Below are positions 1 through 30,861 of a DNA stretch of 30,861 nucleotides, piece by piece (positions within the stretch are counted from its first letter, which is position 1; every line of letters starts with the position of its first letter). The stretch is from NCBI GenBank assembly GCA_965371255.1, contig CBDUXS010000001.1, positions 1 through 30,861 of the forward strand, in the 5' to 3' direction. Source of the stretch: an uncultured bacterium. Its GTDB lineage: Bacteria; Gemmatimonadota; Gemmatimonadetes; Palauibacterales; Palauibacteraceae. The notes below the pieces were generated by a model. That model saw nothing but the letters and a program-made list of their open reading frames with translations, did not search any database and had not been told where the DNA came from. The position numbers and the translations under genes were made by a program.

Positions 1-1
1 T

Positions 2-367
2 TACCGTGCCGTCCAGGGGCAGCGTCAGCAGGATCGGACCCACCTCGAACTTCTCACACAGATCGACGGCTTCCGCCATGTCGTTGTCGCATGAGTTGTC
101 GTTCCGCAGCTCAAGCTCTACCTCGCGCAGCACCATTTGCACCTGCGAGATATCGACCGTATTGGTGCCATCGCTGAATACGACGTTGAAGTTCGCCGGG
201 TTGTTGATGGAAGCCGGCGGGGTCTGGGACTGAATCGTCAAGGAAAGCGACACGGTTCCCCCTGTGCTGCCGCCGGGACCCGCCGGGCTGTCGTCGCCGC
301 ACGCCGTGACCAGCCACGGGACCATGACGGCAAGCGCGACTCTGGTAATGCTGCTTCTGTTGACCAT
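2..367 (-). CDS. Predicted lipoprotein, hypothetical; partial, runs off the left edge
   Basis: Not in the ORF track. Manual translation: MVNRSSITRVALAVMVPWLVTAC-GDDSPAGPGGSTGGTVSLSLTIQSQ...EVELELRNDNSCDND...CEKFEVGPILLTLPLDGTV, open to the window edge. AAGGAG RBS lies upstream; lipobox LVTAC. Confidence 0.8.
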   Translation of the reverse strand, partial: MVNRSSITRVALAVMVPWLVTACGDDSPAGPGGSTGGTVSLSLTIQSQTPPASINNPANFNVVFSDGTNTVDISQVQMVLREVELELRNDNSCDNDMAEAVDLCEKFEVGPILLTLPLDGTV

Positions 368-681
368 TTTCCATCTCCTTGGGTTCGTTCTGAAATTCCC
401 TGTTTTTCTCACTCGAAATCGATCTATGTACACGCCTCTACTTGTTCGGACGCCATCCAGCGCCGCGACAAGTGAAAGGCACAAATGGGTCCAGAAGTCA
501 CTTGCTGCGGAAAATGTCAGTTAACTTGCTGGTAGACAGTTTGTTAGATGTATCATAGGCCCGCATTCAGACATTCATGATCTGTGGCGATTCGATACAT
601 ATGGGCGGAAGTTTGCGTCTTCCCGCGGCAGGACTGACGCTGGGGGGCGGGTGTTGCAGTGAGCTCTCCAGCCGCAGGCTT

Positions 682-1071
682 CTACGGCTTCTTGCGGGTA
701 GTCGCCACGTAGCTGCCGTCGCGCAATTTCAGCAGCACGAGCCGGTTGACGGATCCGCACACGGTGCACAGACCGGACTCCCCATCGAGCACCTTGAACT
801 CCGTCGGGCAGCTGCATTCCTCGCACACCGCATGAACGACCGACCACGGTTCGGCCTTCCTGGCTCCGCTGCGCGCAAGGAGCACTCCCATGGCGATTGG
901 CGGAAGCCCCGACAGGGGACACACGCCGCCGTCACAGCACTCACCGAAATCCAGACAGACGACCTGGTTTCCGTCCGGCAGGTTGGCGTGAGCGTGGTGC
1001 AAACGTGAGGGGGTGACCACGAACTGAATGTCCTTCCTGCAGTGCGAGCAGTAGGTCGTGTGCTTGTCCAC
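682..1071 (-). CDS. Cys-rich hypothetical protein (129 aa, three CxxC pairs, 11 Cys), probable metal/Zn-binding
   Basis: 3' part of ORF 682..1188. GGAGGT RBS precedes GTG at 1071, 14 nt after the apbE stop. Motifs CSHC, CEECSC, CTVC and HHAH. Confidence 0.75.
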   Translation of the reverse strand: MDKHTTYCSHCRKDIQFVVTPSRLHHAHANLPDGNQVVCLDFGECCDGGVCPLSGLPPIAMGVLLARSGARKAEPWSVVHAVCEECSCPTEFKVLDGESGLCTVCGSVNRLVLLKLRDGSYVATTRKKP

Positions 1072-1085
1072 TTCTACCTCCAGAA

Positions 1086-2072
1086 TCAAGCCATGTGAAC
1101 GAGTTCCGCCCGGCCGTTCAGTATCTTGCGAGCCGTCTCGTGTGGTGCTCCGAAACAGGCGGTCGCAGCGGCATCCGCCGCCAGGCATGAGTCAGCCGCC
1201 ACCGTGACCGTGTGACCCTTTGTGCGACGGGGCTCTCCGGTTTCCGGGTTGAGGATGTGGTGATAGCGCCTCCCGTTGAAATCGAAGAAGGCCTCGTAGT
1301 CCCCCGATGTTGCAATCGCTCGATCGGACAGGCTCATTGTTGCGAGAAAAGACGACGGGTCTGTGGGCGAGCGGACACCGGCCTCCCAGGGTTCGCCGTC
1401 CTCGGCACGCCCCAGGGCATACAGATCGCCGCCGACATTCACGAGCCCGTCCCGAATCCCAGTGTCGCGAAGGGCTGCCACCGCCAGATCAACAGCGTGA
1501 CCCTTGGCGATCCCGCCCAGGTCAATCGCCAGATCCTGCTCATGAAACCGGACGACGTCGCGGTCCTGCCGGAGACCGACTTCGAGGTTCTCGTACAACC
1601 GGCGATCTGCGTACCGGCGGGTTTCGACCAGTGGAGGGGGTGTCCTTCGATTCCCCACGTCCCACAACTGGACGGCGTTTCCGAGGCACGGATCGAAGCG
1701 GCCTCCGCTCCATGAGGCCCACTGAATGCCGGCCCGCAGCACGGCAGCTGTCTCGGCGTGCACCAGCACCGGCTCACGCGCGGCCAGTTGGTTCGCCCTC
1801 CCCACATCCGAGGAGACGTCAAACCGGGTCATCGTGCGATCGACCCAGAACAGGCACTCGGCTGCGGCTTCGATGGCCGCCTGGGCGAGTCGTTCGTCCT
1901 CGTGCACGACGACGATCTCGGCGATCGAACCCATCACAGGAATGGTGCGGCGAACGAGTCGACGATGCGTCGCCCAGCGGACCAGCGGCAGTGAGACGAC
2001 GAACGCGCCGATCCCCAGCGAAATCAATTCCCGGCGAGATGGTAGCCAGATGCCGTTGTCATGCATTGTCAT
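1086..2072 (-). CDS. apbE: FAD:protein FMN transferase (ApbE/Ftp)
   Basis: Motifs VMGS, FDPCLG, IDLGGIAKGHAVD, VNVGGDL, IATSGDYE, YHHILNPETG, ADAAATA. Start at 2072 or 2066. N-terminal SRRELI followed by a hydrophobic segment. Confidence 0.95.
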   Translation of the reverse strand: MTMHDNGIWLPSRRELISLGIGAFVVSLPLVRWATHRRLVRRTIPVMGSIAEIVVVHEDERLAQAAIEAAAECLFWVDRTMTRFDVSSDVGRANQLAAREPVLVHAETAAVLRAGIQWASWSGGRFDPCLGNAVQLWDVGNRRTPPPLVETRRYADRRLYENLEVGLRQDRDVVRFHEQDLAIDLGGIAKGHAVDLAVAALRDTGIRDGLVNVGGDLYALGRAEDGEPWEAGVRSPTDPSSFLATMSLSDRAIATSGDYEAFFDFNGRRYHHILNPETGEPRRTKGHTVTVAADSCLAADAAATACFGAPHETARKILNGRAELVHMA

Positions 2073-2205
2073 CAGAGGACTCCCATTCCTCGCAGATGCC
2101 CGTACATCCGGCACAGTTGCCGGTACAATCCGATCTATGCCGAACGAATCCGAAAGCTACGAACAGAACGGCCATGATCACGATTCCCGTCACAGCTTCA
2201 ATCAT
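2059..2205 (-). CDS. 48-aa membrane microprotein with CX3CX2CX3C motif
   Basis: MIEAVTGIVIMAVLFVAFGFVRHRSDCTGNCAGCTGICEEWESSDDNA. Its ATG overlaps the rnfA stop (ATGA) and its 3' end overlaps the apbE start, filling the gap exactly. Hidden at the end of track ORF 2059..2901. Confidence 0.75.
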   Translation of the reverse strand: MIEAVTGIVIMAVLFVAFGFVRHRSDCTGNCAGCTGICEEWESSDDNA

Positions 2206-2780
2206 GTGCTGAACAGGCCGGCGAAACCCATGAATGCCAGCGACAGCGAACCGGCGATGATCAGGACCAGGCCCATGCCCCTGGCAAGCGCCGGCACGGT
2301 AGCCAATTCGGTCTGTTCCCGGATCGAGGCCATGAGCACGAGCGCCAGTGTGAGGCCGAGGCCCGCGCCGATGGCGAAGAACAGACCCTCGAGGAACCCG
2401 TAGCCGCGATTCGTCTGGAAAATCGCGAGGCCCAGGATCGCGCAGTTCGTCGTAATGAGCGGCAGGAAGATCCCCAGTTCGCGGAACAGGGTCGGGCTCA
2501 CCTTCTTGATCGTGATTTCCACGATCTGGACCAGCGACGCGATGACGACGATGAACGAGATCAGGCGCAGGTAGGGGGCCGCCGCCAGTACGAACGTGTT
2601 GAGCACCCAGGCCGTCATCGAGGTAAGCACGAGGACGAAGATGTTCGCCGCTCCCATCCGCAGCGCCGTATCGACCCGGGCGGACACGCCCATGAACGGG
2701 CAAAGCCCGAGGAACAGCGCCAGCGTGAAGTTGTTGACCAGCATCGCCGACACCAGAATCCATACGAGGTCGCCCATCAT
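2202..2780 (-). CDS. rnfA: Rnf complex subunit A
   Basis: LVNNFTLALFLGLCPFMG, FLPLITTNCAILG, GSLSLAFMGF. ATG at 2780 overlaps the rnfE stop; the track ORF is over-extended upstream. Confidence 0.95.
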   Translation of the reverse strand: MMGDLVWILVSAMLVNNFTLALFLGLCPFMGVSARVDTALRMGAANIFVLVLTSMTAWVLNTFVLAAAPYLRLISFIVVIASLVQIVEITIKKVSPTLFRELGIFLPLITTNCAILGLAIFQTNRGYGFLEGLFFAIGAGLGLTLALVLMASIREQTELATVPALARGMGLVLIIAGSLSLAFMGFAGLFST

Positions 2781-3439
2781 GCGTGCCTCCCCGTCTTTGA
2801 ACCCACGCCGTGCGGCCACTCCCGGACCACCGTCCGTTCCTGACGACGACTCGCCAGCCAGCCGAAGGCCAGCAGGATGAATCCGAGCGTGAAAAACCCA
2901 CCGGGCGGCAGGATCATGATGATCCATGGCTCGTAAGAACCTCCGAACAGCGGAAAGCCCAGCAAGCTCCCGTACCCGAGGATTTCTCGGATTCCGCCGA
3001 TCATCAGCAGGGCGATGATGAATCCGGTGCCGGTGCCGACGGCGTCCAGCAGGGCTCGGGCCACGGGACGCTTCGAGGCGAACGCCTCCTGCCGCCCGAG
3101 AATCATGCAGTTGACGACGATGAGCGCGATGAAAGCGCCGAGCGCCTTGTGAATATCCGGTACGACAGCGGCCAGTACCATGTCGGCGACCGTGACGAAG
3201 GTCGCGATGATCAGGATGTAGGCGCTGATACGGACCTCGTGCGGGATGACATTCTTGAGCATCGAAACGAACAGGCTCGAGCCGACCAGAACGAAGAACG
3301 TCGCCAGGCCCATCGCCAGGCTGTTCGCCACAGTGTTCGTCACCGCGAGAGCCGGGCACAGCCCGAGCAACTGGACGAGTACGGGATTCTCACGCCAGAC
3401 GCCGCGCGCGAGGTCGTAAGTGGGCGTGGTGGCTCTCAT
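2777..3439 (-). CDS. rnfE: Rnf complex subunit E
   Basis: WRENPVLVQLLGLCPALAVT, ALIVVNCMILGRQEAFASK, MILPPGGFF. Confidence 0.95.
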   Translation of the reverse strand: MRATTPTYDLARGVWRENPVLVQLLGLCPALAVTNTVANSLAMGLATFFVLVGSSLFVSMLKNVIPHEVRISAYILIIATFVTVADMVLAAVVPDIHKALGAFIALIVVNCMILGRQEAFASKRPVARALLDAVGTGTGFIIALLMIGGIREILGYGSLLGFPLFGGSYEPWIIMILPPGGFFTLGFILLAFGWLASRRQERTVVREWPHGVGSKTGRHA

Positions 3440-4104
3440 GGCGTGTTGGTCCGCACCGCGGCAGCCGGGCGCGAAGCTTCGTACGCGAGCAGATAGGGCT
3501 CCAGCTCTTCGAGTCGGTGGTTGATGATCTTGATGACCGTCCGGGACGAGATCGTGGCGCCGGTAATCATGTCGACCTCGTGGGCGTCGCCGGTCCCGCG
3601 GCCGGCCTTCACGCCGACCAGCGGTGGAACCGGATCGGAGAACCCAGCCACGAATCCCGTGTCCTTCTCGATCTTGTCACCGAGCCCCGGTGTTTCCTTG
3701 CTCTCGAGGACCTTCATGCCCCGGACCTGGCCGCTTGTCGGATCGAACGCGAACAGAAGGCGGATCATGTCCTGGAATCCGGGCTCGCCGCCCGCAATCG
3801 CGAATCCGGTCGGGCGATCGCTCGCATCGTAGCCGACGTAGACGCGGTCCAGACCCACCGAATCCACGGCCGCGGGGAGGTCCGAGGTAAAACCGCCATC
3901 GACGAGGAACAGGGTTTCATAGCGCTCGGGACTCCCGAGAACTTCCTGGATCGCCTCACGGAGGACCTCTGCGCGATGGGCCGTGATTTTCGGCTCGGCC
4001 CAGCTGTTTACGAGGACGAGCAGCAGGCCGGCGAGCGCTCCGGCAACGGTCAGCGTCCCCATGAGTCGGGCGGCAGGCTGATCGGTCGTGTGTAGTTCGG
4101 TCAC
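3436..4104 (-). CDS. rnfG: Rnf complex subunit G (FMN-binding)
   Basis: N-terminal TM helix, ETPGLGDKI, FMNylation motif ITGATISS. GTG at 4104 overlaps the rnfD stop. Confidence 0.93.
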   Translation of the reverse strand: MTELHTTDQPAARLMGTLTVAGALAGLLLVLVNSWAEPKITAHRAEVLREAIQEVLGSPERYETLFLVDGGFTSDLPAAVDSVGLDRVYVGYDASDRPTGFAIAGGEPGFQDMIRLLFAFDPTSGQVRGMKVLESKETPGLGDKIEKDTGFVAGFSDPVPPLVGVKAGRGTGDAHEVDMITGATISSRTVIKIINHRLEELEPYLLAYEASRPAAAVRTNTP

Positions 4105-5105
4105 GCCGACACCTCCTCGCGGCCATGGCCGAACACGCGCGGCTGTGTCACCCGGTTGATGAACGGAACGAGCGCGTTCATCAGCAGGATGGCGTACATC
4201 ACGCCTTCCGGCAGGCCACCCCAGGTTCGAATCAACACCACGAGCACGCCGATCCCGATCCCGAATATCCATGCCCCGGCGTTCGTGACCGGAGATGTGA
4301 CCATGTCGGTAGCCATGTACATGGCACCCAGAATGAGGCCACCGGAGAACAGCATGAACAGCGGGCCCGGATAGCGTGATGCGTCGATCGCGTGGAGCAC
4401 CGCGGACAACGCGGCCACGGTCGCAAAGATGCTCGCCGGAATCCGCCAGTTCAGATAGTTCTTGAGCGCCAGGTAGCCGCCGCATGCGAGAATGAGCAGG
4501 CCGGCGGTCTCGCCCAGCGAGCCGCCGGTGCTGCCCAGCATCAGGCCGCCGATATCGGTGGGGATCGCATCGAACTTCCACAGACCCAGCGGCGTGGCGG
4601 CGGTCACCACGTCAGGCGCGTTCGCACTCAGGAGCGGCGGTGCGAAATTGTCACCTCGCAACTGGCCCCAGGACGCGTCCAACCCGGGCCAGGTCGTGAT
4701 CGCGATCGGAAACGCCGCCTGCAGAAATGCCCGTCCAATGAGCGCCGGGTTGAACACGTTCTGCCCCAACCCGCCGAACAGGAGCTTTCCGAATCCGATT
4801 CCGAAGGCTCCGCCGAGGAACGCCATCCACATCGGCATCCCGGCCGGAAGTATCAGGCCGAGCAACAGTCCCGTGATGACGGCCGAGCCGTCTCCGAGCG
4901 AATCCTGGCGGCCGACGGCCCTTTCCGTGAGCACGGCGCCCGCGGTGGCGGCCGCAATGACGAGCAGGGCGCTGGGGCCGGAGAAGTACGTGGCAGCGGC
5001 GACCACAGGGATGAGGCTGCCGACCACGGACCACATGATGCGGCGCGTCGTATCGGGCGCCGTGAGATGCGGCGGCGCCGTGAGTTCCAGCCTCACGCCG
5101 TTCAT
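4101..5105 (-). CDS. rnfD: Rnf complex subunit D
   Basis: PPHL, GSAVITGLLL, FGGLGQNVFNPALIGRAFL, TAATPL, GSLGET, FMATD-like YMATDMVTSP, YAILLMN. ATG at 5105 overlaps the rnfC stop. Confidence 0.95.
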   Translation of the reverse strand: MNGVRLELTAPPHLTAPDTTRRIMWSVVGSLIPVVAAATYFSGPSALLVIAAATAGAVLTERAVGRQDSLGDGSAVITGLLLGLILPAGMPMWMAFLGGAFGIGFGKLLFGGLGQNVFNPALIGRAFLQAAFPIAITTWPGLDASWGQLRGDNFAPPLLSANAPDVVTAATPLGLWKFDAIPTDIGGLMLGSTGGSLGETAGLLILACGGYLALKNYLNWRIPASIFATVAALSAVLHAIDASRYPGPLFMLFSGGLILGAMYMATDMVTSPVTNAGAWIFGIGIGVLVVLIRTWGGLPEGVMYAILLMNALVPFINRVTQPRVFGHGREEVSA

Positions 5106-6430
5106 GCCGCTTGCTCCTTCTGCCGGCGCAGCCCGGCCTTTCCGAGCGCGAACAACTGCGACAGAGGGAGGTTGGACGGACACACGTACGAGCAGCACCC
5201 GCACAGCATGCAGTCCAAGAGGCCGGCCCGCTCCATGTCCTCGTACCGGCCGGCCTGGGCCAGCACCCCAAGCTGCTGGGGATTCAAGAACACCGGGCAC
5301 GAGTCCAGACAGCGCCCGCACTTGATGCACGGATAGGATTCCCGGGGCTTCGTCTCGGCGTGCGTGAGCGCCACGATTCCGGTCGTGCCCTTGATCACGG
5401 GCGCGTCCAGGTCCGGCTGGCAACCGCCCATCATGGGTCCGCCCAGCACGATCTCGGCCACGTCATCCGTCAGGCCGCCGCAGTAGTCCAGTACGTCGCG
5501 GAGCTTCGTTCCGACGGGCACGATGAGGTTCGACGGGTTCCGCACCGCCGGCCCTGTCACGCTGACGACCCGCTCGATCAACGGGAAGCCCGTTTCGAAT
5601 ACTTCGGCGATCGCGGCGATCGAGCCCACGTTCTGCACGACGGTCCCAACGTGGGCCGGGAGTTTGCCCGACGGCACCTCGCGGCCGGTAACCGTTTTGA
5701 TCAGCATCTTTTCCGCGCCTTGCGGATACTTCACGGTCAGGGGAAGGATCGTAATGTCCAGATCTACCGGCCGGGCTGCCTCGAGCGCCGCAATCGCGTC
5801 CGGTTTGTTCTTCTCGACGCCGATTACGACGCGTTCGACACCGAGCGTATGCATCATCACCCGGATTCCGAAGTGCACGCGCTCGGGGTACTCGACCATC
5901 ACGCGATGATCGGTCGTCAGGTAGGGCTCGCATTCGGCCCCATTCACCAGCAGCAGGTTTACCTTTACGCCCTCGGGCGGAAGCAACTTGACGTGCGTGG
6001 GAAACGCCGCGCCACCGAGGCCCACCACACCGGCCTGCTGCACTGCGGCAACGACCTCATCCGGGGACAGGCCTTCCCAATGCGGCACGATCCGGGGCCG
6101 CGGGATTTGCGGCGAGTAGGGCTCCACGGCGATCCGCACTGCCGTGGCCACACTACCATCCGGGTGGGGCCACAGATCAATGTCGGTCACGCGTCCGGCC
6201 GCCGATGTGTGGATAGGGACCGAGATGAACCCGTCGGCCTCCGCAATCATGTCACCCCGCTCAACCCGGTCGCCCTGCTTCACGAGCAAGCGGGCGGACT
6301 TTCCGGCGTGCTGGCGCAACGGCAGAACGATGTCTTCCGGAAACGGCATGCGGCGGATCGGAACCCCTGCTGTAAGGTGCTTGGAGTCCGGGGGATGGAC
6401 ACCATGCCGAAACGTCGGGCGGCGCAACAT
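5102..6430 (-). CDS. rnfC: Rnf complex subunit C (NADH/FMN site, 2x[4Fe-4S])
   Basis: GVHPP, AGVVGLGGAAFPTHVK, NGAECEPYLTTD, KYPQGAEKMLI, GGPMMG, CIKCGRCLDSCP, CMLCGCCSYVCP. ATG at 6430 lies 5 nt after the PFOR stop. Confidence 0.95.
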   Translation of the reverse strand: MLRRPTFRHGVHPPDSKHLTAGVPIRRMPFPEDIVLPLRQHAGKSARLLVKQGDRVERGDMIAEADGFISVPIHTSAAGRVTDIDLWPHPDGSVATAVRIAVEPYSPQIPRPRIVPHWEGLSPDEVVAAVQQAGVVGLGGAAFPTHVKLLPPEGVKVNLLLVNGAECEPYLTTDHRVMVEYPERVHFGIRVMMHTLGVERVVIGVEKNKPDAIAALEAARPVDLDITILPLTVKYPQGAEKMLIKTVTGREVPSGKLPAHVGTVVQNVGSIAAIAEVFETGFPLIERVVSVTGPAVRNPSNLIVPVGTKLRDVLDYCGGLTDDVAEIVLGGPMMGGCQPDLDAPVIKGTTGIVALTHAETKPRESYPCIKCGRCLDSCPVFLNPQQLGVLAQAGRYEDMERAGLLDCMLCGCCSYVCPSNLPLSQLFALGKAGLRRQKEQAA

Positions 6431-6435
6431 GGCAG

Positions 6436-9400
6436 TCAGTTGAACGGCCGGGCGCGCTCGATCCACTTATCCAGGTCCTTCTCTCGCGGGTTGAGCGGCG
6501 TCCCGGGATGGATGATCGCGGCCGGGCATTTCTCCGCGGCCTTGACGAGTTGCGCGAATGTGCCGGCGGCAGCGTCCTTGATATACGCCTGCTTGTTGTC
6601 GTCGTAGGCGAACAGCTTCTTGTTGATGTCGAGGCAGTCATCGCAGGTCGTGCACAGAGCCGTCTCGATGTACGGCGCCATCGCGAGATCCTCGTCATCG
6701 TCCTCCGTTTCAGGCTCGGCGGCGGGCGCTGTCGCCACAGCCGCCTGCTCGGTCACTGAGGCGGTTCCGGTCGAGTCCCCTGCGAACGGCTCGACCAGGT
6801 CGGCGCCACGCGCAGAATTGAACGACACCGGCGGTGCGCTTGCTGCTTCTCTCAGCAGGTCCTCGATCGTCCGATTTCCGTCCCCTGCACCAAGCAGTCC
6901 TGCCGCGAGCCGCCTCGCTACGAGCTTCGGATAGTCCGCCTTCAGCTCCTTAATTCGGGATTCGTAGTCCGAGCGAATTGCCTCCGCCCGGATCTCGAAT
7001 TCGGCCTCAAGGTGAGCTGTATCGAGCCCGGCCAGTTCCTTGAGCTGGGACCAGAACAGCTGGCGGTCCTCGGCCAGCTCGACGATCTCGCTGGACACGC
7101 TCAGGCGGTCGAGGCGCCGATCGTCCCGCAGTGTGTAGACGAATGGTGCATGGTCCTCGCGTTCGTCGGCCGACAGGTCGAAGTACTCATGGAACGGCAA
7201 GTAGTCTTCGTCCGCATCATCCGGAATCGGCCTGAAGTGTTTCCTGAATCGGCCTTCCGTGGCGGCCCAGTCGGCGATCGTGAGCGGGAGGTCCATCGTC
7301 CGCTCGGCCCCCTCGTCGTCCACGTAGGCAAGCTCGTAGCTGGGCCATGCGTCCTCGACGTCGGGATTCCCCTCCAGATCGAGACAGTCGGCGACCGTGT
7401 CCCCAGCGTCGGGATCGTACACCAGAAACGGAAACGCCCGGCTCTCGAGCGCCAGCTTGGCGGAGTGCGGCGCCCACTCGTCGGCGACACCGTGCTCGAC
7501 CGGACAGGGCGTGTAGATGTTGAACACGGCCGGGCGTCGGGAGTTGAGGCCGCGCAGGATGCCCTGCATCATGTGCGAGGCCGACGCCTGCGACGTTTGC
7601 AGCACGTACGCGCCCCTGTGGGCCAGGGCGATGAGGGCCATCTCCTTGCGGGTCTCTTCTTTCCCGTGCTGCACCTGCCCGTAGGCCGCCATGTCGGCGA
7701 TCTGCCCCGTGAATCCGCTCGTGCACGACTGCCCGCCTGTGTTGGAATACACCTGCGTGTCGAGGACGACGACGCGAATCGGTTTTCCGGACGCGAGCAA
7801 CCGCGACAGGTTCTGGAATCCGATGTCGAGCATCGCACCGTCGCCGCCCATCGCCAGGATCGGCGGACACAGGTGGAATTCGTCGTCGTCGAACTGCGTC
7901 CAGTCGAAGGCTCCGAAGAACGGTTCGTGCTCGTCGGCGTCGTACTCGTCGCGAGCCAACAACTCGGCCCGACGGATGCTGATGAAGTTGTCCGCCATTT
8001 TCCGCATGTGGCCCTCGAACAGGCCGATCGCGATCGACGGAGCGTCCTGGAACAGATGGTTGACCCAAGGGAAAGGGTACGGATTGTAGGGGTACGTGCT
8101 TCCCCATACCGACGAACAGCCCGTGGAGTTGCTGATCCCCATCGGCGCGCGTCCCTGCCCGCCGGGCCCTTCCACGTAGCGCCAGCGCAGGTCCTTCAGC
8201 TCATCGATCGCGCGGTTCAACAGGCGCAACCGTTCACCCGCGGCCGCATCCAGTGAGACGTCCACGTGGTCACCTTCCGCCTGACTCAGGCCCGCCACGT
8301 CGGCGTGGGACCCGACCAACTCGCGCGCCTTCCTGTCGAGCCGCTCAAGCAGGTCATCGAGGCGTGCGACCAGCGCTTCCACCCGCGGGATCATCAGCCC
8401 CTCGATCGTCGAAACGAGGATATGCACGGCCGTCTTCTCTCCGCAGCCCATGCATGCACCGTCACCGCCCACCATTGAACCGTAGTTTTTTTTCTTCAGC
8501 AGAAGCGAGGAGAGCACACCAATGCCCTCGTCGAGGTTTGAGATGTTGACGTAGCGGTCGTCCGTGTCGGGCAGGTTCTCCCACAGCCGCCAGTTACGGC
8601 GCAACTGCGCGACATTTTCGTCGTCCTGGCGAACCGTGATCAGCGCACCTTCCGGACACACGTCCACGCAGATGTTGCAGCCCTTGCAGGCCATCGGATT
8701 GACCGTGATGGACAGCAGGCCCCCCGTGCCCTTTTCGCGCGACTCGGGCAGGCCGAAGAACGGGCGCGTCCGTGCCAGGGGGAATCCGGCGATGTGCGGA
8801 AACACCGCGGCGAACTCCTCATCCACGGCCTTCCGGCGCTCGGCGTCCCAGTCGAGTTTCTCGATGACGTTCTGATACGCGGAGGTGAGCACGTCACCAA
8901 ACGTCGTAAACGGAACGCCCTGCATGATCTTGCGGGATTCCCGCCCGAGATGCCCGGAGATCTGCGTCAGGCGATTGAACGCGCGACCGTTTGACGCCGT
9001 CGCGATCGCCGCGTCGATCACCTCTTCCACAGTGTTTACCACCCCGGGGATCGCGGCGTCCGGGCACTGAATCCAGCACTGGCTGCACCCGGTGCACTTA
9101 TCCGCGATGAACTCGGGGATCTCGAACCGGATGTTCGTCATGTCCCGCACGCTGCTCGTGGCGGCCGGGATGGCGCTGATCGCCGCGAACGGGTCCGCGA
9201 TCACGTCTTCACCGGTCGTAGCGCAGAAAGCGCACACCTGCTCCCAGAAGCGCCCTGGATTCCCGACTCCGGGCTGCGCCTGCGGCACGTTCAGTCGACT
9301 CGGCAGCTCGGGCATCGCGTGCTCGCCGGGTTCGTCCGTTCCCACGTCTCCGTGCGGCACCGGCGTCAACTCGTCGAATCCGCGCCGAATGACGCGCACG

Positions 9401-11451
9401 TTGTCCTCGACAACGCGCTCGCCTTTGCCTCCGAACTTGGCCTGCATCTGGGCACGGATTCCGTCGAAAAGGGTCGCCTCGTCCAGGCTCTCGCGCTTCA
9501 TCAGCGGCGAAATACGGAAGAATGCGCCCAGGAAAGCCGCCCCCTGCATGCGGTAACGCAACTCGGCGTCCGAAGCCTCGCTAGTGGCGATTTCGAACCC
9601 GTCGACTGCGTGGACCTGGATTCCGCGCTCGACGATCGTGCGGCGGGCACTTGTCGGGAAGGATTCCCAGACTTCCTCCGGGCTCCTGTCACTCTGGATG
9701 ACGAACACGCCGCCCGCCGCCAGCCCGGCGAGCGGATCGCCGTTGCGGAAGACATTGGGATCCGGTGACAGGACGACGTCCACGTATCGGAGTTCCGCGT
9801 TGATCCGGAGCGGTTCTCGCGACAGCGTCGCATAGAAGTTCGTGGGTTGCCCCTTCTTCTCCGATCCGTACTTGGGATTCGCCTTTACGTTCAGACCCAG
9901 GAGTTCGAACGCCGTGAGCGCGATGTTCTTGCCCATCGTGATCGCCCCCCATCCACCGATCGAGTGGATGCGGAGCGAAATCGAATCCTCCGGCAACAGG
10001 TTCACATCGTCCGCGGGAGGCAGCGCCAGCCCAGAAATGTGCGGGTAGGCTTCCAGCAGCTGCTCCTGCCAGATCTGGAGCTTGGGAGCCTTCGTGTCCC
10101 GATGGATGAAGTCGATGGAGAGGTAGTACTGACGCAGACCCTTGCCCTCGGGCAGCATGTTGTCTACGGCAGCCAGCAGATCAGCGGGTTGCAGGTCGCG
10201 GCTCCCGAACCCGAAGCCCGCCGAATAGAACTCCGGCATGTCGTCGGGCGACACCGGAGTGAGACCGGCGTAGGGAGTCCCGCTCCGGGCCCGCCAGTTC
10301 TCCATCCCCTGGGCCAGGGCGACGCGGATCTCCCGCAGCAACGGCGCCTCTACAGCCAGGGGCTGATCGGTCCGCTCGAGTACGGTGACCGCTCGCTTGC
10401 CGTGCAGCAGGGCCGTCACGAGATCGGCCGGGAAGGGACGGAACATCGTCAGGTTGAGAACGCCCACCTTCAGACCGCGCTCGGCTCGCAGATAGTCGGC
10501 CACCGCCTCGGCGTTGGGCACGACCGACCCCTGGCCAGCCAGCACGTAGTCGGCGTCGTCGAGCCGGTATCCTGATGCCCGGCGGTACATGCGGCCCGTG
10601 AGCTTCTCGTATTCCTCCATGGCCCGGTCGGTCAACTCGGCCACGTGGTCGAAGTAGTACGGCCGCTGCGCTGCGACACCCTGGGCGTACGATTCCTGAT
10701 TCTGAATCACTCCGAACATCGCCGGATAGTCCAGGTCGAACATCTCCGGAATGCGCCGTCGTGTGGCGCCGTACACGAGGCGCTGGGCGGGTGTCGGGCA
10801 ATCGATCACATCCGCGGGGTCGCCCAGGTACTCCTTGATCAGCTCCCGCTCGGGAAGCCGGATGGACTCGATTACGTGACTGGTGAGAAACCCATCCTGC
10901 GCGCTCATTCCCGGGTTGAGCGACAGTTCGGCGATCCTGTGCGCGATCAGCGTGAGGTCAGCTGATTCCTGAACGTCTTTGGCGAACAACTGGAAGAAAC
11001 CCGTGTCGTCGATCGCGTGGTAGTCGTCGTGGCCGGCATGCACGTTGAGGGCATGTTTGGTCATCGCACGCGCCGCGACATTGAGCACGTAGGTAAGGCG
11101 CTTGCCGACGGCCGCGTATAGCGACTCGTGCATGTACGCGATTCCCTGGCCGCTCGAGAAATTGGCAGCCCGCAGCCCCATCATGCTCATGCCGGCCGTC
11201 ACCGCAGCCGCAGCGTGCTCCCCCTCCGGCTCGAAGAAAATCAGCCGTCGCCCGTTCACGTTTCTCTTGCCTGCGGCGACTGCTACCGCCCAGCCCTCAC
11301 CCATCTGCGTGGACGGCGTGATCGGATAGGCGCCCGCCGCCTCGCTGGCGGCCGTCTCCATCGCCACGACGGCCTCGCTCCCGTCCATCGCCTCCAGGAT
11401 GCCCGGATACCTGGGCGGGGCGGGTTCGACGTTGCGGCTACGCTTCAACAT
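6436..11451 (-). CDS. nifJ: NifJ-type pyruvate:ferredoxin oxidoreductase, enlarged (1671 aa), with fused C-terminal ferredoxin
   Basis: YPITPST, NVAARAM, CTGCSQCWIQCP, CKGCNICVDVCP, GACMGCGE, STGCSSVWG, GGDGAMLD, YSNTGGQ, PCP. Equivalents of the pyruvate-binding Thr/Arg/Asn are present. C-terminal CTTCDDC...KCP. Confidence 0.92.
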   Translation of the reverse strand: MLKRSRNVEPAPPRYPGILEAMDGSEAVVAMETAASEAAGAYPITPSTQMGEGWAVAVAAGKRNVNGRRLIFFEPEGEHAAAAVTAGMSMMGLRAANFSSGQGIAYMHESLYAAVGKRLTYVLNVAARAMTKHALNVHAGHDDYHAIDDTGFFQLFAKDVQESADLTLIAHRIAELSLNPGMSAQDGFLTSHVIESIRLPERELIKEYLGDPADVIDCPTPAQRLVYGATRRRIPEMFDLDYPAMFGVIQNQESYAQGVAAQRPYYFDHVAELTDRAMEEYEKLTGRMYRRASGYRLDDADYVLAGQGSVVPNAEAVADYLRAERGLKVGVLNLTMFRPFPADLVTALLHGKRAVTVLERTDQPLAVEAPLLREIRVALAQGMENWRARSGTPYAGLTPVSPDDMPEFYSAGFGFGSRDLQPADLLAAVDNMLPEGKGLRQYYLSIDFIHRDTKAPKLQIWQEQLLEAYPHISGLALPPADDVNLLPEDSISLRIHSIGGWGAITMGKNIALTAFELLGLNVKANPKYGSEKKGQPTNFYATLSREPLRINAELRYVDVVLSPDPNVFRNGDPLAGLAAGGVFVIQSDRSPEEVWESFPTSARRTIVERGIQVHAVDGFEIATSEASDAELRYRMQGAAFLGAFFRISPLMKRESLDEATLFDGIRAQMQAKFGGKGERVVEDNVRVIRRGFDELTPVPHGDVGTDEPGEHAMPELPSRLNVPQAQPGVGNPGRFWEQVCAFCATTGEDVIADPFAAISAIPAATSSVRDMTNIRFEIPEFIADKCTGCSQCWIQCPDAAIPGVVNTVEEVIDAAIATASNGRAFNRLTQISGHLGRESRKIMQGVPFTTFGDVLTSAYQNVIEKLDWDAERRKAVDEEFAAVFPHIAGFPLARTRPFFGLPESREKGTGGLLSITVNPMACKGCNICVDVCPEGALITVRQDDENVAQLRRNWRLWENLPDTDDRYVNISNLDEGIGVLSSLLLKKKNYGSMVGGDGACMGCGEKTAVHILVSTIEGLMIPRVEALVARLDDLLERLDRKARELVGSHADVAGLSQAEGDHVDVSLDAAAGERLRLLNRAIDELKDLRWRYVEGPGGQGRAPMGISNSTGCSSVWGSTYPYNPYPFPWVNHLFQDAPSIAIGLFEGHMRKMADNFISIRRAELLARDEYDADEHEPFFGAFDWTQFDDDEFHLCPPILAMGGDGAMLDIGFQNLSRLLASGKPIRVVVLDTQVYSNTGGQSCTSGFTGQIADMAAYGQVQHGKEETRKEMALIALAHRGAYVLQTSQASASHMMQGILRGLNSRRPAVFNIYTPCPVEHGVADEWAPHSAKLALESRAFPFLVYDPDAGDTVADCLDLEGNPDVEDAWPSYELAYVDDEGAERTMDLPLTIADWAATEGRFRKHFRPIPDDADEDYLPFHEYFDLSADEREDHAPFVYTLRDDRRLDRLSVSSEIVELAEDRQLFWSQLKELAGLDTAHLEAEFEIRAEAIRSDYESRIKELKADYPKLVARRLAAGLLGAGDGNRTIEDLLREAASAPPVSFNSARGADLVEPFAGDSTGTASVTEQAAVATAPAAEPETEDDDEDLAMAPYIETALCTTCDDCLDINKKLFAYDDNKQAYIKDAAAGTFAQLVKAAEKCPAAIIHPGTPLNPREKDLDKWIERARPFN

Positions 11452-12299
11452 CTTGCTTCACTTTCAACCAGTTCCAGATCCGGAAAGACTTGCGCCCCAT
11501 CTACCCAGACGATCGCGTTCGTCGGGCAACGGGCGATCGCGGCCGGGTTCTCCAGTTCGATCCGCTCGTAGTCAATCACTGCGAGGCCCGAGCGCATCTC
11601 GATCAGCCCGGGATCCGCGTCCGCCACGCAGCGGCTGCAGGCGTTGCAGGCGACCGAGCAGACCGATGTTGCCGCCTCGCCGTCGAGCAGGTTTCGGCAC
11701 TGGACGATCAGGTGGTGGTGTTCCGGCATCAGCACGAACAGGTCGAGCGGGCAGGCGACCACGCAGTCATTGCACGCAGTACAGTTTTCCGGAATGACTA
11801 CCGGCAAGCCGAAGGACGTCATGCGGATCGCCTCGAACGTGCACGCGACCGCGCAGTCGGCCAGACCGACACAACCCCACGCGCATCCCTTCCCGCCTCC
11901 GCTGACGGACACGGCCGCGGCACAGCTCTCGAGGCCATAGTACTCGGCCTTCTGAACTGCTACATCAGATCCGCCGGCGCACAACAGACGGGCAACCCGC
12001 TTTTCCACTTCGCCCGCCTCCACTCCGAGCGTTTCCGCAAATTCCTCGACCTCGAACTCGCCCATCACCGTGCACTCGGCCGGGACCACGTCACCGTGGA
12101 TCGCAGCCTCCGCGAACGCCCGGCAGCCGACGTAGCCGCAGGCTCCGCAGTTCACGCTGGGCAGGATGTCGGACAGCAGATCGATCCGTGGATCTTCCCA
12201 TACCTTGAGCTTCCAGTGGGCCAGCGCGATCAACATTCCGAAGGTGAGGCCTACCCCACCCAGAATCGCTACCGGCGTCAGAAACGAGGCGACATCCAC
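11445..12299 (-). CDS. rnfB: Rnf complex subunit B (membrane-anchored polyferredoxin)
   Basis: N-terminal TM helix, EDPR, LPSVNCGACGYVGC, CAWGCVGLADCAVAC, CTACNDCVVACP. The terminal ferredoxin domain is partly degenerate. Confidence 0.93.
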   Translation of the reverse strand: MDVASFLTPVAILGGVGLTFGMLIALAHWKLKVWEDPRIDLLSDILPSVNCGACGYVGCRAFAEAAIHGDVVPAECTVMGEFEVEEFAETLGVEAGEVEKRVARLLCAGGSDVAVQKAEYYGLESCAAAVSVSGGGKGCAWGCVGLADCAVACTFEAIRMTSFGLPVVIPENCTACNDCVVACPLDLFVLMPEHHHLIVQCRNLLDGEAATSVCSVACNACSRCVADADPGLIEMRSGLAVIDYERIELENPAAIARCPTNAIVWVDGAQVFPDLELVESEARC

Positions 12300-12311
12300 G
12301 GATCGATCCCC

Positions 12312-13334
12312 TCAGGCGCCGGGTGCGAGGTCGGCCTGCTGCAGGAGCCAGCCTGCCAGGCGGTCTATGGGATCATCGTCTTTCCGTCCCTCCTGTCCGG
12401 CGACGACCGACGACGCGGGAGCCGCGGAATTCGATGGCCGGGTGCTCGCCAGTTCGCCGAGATGTGCGAGATCCTCCGTCTGACGGAAGCTCGACAGGGA
12501 TCCGATGGCATGCAGGGTCCCGGGATCAGGGAGTTCACCGACCGAGAGCCGATCGGCGTAGACGGCACCGGCATCCGGATCATGAACGAAGGGGATCAGC
12601 CCTTCGGAACCCACGGCGGCGACGGCGGGCCCGGAAAACGAGGCCACGCGGGCGAGGTCATCGGCCTCGTGGGTCTGTACGACGAGCACGTGCGGCGACA
12701 CCAGGCGCGCGAGCGGCGCAGGCGCCGCCGTGCCGCGCACCACGAGAACGATCTTTTGCGCCCCGTCGAGAAACTCTGCCAGGGCAGCCGTGTCGAGGTC
12801 GCTGCCATTCACATCGATGAACAGCGGTGGCGCCACGGCCCGTTCGCCGCGACTCCACAGCGAAAAGGCGTAGCCGTGAGGAAGGCTTCCGGGATCCAGT
12901 GCCGAGCCGTGGCCATCCAGCAACGGCGCCACCTGCCGAATCACTCCGAACACGCGCCCAACCTCGGCCAGGGTCTTCGCCGCAGTGTCCCGCAGATCTC
13001 CCCCCGACGGGACACGGGCGCACAACAGATCCGTGCCCCTGGATTCGGCAGCCGTGAGCGTTTCGAGGGCCCGCTCAACATGACGCAGGTCATCCGTCTC
13101 GAGAGTCTCGGGTGGCGCAAGAAGGGCCGAAAAGAGCCTCGCATCGACGTGACCGGCACCGAACGCTCCGAGTTCCGCGGCTACGAGCTCCTCGGGCTCG
13201 CCACGGGATGTCCCGTGCCGGACGAGAAATGCCCGCAAGTCCTCGATCGCCCGGGCAAGCGACGAGTGGAAGGCCTCAGATGGCGCCTGCATCGCCGCGA
13301 GCGCCTCCGTCATCAGCGAATCTTCAGACGGCAT
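12312..13334 (-). CDS. Hypothetical protein; degenerate paralog of the PFOR C-terminal (TPP-binding) region
   Basis: Intact 340-aa ORF overlapping the korB stop. Collinear motif matches to the neighbouring PFOR, e.g. PFVHDPDAG vs FLVYDPDAG. Lacks GDG, YSNTGGQ and the cluster Cys. Confidence 0.8.
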   Translation of the reverse strand: MPSEDSLMTEALAAMQAPSEAFHSSLARAIEDLRAFLVRHGTSRGEPEELVAAELGAFGAGHVDARLFSALLAPPETLETDDLRHVERALETLTAAESRGTDLLCARVPSGGDLRDTAAKTLAEVGRVFGVIRQVAPLLDGHGSALDPGSLPHGYAFSLWSRGERAVAPPLFIDVNGSDLDTAALAEFLDGAQKIVLVVRGTAAPAPLARLVSPHVLVVQTHEADDLARVASFSGPAVAAVGSEGLIPFVHDPDAGAVYADRLSVGELPDPGTLHAIGSLSSFRQTEDLAHLGELASTRPSNSAAPASSVVAGQEGRKDDDPIDRLAGWLLQQADLAPGA

Positions 13335-14274
13335 GGCGGTCGAGCTCCTCGTTCAGGATGGCGACTTTCTCGGCCGCGGTCTTTGCCGGCGCGCGCCGCA
13401 TCTGCTCGTAAATCGGCAAAGACTCGTTTCGGTACAGAATCCCGATGCGAACCTTGTCCTCGTCCTCCGCCAGTCGTCGGGCCTCGTCAAGGTCGGACGG
13501 ATCATGCCGCACACGGTCCTGGTAGCGAGACTCGAGCGCCTTGATGTCCAACCCATCCTCGTGGACAAGGAGCTGCACGGAATCCGGGTTTTTGGGGGCG
13601 TCGCCGAACATGTCCGGCGTAAAGTGCGGACATCGCTGAAGGACGCGCACGAAAGAAAACCCCGGATGGTGATATGCCGCCTGCAGGGTTGCAAACAGGT
13701 GAGCCGGGATCCACTCGGCCGTCTGGGCCACGAAAGAGGCGTTCGTGATTCCGAGCGAGGCGACCACCGGGTTGATCGGCGGTAACCAGCTTCCCTGCGG
13801 TTGCGTGTTGCTCACGTATCCCTGAGGCGTGGTCGGGGACGTTTGCTTCTTGGTCATTCCGTAGATCTGGTTATCGAGCAGCAGCGCGACCATGCCCACG
13901 TTGTAGCGAATCGCGTGCACCCAGTGCCCGGCTCCGATCGAGACGCAGTCCCCGTCCCCCATCACGACGAACACGCTCAGGTCCGGCCGGTGGAGCTTGA
14001 CACCCGTGGCGATCGGGAGGGCCCGGCCGTGGATGCCGTGGAACCCGTACGTGCTCATATAGTGGGGAAACCGGCTCGAACAACCGATGCCGGACACAAA
14101 GACCGTCTTCTCGGGAGGGAGGTTTTCCTCGGCGAGCAGTCGCTGCATGGAGGCAAGGACCGAATGGTCACCACAGCCCGAGCACCAGCGGGCCTGCGCC
14201 CCTTCGTAATCGGACATGCCGAACTCGCGATCGTACTCTCCCGCAATCTGTAACAGCGAACAGGCCATGCTCAC
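13324..14274 (-). CDS. korB: 2-oxoacid:ferredoxin oxidoreductase beta subunit (TPP-binding); substrate not certain
   Basis: WCSGCGD, SGIGCSSR, HGIHGRALPIATG, MGDGD, DNQIYGMTKKQTSPT, QRCP. GTG start overlaps the korA stop with GGAGG upstream. Confidence 0.9.
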   Translation of the reverse strand: MSMACSLLQIAGEYDREFGMSDYEGAQARWCSGCGDHSVLASMQRLLAEENLPPEKTVFVSGIGCSSRFPHYMSTYGFHGIHGRALPIATGVKLHRPDLSVFVVMGDGDCVSIGAGHWVHAIRYNVGMVALLLDNQIYGMTKKQTSPTTPQGYVSNTQPQGSWLPPINPVVASLGITNASFVAQTAEWIPAHLFATLQAAYHHPGFSFVRVLQRCPHFTPDMFGDAPKNPDSVQLLVHEDGLDIKALESRYQDRVRHDPSDLDEARRLAEDEDKVRIGILYRNESLPIYEQMRRAPAKTAAEKVAILNEELDRHAV

Positions 14275-16208
14275 TCCGAGCCTCCTTCGGACAGGTTGGA
14301 GCGAATCACATCGAGGATCACCCCCGGACGCAGCGGCTCGCCGAGCACGCGGGTCCAGCAGTCCACGTCACACAAGGTCTGGGCCCGCAGGAGCCAGGTG
14401 AGCTGCCCGCGGCGGCGGTTTTCATCGGTGATGTATGGCATGTCCGGATCGTCGCTGTAGTTGATCTCGATGGTCATCACTTTCTTGAATCGGCCAAAAA
14501 TCTCCTTCAGGCCGGGCTCGAGCGGAGACAGGAAGCGCAGGTGAAGGCTGGAAACAGACAGGCCTTCGTCGTTTGCCCGGTCGACTGCCTCCTCGATCGC
14601 GCCCTTCGTGGATCCCCAGCCGACAAGCAGTAGGTCACCGGATTCGTCGCCGTTCACGGTTGGCGGCACGAGCGAGCGCTGCAGCACGGCCAACTTGCGG
14701 CTTCGCATGGCACTGCCCCGCTGATTGACCTCCGACGTGTAGGCGACTTTGCTCCCCTCGTCGTGCGCGAGCCCCGTCACTGTGTGCATGCCTCCCGGCT
14801 GACCCGGGATGAACCGACGGGACAGGCCCGTGCGGGAATCCCAGTCATAGGGCCTGAGGTTGTCGGGAATCGGGCTCTGGTCTGGGGCGGGCGCTTGCCA
14901 GGCAGTGTCCAGTTCGGGGCGGTGGAAGGGCTGGACACCAGTCGCCAGATTCGTATCCGACAGGACCATGACGAGCGTGCGGAAAGTCTCGGCAATCCGC
15001 CGCGCCGTAATCATCACGTGAAAACACTCTTCTATCGTGGCCGGCGCGATGATCACATGAGGGGCATCGCCCGGCTGCCCGAACATTGCGGCGAGCAGGT
15101 CGGACTGCTCGATCTTCGTTGGGAGGCCGGTGCTGGGGCCTCCACGTTGCACGTTTACGAGGACGAGCGGGATCTCGGTCATCACGGCGAGACCGAGGAA
15201 CTCCGTCTTGAGTGCCAGTCCGGGTCCGGACGTGATCGTGAATGCAACCTTGCCGCTGTATGAAGCCCCCAGCGCTACGCCAGCGGCGGCGATTTCATCT
15301 TCAGCCTGGTGAATGATCCCACCGTAATGCTGGAAGACGCTGCCGAGATGATGAGATACCGAACTGGCAGGAGTGATGGGATACATCGCGGCGAGCTCCA
15401 TGCCCGACGCGATCGCGCCCATCGCGATGGCCTGGTTGCCGTTCATCACGACCATCGCCTCGTCCGTCACGGCTGTGGGTACGCGGATACGAAAGTCGAG
15501 GTTGTTGCGAGCCCAGTCGATGCCCGCATCCAGCATGAGGAAGTTCCGATCGATGATCGCCTGGCTCTTTTTCTTGAACACGAAGGCGATCTGCTTGCGG
15601 ACCAGCTCGGCGTCTCGCCCGTAGATCTCCGTCAGCATGCCGAGGGCAAACATGTTCTTGCCCAGTGTCGGATCCTCGACCAACTGTGCGCACACCTCGT
15701 GCATCGGGACCTCAATGATCCGATAACTCGTATTTGAGAGCTCTTCGAGGGCCGCACGCCACTCGGCCTGAATGTCCTCGTCCGGGTGGTCCGCCCACCG
15801 ATTCTCGAGCAGGATGACCGCGTCGTGTTCGAGCGCCCCGAGGCGATGCCGATACAACAGGACCTGCTCGTTGAACGCTATTACGAGGTTGGTACGATCT
15901 CCCCAGTTCGTTACCGGCCCGGAACCGAGGCGGATGCGGTTTCCGCTGGCAGCGGTGGGATTTCGCGGGGGAGGCTGCACCTCGGAGGGGATGATTTCTA
16001 CCGTCCACACCCCGTTTCCCATCTTGGCGGACACGGTGCCGAACAACTGACCACAGCGCTGCGCCCCCTCACCGGGGTCGGACACGACCTCAACGGTGTG
16101 GGAAGAGGTTTCCAGCGTTTTCGACTCGGGCGCAGCGGGAGCATCCAATTCGAGCATTGGAAGTCTAGTCATCATGCCAGATTTCGCCGTGTTTCGCATT
16201 CGCGTCAT
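14271..16208 (-). CDS. korA: 2-oxoacid:acceptor oxidoreductase alpha subunit (gamma-alpha fusion)
   Basis: MNGNQAIAMG, YPITP, QAEDEIAA, TSGPGLALKTE, VQRGGPSTGLPTK-EQSD, VGWGST. The exact start is uncertain (16208, 16199, 16175 or 16157). Confidence 0.9.
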   Translation of the reverse strand: MTRMRNTAKSGMMTRLPMLELDAPAAPESKTLETSSHTVEVVSDPGEGAQRCGQLFGTVSAKMGNGVWTVEIIPSEVQPPPRNPTAASGNRIRLGSGPVTNWGDRTNLVIAFNEQVLLYRHRLGALEHDAVILLENRWADHPDEDIQAEWRAALEELSNTSYRIIEVPMHEVCAQLVEDPTLGKNMFALGMLTEIYGRDAELVRKQIAFVFKKKSQAIIDRNFLMLDAGIDWARNNLDFRIRVPTAVTDEAMVVMNGNQAIAMGAIASGMELAAMYPITPASSVSHHLGSVFQHYGGIIHQAEDEIAAAGVALGASYSGKVAFTITSGPGLALKTEFLGLAVMTEIPLVLVNVQRGGPSTGLPTKIEQSDLLAAMFGQPGDAPHVIIAPATIEECFHVMITARRIAETFRTLVMVLSDTNLATGVQPFHRPELDTAWQAPAPDQSPIPDNLRPYDWDSRTGLSRRFIPGQPGGMHTVTGLAHDEGSKVAYTSEVNQRGSAMRSRKLAVLQRSLVPPTVNGDESGDLLLVGWGSTKGAIEEAVDRANDEGLSVSSLHLRFLSPLEPGLKEIFGRFKKVMTIEINYSDDPDMPYITDENRRRGQLTWLLRAQTLCDVDCWTRVLGEPLRPGVILDVIRSNLSEGGSE

Positions 16209-16211
16209 CGG

Positions 16212-16233
16212 GCGCTGAGCAAAAACTCAGCGC
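16212..16233 (-). promoter_or_regulatory. Perfect 8-bp hairpin in the predicted 5' UTR of the korA-rnf operon
   Basis: GCGCTGAG-CAAAAA-CTCAGCGC, ending 3 nt upstream of the first possible korA ATG. Confidence 0.45.
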
Positions 16234-16323
16234 ACCTATATCAGCGCGTTTCCGGACATGTTTCGGATAAGCAGACCGTCGGCCCGAAAACCACCGTCAA
16301 AAGCCGCCTTGAAACGATAATAG

Positions 16324-16352
16324 ATAATAGGATCTACTTATCTAAGTTACAA
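16324..16352 (-). promoter_or_regulatory. sigma70-type promoter for the kor/por/rnf operon, overlapped by a palindrome
   Basis: Minus strand TTGTAA (16352-16347), 17-nt spacer, TATTAT (16329-16324), in an AT-rich patch. Inverted repeat TAGATAA-N10-TTATCTA at 16321-16344. Confidence 0.65.
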
Positions 16353-16403
16353 GAGGACAGGGGTATGCTTGTGATATGTGCCAGGAATTTGAGGCGACGA
16401 GTT

Positions 16404-17006
16404 TCAGCAGGCGCAGTCGTCCCCTCGCCAGGCGCGCCTCGCCTCGAATGCGATGATCGGGATCATCGCAAGCGCCGCCATGGGGTCGGCCCACCACCAG
16501 CCCAGCAAGGCGTTGAGTCCGAGGCCCGCGAGCAAAATCGCGGAAAGATACGCGCAAAGGTCTGTCTGGCGGGAATCGGCCCTCAGCGCGGCGCTATCCA
16601 AGCCCGCGGCAACTCGCCGCTTTGCCCGCGCCAGCACAGGCATCACGACGAGCGACACGGCCGCGAGGACAATTCCGACGATGCTGTCGTCCGGGGCCGA
16701 CTGCTCTCGCAGGGTCAGGACGGACTCGACGCCGATATAGGCGGCGAGAGCCACGAAGCTTGCCGCCACGAGTCGTTGGGCCACTCGCTCCCGCGCCTCA
16801 CCCGACTCCGGGTCCGCCAGGCGCCACAACAGCACGCCGCCGGACAGGCTCTCGATGAGCGAGTCGATGCCGAACCCGATGAGCGCCGTGCTGCCGGCTG
16901 CGAATCCAGCCAACCCGGCGACCACCGCCTCGATGAGGTTCCAGCCCAGTGTGAAGTACTCGAGCCGGCGGCCCCGACGGGTGAGGGCGTCGCGCCGATC
17001 AGGCAC
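16404..17006 (-). CDS. Cation diffusion facilitator family transporter, transmembrane domain only
   Basis: LEYFTLGWNLIEAVVA, ALIGFGIDSLIE, ALRADSRQTDLCAYLS, GWWWADP; six TM segments, no cytosolic C-terminal domain, ends CAC. Confidence 0.85.
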   Translation of the reverse strand: MPDRRDALTRRGRRLEYFTLGWNLIEAVVAGLAGFAAGSTALIGFGIDSLIESLSGGVLLWRLADPESGEARERVAQRLVAASFVALAAYIGVESVLTLREQSAPDDSIVGIVLAAVSLVVMPVLARAKRRVAAGLDSAALRADSRQTDLCAYLSAILLAGLGLNALLGWWWADPMAALAMIPIIAFEARRAWRGDDCAC

Positions 17007-17012
17007 CCTGCT

Positions 17013-17195
17013 CTACGCTCGGGTCTCTTTCCAGAGCAGCAGCGACAGGCTCCCGAATACGAGAACGACGAGCACACTAGGCCACATCGGGACTTCCAGC
17101 GTGCCCACCACGAACGCCCAGCCGAGCACCAGACGTAACAAGTGGCCAAAAGCGATGATTGCGAAGATGATCGCGGCGATGAGTGTCGGTTTCAT
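17013..17195 (-). CDS. 60-aa two-TM membrane protein
   Basis: MKPTLIAAIIFAIIAFGHLLRLVLGWAFVVGTLEVPMWPSVLVVLVFGSLSLLLWKETRA; AGGAGG RBS; stop lies 6 nt before the CDF start. Confidence 0.75.
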   Translation of the reverse strand: MKPTLIAAIIFAIIAFGHLLRLVLGWAFVVGTLEVPMWPSVLVVLVFGSLSLLLWKETRA

Positions 17196-17262
17196 GATGG
17201 CCTCCTGAGGGGTTGACAGGAAATATTTCACGGCCGGTAAGCGTCCGGCCTCTCGTTGGCAG

Positions 17263-17946
17263 CTAGCCTCCGTCGTCGATCTGTTCAAGCAGGTCAGCGG
17301 CAACCTCTCGCCAGGCATCTTGCGGCTCAAGCTCCAGAAAACGTGCGAGGTCACGCCGCGCCTCCTCAAGTCGTCCCAGACCACGGAGCGTAACTGCCCG
17401 GTTCAGATAGGGTGGGGCGACCAGGGAATCGAGTGCCACGCATCGGTCGAAATCGGCCAGTGCCTCCTCATATCGATTCAGCTCAAAGCGCAGCGTACCC
17501 CGGTTGAACAGCGCCGGGAAGAAATCGGGATCCAGCTCGAGCGCTCGGTCGAGATCGGCCAGCGCTTCAGTAGTTCGGCCGAACTGTCGGTAGATTTGTG
17601 CCCGGTTCGAGCGGAATCCGGGATCGGCTGGTAACAGCGTCACGGCACGCTCCGCATCGGCCAGCGCTTCCGAAATATCCCCAAGCTGGAGATGCAGACT
17701 GGCCCGCGCATCAAGGACATCCGCGCGGGCAGGATCGATCGCCAGGGCGGCGGCAAACGCTTGAAACGCCGTCTGATTCCGACCTTCGGCTACGGCTGTC
17801 AGGCCTGACCCGAAATGCTGGTCGGCCGCCGCAGCATTCGTCTGTCCGCCGGGCAACGCGGTTCGGGAAGCCTCCGTTGGCTTGCACCCTGAGACGAAGC
17901 TCGTCACGAGAATGAGCGCTGCCAGCCGACACACGCGCACGATCAT
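17263..17946 (-). CDS. TPR-repeat lipoprotein
   Basis: Signal peptide MIVRVCRLAALILVTSFVSGC, then about five TPR repeats (EALADLDRALELDP, EEALADFDRCVALD). ATG lies 5 nt after the cytochrome stop. Confidence 0.85.
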   Translation of the reverse strand: MIVRVCRLAALILVTSFVSGCKPTEASRTALPGGQTNAAAADQHFGSGLTAVAEGRNQTAFQAFAAALAIDPARADVLDARASLHLQLGDISEALADAERAVTLLPADPGFRSNRAQIYRQFGRTTEALADLDRALELDPDFFPALFNRGTLRFELNRYEEALADFDRCVALDSLVAPPYLNRAVTLRGLGRLEEARRDLARFLELEPQDAWREVAADLLEQIDDGG

Positions 17947-17951
17947 TCCCC

Positions 17952-20417
17952 TTAGTCGCCGGTCGCCGAAGCGGTGCCCCTGCGGTCGCGCGTGATCTCG
18001 GCCTCCTTGAGCAAACGGTTCATCAACTCGATGTGCTCCGCGTCCGTGAGCCTGCCGGGTTCTGCGAATTTCGTCCACAGCTCCGTATTCGTCATCTCGC
18101 GGTGGCATCCCATGCACAGACCGGTGCGAGTCAGGCGGTCACGCTCGTCTGCGGACAGGGCTCGCGACAGTGGCCAATGCGTTCCCACCGTTTGCACCTG
18201 ATTGCCCGCGCTGTCCACGATCGTGGACCAATCAAAGTCCAGCCCCTCGATCGATTCGATCTGCACCTGGTGGCGCTGCGGGATGACCTCGCCCGTCCTC
18301 TGGTCCACCAGGTCTGCGACGATCCTCTCCGCGTTTCGCGTCTGGAACACGCCGCCGGAAATCCCGAGTCCGAACGCCTTCGGATTGTTATGGCAGCTCT
18401 CACATGTGCGCGCCTTGCGTTGCGCCGAATGGGGCTGCACGGGTGCCATGTCGAGTGCGAGCGGAACGTGATCCTGGCCGGCCGCCCGGGCTTCGTCCTC
18501 CGACCGTGCGATCTTGTTCACCACAATAGCTTTACCATCCCGGCCGAATACCGTAAACACGACCTGGCAGCCAGGCATCAGCGGCGTAACTCGACCTTCG
18601 CCGTTGATACCAAGCACCGGCTCTTCCCAACGCAGGTAAGAGCGAGTCTCGAATACCTTGCCCGGGCTCTTGATCCCGGGAGTACCGAGCTGCGATTCCG
18701 CGGTCTGACCGTCCGTGGTGCGTTGCGATCCGGACGCGATCCAGTCCGTATCCGTATAGGCGTTCCCCTCGTCGTCCACGCCGTAGTTCACTTGCACGTG
18801 ACACCCATAGCACTGGGGCACCCACGAGGCGTGGCACGCGTAGCATTCCAGCTTTTCCGCGTGCGTTTTTACTCGGGCCATCGCGACTTCGGCATCGGGG
18901 CTCTTCCAGGTCCCATCTTCCGCTATCTTGCGGAGAACAGGGACCTTGAAATCCAACCCCGTGGCCGAGTGCAGGATCACATCATCTCCGTCCCGGACGA
19001 CGTTGCCGAACGGGTTGCCGCGTGCGGTGACCAGGTATCCATCGGGTGCATCATACAGCGTACCGTACACTCTGTGCTCGATGCCCGGATCGTCTACCAC
19101 GCCACGTGCTTCCGTCGGAAGATCACGTCCAAACTCCTCGCCGAACCCGAGTGGGAGATCCCACGGGTACGCTTCGGGCGTGCCGTGACAATCGGAGCAC
19201 TCGATCTCCACCTGCGCCAGCGTCGTGCCGAAGATATTCCCGTCGCCATGGAATTCGATCGAGGTGTGACAGTCCTGACAGAGCAGTCCACCTTTCGGGT
19301 TCTCTGGCCGACTCTCGATTTGATGGTGGAGGTCGTCCGAGATGAACAGATACTTCTTCGTGTGAAGCGCTGGTTGCTTGCCGCCGGTCTCCGTGAACGG
19401 GCTGCCGTACTCGAATTCCATCAGCCCTTGATACGTCACACCAATCCGCTTGCCGCGGTTGTGGCAGGAATTGCAGGATTCGACCGGAATACCGCCGCCG
19501 GCTTCCCGCGTCCCGTGAATCCTGTGCGAGAGCAAGTGACCCTGCTCTTCCCTGTCGATCGTCGGGTCGTTGCCCTCGTAATACCCTTCGTTGCCGTACA
19601 GGACATGGCACGCCGAGCACCCCATGCCTCGATAATCACCACGACGTTCCCGGCCACGCACGGCGACATGGCACCGCTGACACTGCTGGCGCTGATAGGT
19701 GAAGCCTGCGAGTTCGGGATTGCGTTCGACGTCCTCGACCGATGGATTCGGAAGCTGCTCGAGCTGGGTCGGGAACTGGTCGGGGTACGCCTCGATGAAC
19801 GCCGTCATGTAGGCCTTGTACGCATCTGACCCGACAGAGGGCGTCGGACCATCCTCGTCCACTACGTCATAGTTCCCCCATGGCACCTTGTAATCCTGTA
19901 CCTCCTGAATACCCCAGGTGTGGAGGTTCCCCTGGATCTTGCCGGCTTCCGTGTTCATGAGCGAACGCTCGAGCCGGTAGGTGTACCCGGCATGGCATCT
20001 CCCGCAGGTTCGATCAGCGATCCACAAGGCACCGGGATCCCGATAGAACTCGGTGGGCCCGGAGACGGCTAGTGCCTCAGGCGCGCCCTTATGCGCCTCC
20101 GCAACCGTGGTAGCAACTGGATCACCACCATGACAGACGACGCAGCCGCCCGGGTCACCGAACGCGTTTCCGATCGCCTTGAGCTGCACGAGCATCATGC
20201 TGCCGTCTTCCCGGATCGCTTCAATGCCCTCGTGACAGCTCAGGCACCCCATTTCCTGCGCTTGTTCGACCGTTGTGGTCATTTCTCGCAAGTCACGAGG
20301 CGCGGGCTGCTGCACCTCCACCGTTTCGCGCGATGATTCGCCTCCGCAAGCAGTGACGCCAGCGGCAGCCAACACCAGGATGAAGCGGCGGGCTCCGGCC
20401 TGATCTACGGACATCAT
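17952..20417 (-). CDS. Multiheme c-type cytochrome lipoprotein with 12 CxxCH motifs
   Basis: CLSCH, CVVCH, CGRCH, CQRCH, CSACH, CNSCH, CQDCH, CSDCH, CYACH, CYGCH, CESCH, CMGCH. Lipobox GVTAC. GGAGG RBS; ATG overlaps the porin stop. Confidence 0.93.
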   Translation of the reverse strand: MMSVDQAGARRFILVLAAAGVTACGGESSRETVEVQQPAPRDLREMTTTVEQAQEMGCLSCHEGIEAIREDGSMMLVQLKAIGNAFGDPGGCVVCHGGDPVATTVAEAHKGAPEALAVSGPTEFYRDPGALWIADRTCGRCHAGYTYRLERSLMNTEAGKIQGNLHTWGIQEVQDYKVPWGNYDVVDEDGPTPSVGSDAYKAYMTAFIEAYPDQFPTQLEQLPNPSVEDVERNPELAGFTYQRQQCQRCHVAVRGRERRGDYRGMGCSACHVLYGNEGYYEGNDPTIDREEQGHLLSHRIHGTREAGGGIPVESCNSCHNRGKRIGVTYQGLMEFEYGSPFTETGGKQPALHTKKYLFISDDLHHQIESRPENPKGGLLCQDCHTSIEFHGDGNIFGTTLAQVEIECSDCHGTPEAYPWDLPLGFGEEFGRDLPTEARGVVDDPGIEHRVYGTLYDAPDGYLVTARGNPFGNVVRDGDDVILHSATGLDFKVPVLRKIAEDGTWKSPDAEVAMARVKTHAEKLECYACHASWVPQCYGCHVQVNYGVDDEGNAYTDTDWIASGSQRTTDGQTAESQLGTPGIKSPGKVFETRSYLRWEEPVLGINGEGRVTPLMPGCQVVFTVFGRDGKAIVVNKIARSEDEARAAGQDHVPLALDMAPVQPHSAQRKARTCESCHNNPKAFGLGISGGVFQTRNAERIVADLVDQRTGEVIPQRHQVQIESIEGLDFDWSTIVDSAGNQVQTVGTHWPLSRALSADERDRLTRTGLCMGCHREMTNTELWTKFAEPGRLTDAEHIELMNRLLKEAEITRDRRGTASATGD

Positions 20418-21553
20418 TGCAACCTCCAATTGAAGTCGAGATCGAGACGCAAACGCTTCTGAAACTCATCTTCGCCTGGCTGCCTGCTCCACAACGTCCA
20501 CAGGCGCACCTTAGCGAATTCTTCAAACTTTACGGAGACTCCCGCAAGGTGGGCGATGTGGTTCGTGGCGTCCAGGAAATCGTCTTGCACGACGGCTGAG
20601 AATACCGACTCCTGACCGACGTCCTGATAGCGGTACTCCAGGGACCAGCTACCGACGCTACCGAGGCCACCCAGTGTCGCGCCGAGGGCGATCGCATCAT
20701 CGTCCAGGCCGTCCGCCGCCGATCCGTTCACCACGTATTCGGCCGACACCCGAATCGGAAATCTGAACCCGGAATAGGTGACTGCCCCATGCGCGTGGAT
20801 CACGTCGAAGTCTGACGCGAACCCGATCGGATCGCCGTCTGCGTCCAGGACCAGTTGGTTCCCCTGGTTCTGATCGGCAAACGCCTCAGTCGCCGAGGCG
20901 TCGAAATCTCCGTAGAAATAGCCGCCGAGTGCCGCATCTATGCGTACGTCGTCCGCTGGCTTGAGCCGCGTGGCGGCCTGGACCGCGAAGTAATTCACGT
21001 CCGAGTCGTTGCCGCGCGTCAACAGGAAGAAGCCGCCCGCTGTCAACCGCAACTCAGGCACCGGTTCGAAAACTGCCGCAATTCCCTCCGGATGCACGTC
21101 GGCGTCCCACACCATTTCCGAATAGCCGCCCGGCATGCGCAGAGGATTCTGGAATTTTCCGCCCCACAGCGTCAGTCCGGCGTCATTCGGTACGTCCCAT
21201 CGGACATACGCACGGTCAAACGCGAACCGGGCGCGCTGGAAACCCTGGCCGAAGTCGATGTACGGTGAATTCGGGTCCTTCGGGTTGGGCTCCGTGGCCA
21301 GCCTCGCACCGACCTTGAAGCCGTCACCCAGCGCGCCCTCGGCCCCGATACGGAGGCGTAACCGCATCCGTTCCCGATCCGGGTTTGACCGACGGTCACG
21401 ATCCATGGCGCCGCGAAGCCTCAGGTCGCCGAACAAGATCCAGCTCTGTTCGTCTCCCCGGGTTTCCTGTGCCGTGCTTGGAAGCGGAAAGGTAAGAAGG
21501 AAGGCTGTGGTCATGCCGAGCGATGTGGCGAACAGCTGCGCCAGGCGGTTCAT
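20414..21553 (-). CDS. Outer-membrane beta-barrel, putative porin
   Basis: Signal peptide, then GDLRLRG...RERMRLRLRIG, FDRAYVRW, WGGKFQNP, WDADVHPEG, alternating amphipathic strands and terminal RLRLDLDFNW. Pattern resembles the putative porin (Porin_5-like) family. Confidence 0.85.
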   Translation of the reverse strand: MNRLAQLFATSLGMTTAFLLTFPLPSTAQETRGDEQSWILFGDLRLRGAMDRDRRSNPDRERMRLRLRIGAEGALGDGFKVGARLATEPNPKDPNSPYIDFGQGFQRARFAFDRAYVRWDVPNDAGLTLWGGKFQNPLRMPGGYSEMVWDADVHPEGIAAVFEPVPELRLTAGGFFLLTRGNDSDVNYFAVQAATRLKPADDVRIDAALGGYFYGDFDASATEAFADQNQGNQLVLDADGDPIGFASDFDVIHAHGAVTYSGFRFPIRVSAEYVVNGSAADGLDDDAIALGATLGGLGSVGSWSLEYRYQDVGQESVFSAVVQDDFLDATNHIAHLAGVSVKFEEFAKVRLWTLWSRQPGEDEFQKRLRLDLDFNWRLQ

Positions 21554-21665
21554 TCCAATCGTCTCAGCGTTTTATCGTGTCCGGGCGGCTGCATCGGCCA
21601 GCTGCCCGGGAATTGTTTGAGCAATGGTGATGGCGAGCACAATAAGCGATACGTCGATCTTTTTT

Positions 21666-21694
21666 ACTATATGTCGGGAGAACGAGTCTAACAA
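21666..21694 (-). promoter_or_regulatory. sigma70-type promoter for the porin-cytochrome-TPR operon
   Basis: Minus strand TTGTTA (21694-21689), 17-nt spacer, TATAGT (21671-21666), about 110 nt upstream of the porin ATG. Confidence 0.6.
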
Positions 21695-21832
21695 GGACCG
21701 TAGGGGCCGGCCACCGGATTCAGGTACTTCGGAAGCCCCGTCCGATGCGCCTCCACGCAGCCGATCGCAAGGTCCGGCAGCATTGCCCCAGAAACGAAGC
21801 AAGCGTCGGCGTCATGCGCGTGATCGGTCTGT

Positions 21833-23038
21833 TCACCAGGTTACCCCGGCAACGGCGATCTCACCTGTTTCGAGTTCGAAGAAGCCCCAGGCCTCCGAAT
21901 CGCCAAACACATGCGGTGTGAATAGCCTGGGAAGCAAAACTCCGCCACGAGGAGTCCCGTCCGGCGCGTAGGATTCCCAACGGCGATGTGACAGTTGTCG
22001 ATCAGGCAGCCGGAATAGAATGGCGGCGTGAATGTCCGGTATCTCCGGACCCGTAGTGCGAACCCAGAGGTCGCCAGTCGTGCCGAAAGTCAATCGCGTG
22101 AAGCTGGGGTGAAATTCGTTGACCTCTTGCTCTCGGAAAATATCGGTCAGTGCATCGCGAAACTGAGGACGAAGCTCATCTAGATTCGGGATTTCTGTCA
22201 CGGAAGCCCCGCGAATCCCACTTCCAACGGCCTGACGCTCCCGACGCCGGCAAACCTTCGTTACCGCGGAGGCGTCCAGTTCCCCGAGCGTGAAGCAGTA
22301 CTCCAACCCGTTGCCCTGGGCGATACGACCCATGCGACCGACAGCGACAACAGCCCGCGCTGGAAATGTCTCGCGGTAGGCGATTACGCCGCCAACTTCG
22401 AACCACACGCCGTCGTCCCATTCACGCCGGACCGCCGAACTGTCTGTCATCAGACTTTCCCAAATCAGGGCCAGGCGAGTGGGCTCATCGATGCGAACAT
22501 TCTGGGATGCAAAGCGGAGAACTCCGCCGTCCAGAAATCGCAGTTCATCGGGCTCCCGCAGGATATTCACGTAGTCATCTGGCCAGTTAAGCCGGTGCGT
22601 GCCCACAACCTCCCCGTCGAGGGTCACGATTTCCTGACGGAGGTTCCTGGCGTCGAGGACGATGATGCTGTCTCCCAAAGAGCCCAGAGCAGACACCATC
22701 CCAAATTCCTTCGGACCCTCGCCGGCCCGGCCGACAGATCGAAGGTAAGAACCGTCGTCGGTCAACATGTGAAGATGCGGACTGTCGCCGATGACCAGCG
22801 TATTGCCGACGCGGATCATCGAATTGGGGCGCGCGAGCGAGTCGCTCTTCCAGATGATTTCGACCGAATCCACCTGAATTTCAGCCGCCTCGTACTCGGC
22901 GCGGATGGACACGAAGGTTGTGTCGCCAATCCTTTCGCGGGTGACCGTTTCGGGGACGTCGCCGGACGGCGTGCAGGCGGCCAGCAGCGCGATCACCGCG
23001 AGAGTGAAATGAACCGAAACTCTAGTAGGCATCGTCAC
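21833..23038 (-). CDS. Lipoprotein with probable 6-bladed beta-propeller
   Basis: Lipobox LLAAC; LRSVGRAGEGPKEFG, IIVLDARN and DLWVR repeats typical of 6-bladed propeller / NHL-like proteins. Start at 23038 or 23032. Confidence 0.8.
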   Translation of the reverse strand: MTMPTRVSVHFTLAVIALLAACTPSGDVPETVTRERIGDTTFVSIRAEYEAAEIQVDSVEIIWKSDSLARPNSMIRVGNTLVIGDSPHLHMLTDDGSYLRSVGRAGEGPKEFGMVSALGSLGDSIIVLDARNLRQEIVTLDGEVVGTHRLNWPDDYVNILREPDELRFLDGGVLRFASQNVRIDEPTRLALIWESLMTDSSAVRREWDDGVWFEVGGVIAYRETFPARAVVAVGRMGRIAQGNGLEYCFTLGELDASAVTKVCRRRERQAVGSGIRGASVTEIPNLDELRPQFRDALTDIFREQEVNEFHPSFTRLTFGTTGDLWVRTTGPEIPDIHAAILFRLPDRQLSHRRWESYAPDGTPRGGVLLPRLFTPHVFGDSEAWGFFELETGEIAVAGVTW

Positions 23039-23178
23039 TCCGACGTGGCGCTCTCGGTCGACGAAGAGCCGGCAGGCTCCTGTCGTTCGAATTACCGCGT
23101 GTGTCCAAGTAACCAGTGTGACGGATCAATGCGGGGCACCGCGACGGTAAAACTAGACAAGCACAGTGCGGAGCGCAC

Positions 23179-24276
23179 CTAACGGGATCCAGGCGGCAGG
23201 CCACCCACGGCATCGAGCAGGCGGCCGAACAGCCATGGCTGGGCGTTGAGAAGGCGTACCATCGCGGTCCGGGTCGCCCGGCGCCGGACGAGCATCAGTA
23301 CTGGTTCCACGGTGGCGCGGTACCGGCGAATCAGCCGGCGATACGCGCGTTCGTACTCGTCCAAGGATTCGTCCTTCCGAATGACGTCCACGAGCGCGGT
23401 GGCGGCGGCGAAGCTCAGGTCGAGACCCTGCCCGGTCAGCGCGTCGATGTAACCCGCCGCATCACCGACCAGGGCCACGCGGCCGGCGAAGCGCCGGCGG
23501 ACGCGCTGCCGAAACGGGCCCGCGCCCAGGGGGACGTCCAGCCCCGTGGCCGTGGCGAGTCGTTCCTGCAGGGCCGGAAACCTGCCGAGCAGCACCTCGA
23601 ACGAGGTATCGCCCTCGACCTGCCCGAACAGCAGAGCAACGCCGATCGTGTCCGGACCGACGGGCGTGACATACGCCTCGACGGAGTCTGCCAGGTGGAC
23701 CTCGACGAGATCCGTCCACAGAGATACGGAGTAGTGTCGCCTCACCCCGAATCGATGCGGCAGCCGTCTCACCCTTCCCGGTTGCATTTCAAGGCCCAAT
23801 TCGCGCCGCATTCGGCTGTGGAGACCATCCGCGGCAATCAGATACCGGCCGCGCAAAGTCGACTCCGACGTACGCACGGACACGGACGCACCATCGTCCT
23901 TCCAGCTCTTTACCGGACAGCCAAGCCGGATCTCGACGCCGAGGTCGGCGGCACGCGACCGCAGCGCAGTTGAGAGCGTCGTCCGGAGTGCGCCCAACCC
24001 CGCTCCCCGCCGGAACCGGCCCTCCGCGGACCTCCGGCCATCCAGGTACCGGATGCCGTGATATTGCCGAGACTCCTGCGGGGCCAGCGTCACCCCCATC
24101 GCCTCCATATTTGCGACGGCTCGCGGCATCAGACCCTCACCGCAGGCCTTGTCGAGGTCTCCGCGGCGGCGCTCCAGGACCACCGTATCCTGGCCGGCCA
24201 GCGCCGCCCGGATCGCCGTCGCCAGGCCCGCTGGACCAGCGCCCGCGATGATCAGATCGAACGACGTGCGGCTCAT
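23179..24276 (-). CDS. NAD(P)/FAD-dependent oxidoreductase (flavin monooxygenase; SrsC/FtpE-like)
   Basis: IAGAGPAGLATA, KACGEGL, LIAADGLHS, LVGDAAGYIDALTGQGL. ATG at 24276 overlaps the FAAL stop. Confidence 0.9.
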   Translation of the reverse strand: MSRTSFDLIIAGAGPAGLATAIRAALAGQDTVVLERRRGDLDKACGEGLMPRAVANMEAMGVTLAPQESRQYHGIRYLDGRRSAEGRFRRGAGLGALRTTLSTALRSRAADLGVEIRLGCPVKSWKDDGASVSVRTSESTLRGRYLIAADGLHSRMRRELGLEMQPGRVRRLPHRFGVRRHYSVSLWTDLVEVHLADSVEAYVTPVGPDTIGVALLFGQVEGDTSFEVLLGRFPALQERLATATGLDVPLGAGPFRQRVRRRFAGRVALVGDAAGYIDALTGQGLDLSFAAATALVDVIRKDESLDEYERAYRRLIRRYRATVEPVLMLVRRRATRTAMVRLLNAQPWLFGRLLDAVGGLPPGSR

Positions 24277-26021
24277 CGGGCTACGGACCCACGCAACCGG
24301 ACGAGCGCCAGTCCGGATCGCATCATTTCGCGGACGAGACTGAATACCGATGGGCGATCCGGCGGCGAAAGGGCGTCCAGTAAATACCGGCGGCGTGCCT
24401 CCAGTCGACGAATCTTGCCGCTCGACGTCCGCGGGAGGGTGCCCGGTTCCAGAATCACGACGCAATCCGGCACGAGACCCGTGTGTGCGACGATGCGACG
24501 ATGGGCGCTGCGGGCCAGTTCCTGGTCCCCGGCGGTCGGCTCGCCCCGCGATCTCTCCAGCAGCACGACCAGTCTTTCCCCACGCTCATCACTGCCGGGA
24601 ACACCGAGCGCGGCTACACACCCGGGACGTGCTCCCGGCAGCCGGTCGAGCGCATGCTCAACAACCTGGGGCGCGTGCTTCTCACCGTGGAGGATGAGTA
24701 CGTCCTTTGCTCGACCGTACAGGAAGAACTCTCCCCCCCGGAGAAAGCCCATGTCTCCCGTGTCCAGCCAGGTACCAGATGGCCCGTCCGGGGCGATGAT
24801 CGAGGGCCCCCGGACGAGGACGCGACCAAGCCTGCCGTCCTCGGCTTCCGCACCGGCGTCATCGCGAATCTGGAGTTGGATGCCGGGAAGCGGCCGACCC
24901 ACTCCGACCAGCGTAACACCCACGCCGTTTGCCGGCCGGGCGACCCCGTCCCGGGCCAGCGCGTCCGCGTCGAAGGTGCCCTCCGTGAACCGACGGGCCG
25001 GGTCGGAGAACGTCACGGCGAGCGTAGCCTCCGCGAGGCCGTAAACGGGCGTGAGCGCCTCCGGCCGGAATCCGAACCGGCCGAAACGCTCGGCGAATCG
25101 GTGCAGAGCACCCGCCGTGACGGGCTCCGCACCGTTCAGGGCCACCATCCAGTTCGACAGATCGTGCCCTTTCAGTTCTTCGTCGCTCACACGATCGGCG
25201 CACAATGAATAGGCAAAATTCGGCGCGCCGCTGACCGTGCCCCGGTAACGTGACATGGCTCGCAGCCAGATCCCTGGCCGGGCGACAAACAGTTCGGGCG
25301 GGATCAAGGTCAATTCGGCCGGGTGGGCGAGGGACGTCAGAACGCTTCCGATCAGGCCCATGTCGTGGTAGAGGGGCAGCCAGCTGACGGCTGCGTGCCG
25401 ACGGCCGTCCAACTCCGGCCATGCATCCAGCAGCCGGTTTCGGATCGCCCGAACATTCTCGCTTACGGCGCGGTGTGTGAGCGCAATGGGCCGTGGAATC
25501 CCGGTCGTTCCCGACGAATGCTGGATGAACGCCACCTGGTCCGGATCCGCCACAAATGGCTCCATCGGCTCGACCGTCCCGCCCCTGCGCCGCAGCCCGT
25601 TCACGGTGCGCAGACCCAGCGGGGGCTCCGCCGCCGCGACGGAGCGTCCGATGATCCCTGCGGTCCGTGCGTCCGCCAGTACGATGCGTGTTCCGCAGCC
25701 GCGCAGCAGGTCGGCCGTCCGGGCAACGTATTCGCCGAGCCGATCGAGCCGGACCGGTGGATACAGGGGCACCGGCACCGCGCCGATGGTCACGGCGCCA
25801 AAGAAGGCGTCGTAGAACTCGGGGCTGGTCGGCAGGACGATCGCGACCCGGTCGCCCGGCCGGACTCCGAGTGAGCGCAAAGCCGCGCCCGTGCGAACCG
25901 CCCGCTCCAAGAGTTCGGCGTACGGAACCACTGTCCCCCGCTCGTCCCGGTCGAGGAATCGTACACCGAGGCTGGAGCCGGCAGCTCGCACAAGCAGATC
26001 GAGCAAGGTCACATCAGTCAT
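24273..26021 (-). CDS. Fatty acyl-AMP ligase (FAAL)
   Basis: QHSSGTTG, SWLPLYHDMGLIG, SGAPNFAY, NGAEPV, YGLAEATLAV followed by the FAAL-type insertion, WLDTGDMG, PRTSSGKIRR. Confidence 0.92.
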   Translation of the reverse strand: MTDVTLLDLLVRAAGSSLGVRFLDRDERGTVVPYAELLERAVRTGAALRSLGVRPGDRVAIVLPTSPEFYDAFFGAVTIGAVPVPLYPPVRLDRLGEYVARTADLLRGCGTRIVLADARTAGIIGRSVAAAEPPLGLRTVNGLRRRGGTVEPMEPFVADPDQVAFIQHSSGTTGIPRPIALTHRAVSENVRAIRNRLLDAWPELDGRRHAAVSWLPLYHDMGLIGSVLTSLAHPAELTLIPPELFVARPGIWLRAMSRYRGTVSGAPNFAYSLCADRVSDEELKGHDLSNWMVALNGAEPVTAGALHRFAERFGRFGFRPEALTPVYGLAEATLAVTFSDPARRFTEGTFDADALARDGVARPANGVGVTLVGVGRPLPGIQLQIRDDAGAEAEDGRLGRVLVRGPSIIAPDGPSGTWLDTGDMGFLRGGEFFLYGRAKDVLILHGEKHAPQVVEHALDRLPGARPGCVAALGVPGSDERGERLVVLLERSRGEPTAGDQELARSAHRRIVAHTGLVPDCVVILEPGTLPRTSSGKIRRLEARRRYLLDALSPPDRPSVFSLVREMMRSGLALVRLRGSVAR

Positions 26022-26265
26022 GCGTGACATCAGCCAGGCGCTCTCGAATCACATCGACGAAGTCGCCGACGAGGTCGATCCGCTCTTCGTCCTCGGGCCT
26101 AAGCAGAACCCGGAACCGATTCTCCACCCCGATTACGAGCGCGATGCGCTGCAGGGAATCGAGGTCCAGATCCTCACGCACGTGCATCTCGGGAGACACG
26201 ATGCGCTCGACCTCGAGCTCGTCGAGCACCGCCCGGATTCCGTCGAGGATCTGCTCGTCCGTCAT
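26014..26265 (-). CDS. Acyl carrier protein
   Basis: 83 aa, acidic, EDLDLDSL phosphopantetheinylation motif; overlaps both neighbours. Confidence 0.92.
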   Translation of the reverse strand: MTDEQILDGIRAVLDELEVERIVSPEMHVREDLDLDSLQRIALVIGVENRFRVLLRPEDEERIDLVGDFVDVIRERLADVTHD

Positions 26266-26834
26266 CGCGCGCCCTCCCGAGTAGGAACGAAGCGGCGGCG
26301 GCCGGACAGCCGATCCGTGTAATCGGAGTACTCCGCGAGCGCCGCCTCTTCACACCGGATGCGCACGAACAGCAGAACCGCGTTGAGTGCCGTGAACACG
26401 AGTGCGGTGAGCCAAGCTGTGTGCACGAGGGGAATGGCGACCCCTTCGAGAACCACGGCGAGATAATTCGGGTGCCGAACAAACCGGTACGGACCTCCAG
26501 TGATCGCCGGTTCTCCAGGAATTACCACGACCCGCACGTTCCAGCGGCGACCCAACGTCAGGATCGCCGCGTACCGCAGCGCCACCGCCGAGAGAACAAT
26601 TGCAAGCATCGGAAATCCAAGAGCCGGGACGAACGGCCGGCCGAGTCCCCAGACCTCGAGAGCACAGGCAGGCAGGAAGAGGGCGTGGAGGAGGGTCATC
26701 CACCGGAAATGCCGCCGGCCGAATTCCAGGCCGCCGCGATCCAGAGCCCATGCCACATTTCGGCGGCTCAGCCGGACTTCGATCAGCCGCTCCGCCGCGA
26801 TCACGGCCAGGAATCCGAAGTATGCGATTACCAT
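26262..26834 (-). CDS. Isoprenylcysteine carboxyl methyltransferase family protein (alkylresorcinol/pyrone O-methyltransferase; SrsB/BpsB-like)
   Basis: ERLIEVRLSRRN, LGRRWNVRV, TGGPYRFVRHPNY, RIRCEEAAL. ATG overlaps the PKS stop. Confidence 0.9.
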   Translation of the reverse strand: MVIAYFGFLAVIAAERLIEVRLSRRNVAWALDRGGLEFGRRHFRWMTLLHALFLPACALEVWGLGRPFVPALGFPMLAIVLSAVALRYAAILTLGRRWNVRVVVIPGEPAITGGPYRFVRHPNYLAVVLEGVAIPLVHTAWLTALVFTALNAVLLFVRIRCEEAALAEYSDYTDRLSGRRRFVPTREGAR

Positions 26835-27889
26835 TGGAGCAACACCAGCTCGGAGCAGAACCCGGGACCCATTGCCAGCATCAGTCCCCAACTGCCGTCT
26901 TCGGGTGGGCTGTTGGCCATCGTTTCTCGGAGTACCATGAGTACGGATGCGCTGGACAGGTTTCCGACTTCGGCCAACGACGACCAGGTGTGGCGGAGCT
27001 CCTCGCGTGGAAGGTCCAGTGCACGTTGGAGCGCCTCCAGGACCCTGGGGCCGCCCGGATGCGCCACCCACGACGAGATGTCATCCCGGACGAGCCCGTG
27101 GTCGGCCAGGAATCCGTCGACGTCTGCCGCAATCCGCATTTCCATGACGATCGGTACTTCCGCCGAGAGGACGATTCGGAAGCCGTCGCTGCCGATCTTC
27201 CAGCCCATCACGTCTTCCGTATCCGGGTAGAACACCGCCCGCGTCGCGACGACCCGCGGTCCTGAGCGACTTGCGGCGGCGGGATGCTCGGCGCCGACCA
27301 GCACGACGGCCGCCGCACCATCCCCGAACAGCCCGCTGGCGATCAGGTTGGGAATCGAGACGTCTTTTCGCTGCAGGGTCAGGCTGCACAGTTCGACCGA
27401 GAGCAGAACTGCCACCTGGTCCGGGAAGGCCCGCAGGTAGTCGGCGGCCCGTGCGACGCCCGCCACACCTGCCACACAGCCAAGCCCGAAAATCGGTGTC
27501 CGTTTGATGTTCGGTGAGAGGTCGAGACGATTGACGATCAGGGCATCGATCGACGGGGTCGCGACCCCCGTCACCGTCACGAAGAACAGGTGGTCAAGAT
27601 CGGACGATCGCAGGCCCGAACGGGACAGGCCGTCCAGGATCGCGGCGGAGCCGAGCTCCGGGGCATGCTCGACAAAGGCATCATTCGCCGCCGTGAAGGA
27701 GTCGAGTTCGGCGTATCGCTCCATCGGAAGCGTCAAGTACCGGCCTCCGACGAGGACATTTCTGTGCAACTGAGTGAGCCGCTCCGGATTAAACAGCTTC
27801 TCGCCCCACTCCCGCTCGAACGCCGTGACGAGCGTCTCCTGGTCGTAGTAGTGCTGCGGGAAGGCCCGGCCGACGGCAGCGATTCGCAT
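26828..27889 (-). CDS. Type III polyketide synthase (chalcone-synthase superfamily)
   Basis: Cys-His-Asn triad in GLGCVAG, VAHPGGP and GNLSSAS; also LFGDGAAA and AMGPGFCSE. Likely start ATG 27889 (MRIAAVG). Confidence 0.95.
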   Translation of the reverse strand: MRIAAVGRAFPQHYYDQETLVTAFEREWGEKLFNPERLTQLHRNVLVGGRYLTLPMERYAELDSFTAANDAFVEHAPELGSAAILDGLSRSGLRSSDLDHLFFVTVTGVATPSIDALIVNRLDLSPNIKRTPIFGLGCVAGVAGVARAADYLRAFPDQVAVLLSVELCSLTLQRKDVSIPNLIASGLFGDGAAAVVLVGAEHPAAASRSGPRVVATRAVFYPDTEDVMGWKIGSDGFRIVLSAEVPIVMEMRIAADVDGFLADHGLVRDDISSWVAHPGGPRVLEALQRALDLPREELRHTWSSLAEVGNLSSASVLMVLRETMANSPPEDGSWGLMLAMGPGFCSELVLLQW

Positions 27890-28114
27890 GTGTGTAATAC
27901 TCCCCACTGTTTTCCAGGAGCCGGGTACCCGGATGCATGGACAACATATGCGTGGCGGCTCGATTGGCAGTGGATCATCACCTCGACAGCGCCGCCCGTC
28001 GAGTGCGGAGCCAACGGCGATTCCCCGGAGCAGGCGCAGACGGACCGGGTTGACTACCATTGGCCGGGGACGGCCACACAGGCATGGGCACACAGACGAC
28101 GGGGAGGTGGACGC

Positions 28115-28867
28115 ATGGCACTCGACAACAACGCATTCTGCTGGCACGGAATCGTCAGCACGGACGCTGACGCCGCGAAGGAGTTCTATTCCGCCGCGAT
28201 CGGTTGGCAGAGCATGGAGCATGAATTCCCGAACGGCGAGACATCCACCATGTTCGCGGTGGCCGAATTTCCACGGGCGCACCTTCGCGCGCCGGAAGAG
28301 AATGAAACCTGCCGCTGGTCGAGCTACTTGCGTGTCGAGGACGTGGATGCGTCTACAGCGGCCTCTTCAGCCAACGGCGGCGGCGTCATCATGCCACCAA
28401 CCGATATCGCGCCCGGGCGGATGAGCGTGATCACCGCGCCGAGCGGCGCCCTGCTCTGCCTGTTTCATGAAGCGGACGTACAGGCGGCGATGAATGCGCC
28501 GGCGGGCGAAGGCAGCATCCACTGGACGGAGCTGCAGAGCAACGATGTCGAGGCGGATGTTGCGTGGCTCAAGGCCACGTTCGGTTTCGAGATCGATGAG
28601 ATGACGCATCCCGGCGGCACGTATTACATGCTGAACAGCGGCGGAAAACCACGGGGTGGCGTCACCCCATCAGTCAGTGACGCGGTCGCCGGCCGATGGC
28701 TGAATTGGGTCCATGTGGCCGATGTCGACGCCACTCTCGGTCGCGTCACGAATTCCGGAGGACAGGCGGTGACGGAGGCCAGCGACTACCCGGGAGTCGG
28801 TCGCATGGCGATCGCCAGAGATCCCACGGGAGCCGTGTTCGGCGTGATTGCGCCGACGGCCAGCTAA
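28115..28867 (+). CDS. VOC/glyoxalase family protein, two tandem domains
   Basis: FCWHGIVSTDADAAKEFY, YLRVEDVDA, IHWTELQSNDVEA, WVHVADVDATL, DPTGAVFGV; GGAGG RBS. Confidence 0.9.
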   Translation: MALDNNAFCWHGIVSTDADAAKEFYSAAIGWQSMEHEFPNGETSTMFAVAEFPRAHLRAPEENETCRWSSYLRVEDVDASTAASSANGGGVIMPPTDIAPGRMSVITAPSGALLCLFHEADVQAAMNAPAGEGSIHWTELQSNDVEADVAWLKATFGFEIDEMTHPGGTYYMLNSGGKPRGGVTPSVSDAVAGRWLNWVHVADVDATLGRVTNSGGQAVTEASDYPGVGRMAIARDPTGAVFGVIAPTAS

Positions 28868-28888
28868 CGAACGAGAGTAAGGCATCGC

Positions 28889-29347
28889 GTGAACGACACC
28901 GAAACTCACCCTGACGACCTGGGAGAAGCGTCGCAGAGACGGCTGGCCACGAGTGCCACGATTCACTGTCTCGCGGGGTGCGGGTTGGGTGAGGTCGTGG
29001 GTGTGGTGATCGGCGTTTCTCTCGGTCTGACGAGTATGGCGACCCTGGCCCTCGGGGTCAGCCTGGGATTCGTGTTCGGATTTGCCCTTGGAATCATGCC
29101 GCTGCTCCGAGCGAGCTTCAGCATGCAATGGGCCGTGAAACAGGTGCTCGTGGCCGAGGGCCTGAGCATCGCGGTGATGGAGACGGCGGAAGTGCTGGTC
29201 CAGGTCTACACGCCGGGCGTCATGGCTGCAGGTTTGAGCAGCCCGAGGTTCTGGGCGGGGATGTTGCTGGCGCTCACGGCGGGCTTTCTCGCCGCGTTTC
29301 CCGTCAACTACATCCTCGTGGGCAAGGGAGTCCGGCACCATCACTAA
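28889..29347 (+). CDS. DUF4396-like membrane protein
   Basis: ATIHCLAGCGLGEVVG, SIAVMETAE, GFLAAFPVNY, C-terminal RHHH; recognised by eye. Confidence 0.75.
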   Translation: MNDTETHPDDLGEASQRRLATSATIHCLAGCGLGEVVGVVIGVSLGLTSMATLALGVSLGFVFGFALGIMPLLRASFSMQWAVKQVLVAEGLSIAVMETAEVLVQVYTPGVMAAGLSSPRFWAGMLLALTAGFLAAFPVNYILVGKGVRHHH

Positions 29348-29450
29348 CCACGTGGTTCCCCTGGATGAATTGCGTGAACCACACTGGAAGCGCAGTTGTT
29401 TGACGTTTGTTCTTGACTGTGAGCGACGGCGGGCCGAAAGGAGGCGCACC

Positions 29451-29735
29451 ATGCGTGTTTCCATGCGAAGCCTGTTCCTGGTTCCCATCCTGATCGCGGC
29501 CGGTATTCTCACGTCCGCTTGTGCGTCCGGCGGTAACAGGGTGAGCGACGTAGGCCTACAAGCTTCCGGTGAGCCGTCTTCAGGCTGCCCGCGCGGGGAG
29601 CAGGGCCGGGCCATCGATCGCATCGAGCTGCCGGTTGAATCTATCGCTAACGTGCACAAAAATACGTCTGATTGGGTGGACAGGCCGACCGTGGTCCTCG
29701 TCAATCGTTTTACCGATCCCAGGTGTCAGCGCTAA
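29451..29735 (+). CDS. Small hypothetical lipoprotein (94 aa)
   Basis: AAGGAGG RBS, signal peptide with lipobox LTSAC, two further Cys (GCP, RCQ). Confidence 0.65.
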   Translation: MRVSMRSLFLVPILIAAGILTSACASGGNRVSDVGLQASGEPSSGCPRGEQGRAIDRIELPVESIANVHKNTSDWVDRPTVVLVNRFTDPRCQR

Positions 29736-30034
29736 GCCCGTCCCCTGATCTTCGCGAACCACCAGCGAAGGCCCACCAGTAGAAATCGCCAGTCGCGGAA
29801 GAATTCGGGCGGTTTTCCCTCGAAGGCGTGCCCCACGAACTGGAAGATCCAGCCGACGACAAATAGACCCAGCGCGAAAGGCCACAGACCTGCGACGAAT
29901 ACCGACACTCCGAACAGCAGGATCGACACGCCGATCATCGGGATTCCCAGCGTGTGGAGAAACCTGTTCACGGGATTCTGGTGGCTCGTCGCGTACTGCT
30001 CCACCCACTCTTCCATCGGCCTGTCACCCAGCAT
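29732..30034 (-). CDS. DUF962 (Mpo1-like) membrane protein
   Basis: YATSHQNPVNRFLHTLGIP, WIFQFVGHAFEGKPPEFF; AGGAGGA RBS before ATG 30034. Confidence 0.88.
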   Translation of the reverse strand: MLGDRPMEEWVEQYATSHQNPVNRFLHTLGIPMIGVSILLFGVSVFVAGLWPFALGLFVVGWIFQFVGHAFEGKPPEFFRDWRFLLVGLRWWFAKIRGRA

Positions 30035-30133
30035 GGATCCTCCTATCGGGGGACTGGTGTGCTCCAATTCAATGACCGGAACGGCTACGGCTGCAGCTGC
30101 GGCGATTGGAGGAGCCGGATTCGGCCCGCCGCA

Positions 30134-30679
30134 TCAGCAGCCTCCCGCCAGGCCCGGAAGACATTTCGGCATTTTGAATTTCCTTGAACTCTCCGATGTC
30201 GGTTTTCCGAATATCGCGACTAACTCATCGCGCGTTGCTGGGAGTTCAACCAGCCTCGTACCGGCGCGATTGCCGATAGCGACGTCTCTTGCAGCGCCTT
30301 TGTCATGGGTCCATCCCATTGTCTCGATGAGTCTCAGTTGGTCAAACTCATTGAACAACACTGTGAGTTGACCTTTGGGATATCGGAAGAAGAAGCGGCT
30401 TCCAGAATCCCAATCCAGGTTTTCTTGAGGACTGCCCAATTCAACGAGCTTCCGGACGGTCAACCGACTTGGTCTGAGCACTCTGCCATCAGGCAACCGG
30501 ACGGAGAATCCTGGGGCGCTACCGCGAGTTTCGTTCGCTTTCCACGAAACTTGCCTGTATGAGGTGGTACTTCCCCACGTCCAGCCAGAGGCACGGACAC
30601 CGGGCCAGTCCGCCGTGTGCTCGTATCCGCAGCCGGCCAGAGTAGTCACCATCAAACCAACAAGTACACAACGTGGCAT
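30134..30679 (-). CDS. Hypothetical lipoprotein, lower GC than neighbours
   Basis: MPRCVLVGLMVTTLAGC lipobox, 181-aa open frame. Confidence 0.65.
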   Translation of the reverse strand: MPRCVLVGLMVTTLAGCGYEHTADWPGVRASGWTWGSTTSYRQVSWKANETRGSAPGFSVRLPDGRVLRPSRLTVRKLVELGSPQENLDWDSGSRFFFRYPKGQLTVLFNEFDQLRLIETMGWTHDKGAARDVAIGNRAGTRLVELPATRDELVAIFGKPTSESSRKFKMPKCLPGLAGGC

Positions 30680-30807
30680 GAGATCTTTTCGTCGATTCTC
30701 GCCTGCGGTTCGGATGCGTGGGGCTCCCGTGATCAAGGTATACCGACAGTACGCACTGGCCAGTCGCAACAGACGGTCAGACCATGTGTTCCGTAGCTAC
30801 AACTCAA

Positions 30808-30861
30808 TGACCGGGGTGGGGATCGAACCCACGACCTACGGATTAAAAGTCCGTTGCTCTA
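30808..30861 (-). tRNA. tRNA-Lys (anticodon UUU), 5' end outside the window
   Basis: Reverse complement TAGAGCA-ACGGA-CTTTTAA-TCCGT-AGGTC-GTGGG-TTCGATC-CCCAC-CCCGGTC-A: anticodon arm, T arm and acceptor 3' strand; CCA not encoded. Confidence 0.95.

What the first reader, a model, noticed from the sequence alone, without database searches (positions are those of the whole stretch)
682..16352. 13-gene operon wiring two 2-oxoacid oxidoreductases directly into Rnf, with PFOR inserted between rnfB and rnfC
Seen: korA-korB-pseudoPFOR-rnfB-PFOR-rnfC-D-G-E-A-microprotein-apbE-Cys protein, with every junction overlapping or <=14 nt apart and one promoter upstream. Established: the rnfBCDGEA order is known; PFOR and KOR make or use reduced ferredoxin; Rnf couples Fd:NAD+ transfer to ion translocation. 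No free ferredoxin gene is in the window. Inference: a dedicated 2-oxoacid-to-Rnf energy-conserving module, possibly a physical supercomplex, run oxidatively (anoxic pyruvate/2-oxoglutarate oxidation) or in reverse for carboxylation.
Basis: partly seen in the sequence, partly recalled or inferred. Interest (0 to 1): 0.75.

Follow-up and report, generated by a model that had tools for sequence, protein, structure and literature searches.

The report
Rnf ion-pump operon with built-in oxoacid oxidoreductases
A Gemmatimonadota bacterium encodes, in one tightly packed 13-gene block, the Rnf membrane ion pump, a two-subunit 2-oxoacid oxidoreductase and an oversized pyruvate-type oxidoreductase that carries its own ferredoxin on a flexible tether. 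The core of this layout recurs in many phyla, was mentioned in print only once in passing, and has never been tested biochemically.

Summary
Thirteen minus-strand genes (682-16208) are separated by -14 to +14 nt. The only larger non-coding gap, 195 nt upstream of korA, holds the two promoter-like sites.

The gene order is korA, korB, a 340-aa protein, rnfB, a 1671-aa PFOR, rnfC-D-G-E-A, a 48-aa TM+4-Cys peptide, apbE and a Cys-rich protein.
- The PFOR keeps its TPP motif and all 12 cluster cysteines. It ends in a roughly 40-residue disordered linker plus a single-[4Fe-4S] ferredoxin domain.
- The 340-aa protein is a degenerate PFOR domain-VI/beta-like fold without cofactor motifs, so the label "pseudoPFOR" is modestly supported.

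Conservation:
- The whole block is conserved in all 14 Gemmatimonadota loci fetched, and its markers occur in 52 of 301 sampled species of the phylum.
- The core (giant PFOR::Fd next to rnfC-D-G-E-A and the Cys peptide) recurs in MAGs labelled Bacteroidota, Gammaproteobacteria, Myxococcota, Acidobacteriota and Hydrogenedentota.

The best reading is a dedicated 2-oxoacid/NAD(H) module that works through Rnf with a tethered ferredoxin. Its direction and any supercomplex are untested. The carriers also have ODH, E1 dehydrogenases and haem-copper oxidases, so the block is accessory.

Dmytrenko et al. 2014 noted PFOR between rnfB2 and rnfC2 in one sentence. This scan has also flagged the layout before on other DNA (44 notes, at least 33 genomes).

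The parts
16317..16352 (-). Two overlapping sigma70-like promoter matches (TTGTAA-17-TATTAT and TAGATA-16-TATTAT) in the 195-nt gap upstream of korA
   Evidence: These are consensus matches only, and their number is not above the shuffled expectation. They sit in the only non-coding gap longer than 14 nt in the block.
16213..16236 (-). 9-bp GC-rich hairpin in the leader, ending 4 nt before the korA ATG
   Evidence: The leader as a whole does not fold unusually well (z -1.48). Function unknown.
14271..16208 (-). korA-like gene: fused gamma+alpha subunit of a two-subunit 2-oxoacid:acceptor oxidoreductase (645 aa)
   Evidence: TIGR03710 at 508 bits (cut-off 482.75), plus POR and POR_N. The best solved relative is Magnetococcus 2-oxoglutarate:Fd oxidoreductase 6N2N, E 6e-70.
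13324..14274 (-). korB-like gene: beta subunit with the TPP site and one [4Fe-4S] (316 aa)
   Evidence: TPP_enzyme_C at 98 bits and PFO_beta_C. The GDG...N TPP motif and four Cys are visible in the translation. The GTG start follows a GGAGG and overlaps the korA stop by 4 nt.
12312..13334 (-). 340-aa degenerate PFOR domain-VI/beta-like protein without a TPP motif or cluster cysteines (pseudo-subunit)
   Evidence: No Pfam or NCBIfam hit. 417 representatives at 50% identity. AF2 pLDDT 90. hhalign E 2e-4 to PFOR residues 1152-1375. Foldseek top hits are PFORs. VIA-align Z 7.9 to 1B0P residues 813-1171.
11445..12299 (-). rnfB, the long polyferredoxin type (284 aa)
   Evidence: PF04060 plus Fer4 domains. 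A. woodii RnfB 9ERI E 4e-53 and C. tetanomorphum 7ZC6 E 1e-46.
6436..11451 (-). Giant single-chain PFOR (1671 aa) with family-specific insertions and a C-terminal tethered ferredoxin
   Evidence: Domains. Alignment to 6CIN and 1B0P shows insertions near residues 391-480, 802-907 and 1012-1104 and an extension beyond about 1415. The TPP motif and 12 cluster Cys are invariant in 31 homologues.
6436..6690 (-). C-terminal single-[4Fe-4S] ferredoxin domain of the PFOR (about residues 1589-1671), preceded by a disordered linker (about residues 1548-1586, window 6691-6810)
   Evidence: Fer4_13. C1600, C1603, C1606 and C1642 are invariant. AF2 pLDDT is below 50 in the linker and 89-97 in the domain. 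The best fold match is D. africanus ferredoxin I 1FXR, TM 0.84, rmsd 0.9 A. Conserved in other phyla.
5102..6430 (-). rnfC (442 aa from ATG 6430)
   Evidence: TIGR01945 at 520 bits, with RnfC_N, Complex1_51K, SLBB and 2x Fer4. The start was chosen by the length of homologues.
4101..5105 (-). rnfD
   Evidence: PF03116, E 2e-100.
3436..4104 (-). rnfG (FMN-binding; a TGAT motif is present)
   Evidence: PF04205; the motif was read in the translation.
2777..3439 (-). rnfE
   Evidence: PF02508, E 3e-63.
2202..2780 (-). rnfA
   Evidence: PF02508, E 3e-53.
2059..2205 (-). 48-aa peptide with one TM helix followed by CX3CX2CX3C
   Evidence: PF12669 below threshold. A peptide of the same build follows rnfA directly in about 50 of 59 loci, other phyla included.
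1086..2072 (-). apbE (FAD:protein FMN transferase), presumably the flavinylase of RnfG and RnfD
   Evidence: PF02424, E 1e-68. The start at ATG 2072 is supported by homologue alignments.
682..1071 (-). Cys-rich 129-aa protein of unknown function, apparently specific to Gemmatimonadota
   Evidence: No Pfam hit. The GTG start follows a GGAGG. Conserved after apbE in many Gemmatimonadota loci. The nearest Atlas clusters are Gemmatimonadota hypotheticals.

Best explanation
The block is most likely one operon. It encodes a self-contained redox module that links 2-oxoacid/acyl-CoA conversion to the NAD+/NADH pool through the ion-translocating Rnf complex, without relying on a soluble ferredoxin.

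Shown:
- The giant PFOR is catalytically intact by sequence. It has the TPP motif, three [4Fe-4S] sites, and the conserved Thr, Arg and Glu of the pyruvate/TPP site.
- It carries a fourth cluster in a small ferredoxin domain at the end of a roughly 40-residue disordered linker.

Inferred:
- This tethered ferredoxin shuttles electrons between the PFOR's distal cluster and the polyferredoxin RnfB. From there they pass through Rnf to NAD+ at RnfC, coupled to Na+ or H+ translocation.
- KorAB, a two-subunit OFOR closest to 2-oxoglutarate:Fd oxidoreductases, lacks a ferredoxin subunit. It probably feeds the same acceptor, and the cofactor-less domain-VI-like protein may act as an adaptor or scaffold.
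- ApbE flavinylates RnfG and RnfD, and the TM+4-Cys peptide probably helps to mature the Rnf metal centres, as NqrM does for Nqr.

Run oxidatively, the net reaction equals that of pyruvate or 2-oxoglutarate dehydrogenase plus ion pumping. Run in reverse, the ion gradient and NADH would drive pyruvate or 2-oxoglutarate synthesis. I put oxidative use under oxygen limitation at about 50%, reductive use at about 30%, and condition-dependent use of both directions at about 20%.
For: - Gene identities.
- Tight coupling of all junctions.
- The 13-gene order holds in 14 of 14 fetched Gemmatimonadota loci at 64-85% PFOR identity.
- unk340 and the PFOR tail each occur in 52 of 301 sampled genomes of the phylum, in almost the same genomes.
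- PFOR is followed at once by rnfC in 56 of 59 loci, and by rnfA in 47 of 49 loci with enough downstream flank, including MAGs labelled Bacteroidota, Gammaproteobacteria, Myxococcota, Acidobacteriota and Hydrogenedentota.
- The tethered ferredoxin is conserved across these phyla. It is modelled as a confident domain behind a disordered linker and matches single-cluster ferredoxins, best of all D. africanus Fd I.
- Catalytic motifs are invariant.
- No free ferredoxin gene is in the window, and none was recognised in the assembled 1.46 Mb.
- The small Cys peptide after rnfA is conserved across phyla.
- In print, Dmytrenko et al. 2014 infer pyruvate as an electron donor for an Rnf from the same gene order.
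Against: - There are no expression data: no RNA run was listed. Internal promoters cannot be excluded, and the promoter call is a bare consensus match.
- Substrate specificity of both OFORs is inferred from homology only. The PFOR scores far below the NifJ equivalog cut-off (396 against 911 bits).
- Carriers of the block also have SucA-type ODH, several E1 dehydrogenases and haem-copper oxidases. The module is therefore not the main route for these reactions in air, and its direction cannot be read from the genome.
- The own genome is incomplete, so a soluble ferredoxin may exist.
- There is no evidence for any protein-protein contact.
Confidence: 0.7

Rival explanations
1. The enzymes form a stable membrane-bound supercomplex. 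PFOR (and KorAB, through the pseudo-subunit) docks on RnfB/RnfC, and the tethered ferredoxin works as a swinging arm inside it. The whole would be an ion-pumping pyruvate/2-oxoglutarate:NAD+ oxidoreductase.
For: - PFOR is placed between rnfB and rnfC with translational coupling (-7 and +5 nt), and this holds across phyla.
- Insertions specific to this PFOR family are as conserved as the catalytic core.
- A tether of about 40 disordered residues resembles carrier-domain arms.
- A cofactor-less domain-VI paralogue occurs only where korAB is present: 44 of 47 loci against 0 of 14.
Against: No interaction was tested and no complex model could be made with these tools. A tether also makes sense without stable docking, because it raises the local ferredoxin concentration. 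Gene order alone does not show physical contact.
Confidence: 0.3
2. Loose metabolic co-regulation only. The PFOR and its ferredoxin domain mainly serve other ferredoxin consumers, such as an FNR-type reductase, a hydrogenase or biosynthetic enzymes. Rnf merely balances the ferredoxin and NADH pools.
For: In other phyla an FNR-type flavoenzyme follows the Cys peptide (NAD_binding_1 and FAD_binding_6 in L084 and L099), so Rnf is not the only plausible electron outlet. Relatives carry one or two further OFORs elsewhere in the genome.
Against: The near-invariant placement of the PFOR inside the rnf genes (56 of 59 loci) is more than co-regulation needs. No alternative acceptor is encoded in this block.
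Confidence: 0.15
3. The module runs mainly in reverse in these oxygen-respiring bacteria. Rnf uses the ion gradient to push electrons from NADH onto the tethered ferredoxin, so that PFOR and KorAB act as pyruvate and 2-oxoglutarate synthases. This would assimilate acetyl-CoA and succinyl-CoA with CO2.
For: - Carriers already have ODH, E1 dehydrogenases and haem-copper oxidases for the oxidative reactions.
- Isocitrate lyase was found in only 2 of 5 carrier genomes checked.
- Reverse use of Rnf to feed PFOR and KFOR has been proposed for Ignavibacterium album (PMC3362086).
Against: No ATP-citrate lyase signal was found, but that search's control rang nowhere, so it says nothing. Nothing in the sequences fixes a direction. 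Hosts of oxic-anoxic interfaces could equally use the module oxidatively when oxygen is scarce.
Confidence: 0.3

Closest known systems
rnf2 operon (rnfB2-PFOR-rnfC2DGEA) of the Solemya velum gill symbiont (Dmytrenko et al. 2014, BMC Genomics, PMC4287430)
   Same: PFOR genes lie between rnfB and rnfC of an rnfBCDGEA-type operon, and the authors infer that pyruvate donates electrons to that Rnf.
   Different: It was noted in a single sentence, with no domain analysis or biochemistry. The present block adds korAB, the pseudo-domain-VI protein, apbE and a Cys-rich protein. I did not examine the symbiont's sequence here.
Rnf complexes of Acetobacterium woodii (PDB 9ERI) and Clostridium tetanomorphum (7ZC6)
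   Same: All six subunits are present. RnfB is of the same long polyferredoxin type (E 4e-53 and 1e-46). The expected reaction is ferredoxin:NAD+ oxidoreduction coupled to ion translocation.
   Different: Those complexes take electrons from a free ferredoxin, and their gene order is rnfCDGEAB (my knowledge). Here the order is rnfB...CDGEA with an oxidoreductase inserted and a ferredoxin fused to it. The hosts here carry aerobic respiration genes.
Single-chain homodimeric PFOR (D. africanus 1B0P, M. thermoacetica 6CIN; NifJ, TIGR02176) with D. africanus ferredoxin I (1FXR)
   Same: The domain order, TPP motif and three [4Fe-4S] sites are the same. The appended domain superposes on D. africanus Fd I (TM 0.84). 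That Fd I is a partner of that PFOR is from my knowledge.
   Different: This protein is 1671 aa, against about 1170-1230. It has three conserved insertions, an extra beta-rich and helical extension and a covalently tethered ferredoxin. It scores 396 bits against an equivalog cut-off of 911.
Two-subunit 2-oxoglutarate:ferredoxin oxidoreductases (Magnetococcus marinus OGOR 6N2N; the KOR type of Mycobacterium tuberculosis)
   Same: Both have a fused gamma-alpha subunit plus a beta subunit and no delta ferredoxin subunit (TIGR03710 above its cut-off; 6N2N E 6e-70).
   Different: Here the genes are translationally coupled to a pseudo-beta protein and to rnfB. The substrate is not established, and the beta subunit scores below the TIGR02177 cut-off (234.5 against 261.9).
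nqr operon with apbE and nqrM (Na+-NQR maturation)
   Same: Both have a flavin transferase gene and a small one-helix, four-Cys protein encoded at the end of a homologous ion-pump operon. The role of NqrM is from my knowledge.
   Different: The 48-aa peptide has no significant match to NqrM, and only a sub-threshold match to FeoB_associated PF12669. Its role is an analogy and was not tested.

Membership tests
Rnf complex (RnfABCDGE) | All six subunit genes are present | tested here: met
   RnfB (PF04060, TIGR01944), RnfC (TIGR01945, 520 bits), RnfD (PF03116), RnfG (PF04205), and RnfE and RnfA (PF02508).
Rnf complex (RnfABCDGE) | Covalent-FMN sites in RnfG and RnfD, and a flavin transferase | tested here: met
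   A TGAT motif was read in RnfG and a T-A-A-T-P-L motif in RnfD. ApbE is in the operon (PF02424, E 1e-68). Flavinylation itself was not tested.
Rnf complex (RnfABCDGE) | Ferredoxin:NAD+ oxidoreductase activity coupled to Na+ or H+ translocation | not testable with these tools
   Needs membrane biochemistry.
Single-chain PFOR (NifJ/Por, TIGR02176) | Domain order I-II-III-V-VI with a TPP motif and three [4Fe-4S] sites | tested here: met
   POR_N, PFOR_II, POR, 2x Fer4 and TPP_enzyme_C in order. GDG...NTGGQ and 12 Cys are invariant in 31 homologues.
Single-chain PFOR (NifJ/Por, TIGR02176) | Scores above the curated equivalog cut-off | tested here: not met
   396.2 bits against 911.35. The length is 1671 aa, with insertions and an extra ferredoxin domain.
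Single-chain PFOR (NifJ/Por, TIGR02176) | Pyruvate as substrate | tested here: inconclusive
   The YPITPST and AAR segments and the Glu that align to the 6CIN substrate/TPP site are conserved. Assigning these residues to pyruvate binding is from my knowledge. No assay was done.
Two-subunit 2-oxoacid:acceptor oxidoreductase (OAFO/KorAB type) | The alpha (gamma-alpha fusion) subunit scores above the family cut-off | tested here: met
   TIGR03710 at 508 bits against 482.75.
Two-subunit 2-oxoacid:acceptor oxidoreductase (OAFO/KorAB type) | The beta subunit scores above the family cut-off | tested here: not met
   TIGR02177 at 234.5 bits against 261.9. Pfam TPP_enzyme_C and PFO_beta_C do pass their own cut-offs.
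Two-subunit 2-oxoacid:acceptor oxidoreductase (OAFO/KorAB type) | 2-oxoglutarate specificity | not tested
   Only the nearest solved relative is an OGOR (6N2N).
Rnf-embedded giant PFOR operon (rnfB-PFOR::Fd-rnfCDGEA) | PFOR lies directly upstream of rnfC, with rnfB adjacent | tested here: met
   The junctions are -7 and +5 nt. The same holds in 56 of 59 (rnfC) and 55 of 65 (rnfB) comparison loci.
Rnf-embedded giant PFOR operon (rnfB-PFOR::Fd-rnfCDGEA) | A C-terminal linker plus a single-cluster ferredoxin domain | tested here: met
Rnf-embedded giant PFOR operon (rnfB-PFOR::Fd-rnfCDGEA) | A TM+4-Cys peptide directly after rnfA | tested here: met
   Window 2059-2205; present in about 50 of 59 loci.
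Rnf-embedded giant PFOR operon (rnfB-PFOR::Fd-rnfCDGEA) | An FNR-type flavoenzyme at the operon end, as in the versions from other phyla | tested here: not met
   Here ApbE and a Cys-rich protein follow. FNR-type genes follow in L084 and L099.
OFOR beta subunit / PFOR domain VI (for the 340-aa protein) | The PP-domain fold of TPP enzymes | tested here: met
   VIA-align Z 7.9 over 193 residues at rmsd 5.9 A to 1B0P residues 813-1171. Foldseek top hits are PFORs at E 3e-3. hhalign E 2e-4, probability 47%. All three signals are modest.
OFOR beta subunit / PFOR domain VI (for the 340-aa protein) | The GDG...N TPP/Mg motif and the cluster cysteines | tested here: not met
   The hhalign alignment shows the TPP loop deleted and GDG replaced. 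No Cys is among the conserved columns of 77 homologues.
NqrM / FeoB-associated Cys-rich membrane peptides (for the 48-aa peptide) | A significant profile match | tested here: not met
   PF12669 at 23.8 bits against 27. There was no NqrM (PF04400) hit at E 0.01 or better.

The most novel reading that the evidence does not exclude
The block encodes a membrane supercomplex in which a PFOR, a KOR and Rnf are joined, with a ferredoxin domain as a swinging arm and a dead domain-VI paralogue as the adaptor for KorAB. It would act as an ion-pumping equivalent of the pyruvate and 2-oxoglutarate dehydrogenase complexes. Many bacteria otherwise regarded as aerobes would use it to conserve, or to invest, the energy gap between 2-oxoacids and NADH.
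Probability: 0.3. Interest if true: 0.85.

Novelty: new variant of a known kind. Interest (0 to 1): 0.65.

Why it matters
PFOR, KOR and Rnf are each well known, but they are thought to communicate through a diffusible ferredoxin pool, mainly in anaerobes. Here the oxidoreductase sits inside the pump's operon and carries its own ferredoxin.

This design is present in at least 540 species-representative genomes of several phyla, many of which also carry aerobic respiration genes. If it works as inferred, these bacteria can either gain an ion-motive bonus from pyruvate and 2-oxoglutarate oxidation that the classical dehydrogenase complexes waste, or use the membrane potential to carboxylate acyl-CoAs with NADH.

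Either would change carbon and energy budgets assumed for abundant sediment and soil groups such as Gemmatimonadota, Woeseiaceae and Saprospiraceae. It would also offer a compact, ferredoxin-independent module for study and for engineering.

The Gemmatimonadota form adds a second OFOR and a pseudo-subunit, which gives a natural test case for how extra donors are plugged into Rnf.

Tried and rejected
- RNA evidence: no RNA holder was listed for the 9.5-kb stretch or for the rnfB/PFOR junction.
- The profile of the 340-aa family found nothing meaningful among PDB sequences. The ESM Atlas feature search for it gave only low-score, unrelated clusters.
- The search for related loci with the 340-aa alignment failed, because no stretch was conserved enough.
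- Replacement hypothesis (the block substitutes for ODH or PDH): rejected. SucA-type ODH is found in 279 of 301 genomes of the phylum, including the own genome and nearly all carriers, and E1_dh genes are present.
- The ATP-citrate lyase search (PF16114) is uninformative, because its control rang nowhere.
- The AceE-type PDH E1 was not found in 5 genomes, but heterotetrameric E1 types are present.
- Literature searches on Gemmatimonadota, Rnf, PFOR, Woeseia and gene neighbourhood gave no description of the module. Biegel et al. 2011 could not be read.
- The leader hairpin before korA does not make the leader fold unusually well (z -1.48).
- The Cys-rich 129-aa protein has no family, even at E 1.

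Full report
**What is there.** The window (64% G+C) comes from a Gemmatimonadota MAG of 1.46 Mb in 260 contigs. Between 682 and 16208 the minus strand carries thirteen ORFs. Pfam and NCBIfam identify them as follows:
- a fused gamma-alpha subunit of a two-subunit 2-oxoacid:acceptor oxidoreductase (TIGR03710, 508 bits, cut-off 482.75);
- its beta subunit (TPP_enzyme_C, PFO_beta_C);
- a 340-aa protein with no family;
- RnfB;
- a 1671-aa PFOR-like protein;
- RnfC, RnfD, RnfG, RnfE and RnfA;
- a 48-aa peptide (one helix, then CX3CX2CX3C; PF12669 just below threshold);
- ApbE;
- a Cys-rich protein with no family.

I chose starts by Shine-Dalgarno sequences and by where homologues begin to align. 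With those starts the junctions are -4, -11, +12, -7, +5, -4, -4, -4, -4, -4, -14 and +14 nt.

The only larger gap is the 195 nt upstream of korA. It holds the two sigma70-like matches found in 17.5 kb. That number is no higher than in shuffled sequence, so the promoter is plausible but not shown.

Ferredoxin-type Cys motifs occur in the window only inside PFOR, RnfB and RnfC.

**The giant PFOR.** Against solved PFORs (6CIN, 1B0P) the protein aligns over domains I-III, V and VI. It has insertions near residues 391-480, 802-907 (between the two clusters of domain V) and 1012-1104, and an extension beyond about residue 1415.
- In 31 homologues the TPP motif (GGDG...YSNTGGQ), the eight Cys of domain V, the four Cys of the proximal cluster and the N-terminal substrate/TPP segments are invariant. 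The insertions are nearly as conserved as the core. The enzyme therefore looks active.
- It is not a canonical NifJ: it scores 396 bits against an equivalog cut-off of 911.
- The last 80 residues match Fer4_13, and four Cys (C1600, C1603, C1606, C1642) are invariant.
- An AlphaFold model of residues 1330-1671 gives a confident beta-rich domain and a long helix. A stretch of about 40 residues follows with pLDDT below 50, and then a confident small domain (pLDDT 89-97).
- The best structural match of that small domain is Desulfovibrio africanus ferredoxin I (1FXR, TM 0.84, rmsd 0.9 A over 58 residues). Other single-cluster ferredoxins follow.

The missing "free ferredoxin" is thus fused to the PFOR on a flexible leash.

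**The 340-aa protein.** It has 417 representatives at 50% identity, all of similar length, and folds with pLDDT 90. Three independent but modest signals place it with PFOR domain VI or the OFOR beta subunit:
- a BLASTP motif match to PFOR residues 1340-1364 (E 0.03);
- a profile-profile alignment of residues 125-281 to PFOR 1152-1375 (E 2e-4, probability 47%), with the TPP loop deleted;
- Foldseek top hits that are PFORs (E 3e-3), and a VIA-align Z of 7.9 to 1B0P residues 813-1171.

The GDG motif and the cluster cysteines are absent. "Pseudo-PFOR" is therefore a fair label, at moderate confidence. What the protein does is unknown.

**Conservation.** Within the phylum:
- The same order of all thirteen genes is found in 14 of 14 Gemmatimonadota loci that I fetched (PFOR identity 64-85%). 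ApbE has moved between rnfG and rnfE in a few of the Gemmatimonadota-type loci (L013, L048, L062).
- The 340-aa protein and the PFOR tail are each found in 52 of 301 sampled species. These are essentially the same genomes, spread over 31-32 of 127 genera. Neither was found in any of the 16 sampled genomes of one genus in the window's own family.
- The block is therefore a patchy accessory module.

Beyond the phylum:
- A scan of species-representative genomes found at least 540 relatives of the giant PFOR.
- The 80 loci kept include full-length relatives at about 50% identity in MAGs labelled Saprospiraceae, Flavobacteriaceae, Algoriphagus, Woeseia, Haliea, Lysobacterales, Myxococcota, Terriglobia, Thermoanaerobaculia and Hydrogenedentota.
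- Among loci with enough flank, rnfC follows the PFOR at once in 56 of 59, and rnfA lies downstream in 47 of 49.
- rnfB lies directly upstream in 47 of 49 loci of the Gemmatimonadota-like group and in 8 of 16 of the others. In two of the Bacteroidota-type loci (L086, L097) it lies after rnfA instead.
- korA and the 340-aa gene accompany the block in 38 of 41 and 44 of 47 loci of the first group, but in 1 of 13 and 0 of 14 of the second.
- The linker plus ferredoxin domain is conserved in all the distant members inspected.
- A one-helix, four-Cys peptide follows rnfA in about 50 of 59 loci.
- In Haliea-labelled and Terriglobia-labelled loci an FNR-type flavoenzyme comes next, where the Gemmatimonadota form has ApbE and the Cys-rich protein.

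**Physiological context.** RnfB is of the long polyferredoxin type found in A. woodii and C. tetanomorphum (9ERI E 4e-53, 7ZC6 E 1e-46). KorA is closest to the Magnetococcus 2-oxoglutarate:ferredoxin oxidoreductase (6N2N, E 6e-70).
- The own genome and four carriers checked have haem-copper oxidases and several E1 dehydrogenases.
- SucA-type ODH is present in 279 of 301 genomes of the phylum, nearly all carriers included. The block therefore does not replace the classical dehydrogenases.
- Isocitrate lyase was seen in 2 of 5 carriers. The ATP-citrate lyase search was uninformative.

The genome alone does not settle the direction.

**How it most likely works.** The chain has shown and inferred links.
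- Shown by sequence: an intact PFOR with a tethered single-cluster ferredoxin, a complete Rnf with its flavin transferase, and an intact two-subunit OFOR.
- Inferred: the tethered ferredoxin carries electrons between the PFOR and RnfB, and KorAB uses the same acceptor, perhaps positioned by the pseudo-subunit.
- Inferred by analogy with NqrM: the Cys peptide helps to mature Rnf.

Run forwards, the net reaction is that of PDH or ODH plus ion pumping. Run backwards, NADH and the membrane gradient would drive the carboxylation of acetyl-CoA or succinyl-CoA. A stable supercomplex is an attractive but untested extension.

**Comparison with what is known.**
- The rnfBCDGEA order is on record for Bacteroidetes and Chlorobi (Biegel et al. 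2011, as cited in PMC3534657).
- Dmytrenko et al. 2014 (PMC4287430) state that PFOR genes lie between rnfB2 and rnfC2 of the Solemya velum symbiont and suggest pyruvate as an electron donor for that Rnf. I found no other mention, and no biochemistry, in six further searches.
- Neither that passage nor any other text I retrieved describes the tethered ferredoxin, the insertions, the Cys peptide, or the korAB plus pseudo-subunit extension.
- This scan has flagged the same family before on other DNA (44 notes in at least 33 genomes), including a Gemmatimonadota version. One of those notes gave me the lead to the 2014 paper, which I then read myself.

**Verdict.** The block is real, conserved and coherent. 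It is a new variant of known systems (Rnf, PFOR, KOR) rather than a new kind. Its interest lies in its breadth, in its occurrence in bacteria with aerobic respiration genes, and in how directly the coupling model can be tested.

Noticed in passing
window 17263-21553 (minus strand): Putative porin (Porin_5), an 825-aa multihaem cytochrome with weak hits to cytochrome c7 and MtrC/MtrF domains, and a TPR protein lie directly upstream of the block. They could form an outer-membrane electron conduit.
   Followed up: no
window 23179-28282 (minus strand): A type III polyketide synthase (chalcone/stilbene synthase domains) sits with an AMP-binding (FAAL-like) enzyme and an FAD monooxygenase. It looks like an alkylresorcinol-type cluster.
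   Followed up: no
window 16404-17006 (minus strand): A cation-diffusion-facilitator transporter gene ends 195 nt upstream of korA.
   Followed up: no
window 16213-16236: A perfect 9-bp GC-rich hairpin ends 4 nt before the korA start codon and could mask the ribosome-binding region. The leader as a whole does not fold unusually well (z -1.48).
   Followed up: partly
L013, L048, L062: In these Gemmatimonadota-type loci apbE lies between rnfG and rnfE instead of after rnfA (in L013 together with the Cys peptide). The accessory genes move as units inside the operon.
   Followed up: partly
L003 (CP070815, 4.7-Mb genome): The block breaks off after a 58-aa remnant of rnfE; rnfA, the peptide and apbE are missing. 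A nosZ-nosDFY cluster lies directly upstream of korA. This may be a decaying copy.
   Followed up: no
L069 (MAG labelled Thermoanaerobaculia): A variant layout: korA, korB, a PFOR-like stretch of about 30% identity, the giant PFOR, rnfB, then another PFOR-like stretch of about 31% identity. It resembles the 'dead PFOR paralogue' variants noted earlier in this scan.
   Followed up: no
L049, L051, L052, L061, L037: Contigs with the Gemmatimonadota-type block (korAB and the 340-aa gene where the upstream flank is held; PFOR identity 62-66%) sit in MAGs labelled Acidobacteriota, Planctomycetaceae, Phycisphaera, Rokubacteria or Thermoanaerobaculia. Either they were mis-binned or the block was transferred.
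   Followed up: no
G000 as a whole: The assembly has 1.46 Mb at a stated completeness of 85%, while relatives have 2.4-4.7 Mb. The completeness figure may flatter it, so absences in this genome carry little weight.
   Followed up: no

Follow-up and report, generated by a model that had tools for sequence, protein, structure and literature searches.

A long PFOR-type protein with a tethered ferredoxin and a gene within an rnf operon probably links the oxidation of 2-oxoacids to Rnf

The window is the whole 30,861-nt stretch that was analysed, from an uncultured member of Gemmatimonadota. The ORF list and translation give a minus-strand frame (6436-11451) for a 1671-aa PFOR-type protein (P0001) lying between rnfB and rnfC. 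The segment 6436-6830 of the minus strand encodes the final ~130 residues of this protein. A plus-strand reading of that segment was tried and gives a nonsense translation. The features are as follows.

1086-2114, minus strand: apbE (Pfam/NCBIfam)
about 2202-2780, minus strand: rnfA (Pfam/NCBIfam)
2777-3439, minus strand: rnfE (Pfam/NCBIfam)
3436-4581, minus strand: rnfG, as the maximal ORF (Pfam/NCBIfam)
4101-5423, minus strand: rnfD (Pfam/NCBIfam)
5102-6430, minus strand: rnfC (TIGR01945, 520 bits)
6436-11451, minus strand: single-chain 1671-aa PFOR-type 2-oxoacid:ferredoxin oxidoreductase bearing a tethered ferredoxin at its C-terminus (ORF, Pfam, motifs)
6436-6438, minus strand: stop codon of the PFOR gene
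6439-6678, minus strand: predicted monocluster [4Fe-4S]-type ferredoxin and conserved tail, residues 1592-1671 (Fer4_13, fold, alignments)
6439-6513, minus strand: conserved 25-residue C-terminal tail, IHPGTPLNPREKDLDKWIERARPFN
6526-6528, 6634-6636, 6643-6645 and 6652-6654, minus strand: codons of the cluster ligands C1642, C1606, C1603 and C1600, respectively
6622-6624, minus strand: codon of the invariant N1610
6679-6831, minus strand: flexible linker rich in Ala, Pro, Glu and Gly, residues 1541-1591, with the acidic stretch ETEDDDED at its end (AF2 and alignment)
6838-7017, minus strand: helical stalk, consisting of a long helix of residues 1479-1522 (6886-7017) and a short helix of residues 1529-1538 (6838-6867) (AF2)
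11445-12299, minus strand: rnfB of the long clostridial type (Pfam FeS and Fer4, NCBIfam rnfB)
12312-13334, minus strand, upstream: ORF of 340 aa without a family match, at a position conserved in related loci
13324-14274, minus strand, upstream: korB (korAB by Pfam POR, POR_N, TPP_enzyme_C and PFO_beta_C)
14271-16208, minus strand, upstream: korA (the same Pfam set)

The genes around the PFOR are tightly packed. The stop codon of rnfB overlaps the PFOR ATG, and the ATG of rnfC, at 6430, lies 5 nt past the PFOR stop, with RnfC beginning MLRRPTFRHGVHPP. The full rnfBCDGEA set is adjacent and co-oriented in the window and in the relatives. RnfB is matched over its full length by the RnfB of A. 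woodii (9ERI, E 4e-53) and of C. tetanomorphum (7ZC6, E 1.4e-46), and, like the RnfB of Rnf complexes that oxidise ferredoxin, it is of the long type. The genome is 85% complete. In it, no other [4Fe-4S] ferredoxin with the CxxCxxC...CP pattern was found, nor a small dicluster ferredoxin ORF, nor an E2 acyltransferase; because the genome is incomplete, these results do not establish that free ferredoxins or PDH are absent.

The body of the protein is that of a single-chain PFOR. Pfam matches run from POR_N (35-209), PFOR_II (300-382) and POR (499-693) through Fer4 motifs near 786 and 922 to TPP_enzyme_C (1197-1311) and, at the end, Fer4_13 (1598-1648). The alpha-gamma-delta-beta order is thus present in one chain, as POR_N, PFOR_II, POR, Fer4 and TPP_enzyme_C, and the protein can be aligned to 6CIN and 1B0P. 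The TPP motif GDG...NTGGQ appears as GGDGAMLDIGFQNLS...DTQVYSNTGGQ, and AYPITPST is also present, both as in active relatives. The cysteines for three [4Fe-4S] clusters are all there: the proximal-cluster ligands C1000, C1003, C1112 and C1316, invariant in the alignment, and both CxxCxxCxxxCP motifs of domain V, CTGCSQCWIQCP and CKGCNICVDVCP. Judged by these motifs, the host PFOR is catalytically intact and looks active.

The sequence-only reading had taken the host to be a PFOR. The PFOR domains and catalytic motifs bear that out, but the match to TIGR02176 falls into three stretches and totals 396.2 bits against an equivalog cut-off of 911.35. The host therefore belongs to a divergent clade of long PFORs and is not a canonical NifJ plus a tail; in view of the same score, pyruvate is only a putative substrate. 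The NCBI name for the relatives goes only as far as "2-oxoacid:acceptor oxidoreductase family protein". Compared with the single-chain homodimeric PFOR/NifJ enzymes, for which we took the solved structures from D. africanus (1B0P/7PLM, 1231-1232 aa) and Moorella thermoacetica (6CIN, 1171 aa), the window protein has the same order of POR_N, PFOR_II, POR gamma, dicluster domain V and TPP domain. The TPP motif, the proximal-cluster cysteines and both domain V motifs are held in common. The window protein is about 440-500 residues longer, has inserts (one, of about 110 aa, separates the two domain V motifs) and adds a C-terminal helix, a linker and a ferredoxin; its gene also lies inside an rnf operon. 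The known single-chain enzymes reduce free ferredoxin or flavodoxin, and the solved ones, at 1171-1232 aa, have no such domain, in agreement with what had been said of canonical PFORs. A review of PFOR (Nov 2026) describes domains I-VII only and does not mention a tethered ferredoxin (PMC13768988).

The addition to the PFOR seems to begin near residue 1477. A helical segment had been noted after the TPP domain. Helices are indeed modelled across 1479-1538, but much of the segment looks like the ordinary C-terminal region of canonical PFORs. The long helix has 44 residues with pLDDT of about 84-96; the two stalk helices fall at 150-193 and 200-209 in AF2 model 1 and at 130-173 and 180-189 in model 2. 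A fold search with the stalk in the larger model returned only generic long-helix matches, and Foldseek found no match to residues 1350-1541 when these were modelled on their own. The region ahead of the linker probably packs on the PFOR core, and we do not claim a new fold for it.

The linker that follows reads PVSFNS...TASVTEQAAVATAPAAEPETEDDDEDLAM and includes the string quoted in the sequence-only reading. It was expected to be flexible and acidic, and so it appears: its pLDDT in AF2 is 46-63, with the flanking parts above 90, and it ends in the acidic run. Among 47 relatives, it is 34-95 residues long (median 52) and consists of 28.6% Ala, 13.5% Pro, 10.2% Glu and 10.0% Gly, with a median of six acidic residues in the last 14 positions. 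The alignment shows no conservation of its sequence across the relatives. What the protein carries at its end is therefore a small carrier-type domain on a flexible, Ala/Pro-rich linker of variable length, the arrangement looked for in a swinging arm.

By sequence and by model, the last 80 residues are a monocluster ferredoxin, predicted to bind [4Fe-4S] and of the same type as ferredoxin I of D. africanus. The motif is CTTCDDCLDIN...KCP. Fer4_13 scores 27.2 bits against a gathering cut-off of 24.5, and 33.4 bits in the genome scan. The four ligand cysteines are kept in all 120 homologues and are invariant in both alignments; the residue after the last of them is Pro in 104 homologues and Thr or Ser in 16, the window protein having C1642-P1643. 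Asn1610 stands where a dicluster CxxCxxCxxxCP motif would have its fourth Cys, and it is invariant in all aligned relatives (25/25 and 47/47). A dicluster ferredoxin was rejected in view of the single CxxCxxC motif and this Asn, and a [3Fe-4S] cluster was rejected as the default reading, the middle Cys being present. The earlier description of a single-cluster domain with Asn in place of the fourth Cys thus stands, and every sequence element quoted with it was found, on the minus strand. The best solved relative in a PDB sequence search is D. africanus ferredoxin I (1DAX/1FXR, E 2.1e-5), and it is also the best by fold (1FXR, TM 0.84, rmsd 0.9 A; 1DAX, Z 8.0, the alignment covering 63 of 64 residues). 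That ferredoxin is a physiological acceptor of the D. africanus PFOR.

The ferredoxin domain is modelled with pLDDT 94-98. The tail is modelled confidently within the ferredoxin fold and aligns with the long Bacillus-type ferredoxin 1IQZ; its invariant residues are H1648, P1649, G1650, P1652, N1654, E1657, L1660, K1662, W1663, R1666, A1667 and F1670. The CxxCxxC...CP pattern and the fold are shared with D. africanus ferredoxin I (1FXR, 1DAX, 1DFD) and with the ferredoxins of P. furiosus, T. maritima and B. thermoproteolyticus, and the conserved 25-residue tail resembles that of the longer Bacillus-type ferredoxins. In contrast to the free monocluster ferredoxins of 6-9 kDa, the domain is the C-terminal part of a 1671-aa enzyme, with no stop codon or frame change that would release it as a small diffusible protein. 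It has the invariant Asn1610, and it is roughly neutral (median net charge 0), whereas typical soluble ferredoxins are acidic. The extreme conservation of the ferredoxin and its tail is equally compatible with a fixed docking interface and with free swinging.

The arrangement is widespread, occurring in hundreds of uncultured bacteria. The order korAB-X-rnfB-PFOR-rnfCDGEA-apbE is kept in nearly all of 80 related loci from several phyla, labelled Gemmatimonadota, Acidobacteriota, Armatimonadota, Planctomycetota and Proteobacteria. RnfB is immediately upstream of the PFOR in 63/65 loci, RnfC immediately downstream in 55/58, and KorAB lies upstream in 51/52. The fused ferredoxin is present in 66 of the 67 complete C-termini of relatives, the same C-terminal region recurs in no fewer than 876 protein clusters (90% identity), and there are more than 500 matches in species-representative genomes. 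Within Gemmatimonadota, the arrangement is found in only 51 of 295 good genomes, and it is therefore an accessory module.

Some close relatives keep the module on a PFOR scaffold that is catalytically dead. A set of PFOR-like proteins (P0246, P0250, P0260, P0253, P0272, P0294) shares the long-PFOR framework and the domain V motifs, some with an identical type of ferredoxin plus tail. YPITP, the TPP motif and the cysteines of the proximal cluster have disappeared from these proteins; the window protein retains them all. Three of the catalytically dead scaffolds, P0246, P0250 and P0260, have domain V and the same tethered ferredoxin, and P0294, a paralogue of 832 aa, carries this ferredoxin as well. 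Since the same module rides on these proteins, its role would be wider than taking up electrons from its own TPP site. Its persistence there suggests that the module is a carrier in its own right, and KorAB, which the operon also encodes, is probably another client.

We propose that the tethered ferredoxin is a captive carrier of one electron. It would dock at the distal cluster of domain V of the PFOR, take up an electron and move on to the cytoplasmic polyferredoxin domain of RnfB. A second dock could be the single-cluster KorAB enzyme. In this way, the oxidation of pyruvate, or of another 2-oxoacid, would let Rnf reduce NAD+ and translocate ions with no diffusible ferredoxin pool, and the same hardware might also run in reverse. 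Handing electrons to RnfB by a swinging arm, as the sequence-only reading suggested, is the best available reading, resting on the synteny, the composition of the linker and the homology to a ferredoxin that partners PFOR. RnfB is the acceptor of ferredoxin electrons in the forward mode (PMC12174285). We think it rather probable that the PFOR-held monocluster ferredoxin serves Rnf as a captive carrier, a view in which the binding of a cluster, the mobility, the contact with RnfB and the direction of flow are all things that we infer.

A different arrangement would have the ferredoxin permanently docked as a fixed extra cluster on the PFOR dimer or in a stable PFOR-Rnf assembly, so that the Fe-S wire is one cluster longer and the linker is a mere loop leading to the seat. 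The very strong conservation of the domain and its 25-residue tail, the conservation of an acidic run directly ahead of it and a net charge unlike that of diffusible ferredoxins all fit such docking. However, a linker of 34-95 unconserved residues with pLDDT below 65 would be wasteful for a fixed seat, and the tail belongs to the ferredoxin fold, in the model and in 1IQZ, so its conservation does not require an interface; we regard permanent docking as unlikely. The carrier might instead work mainly for KorAB, or as a general hub, collecting electrons from a two-subunit enzyme that has no domain V while the PFOR body is a scaffold near Rnf. The dead scaffolds and the 832-aa paralogue that keep the ferredoxin speak for this, as does the co-encoded KorAB in 51/52 loci, and two-subunit OFORs have one cluster only (PMC13768988). 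The window PFOR has every catalytic motif, though, and its own electrons need an exit, for which the attached ferredoxin is the nearest acceptor. A role mainly for KorAB seems improbable to us. Serving KorAB and serving the PFOR are not exclusive of one another.

The direction of flow could also be the opposite one: Rnf would draw on the ion gradient and on NADH and pass electrons to the tethered ferredoxin, which would then drive reductive carboxylation by PFOR and KorAB, making pyruvate and 2-oxoglutarate. PFOR and KorAB are a typical pair in reductive TCA chemistry, and with the carrier captive, fewer low-potential electrons would be lost to O2. Both Rnf (PMC12174285) and OFORs (PMC13768988) are reversible. 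Against this, solved RnfB structures of this type come from complexes that oxidise ferredoxin, and with no E2 acyltransferase found in the 85%-complete genome, the OFORs may be the sole oxidative 2-oxoacid enzymes; we give reverse operation only a slim chance. Last, the domain could be a sensor of redox state or oxygen, or a cap with a protective role, similar in purpose to domain VII of the D. africanus PFOR and not a carrier. Many hosts carry the label Gemmatimonadota, a phylum whose members are often aerobes, and domain VII, the known C-terminal addition to a PFOR, is protective (PMC13768988). But what is attached here is a complete ferredoxin homologous to a redox partner of PFOR, not a disulfide switch, and protection leaves the strict association with rnf unexplained, which makes a sensor or cap very improbable.

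In the textbook route, electrons pass from PFOR to Rnf by way of a pool of soluble ferredoxin. Anaerobes (A. woodii, Rnf 9ERI; C. tetanomorphum, Rnf 7ZC6) have the same three functional parts, PFOR, free ferredoxin and Rnf, and their RnfB is homologous over its full length; the difference is that here the donor enzyme holds the carrier covalently and is encoded between rnfB and rnfC. With a captive ferredoxin and a donor encoded within the rnf operon, the route would be hard-wired, possibly through a supercomplex. Such a route would raise the local concentration of the carrier and prevent cross-talk and leakage to oxygen. It would let members of largely aerobic phyla draw extra ion-motive force from 2-oxoacid oxidation, or drive reverse carboxylation. 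The tethered module is also a natural, ready-made design for anyone who engineers ferredoxin-dependent pathways and wants electrons to follow a set route. Literature searches turned up no account of a PFOR with a ferredoxin tail or with its gene embedded among rnf genes, and the captive carrier probably wires 2-oxoacid oxidation to the ion-pumping Rnf with no need of free ferredoxin.

Carriers held by their partners are known elsewhere. In the E2 of 2-oxoacid dehydrogenases, the lipoyl domains are swinging arms whose inter-domain linkers resemble the Ala/Pro-rich PFOR linker; the host enzyme and the partner differ. The PNO of Euglena and Cryptosporidium is a fusion of PFOR with CPR, and it too has a carrier fused to PFOR, but that carrier is a flavoprotein and not a ferredoxin. 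The CYP51fx of M. capsulatus is a P450 with a C-terminal ferredoxin domain (PMC7947880). In both CYP51fx and the window protein, a small carrier is tethered to its partner; the CYP51fx ferredoxin feeds its host, whereas the one described here most likely drains it. More speculatively, and with considerable doubt on our part, PFOR, KorAB, the cofactor-less 340-aa protein and Rnf might form one membrane-bound assembly with the tethered ferredoxin as its sole carrier, an ion-pumping 2-oxoacid:NAD+ oxidoreductase that would replace the pyruvate and 2-oxoglutarate dehydrogenase complexes. If so, a single assembly would conserve the energy that the dehydrogenase complexes waste and shield low-potential electrons from oxygen.

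A few loci and gene calls depart from the common pattern. At L078, the same protein is encoded with no rnf or kor neighbours. At L079, the span of a tblastn match suggested a fusion of PFOR with RnfB, but the ORFs are separate. Most of the shorter ferredoxin homologues that might have been free ferredoxins are fragments of the same PFOR at contig ends. On long contigs, there are gene calls of 81-89 aa starting from MEPYIE (P0176, P0197, P0231), possibly representing split genes, frameshifts or miscalls.

The ferredoxin at the C-terminus of P0001, the PFOR-type protein encoded between rnfB and rnfC, is present as a separate domain. The coding strand is the minus strand, and a plus-strand reading of 6436–6830 translates to nothing meaningful. 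The order of Pfam domains is that of a single-chain PFOR.

Features of P0001 (minus strand; coordinates of the helices, linker, ferredoxin with tail and stop codon verified).
6436–11451, minus: open reading frame, 1671 aa (ORF and translation)
Residues 35–209: POR_N (Pfam)
Residues 300–382: PFOR_II (Pfam)
Residues 499–693: POR gamma (Pfam)
Near residues 786 and 922: two 4Fe-4S motifs (Pfam)
Residues 1197–1311: TPP_enzyme_C (Pfam)
Residues 1479–1522: long helix
Residues 1529–1538: short helix
Residues 1541–1591, window 6679–6831, minus: linker, ending in ETEDDDED
Residues 1592–1671, window 6439–6678, minus: ferredoxin and tail, with C1600, C1603, C1606 and C1642-P1643
Residues 1598–1648: Fer4_13 monocluster ferredoxin (Pfam, 27.2 bits against a cut-off of 24.5)
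6436–6438, minus: stop codon

The sequence-only reading had proposed a single-cluster ferredoxin on a flexible acidic linker, and both parts hold. The Fer4_13 match is accompanied by four cysteines, and Asn1610, invariant in both alignments of relatives, occupies the position of the fourth cysteine of dicluster ferredoxins. The linker string it quoted lies within residues 1541–1591. In an AlphaFold2 model of residues 1330–1671, built from a 47-sequence alignment, pLDDT is above 90 as far as the end of the long helix, 46–63 in the linker, and 94–98 in the ferredoxin and tail. Among solved proteins, D. africanus ferredoxin I is closest to the domain by sequence (E 2.1e-5), by Foldseek (TM 0.84, rmsd 0.9 Å over 58 columns) and by VIA-align (Z 8.0, with 63 of 64 residues in the alignment); other monocluster ferredoxins come next in the match lists. 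The model places the conserved 25-residue tail inside the ferredoxin domain, and the tail aligns to the longer ferredoxin of B. thermoproteolyticus; therefore, a role as a docking peptide is not required. A separate model of the part preceding the linker gave no fold match.

The architecture recurs widely. At least 876 protein clusters match the C-terminal 292 residues of P0001, most of them from Gemmatimonadota metagenome bins, and the full-length matches are nearly all 1640–1740 aa with PF13370. Their database names are only “2-oxoacid:acceptor oxidoreductase family protein” or “pyruvate-ferredoxin/flavodoxin oxidoreductase”. All four ferredoxin cysteines are kept in 120/120 proteins among the matches listed. 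Species-representative genomes supplied 80 loci, in which the domain is found on 66 of 67 complete C-termini; the one that lacks it looks frameshifted. In 47 sequences, the linker varies from 34 to 95 residues (median 52) and its sequence is unconserved; Ala (28.6%), Pro (13.5%), Glu (10.2%) and Gly (10.0%) make up most of the linker, a median of 6 of its final 14 positions are acidic, and the ferredoxin domain is near neutral in charge. Three gene calls of 81–89 aa (P0176, P0197 and P0231, on contigs of 71–685 kb) start at a Met just before EPYIE; each could be a naturally split form, an internal start or a frameshift artefact. Full-text literature searches found no description of a ferredoxin-tailed or rnf-embedded PFOR, and a November 2026 review of PFOR diversity (PMC13768988) covers domains I–VII only, mentioning neither Gemmatimonadota nor a ferredoxin tail. 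The natural P450–ferredoxin fusion CYP51fx (PMC7947880) is a functional analogue.

The gene order on the minus strand is korA, korB, a 340-aa ORF, rnfB, PFOR, rnfC, rnfD, rnfG, rnfE, rnfA and apbE. The PFOR ATG is overlapped by the rnfB stop, and the rnfC ATG lies 5 nt past the PFOR stop. Among related loci with enough flank, RnfB is directly upstream of PFOR in 63/65, RnfC directly downstream in 55/58, and KorAB upstream in 51/52. The taxonomic labels of the records are Gemmatimonadota, Acidobacteriota/Thermoanaerobaculia, Armatimonadota, Planctomycetota, Gamma- and Deltaproteobacteria, and Rokubacteria; within Gemmatimonadota, the module has a scattered distribution (51 of 295 good genomes, 32 of 127 genera). 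Three loci are exceptional: an Acidobacteriota bin has a ferredoxin-tailed PFOR with no rnf or kor neighbours (L078:9893–14968), a Thermoanaerobaculia bin (L079) has rnfB after PFOR rather than before, and a Gemmatimonadota bin has an insert of ~7 kb between the PFOR stop and rnfC (L070:15088–21920). In L079, a 779-aa ORF resembling the C-terminal part of PFOR lies between korB and PFOR (7190–9529), with rnfB at 14620–15486. The 340-aa ORF (12312–13334, minus) has no Pfam or NCBIfam match; its position is kept in nearly all related loci at 30–72% identity.

P0001 can be aligned to solved PFORs from M. thermoacetica and D. africanus; its profile score, only 396 bits where the NifJ equivalog cut-off is 911, places it in a divergent long PFOR clade. 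It looks catalytically competent, with a putative 2-oxoacid substrate, since YPITP, the GDG...NTGGQ thiamine motif, the four proximal-cluster cysteines and both motifs of domain V, the dicluster Fe-S domain, are all kept.

In the best-supported reading, the tethered ferredoxin is a captive one-electron carrier, for which we infer cluster binding, mobility, contact with RnfB and direction of flow. Electrons would be picked up from the distal cluster of domain V, perhaps also from KorAB, and delivered to RnfB, giving a 2-oxoacid:NAD+ route independent of the ferredoxin pool and coupled to ion pumping. The swinging arm of the sequence-only reading stands in part: the tether, the flexible linker and the adjacency of rnfB support it, while the bound cluster, the movement and the hand-over to RnfB stay putative. 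By our estimate from residue counts, a median 52-residue linker and the 44-residue helix could span roughly 100 Å or more; a rival reading would make the domain a fixed extra cluster. Along its full length, the RnfB in the window resembles the long-type RnfB proteins of A. woodii (E 4e-53) and C. tetanomorphum, and the RnfB cytoplasmic domain accepts electrons from ferredoxin in the forward mode (PMC12174285); reverse, reductive operation is the rival for the direction of flow.

Residues 472–1671 were searched exhaustively against 1.84 billion representatives. Beyond the ~1680-aa family, the closest relatives are mostly long PFOR-like proteins of 1420–1640 aa in which YPITP, the TPP motif and the cysteines of the proximal cluster have been lost. 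Some of these dead scaffolds keep the ferredoxin-plus-tail module (P0246, P0250, P0260) and others lack it (P0253, P0272, P0297); an 832-aa paralogue (P0294) has it as well. Judged from these motifs, the tethered ferredoxin persists in the family on active and inactive scaffolds alike. This argues for a carrier function belonging to the module itself, with KorAB as a possible further user. In rival readings, the domain carries electrons mainly for KorAB, or serves as a sensor or for protection. A stand-alone paralogue of the module (44% identity) occurs in another Gemmatimonadota genome (L086:3934–4230; contig C3 of G059, about 1469903–1470181), adjoining kdpD-like and kdpC-like genes; its open frame continues into apparent junk overlapping an opposite-strand gene.

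Just two POR_N genes occur in the source assembly (1.46 Mb, 85% complete): korA and the PFOR gene. Neither an E2 acyltransferase (PF00198) nor any small ORF carrying two dicluster motifs was found in it, absences that are suggestive only; PFOR and KorAB may be its sole 2-oxoacid-oxidising enzymes. Its one other Fer4_13 gene (L081:1441–1887, minus, on contig C133) has the pattern C-x5-C...CP (LCVGFGDC...CP) typical of [3Fe-4S] ferredoxins. Elsewhere in the window, a porin-like gene, an 825-aa multihaem cytochrome c and a TPR protein stand in a row upstream of the kor–rnf cluster (17263–21553, minus), and a gene cluster at 23179–28282 (minus) encodes a type III polyketide synthase, an ICMT-family methyltransferase, an AMP-binding enzyme and an FAD monooxygenase.

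Follow-up and report, generated by a model that had tools for sequence, protein, structure and literature searches.

The window, a 30,861-nucleotide stretch of DNA from an uncultured member of the Gemmatimonadota, carries on its reverse strand korA and korB, a gene encoding a 340-residue protein here called X, rnfB, and a giant PFOR of 1671 residues. Anaerobic and microaerobic energy conservation, like reductive carbon fixation, relies centrally on 2-oxoacid:ferredoxin oxidoreductases and Rnf. The genes and the features by which they are connected are as follows.

14271..16208 (-): korA, alpha subunit with domains III-I-II (TIGR03710, 508 bits, above its cut-off)
13324..14274 (-): korB, beta subunit of the X-linked KorAB clade (PF02775, TIGR02177)
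13345..13350 (-): GAGGAG, a putative Shine-Dalgarno-like hexamer inside korB, 10 nt ahead of the start codon of X (sequence)
13324..13334 (-): 11 nt shared by the start of X and the stop of korB, ATGCCGTCTGA (read from the sequence)
12312..13334 (-): gene X (protein P0001), a 340-aa cofactor-less paralogue of PFOR domain VI (open reading frame and translation)
11445..12299 (-): rnfB, whose start lies 12 nt beyond the stop of X (PF04060, TIGR01944)
7192..8454 (-): domain VI of the giant PFOR (P0002 residues 1000-1420), the closest relative of X (hhalign, model against the PDB, phmmer to 6CIN)
6508..6660 (-): single-cluster ferredoxin (Fer4_13) tethered to the C-terminal end of PFOR (PF13370, residues 1598-1648)

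X is a genuine gene, and the large family to which it belongs has no name; this family counts at least 315 homologues when clustered at 90%, and 417 clusters when the identity is set at 50%. The original prediction that it belongs to no named family was borne out, with zero matches to Pfam and NCBIfam at E-values up to 0.01, and every source-given name seen for a family member was "hypothetical protein". A profile search of PDB sequences returned nothing relevant and no ThDP enzyme. The Pfam and NCBIfam families of the Rnf subunits (RnfA-G) were likewise not matched, hhalign against an RnfB profile yielding scores of 12-13, and the nearest proteins in protein-language-model space were uninformative (scores up to 0.83, AAA/NACHT noise). 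No description of the korAB-X-rnf-PFOR operon or of the X protein was found in the literature, and no clearly RNA-labelled sequencing run was found to contain the sequence. An antisense open reading frame of 684 codons (11490-13544) was rejected as a gene, as it matches no family and selection acts in the X frame.

Coupling and co-inheritance of X with korAB

The sequence indicates that translation of X is tied to that of KorB at a constant ratio by the 11-nt stop/start overlap, which lies behind the GAGGAG hexamer and has exactly the same length in 70/70 related loci. The N-terminus of X, M-P-S-D/E, is conserved because it is forced by this overlap. KorB is encoded upstream of X in 73/73 loci and rnfB follows X in 71 of the 73, and the gene order korA-korB-X-rnfB-PFOR-rnfCDGEA recurs at approximately 80 loci, all of them in MAGs, with no cultured carrier seen. 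By sequence, the catalytic motifs of the korB product are complete (CxxC, GCS, GDG, N and C-P-H-F).

X is inherited only alongside the giant PFOR and a KorAB of a special clade. It was present in 52 of the 301 genomes sampled, about one-sixth of the sampled Gemmatimonadota, and all 52 also encode the giant PFOR and a member of the special KorB clade; this clade (at least 60% identity) occurred in X-positive genomes only. Both the coupling to korB that had been proposed and the suggested co-occurrence with an rnf-linked PFOR, which proved near perfect, were therefore upheld. The reading frame of X is intact in 52 genomes and at approximately 80 loci, and the gene is not decaying, because dN/dS in close pairs is 0.09-0.23, far below 1, compared with 0.01-0.15 for KorB and 0.03-0.17 for RnfB; neutral decay, the outcome against which the intact frame was to be checked, is not supported.

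Kinship of X with PFOR domain VI

X and domain VI of the neighboring PFOR are remotely homologous. The parts of X on which the comparison turns are listed below.

13023..13289 (-): N-terminal long helical hairpin, X residues 16-104 (secondary structure, X model against the PFOR C-half model)
12525..12857 (-): alpha/beta core, X residues 160-270 (hhalign register, VIA-align)
12576..12590 (-): F-V-H-D-P motif, X residues 249-253 (BLASTP high-scoring pair, near-invariant columns)

Direct comparison by BLASTP produced one high-scoring pair only, the 25-aa PF.VHDPDAG stretch (E 0.03). When a profile of the X family was aligned by hhalign to a profile of the giant PFOR built from 36 sequences, X residues 122-276 matched PFOR residues 1149-1370 in 155 collinear columns, with a score of 43-44, P of 7-9e-5 and a probability of 59-64%; reversed-sequence controls reached scores of 20-21, and KorB, a true TPP-domain protein, scored below X against the same PFOR profile (34, P 1.3e-3). 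The invariant positions shared by X and PFOR comprise W, E, PP, G, D, GK, Q, P, F-x-x-DP and G, and E164, D179, K194, Q220 and D252 of X align with invariant PFOR residues. The F-V-H-D-P motif corresponds to F-L-V-Y-D-P of the giant PFOR and, by way of the PFOR-6CIN alignment, to W-P-L-Y-R-Y-N-P of canonical PFOR. A further connection is provided by the X-Fd subfamily, in which X is fused to a PFOR-type Fer4_13 tail, and whose members align (MAFFT) to both X and the PFOR tail, bridging the two. An origin of X from KorB was considered and rejected, the hhalign score between them being 21-23 and not significant.

The eight pairs of X and PFOR peptides that had been quoted in the original prediction all exist and are collinear. 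The first six fall in the hhalign register, whereas the last two, the LAHLGELAS and IDRLAGWLL pairs, lie outside the confident local alignment; their support is indirect and comes from the MAFFT alignment of the X-Fd subfamily.

Structural comparison points in the same direction. The AlphaFold2 model of X (pLDDT 85.7) matches the model of the PFOR C-terminal half element by element in the order of its secondary structure, and domain VI of the PFORs from Moorella thermoacetica (6CIN) and Desulfovibrio africanus (1B0P) shows the same order of helices and strands. The four parallel strands in the core of X correspond, in the PP domain, to the GDG strand, the strand of the second TPP motif and the two strands after it. 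Foldseek searches of AFDB clusters returned E-values of 2e-10 to 6e-7 at a probability of 1.0, with alignments covering X residues 7-271; all seven non-self matches (7/7) recur in the top 10 of the PFOR C-half model, whose E-values against the top AFDB proteins that also match X are 1e-22 to 1e-31. The C-half model (mdee90630c322) in turn matches the solved PFORs 6CIN and 1B0P at E-values of 1e-12 to 1e-10. In the ESM Atlas, the clusters nearest to X carry PF02775 and PF13370, with TM scores of 0.50-0.53 over 230-274 residues. The AFDB and Atlas neighbors of X are 496-834 aa long and contain Fer4 domains.

Against the PDB, Foldseek found nothing for X below an E-value of 0.1 (best 0.17) and no direct match to a solved PFOR; the weak top matches were all ThDP enzymes. 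When X was compared with all PDB clusters by VIA-align, generic helical hairpins prevailed among the matches (Z up to 8.1); the method also aligned approximately 120 residues of X to the PP domains of AHAS (1jsc), PQO (9ev4), PoxB (3ey9) and HACL (8vzc), with Z of 5.0-5.9. X thus has the alpha/beta fold of a PP domain by VIA-align, Foldseek and Atlas alike.

The N-terminal hairpin is a lineage-specific trait common to X and the Gemmatimonadota-type PFOR of approximately 1700 aa encoded 1 kb downstream, which is closer to X than the canonical enzymes are. In canonical PFOR, probably only about 25 residues separate the second Cys of the CxxC motif from the third cluster Cys. The corresponding distance in the giant PFOR is approximately 109 residues (C4 and C113). 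Two helices followed by a strand occupy this position in the PFOR C-half model (5-50 and 70-94) and recur in X (16-41 and 80-104), so that, on the models, the hairpin of X corresponds to the one inserted between the cluster Cys of the giant PFOR.

The hhalign match, moderate when taken alone, makes a convincing case for common descent from PFOR domain VI when combined with the fold evidence, and the predicted collinearity of X with the C-terminal part of the neighboring PFOR held at P of about 1e-4 in hhalign and at E 2e-10 in Foldseek. We consider it very improbable that the resemblance reflects convergence or a chance match of Rossmann-like folds, or that X is a decaying duplicate. The absence of a Pfam match, the single 25-residue BLASTP pair and the weak PDB matches could be read in that way. 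The profile match, however, is collinear, includes a dozen shared invariant positions and beats the true-homologue control; the same proteins are structural neighbors of X and of the PFOR C-half, X-Fd proteins link the two, and both dN/dS and the frame preserved across genomes and loci speak against decay.

Loss of cofactor chemistry and retention of polar residues

Despite this kinship, X has lost the Mg/TPP loops, the Cys residues that hold the proximal cluster, the beta-rich subdomain and the ferredoxin tail of PFOR, while the fold and the hairpin are kept. The relic of the metal-binding motif lies in the following segment.

12798..12812 (-): degenerate GDG Mg/TPP relic V-N-G-S-D, X residues 175-179 (column counts, 253 members)

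The Mg2+/diphosphate motif GDG-X(24-27)-N is absent from X, which reads V-N-G in its place and has the N-containing loop deleted. The Asp position of GDG is occupied by N in X of this window and by D in 136/253 family members (54%), and G177 is kept in 247/253. A deletion also takes the place of the YSNTGGQ loop. The four Cys that bind the proximal [4Fe-4S] cluster, all of them invariant in giant PFORs, have no equivalent in X: family members contain 0-5 Cys, no column is conserved among the 253 members (the best reaches 31%), and X of this window has a single Cys, C104. It also lacks the C-terminal succession of helix, acidic linker and Fer4_13 that occurs in PFOR and in the X-Fd subfamily described below, and has no Fer4 match. 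The claim that the GDG motif, the YSNTGGQ loop and the cluster Cys are gone was thus confirmed at the level of family columns. In all, approximately 180 residues of loops and beta subdomain are deleted relative to PFOR domain VI, and, in contrast to that domain, X is a free-standing protein that stays below every Pfam and NCBIfam threshold, including the sequence threshold of PF02775 (TPP_enzyme_C).

Among known proteins, the beta subunits KorB and PorB (Sulfolobus tokodaii 5B46, Magnetococcus marinus 6N2N) resemble X in being free-standing proteins of approximately 300 aa with a PP-type fold encoded beside korA. Unlike them, X has neither TPP nor cluster ligands, and it is additional to a complete KorB rather than a replacement for it.

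Several polar residues of X (E164, R165, D179, D190, K194, Q220, H251, D252 and R262) are conserved in over 80% of members, with Q220 present in 253/253. These could form a ligand-binding or catalytic site of X's own rather than an interface, which would count against a role as an adaptor. On such an account, the old scaffold of X was put to a new use, whether in ligand binding, regulation or catalysis, and X might, for example, sense CoA, acyl-CoA or a nucleotide and thereby regulate KorAB, PFOR or Rnf. The retained polar residues, some of which have no PFOR counterpart, are consistent with it; yet X matches no ligand-binding family, and the five of them that align with invariant PFOR residues may be structural. 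We regard this account as rather unlikely.

X-Fd proteins and the proposed role of X beside KorAB

The X-Fd subfamily comprises four diverged clusters (P0286, P0382, P0384 and P0385). Its korAB-X-Fd operons, found on three independent contigs, contain neither PFOR nor rnf. The possibility that P0286 is a one-off assembly chimera was rejected, since three more diverged clusters and three independent contigs show the same architecture. P0392 was rejected as a fifth fusion, being a PFOR fragment cut at the contig end. In the X tree, which is unrooted, the X-Fd proteins group together as one clade; we take them as a derived subfamily, although they could be ancestral instead. Solo giant PFORs without adjoining korAB or X lack the Fer4_13 tail. 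At one further locus (L001), the order is korA-korB-X-PFOR without rnf, and X directly follows korB. Since X is retained in L001 and in the X-Fd operons, both devoid of rnf, it tracks KorAB and not Rnf, and a third subunit of the special KorAB therefore fits better than an Rnf docking factor. The original proposal of a scaffold or adaptor accordingly stands in its non-catalytic, KorAB-associated form, while its example of docking KorAB onto Rnf fits less well.

The C-terminal end of X bears on how such an association could be made.

12375..12437 (-): disordered, weakly conserved linker, X residues 300-320 (pLDDT, gap-rich columns)
12327..12371 (-): conserved C-terminal helix D-P-x-D-R-L-A-x-W-L-L-x-Q-A-D-L, X residues 322-336 (model, column counts)

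In the AlphaFold model, residues 306-319 of the linker have pLDDT below 50. In the helix, which is probably a docking helix, L326, A327, W329, L330 and L331 are each retained by 237 or more of the 253 members (94-99.6%). Judging from the alignment through the X-Fd proteins, the helix may be a remnant of the PFOR helix Y-P-x-x-V-A-R-R-L-A-E-G-L-L.

This helix could alternatively dock X on Rnf (RnfB or RnfC) or on the membrane, its main task then being to anchor soluble oxidoreductases at the pump. The proximity and regular succession of rnfB behind X and the presence of a short conserved helix behind a disordered linker would agree with this, as would an analogy with PoxB (match 3ey9), a ThDP enzyme that binds the membrane through a C-terminal helix. 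Against it, X is kept where the operon has no rnf, and the helix is weakly amphipathic by eye. We judge anchoring at the pump or the membrane to be quite unlikely.

X is thus a pseudoenzyme, copied from the C-terminal half of the giant Gemmatimonadota-type PFOR, where TPP is bound (domain VI). We think it probable that it acts as a non-catalytic third subunit or adaptor of the special KorAB, the partner being one that we infer. Its PFOR-like surface and tethered C-terminal helix would hold KorAB beside a ferredoxin-type carrier, which in the full operon would be the tethered Fer4_13 of PFOR and/or RnfB, and in the X-Fd subfamily its own fused Fer4_13. Electrons from 2-oxoacid oxidation, or those destined for 2-oxoacid synthesis, would then enter the ferredoxin/Rnf route of PFOR. 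Apart from the polar residues discussed above, this adaptor reading must contend with the rate of evolution of X, two to three times faster than that of the neighboring genes, and with the small number of independent cases in which the ferredoxin tail is linked to korAB-X.

The same rate, exceeding that of the catalytic subunits, would suit an assembly or maturation factor absent from the mature complex. X would in that case transiently cover the PYR-domain face of KorA or of the N-terminal half of PFOR until the cofactor-loaded TPP domain is placed, a task for which a protein having the fold of the real partner domain without its cofactors appears well made. The strict 1:1 translational coupling with korB at 70/70 loci is, however, more typical of a stoichiometric subunit, and the X-Fd subfamily bears a redox domain that a chaperone would not need. 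A maturation factor is in our estimation unlikely. In a more elaborate arrangement, X would be the physical adaptor of a single membrane-bound supercomplex made up of RnfB, the special KorAB, and the giant PFOR together with its tethered ferredoxin. Such a complex would couple the oxidation or reductive synthesis of 2-oxoglutarate and pyruvate directly to ion translocation by Rnf without free ferredoxin, X mimicking the surface of PFOR at which the tethered ferredoxin docks; this is a speculative extension to which we give limited credence.

An adaptor of KorAB would have partial parallels among accessory subunits. The delta subunits PorD and KorD are, like X, accessory proteins encoded with catalytic OFOR subunits; they differ from it in being 2x[4Fe-4S] ferredoxins, Cys being conserved nowhere in X. 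The epsilon subunit is an accessory subunit of the five-subunit OGOR of Hydrogenobacter thermophilus. To our knowledge, the subunit sets of OFOR and Rnf modules (alpha, beta, gamma and delta) include no cofactor-less TPP-domain paralogue, and the X family is widespread, under selection, and kept in an operon of rigid layout that also encodes KorAB, Rnf and a giant PFOR with a tethered ferredoxin. If X indeed wires KorAB to the tethered ferredoxin, it would illustrate the channelling of low-potential electrons without a diffusible carrier, and the adaptor would offer a way into reconstitution of the complete KorAB-PFOR-Rnf module. With their fused ferredoxin, the naturally occurring X-Fd proteins provide a minimal system of KorA, KorB and X-Fd.

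Operon organization and conserved genomic context

On the minus strand of the window lies a single tightly packed gene row, running from korA through apbE according to Pfam and NCBIfam assignments, within which the feature under study is a 340-aa ORF, referred to here as X.

Genes of the row (names from Pfam/NCBIfam, except X)
16208-14271, minus strand, korA
14274-13324, minus strand, korB
13334-12312, minus strand, X, 340-aa ORF
12299-11445, minus strand, rnfB
11451-6436, minus strand, PFOR of 1671 aa (giant PFOR)
After PFOR in the row, minus strand, rnfC, rnfD, rnfG, rnfE/A and apbE

The start codon of X lies within the 3' end of korB, producing an 11-nt overlap (ATGCCGTCTGA) with GAGGAG preceding, and 12 nt separate its stop from the rnfB start. 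A 684-aa antisense ORF opposite X and rnfB (11490-13544, plus strand) matched no family and was dismissed as a spurious high-GC artefact.

Nearly all of 80 loci drawn from species-representative genomes keep the order korA-korB-X-rnfB-PFOR-rnfC-D-G-E/A. KorB is encoded upstream of X in all 73 loci with room for it, and rnfB lies downstream in 71 of the 73. The overlap is 11 nt without exception (70 of 70 loci), bearing out the coupling to korB that was read in the window, and because it is fixed, the N-terminus of X is conserved as M-P-S-D/E.

In an even sample of 301 Gemmatimonadota genomes, X was detected in 52 and giant PFOR in 53. In the co-occurrence check that the original prediction had suggested, giant PFOR accompanies X in 52 of 52 genomes, the one apparent exception (G109) being a PFOR cut by a contig end. 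Identity to the window KorB is bimodal phylum-wide: proteins at least 60% identical occur only in X-positive genomes, adjoining X, while paralogues at most 53% identical occur in genomes with and without X alike, and many X-positive genomes hold both sets. X is obligatorily coupled, in genetic terms, to a dedicated KorAB and is co-inherited with giant PFOR.

The genome of origin contains one X and one giant PFOR; its assembly comprises 1.46 Mb in 260 contigs (estimated completeness 85%; relatives 2.4-4.7 Mb), and the sequencing runs containing the window sequence are marine sediment metagenomes. The same operon occurs in MAGs labelled Planctomycetota, Acidobacteriota and Acidimicrobiia (L033, L071, L073, L076, L081). 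The X sequences of L033, L071, L073 and L081 nest amid Gemmatimonadota X in the tree (e.g., L081 beside L063), which suggests either mis-binning of the contigs or a recent transfer. In one genome that is nearly complete (G238:C1:1424572-1431851), X breaks off at residue 247, a fragment of 104 residues represents korB, and PFOR is in pieces and contains an in-frame TAG; the whole module may be in decay here.

Homology of X to PFOR domain VI

The original prediction regarded X as a catalytically stripped copy of the PFOR TPP domain (domain VI) on the basis of eight peptide pairs, all of which were located in both proteins in collinear order. BLASTP alone backs one stretch, F-V-H-D-P-D-A-G (E 0.03). 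When the X family profile was compared with a 36-sequence giant PFOR profile, X residues 122-276 aligned with PFOR 1149-1370 over 155 columns (score 43-44, P 7-9e-5, probability 59-64%), recovering six of the pairs in identical register. The C-terminal helix of X, which forms the last pair, is bridged to the PFOR helix via fusion proteins, X-Fd, in which X carries a PFOR-type ferredoxin tail. Reversed PFOR profiles, used as a control, scored 20-21. KorB, itself a genuine TPP-domain protein in which every motif is present, reached only 34 (P 1.3e-3) with that PFOR profile, below X, indicating that X is nearer to giant-PFOR domain VI than this true member of the family. The X profile matched neither KorB (score 21-23) nor RnfB (12-13).

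The AlphaFold2 model of X (mean pLDDT 85.7) runs from a long helical hairpin through a strand and a long helix into an alpha/beta core of four parallel strands; after the core come a helix, a disordered linker and a short C-terminal helix. The same elements recur in the same order in the model of PFOR 1000-1560 (pLDDT 75.9). Four segments of that model are missing from X, namely the loop that binds the cluster, the TPP loop, one helical stretch and a subdomain rich in beta structure. Foldseek searches of AlphaFold-DB clusters with X returned its own family first, and then seven proteins 496-1271 aa in length, labelled 'Ferredoxin' or '4Fe-4S ferredoxin-type domain-containing protein' (four), 'Putative oxidoreductase, Fe-S subunit' (one), uncharacterised (one) and unnamed (one). 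Six have E-values of 2e-10 to 6e-7 and cover X from residues 5-11 to 271-272; the seventh (1.8e-3) covers 114-271, and probability is 1.0 for all. All seven are in the top ten for the PFOR C-half model (E 1e-22 to 1e-31), which itself matches the solved PFORs 6CIN, 1B0P and 7PLM (E 1e-12 to 1e-10). Several of the clusters closest to X in the ESM Atlas carry PF02775 (TPP_enzyme_C) and/or PF13370 (Fer4_13), at TM 0.50-0.53 over 230-274 residues.

Matches of X to solved structures are weak throughout, and the best core-reaching PDB entries are PP domains of ThDP enzymes, at Z 5-6 over about 120 residues (AHAS 470-647, PQO 355-532, PoxB 356-529, HACL 368-541). In giant PFOR, the third cluster cysteine is about 109 residues away from the second cysteine of CxxC; in canonical PFOR we take this spacing to be about 25. 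We read the helical hairpin common to X and giant PFOR as an insertion specific to giant PFOR, which fits the weak PDB signal. Profile and structural comparisons together show the homology, and we conclude that a giant-PFOR-type domain VI gave rise to X.

Loss of cofactor sites and selection on X

Residue counts over 253 X family members confirmed the loss of the GDG motif, the YSNTGGQ loop and the cluster cysteines that the original prediction described. At the position of the Mg-binding Asp of GDG, only 54% of members have D and the window X has N, the loop with the Y-S-N-T-G-G-Q asparagine is deleted, and cysteines number 0-5 per member, conserved in no column, whereas all four cluster cysteines, GDG and N are invariant in giant PFOR. 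Residues kept in both include W160, E164, P169-P170, G177, D179, G191, K194, Q220, P236, F249, D252-P253 and G256. Those conserved in X alone include R165, D190, H251 and R262, along with a P-A-P-L-x-R-L stretch and the L-A-x-W-L-L-x-Q helix at the C-terminus. One alternative account of X is that the old scaffold has taken on a new ligand-binding function. X shares fold and descent with PF02775/PFOR domain VI but falls short of it on all the diagnostic sequence and cofactor features, and is thus a pseudoenzyme relative with no functional membership. It is neither a delta-type ferredoxin subunit nor an Rnf subunit.

A search of 5.8 billion proteins yielded more than 315 X homologues, all about 335 aa, mostly from Gemmatimonadota where the source is named, and when 1.84 billion cluster representatives were scanned exhaustively with HMMER, 417 clusters matched at E ≤1e-3. 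Consistent with the proposed lack of a named family, X matched nothing in Pfam or NCBIfam; most homologues are unnamed, and the source-given names seen are all 'hypothetical protein'. Fifty aligned sequences (36-84% identity) share 18 invariant columns. Nei-Gojobori dN/dS, computed on the same loci for pairs with dS of 0.1-0.4, was 0.09-0.23 for X, 0.01-0.15 for korB and 0.03-0.17 for rnfB; X is therefore under purifying selection, though constrained two- to threefold more weakly than the catalytic genes beside it, and these values exclude a decaying duplicate. X homologues in G283:C2:588151-589185 and G259:C1:867136-868101 each contain one in-frame TGA, which could reflect sequencing error, a pseudogene or recoding.

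X without rnf and its proposed role

In a MAG labelled Deltaproteobacteria, the order is korA-korB-X-PFOR, with no rnf genes nearby. The X-Fd subfamily comprises four diverged clusters (P0286, P0382, P0384, P0385; 457-479 aa, from JGI and Logan) joining X residues 1 to ~295 to a tail consisting of a Y-P-Q-L-x-A-R-R-L helix, an acidic linker and a Fer4_13 ferredoxin. P0382, P0384 and P0385 match the P0286 tail region (residues 240-457, as queried) at 62-89% identity. On three independent contigs (P0286, L088:639-2012; P0385, L090:384-1775; P0382, L091:679-2070), X-Fd follows a korB that belongs to the clade of the window KorB, again overlaps it by 11 nt, and is the last operon gene, being followed by unrelated or convergent genes; rnfB, PFOR and rnf are absent after it on all three, and no fusion was found among the 301 sampled genomes. 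In the maximum-likelihood tree, X-Fd forms one clade (100/100), sister to one ordinary X (96/87). At midpoint rooting, a provisional root, it falls inside the X tree, suggesting that it probably derives from a deletion joining X to the PFOR tail. X might alternatively serve as an anchor on Rnf or the membrane through its C-terminal helix; across these loci, X follows KorAB rather than Rnf.

No paper on X was found in the literature. The present analysis adds a homology test calibrated by controls, the statistic for a coupling of exactly 11 nt, the co-occurrence of X with one KorB clade, and the X-Fd subfamily. We read X as a probable pseudoenzyme accessory subunit of an OFOR; it would act as a non-catalytic third subunit of this KorAB, serving as an adaptor, while a transient assembly factor is a rival role. 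To our knowledge, KorAB enzymes of the two-subunit type lack a ferredoxin domain, and within the operon the ferredoxin-type carriers are limited to RnfB and the tethered Fer4_13 of PFOR. The lineage without PFOR and rnf would have retained KorAB-X and shifted the tethered ferredoxin onto X, which argues that X sits near the KorB cluster, where such a carrier is useful. Two solo giant PFORs (L085:11111-15613 in G136, 1500 aa; L087:9326-14053 in G282, 1575 aa) have no korAB, X or rnf alongside and both are missing the Fer4_13 tail, so that the tethered ferredoxin seems to go with the korAB-X context.
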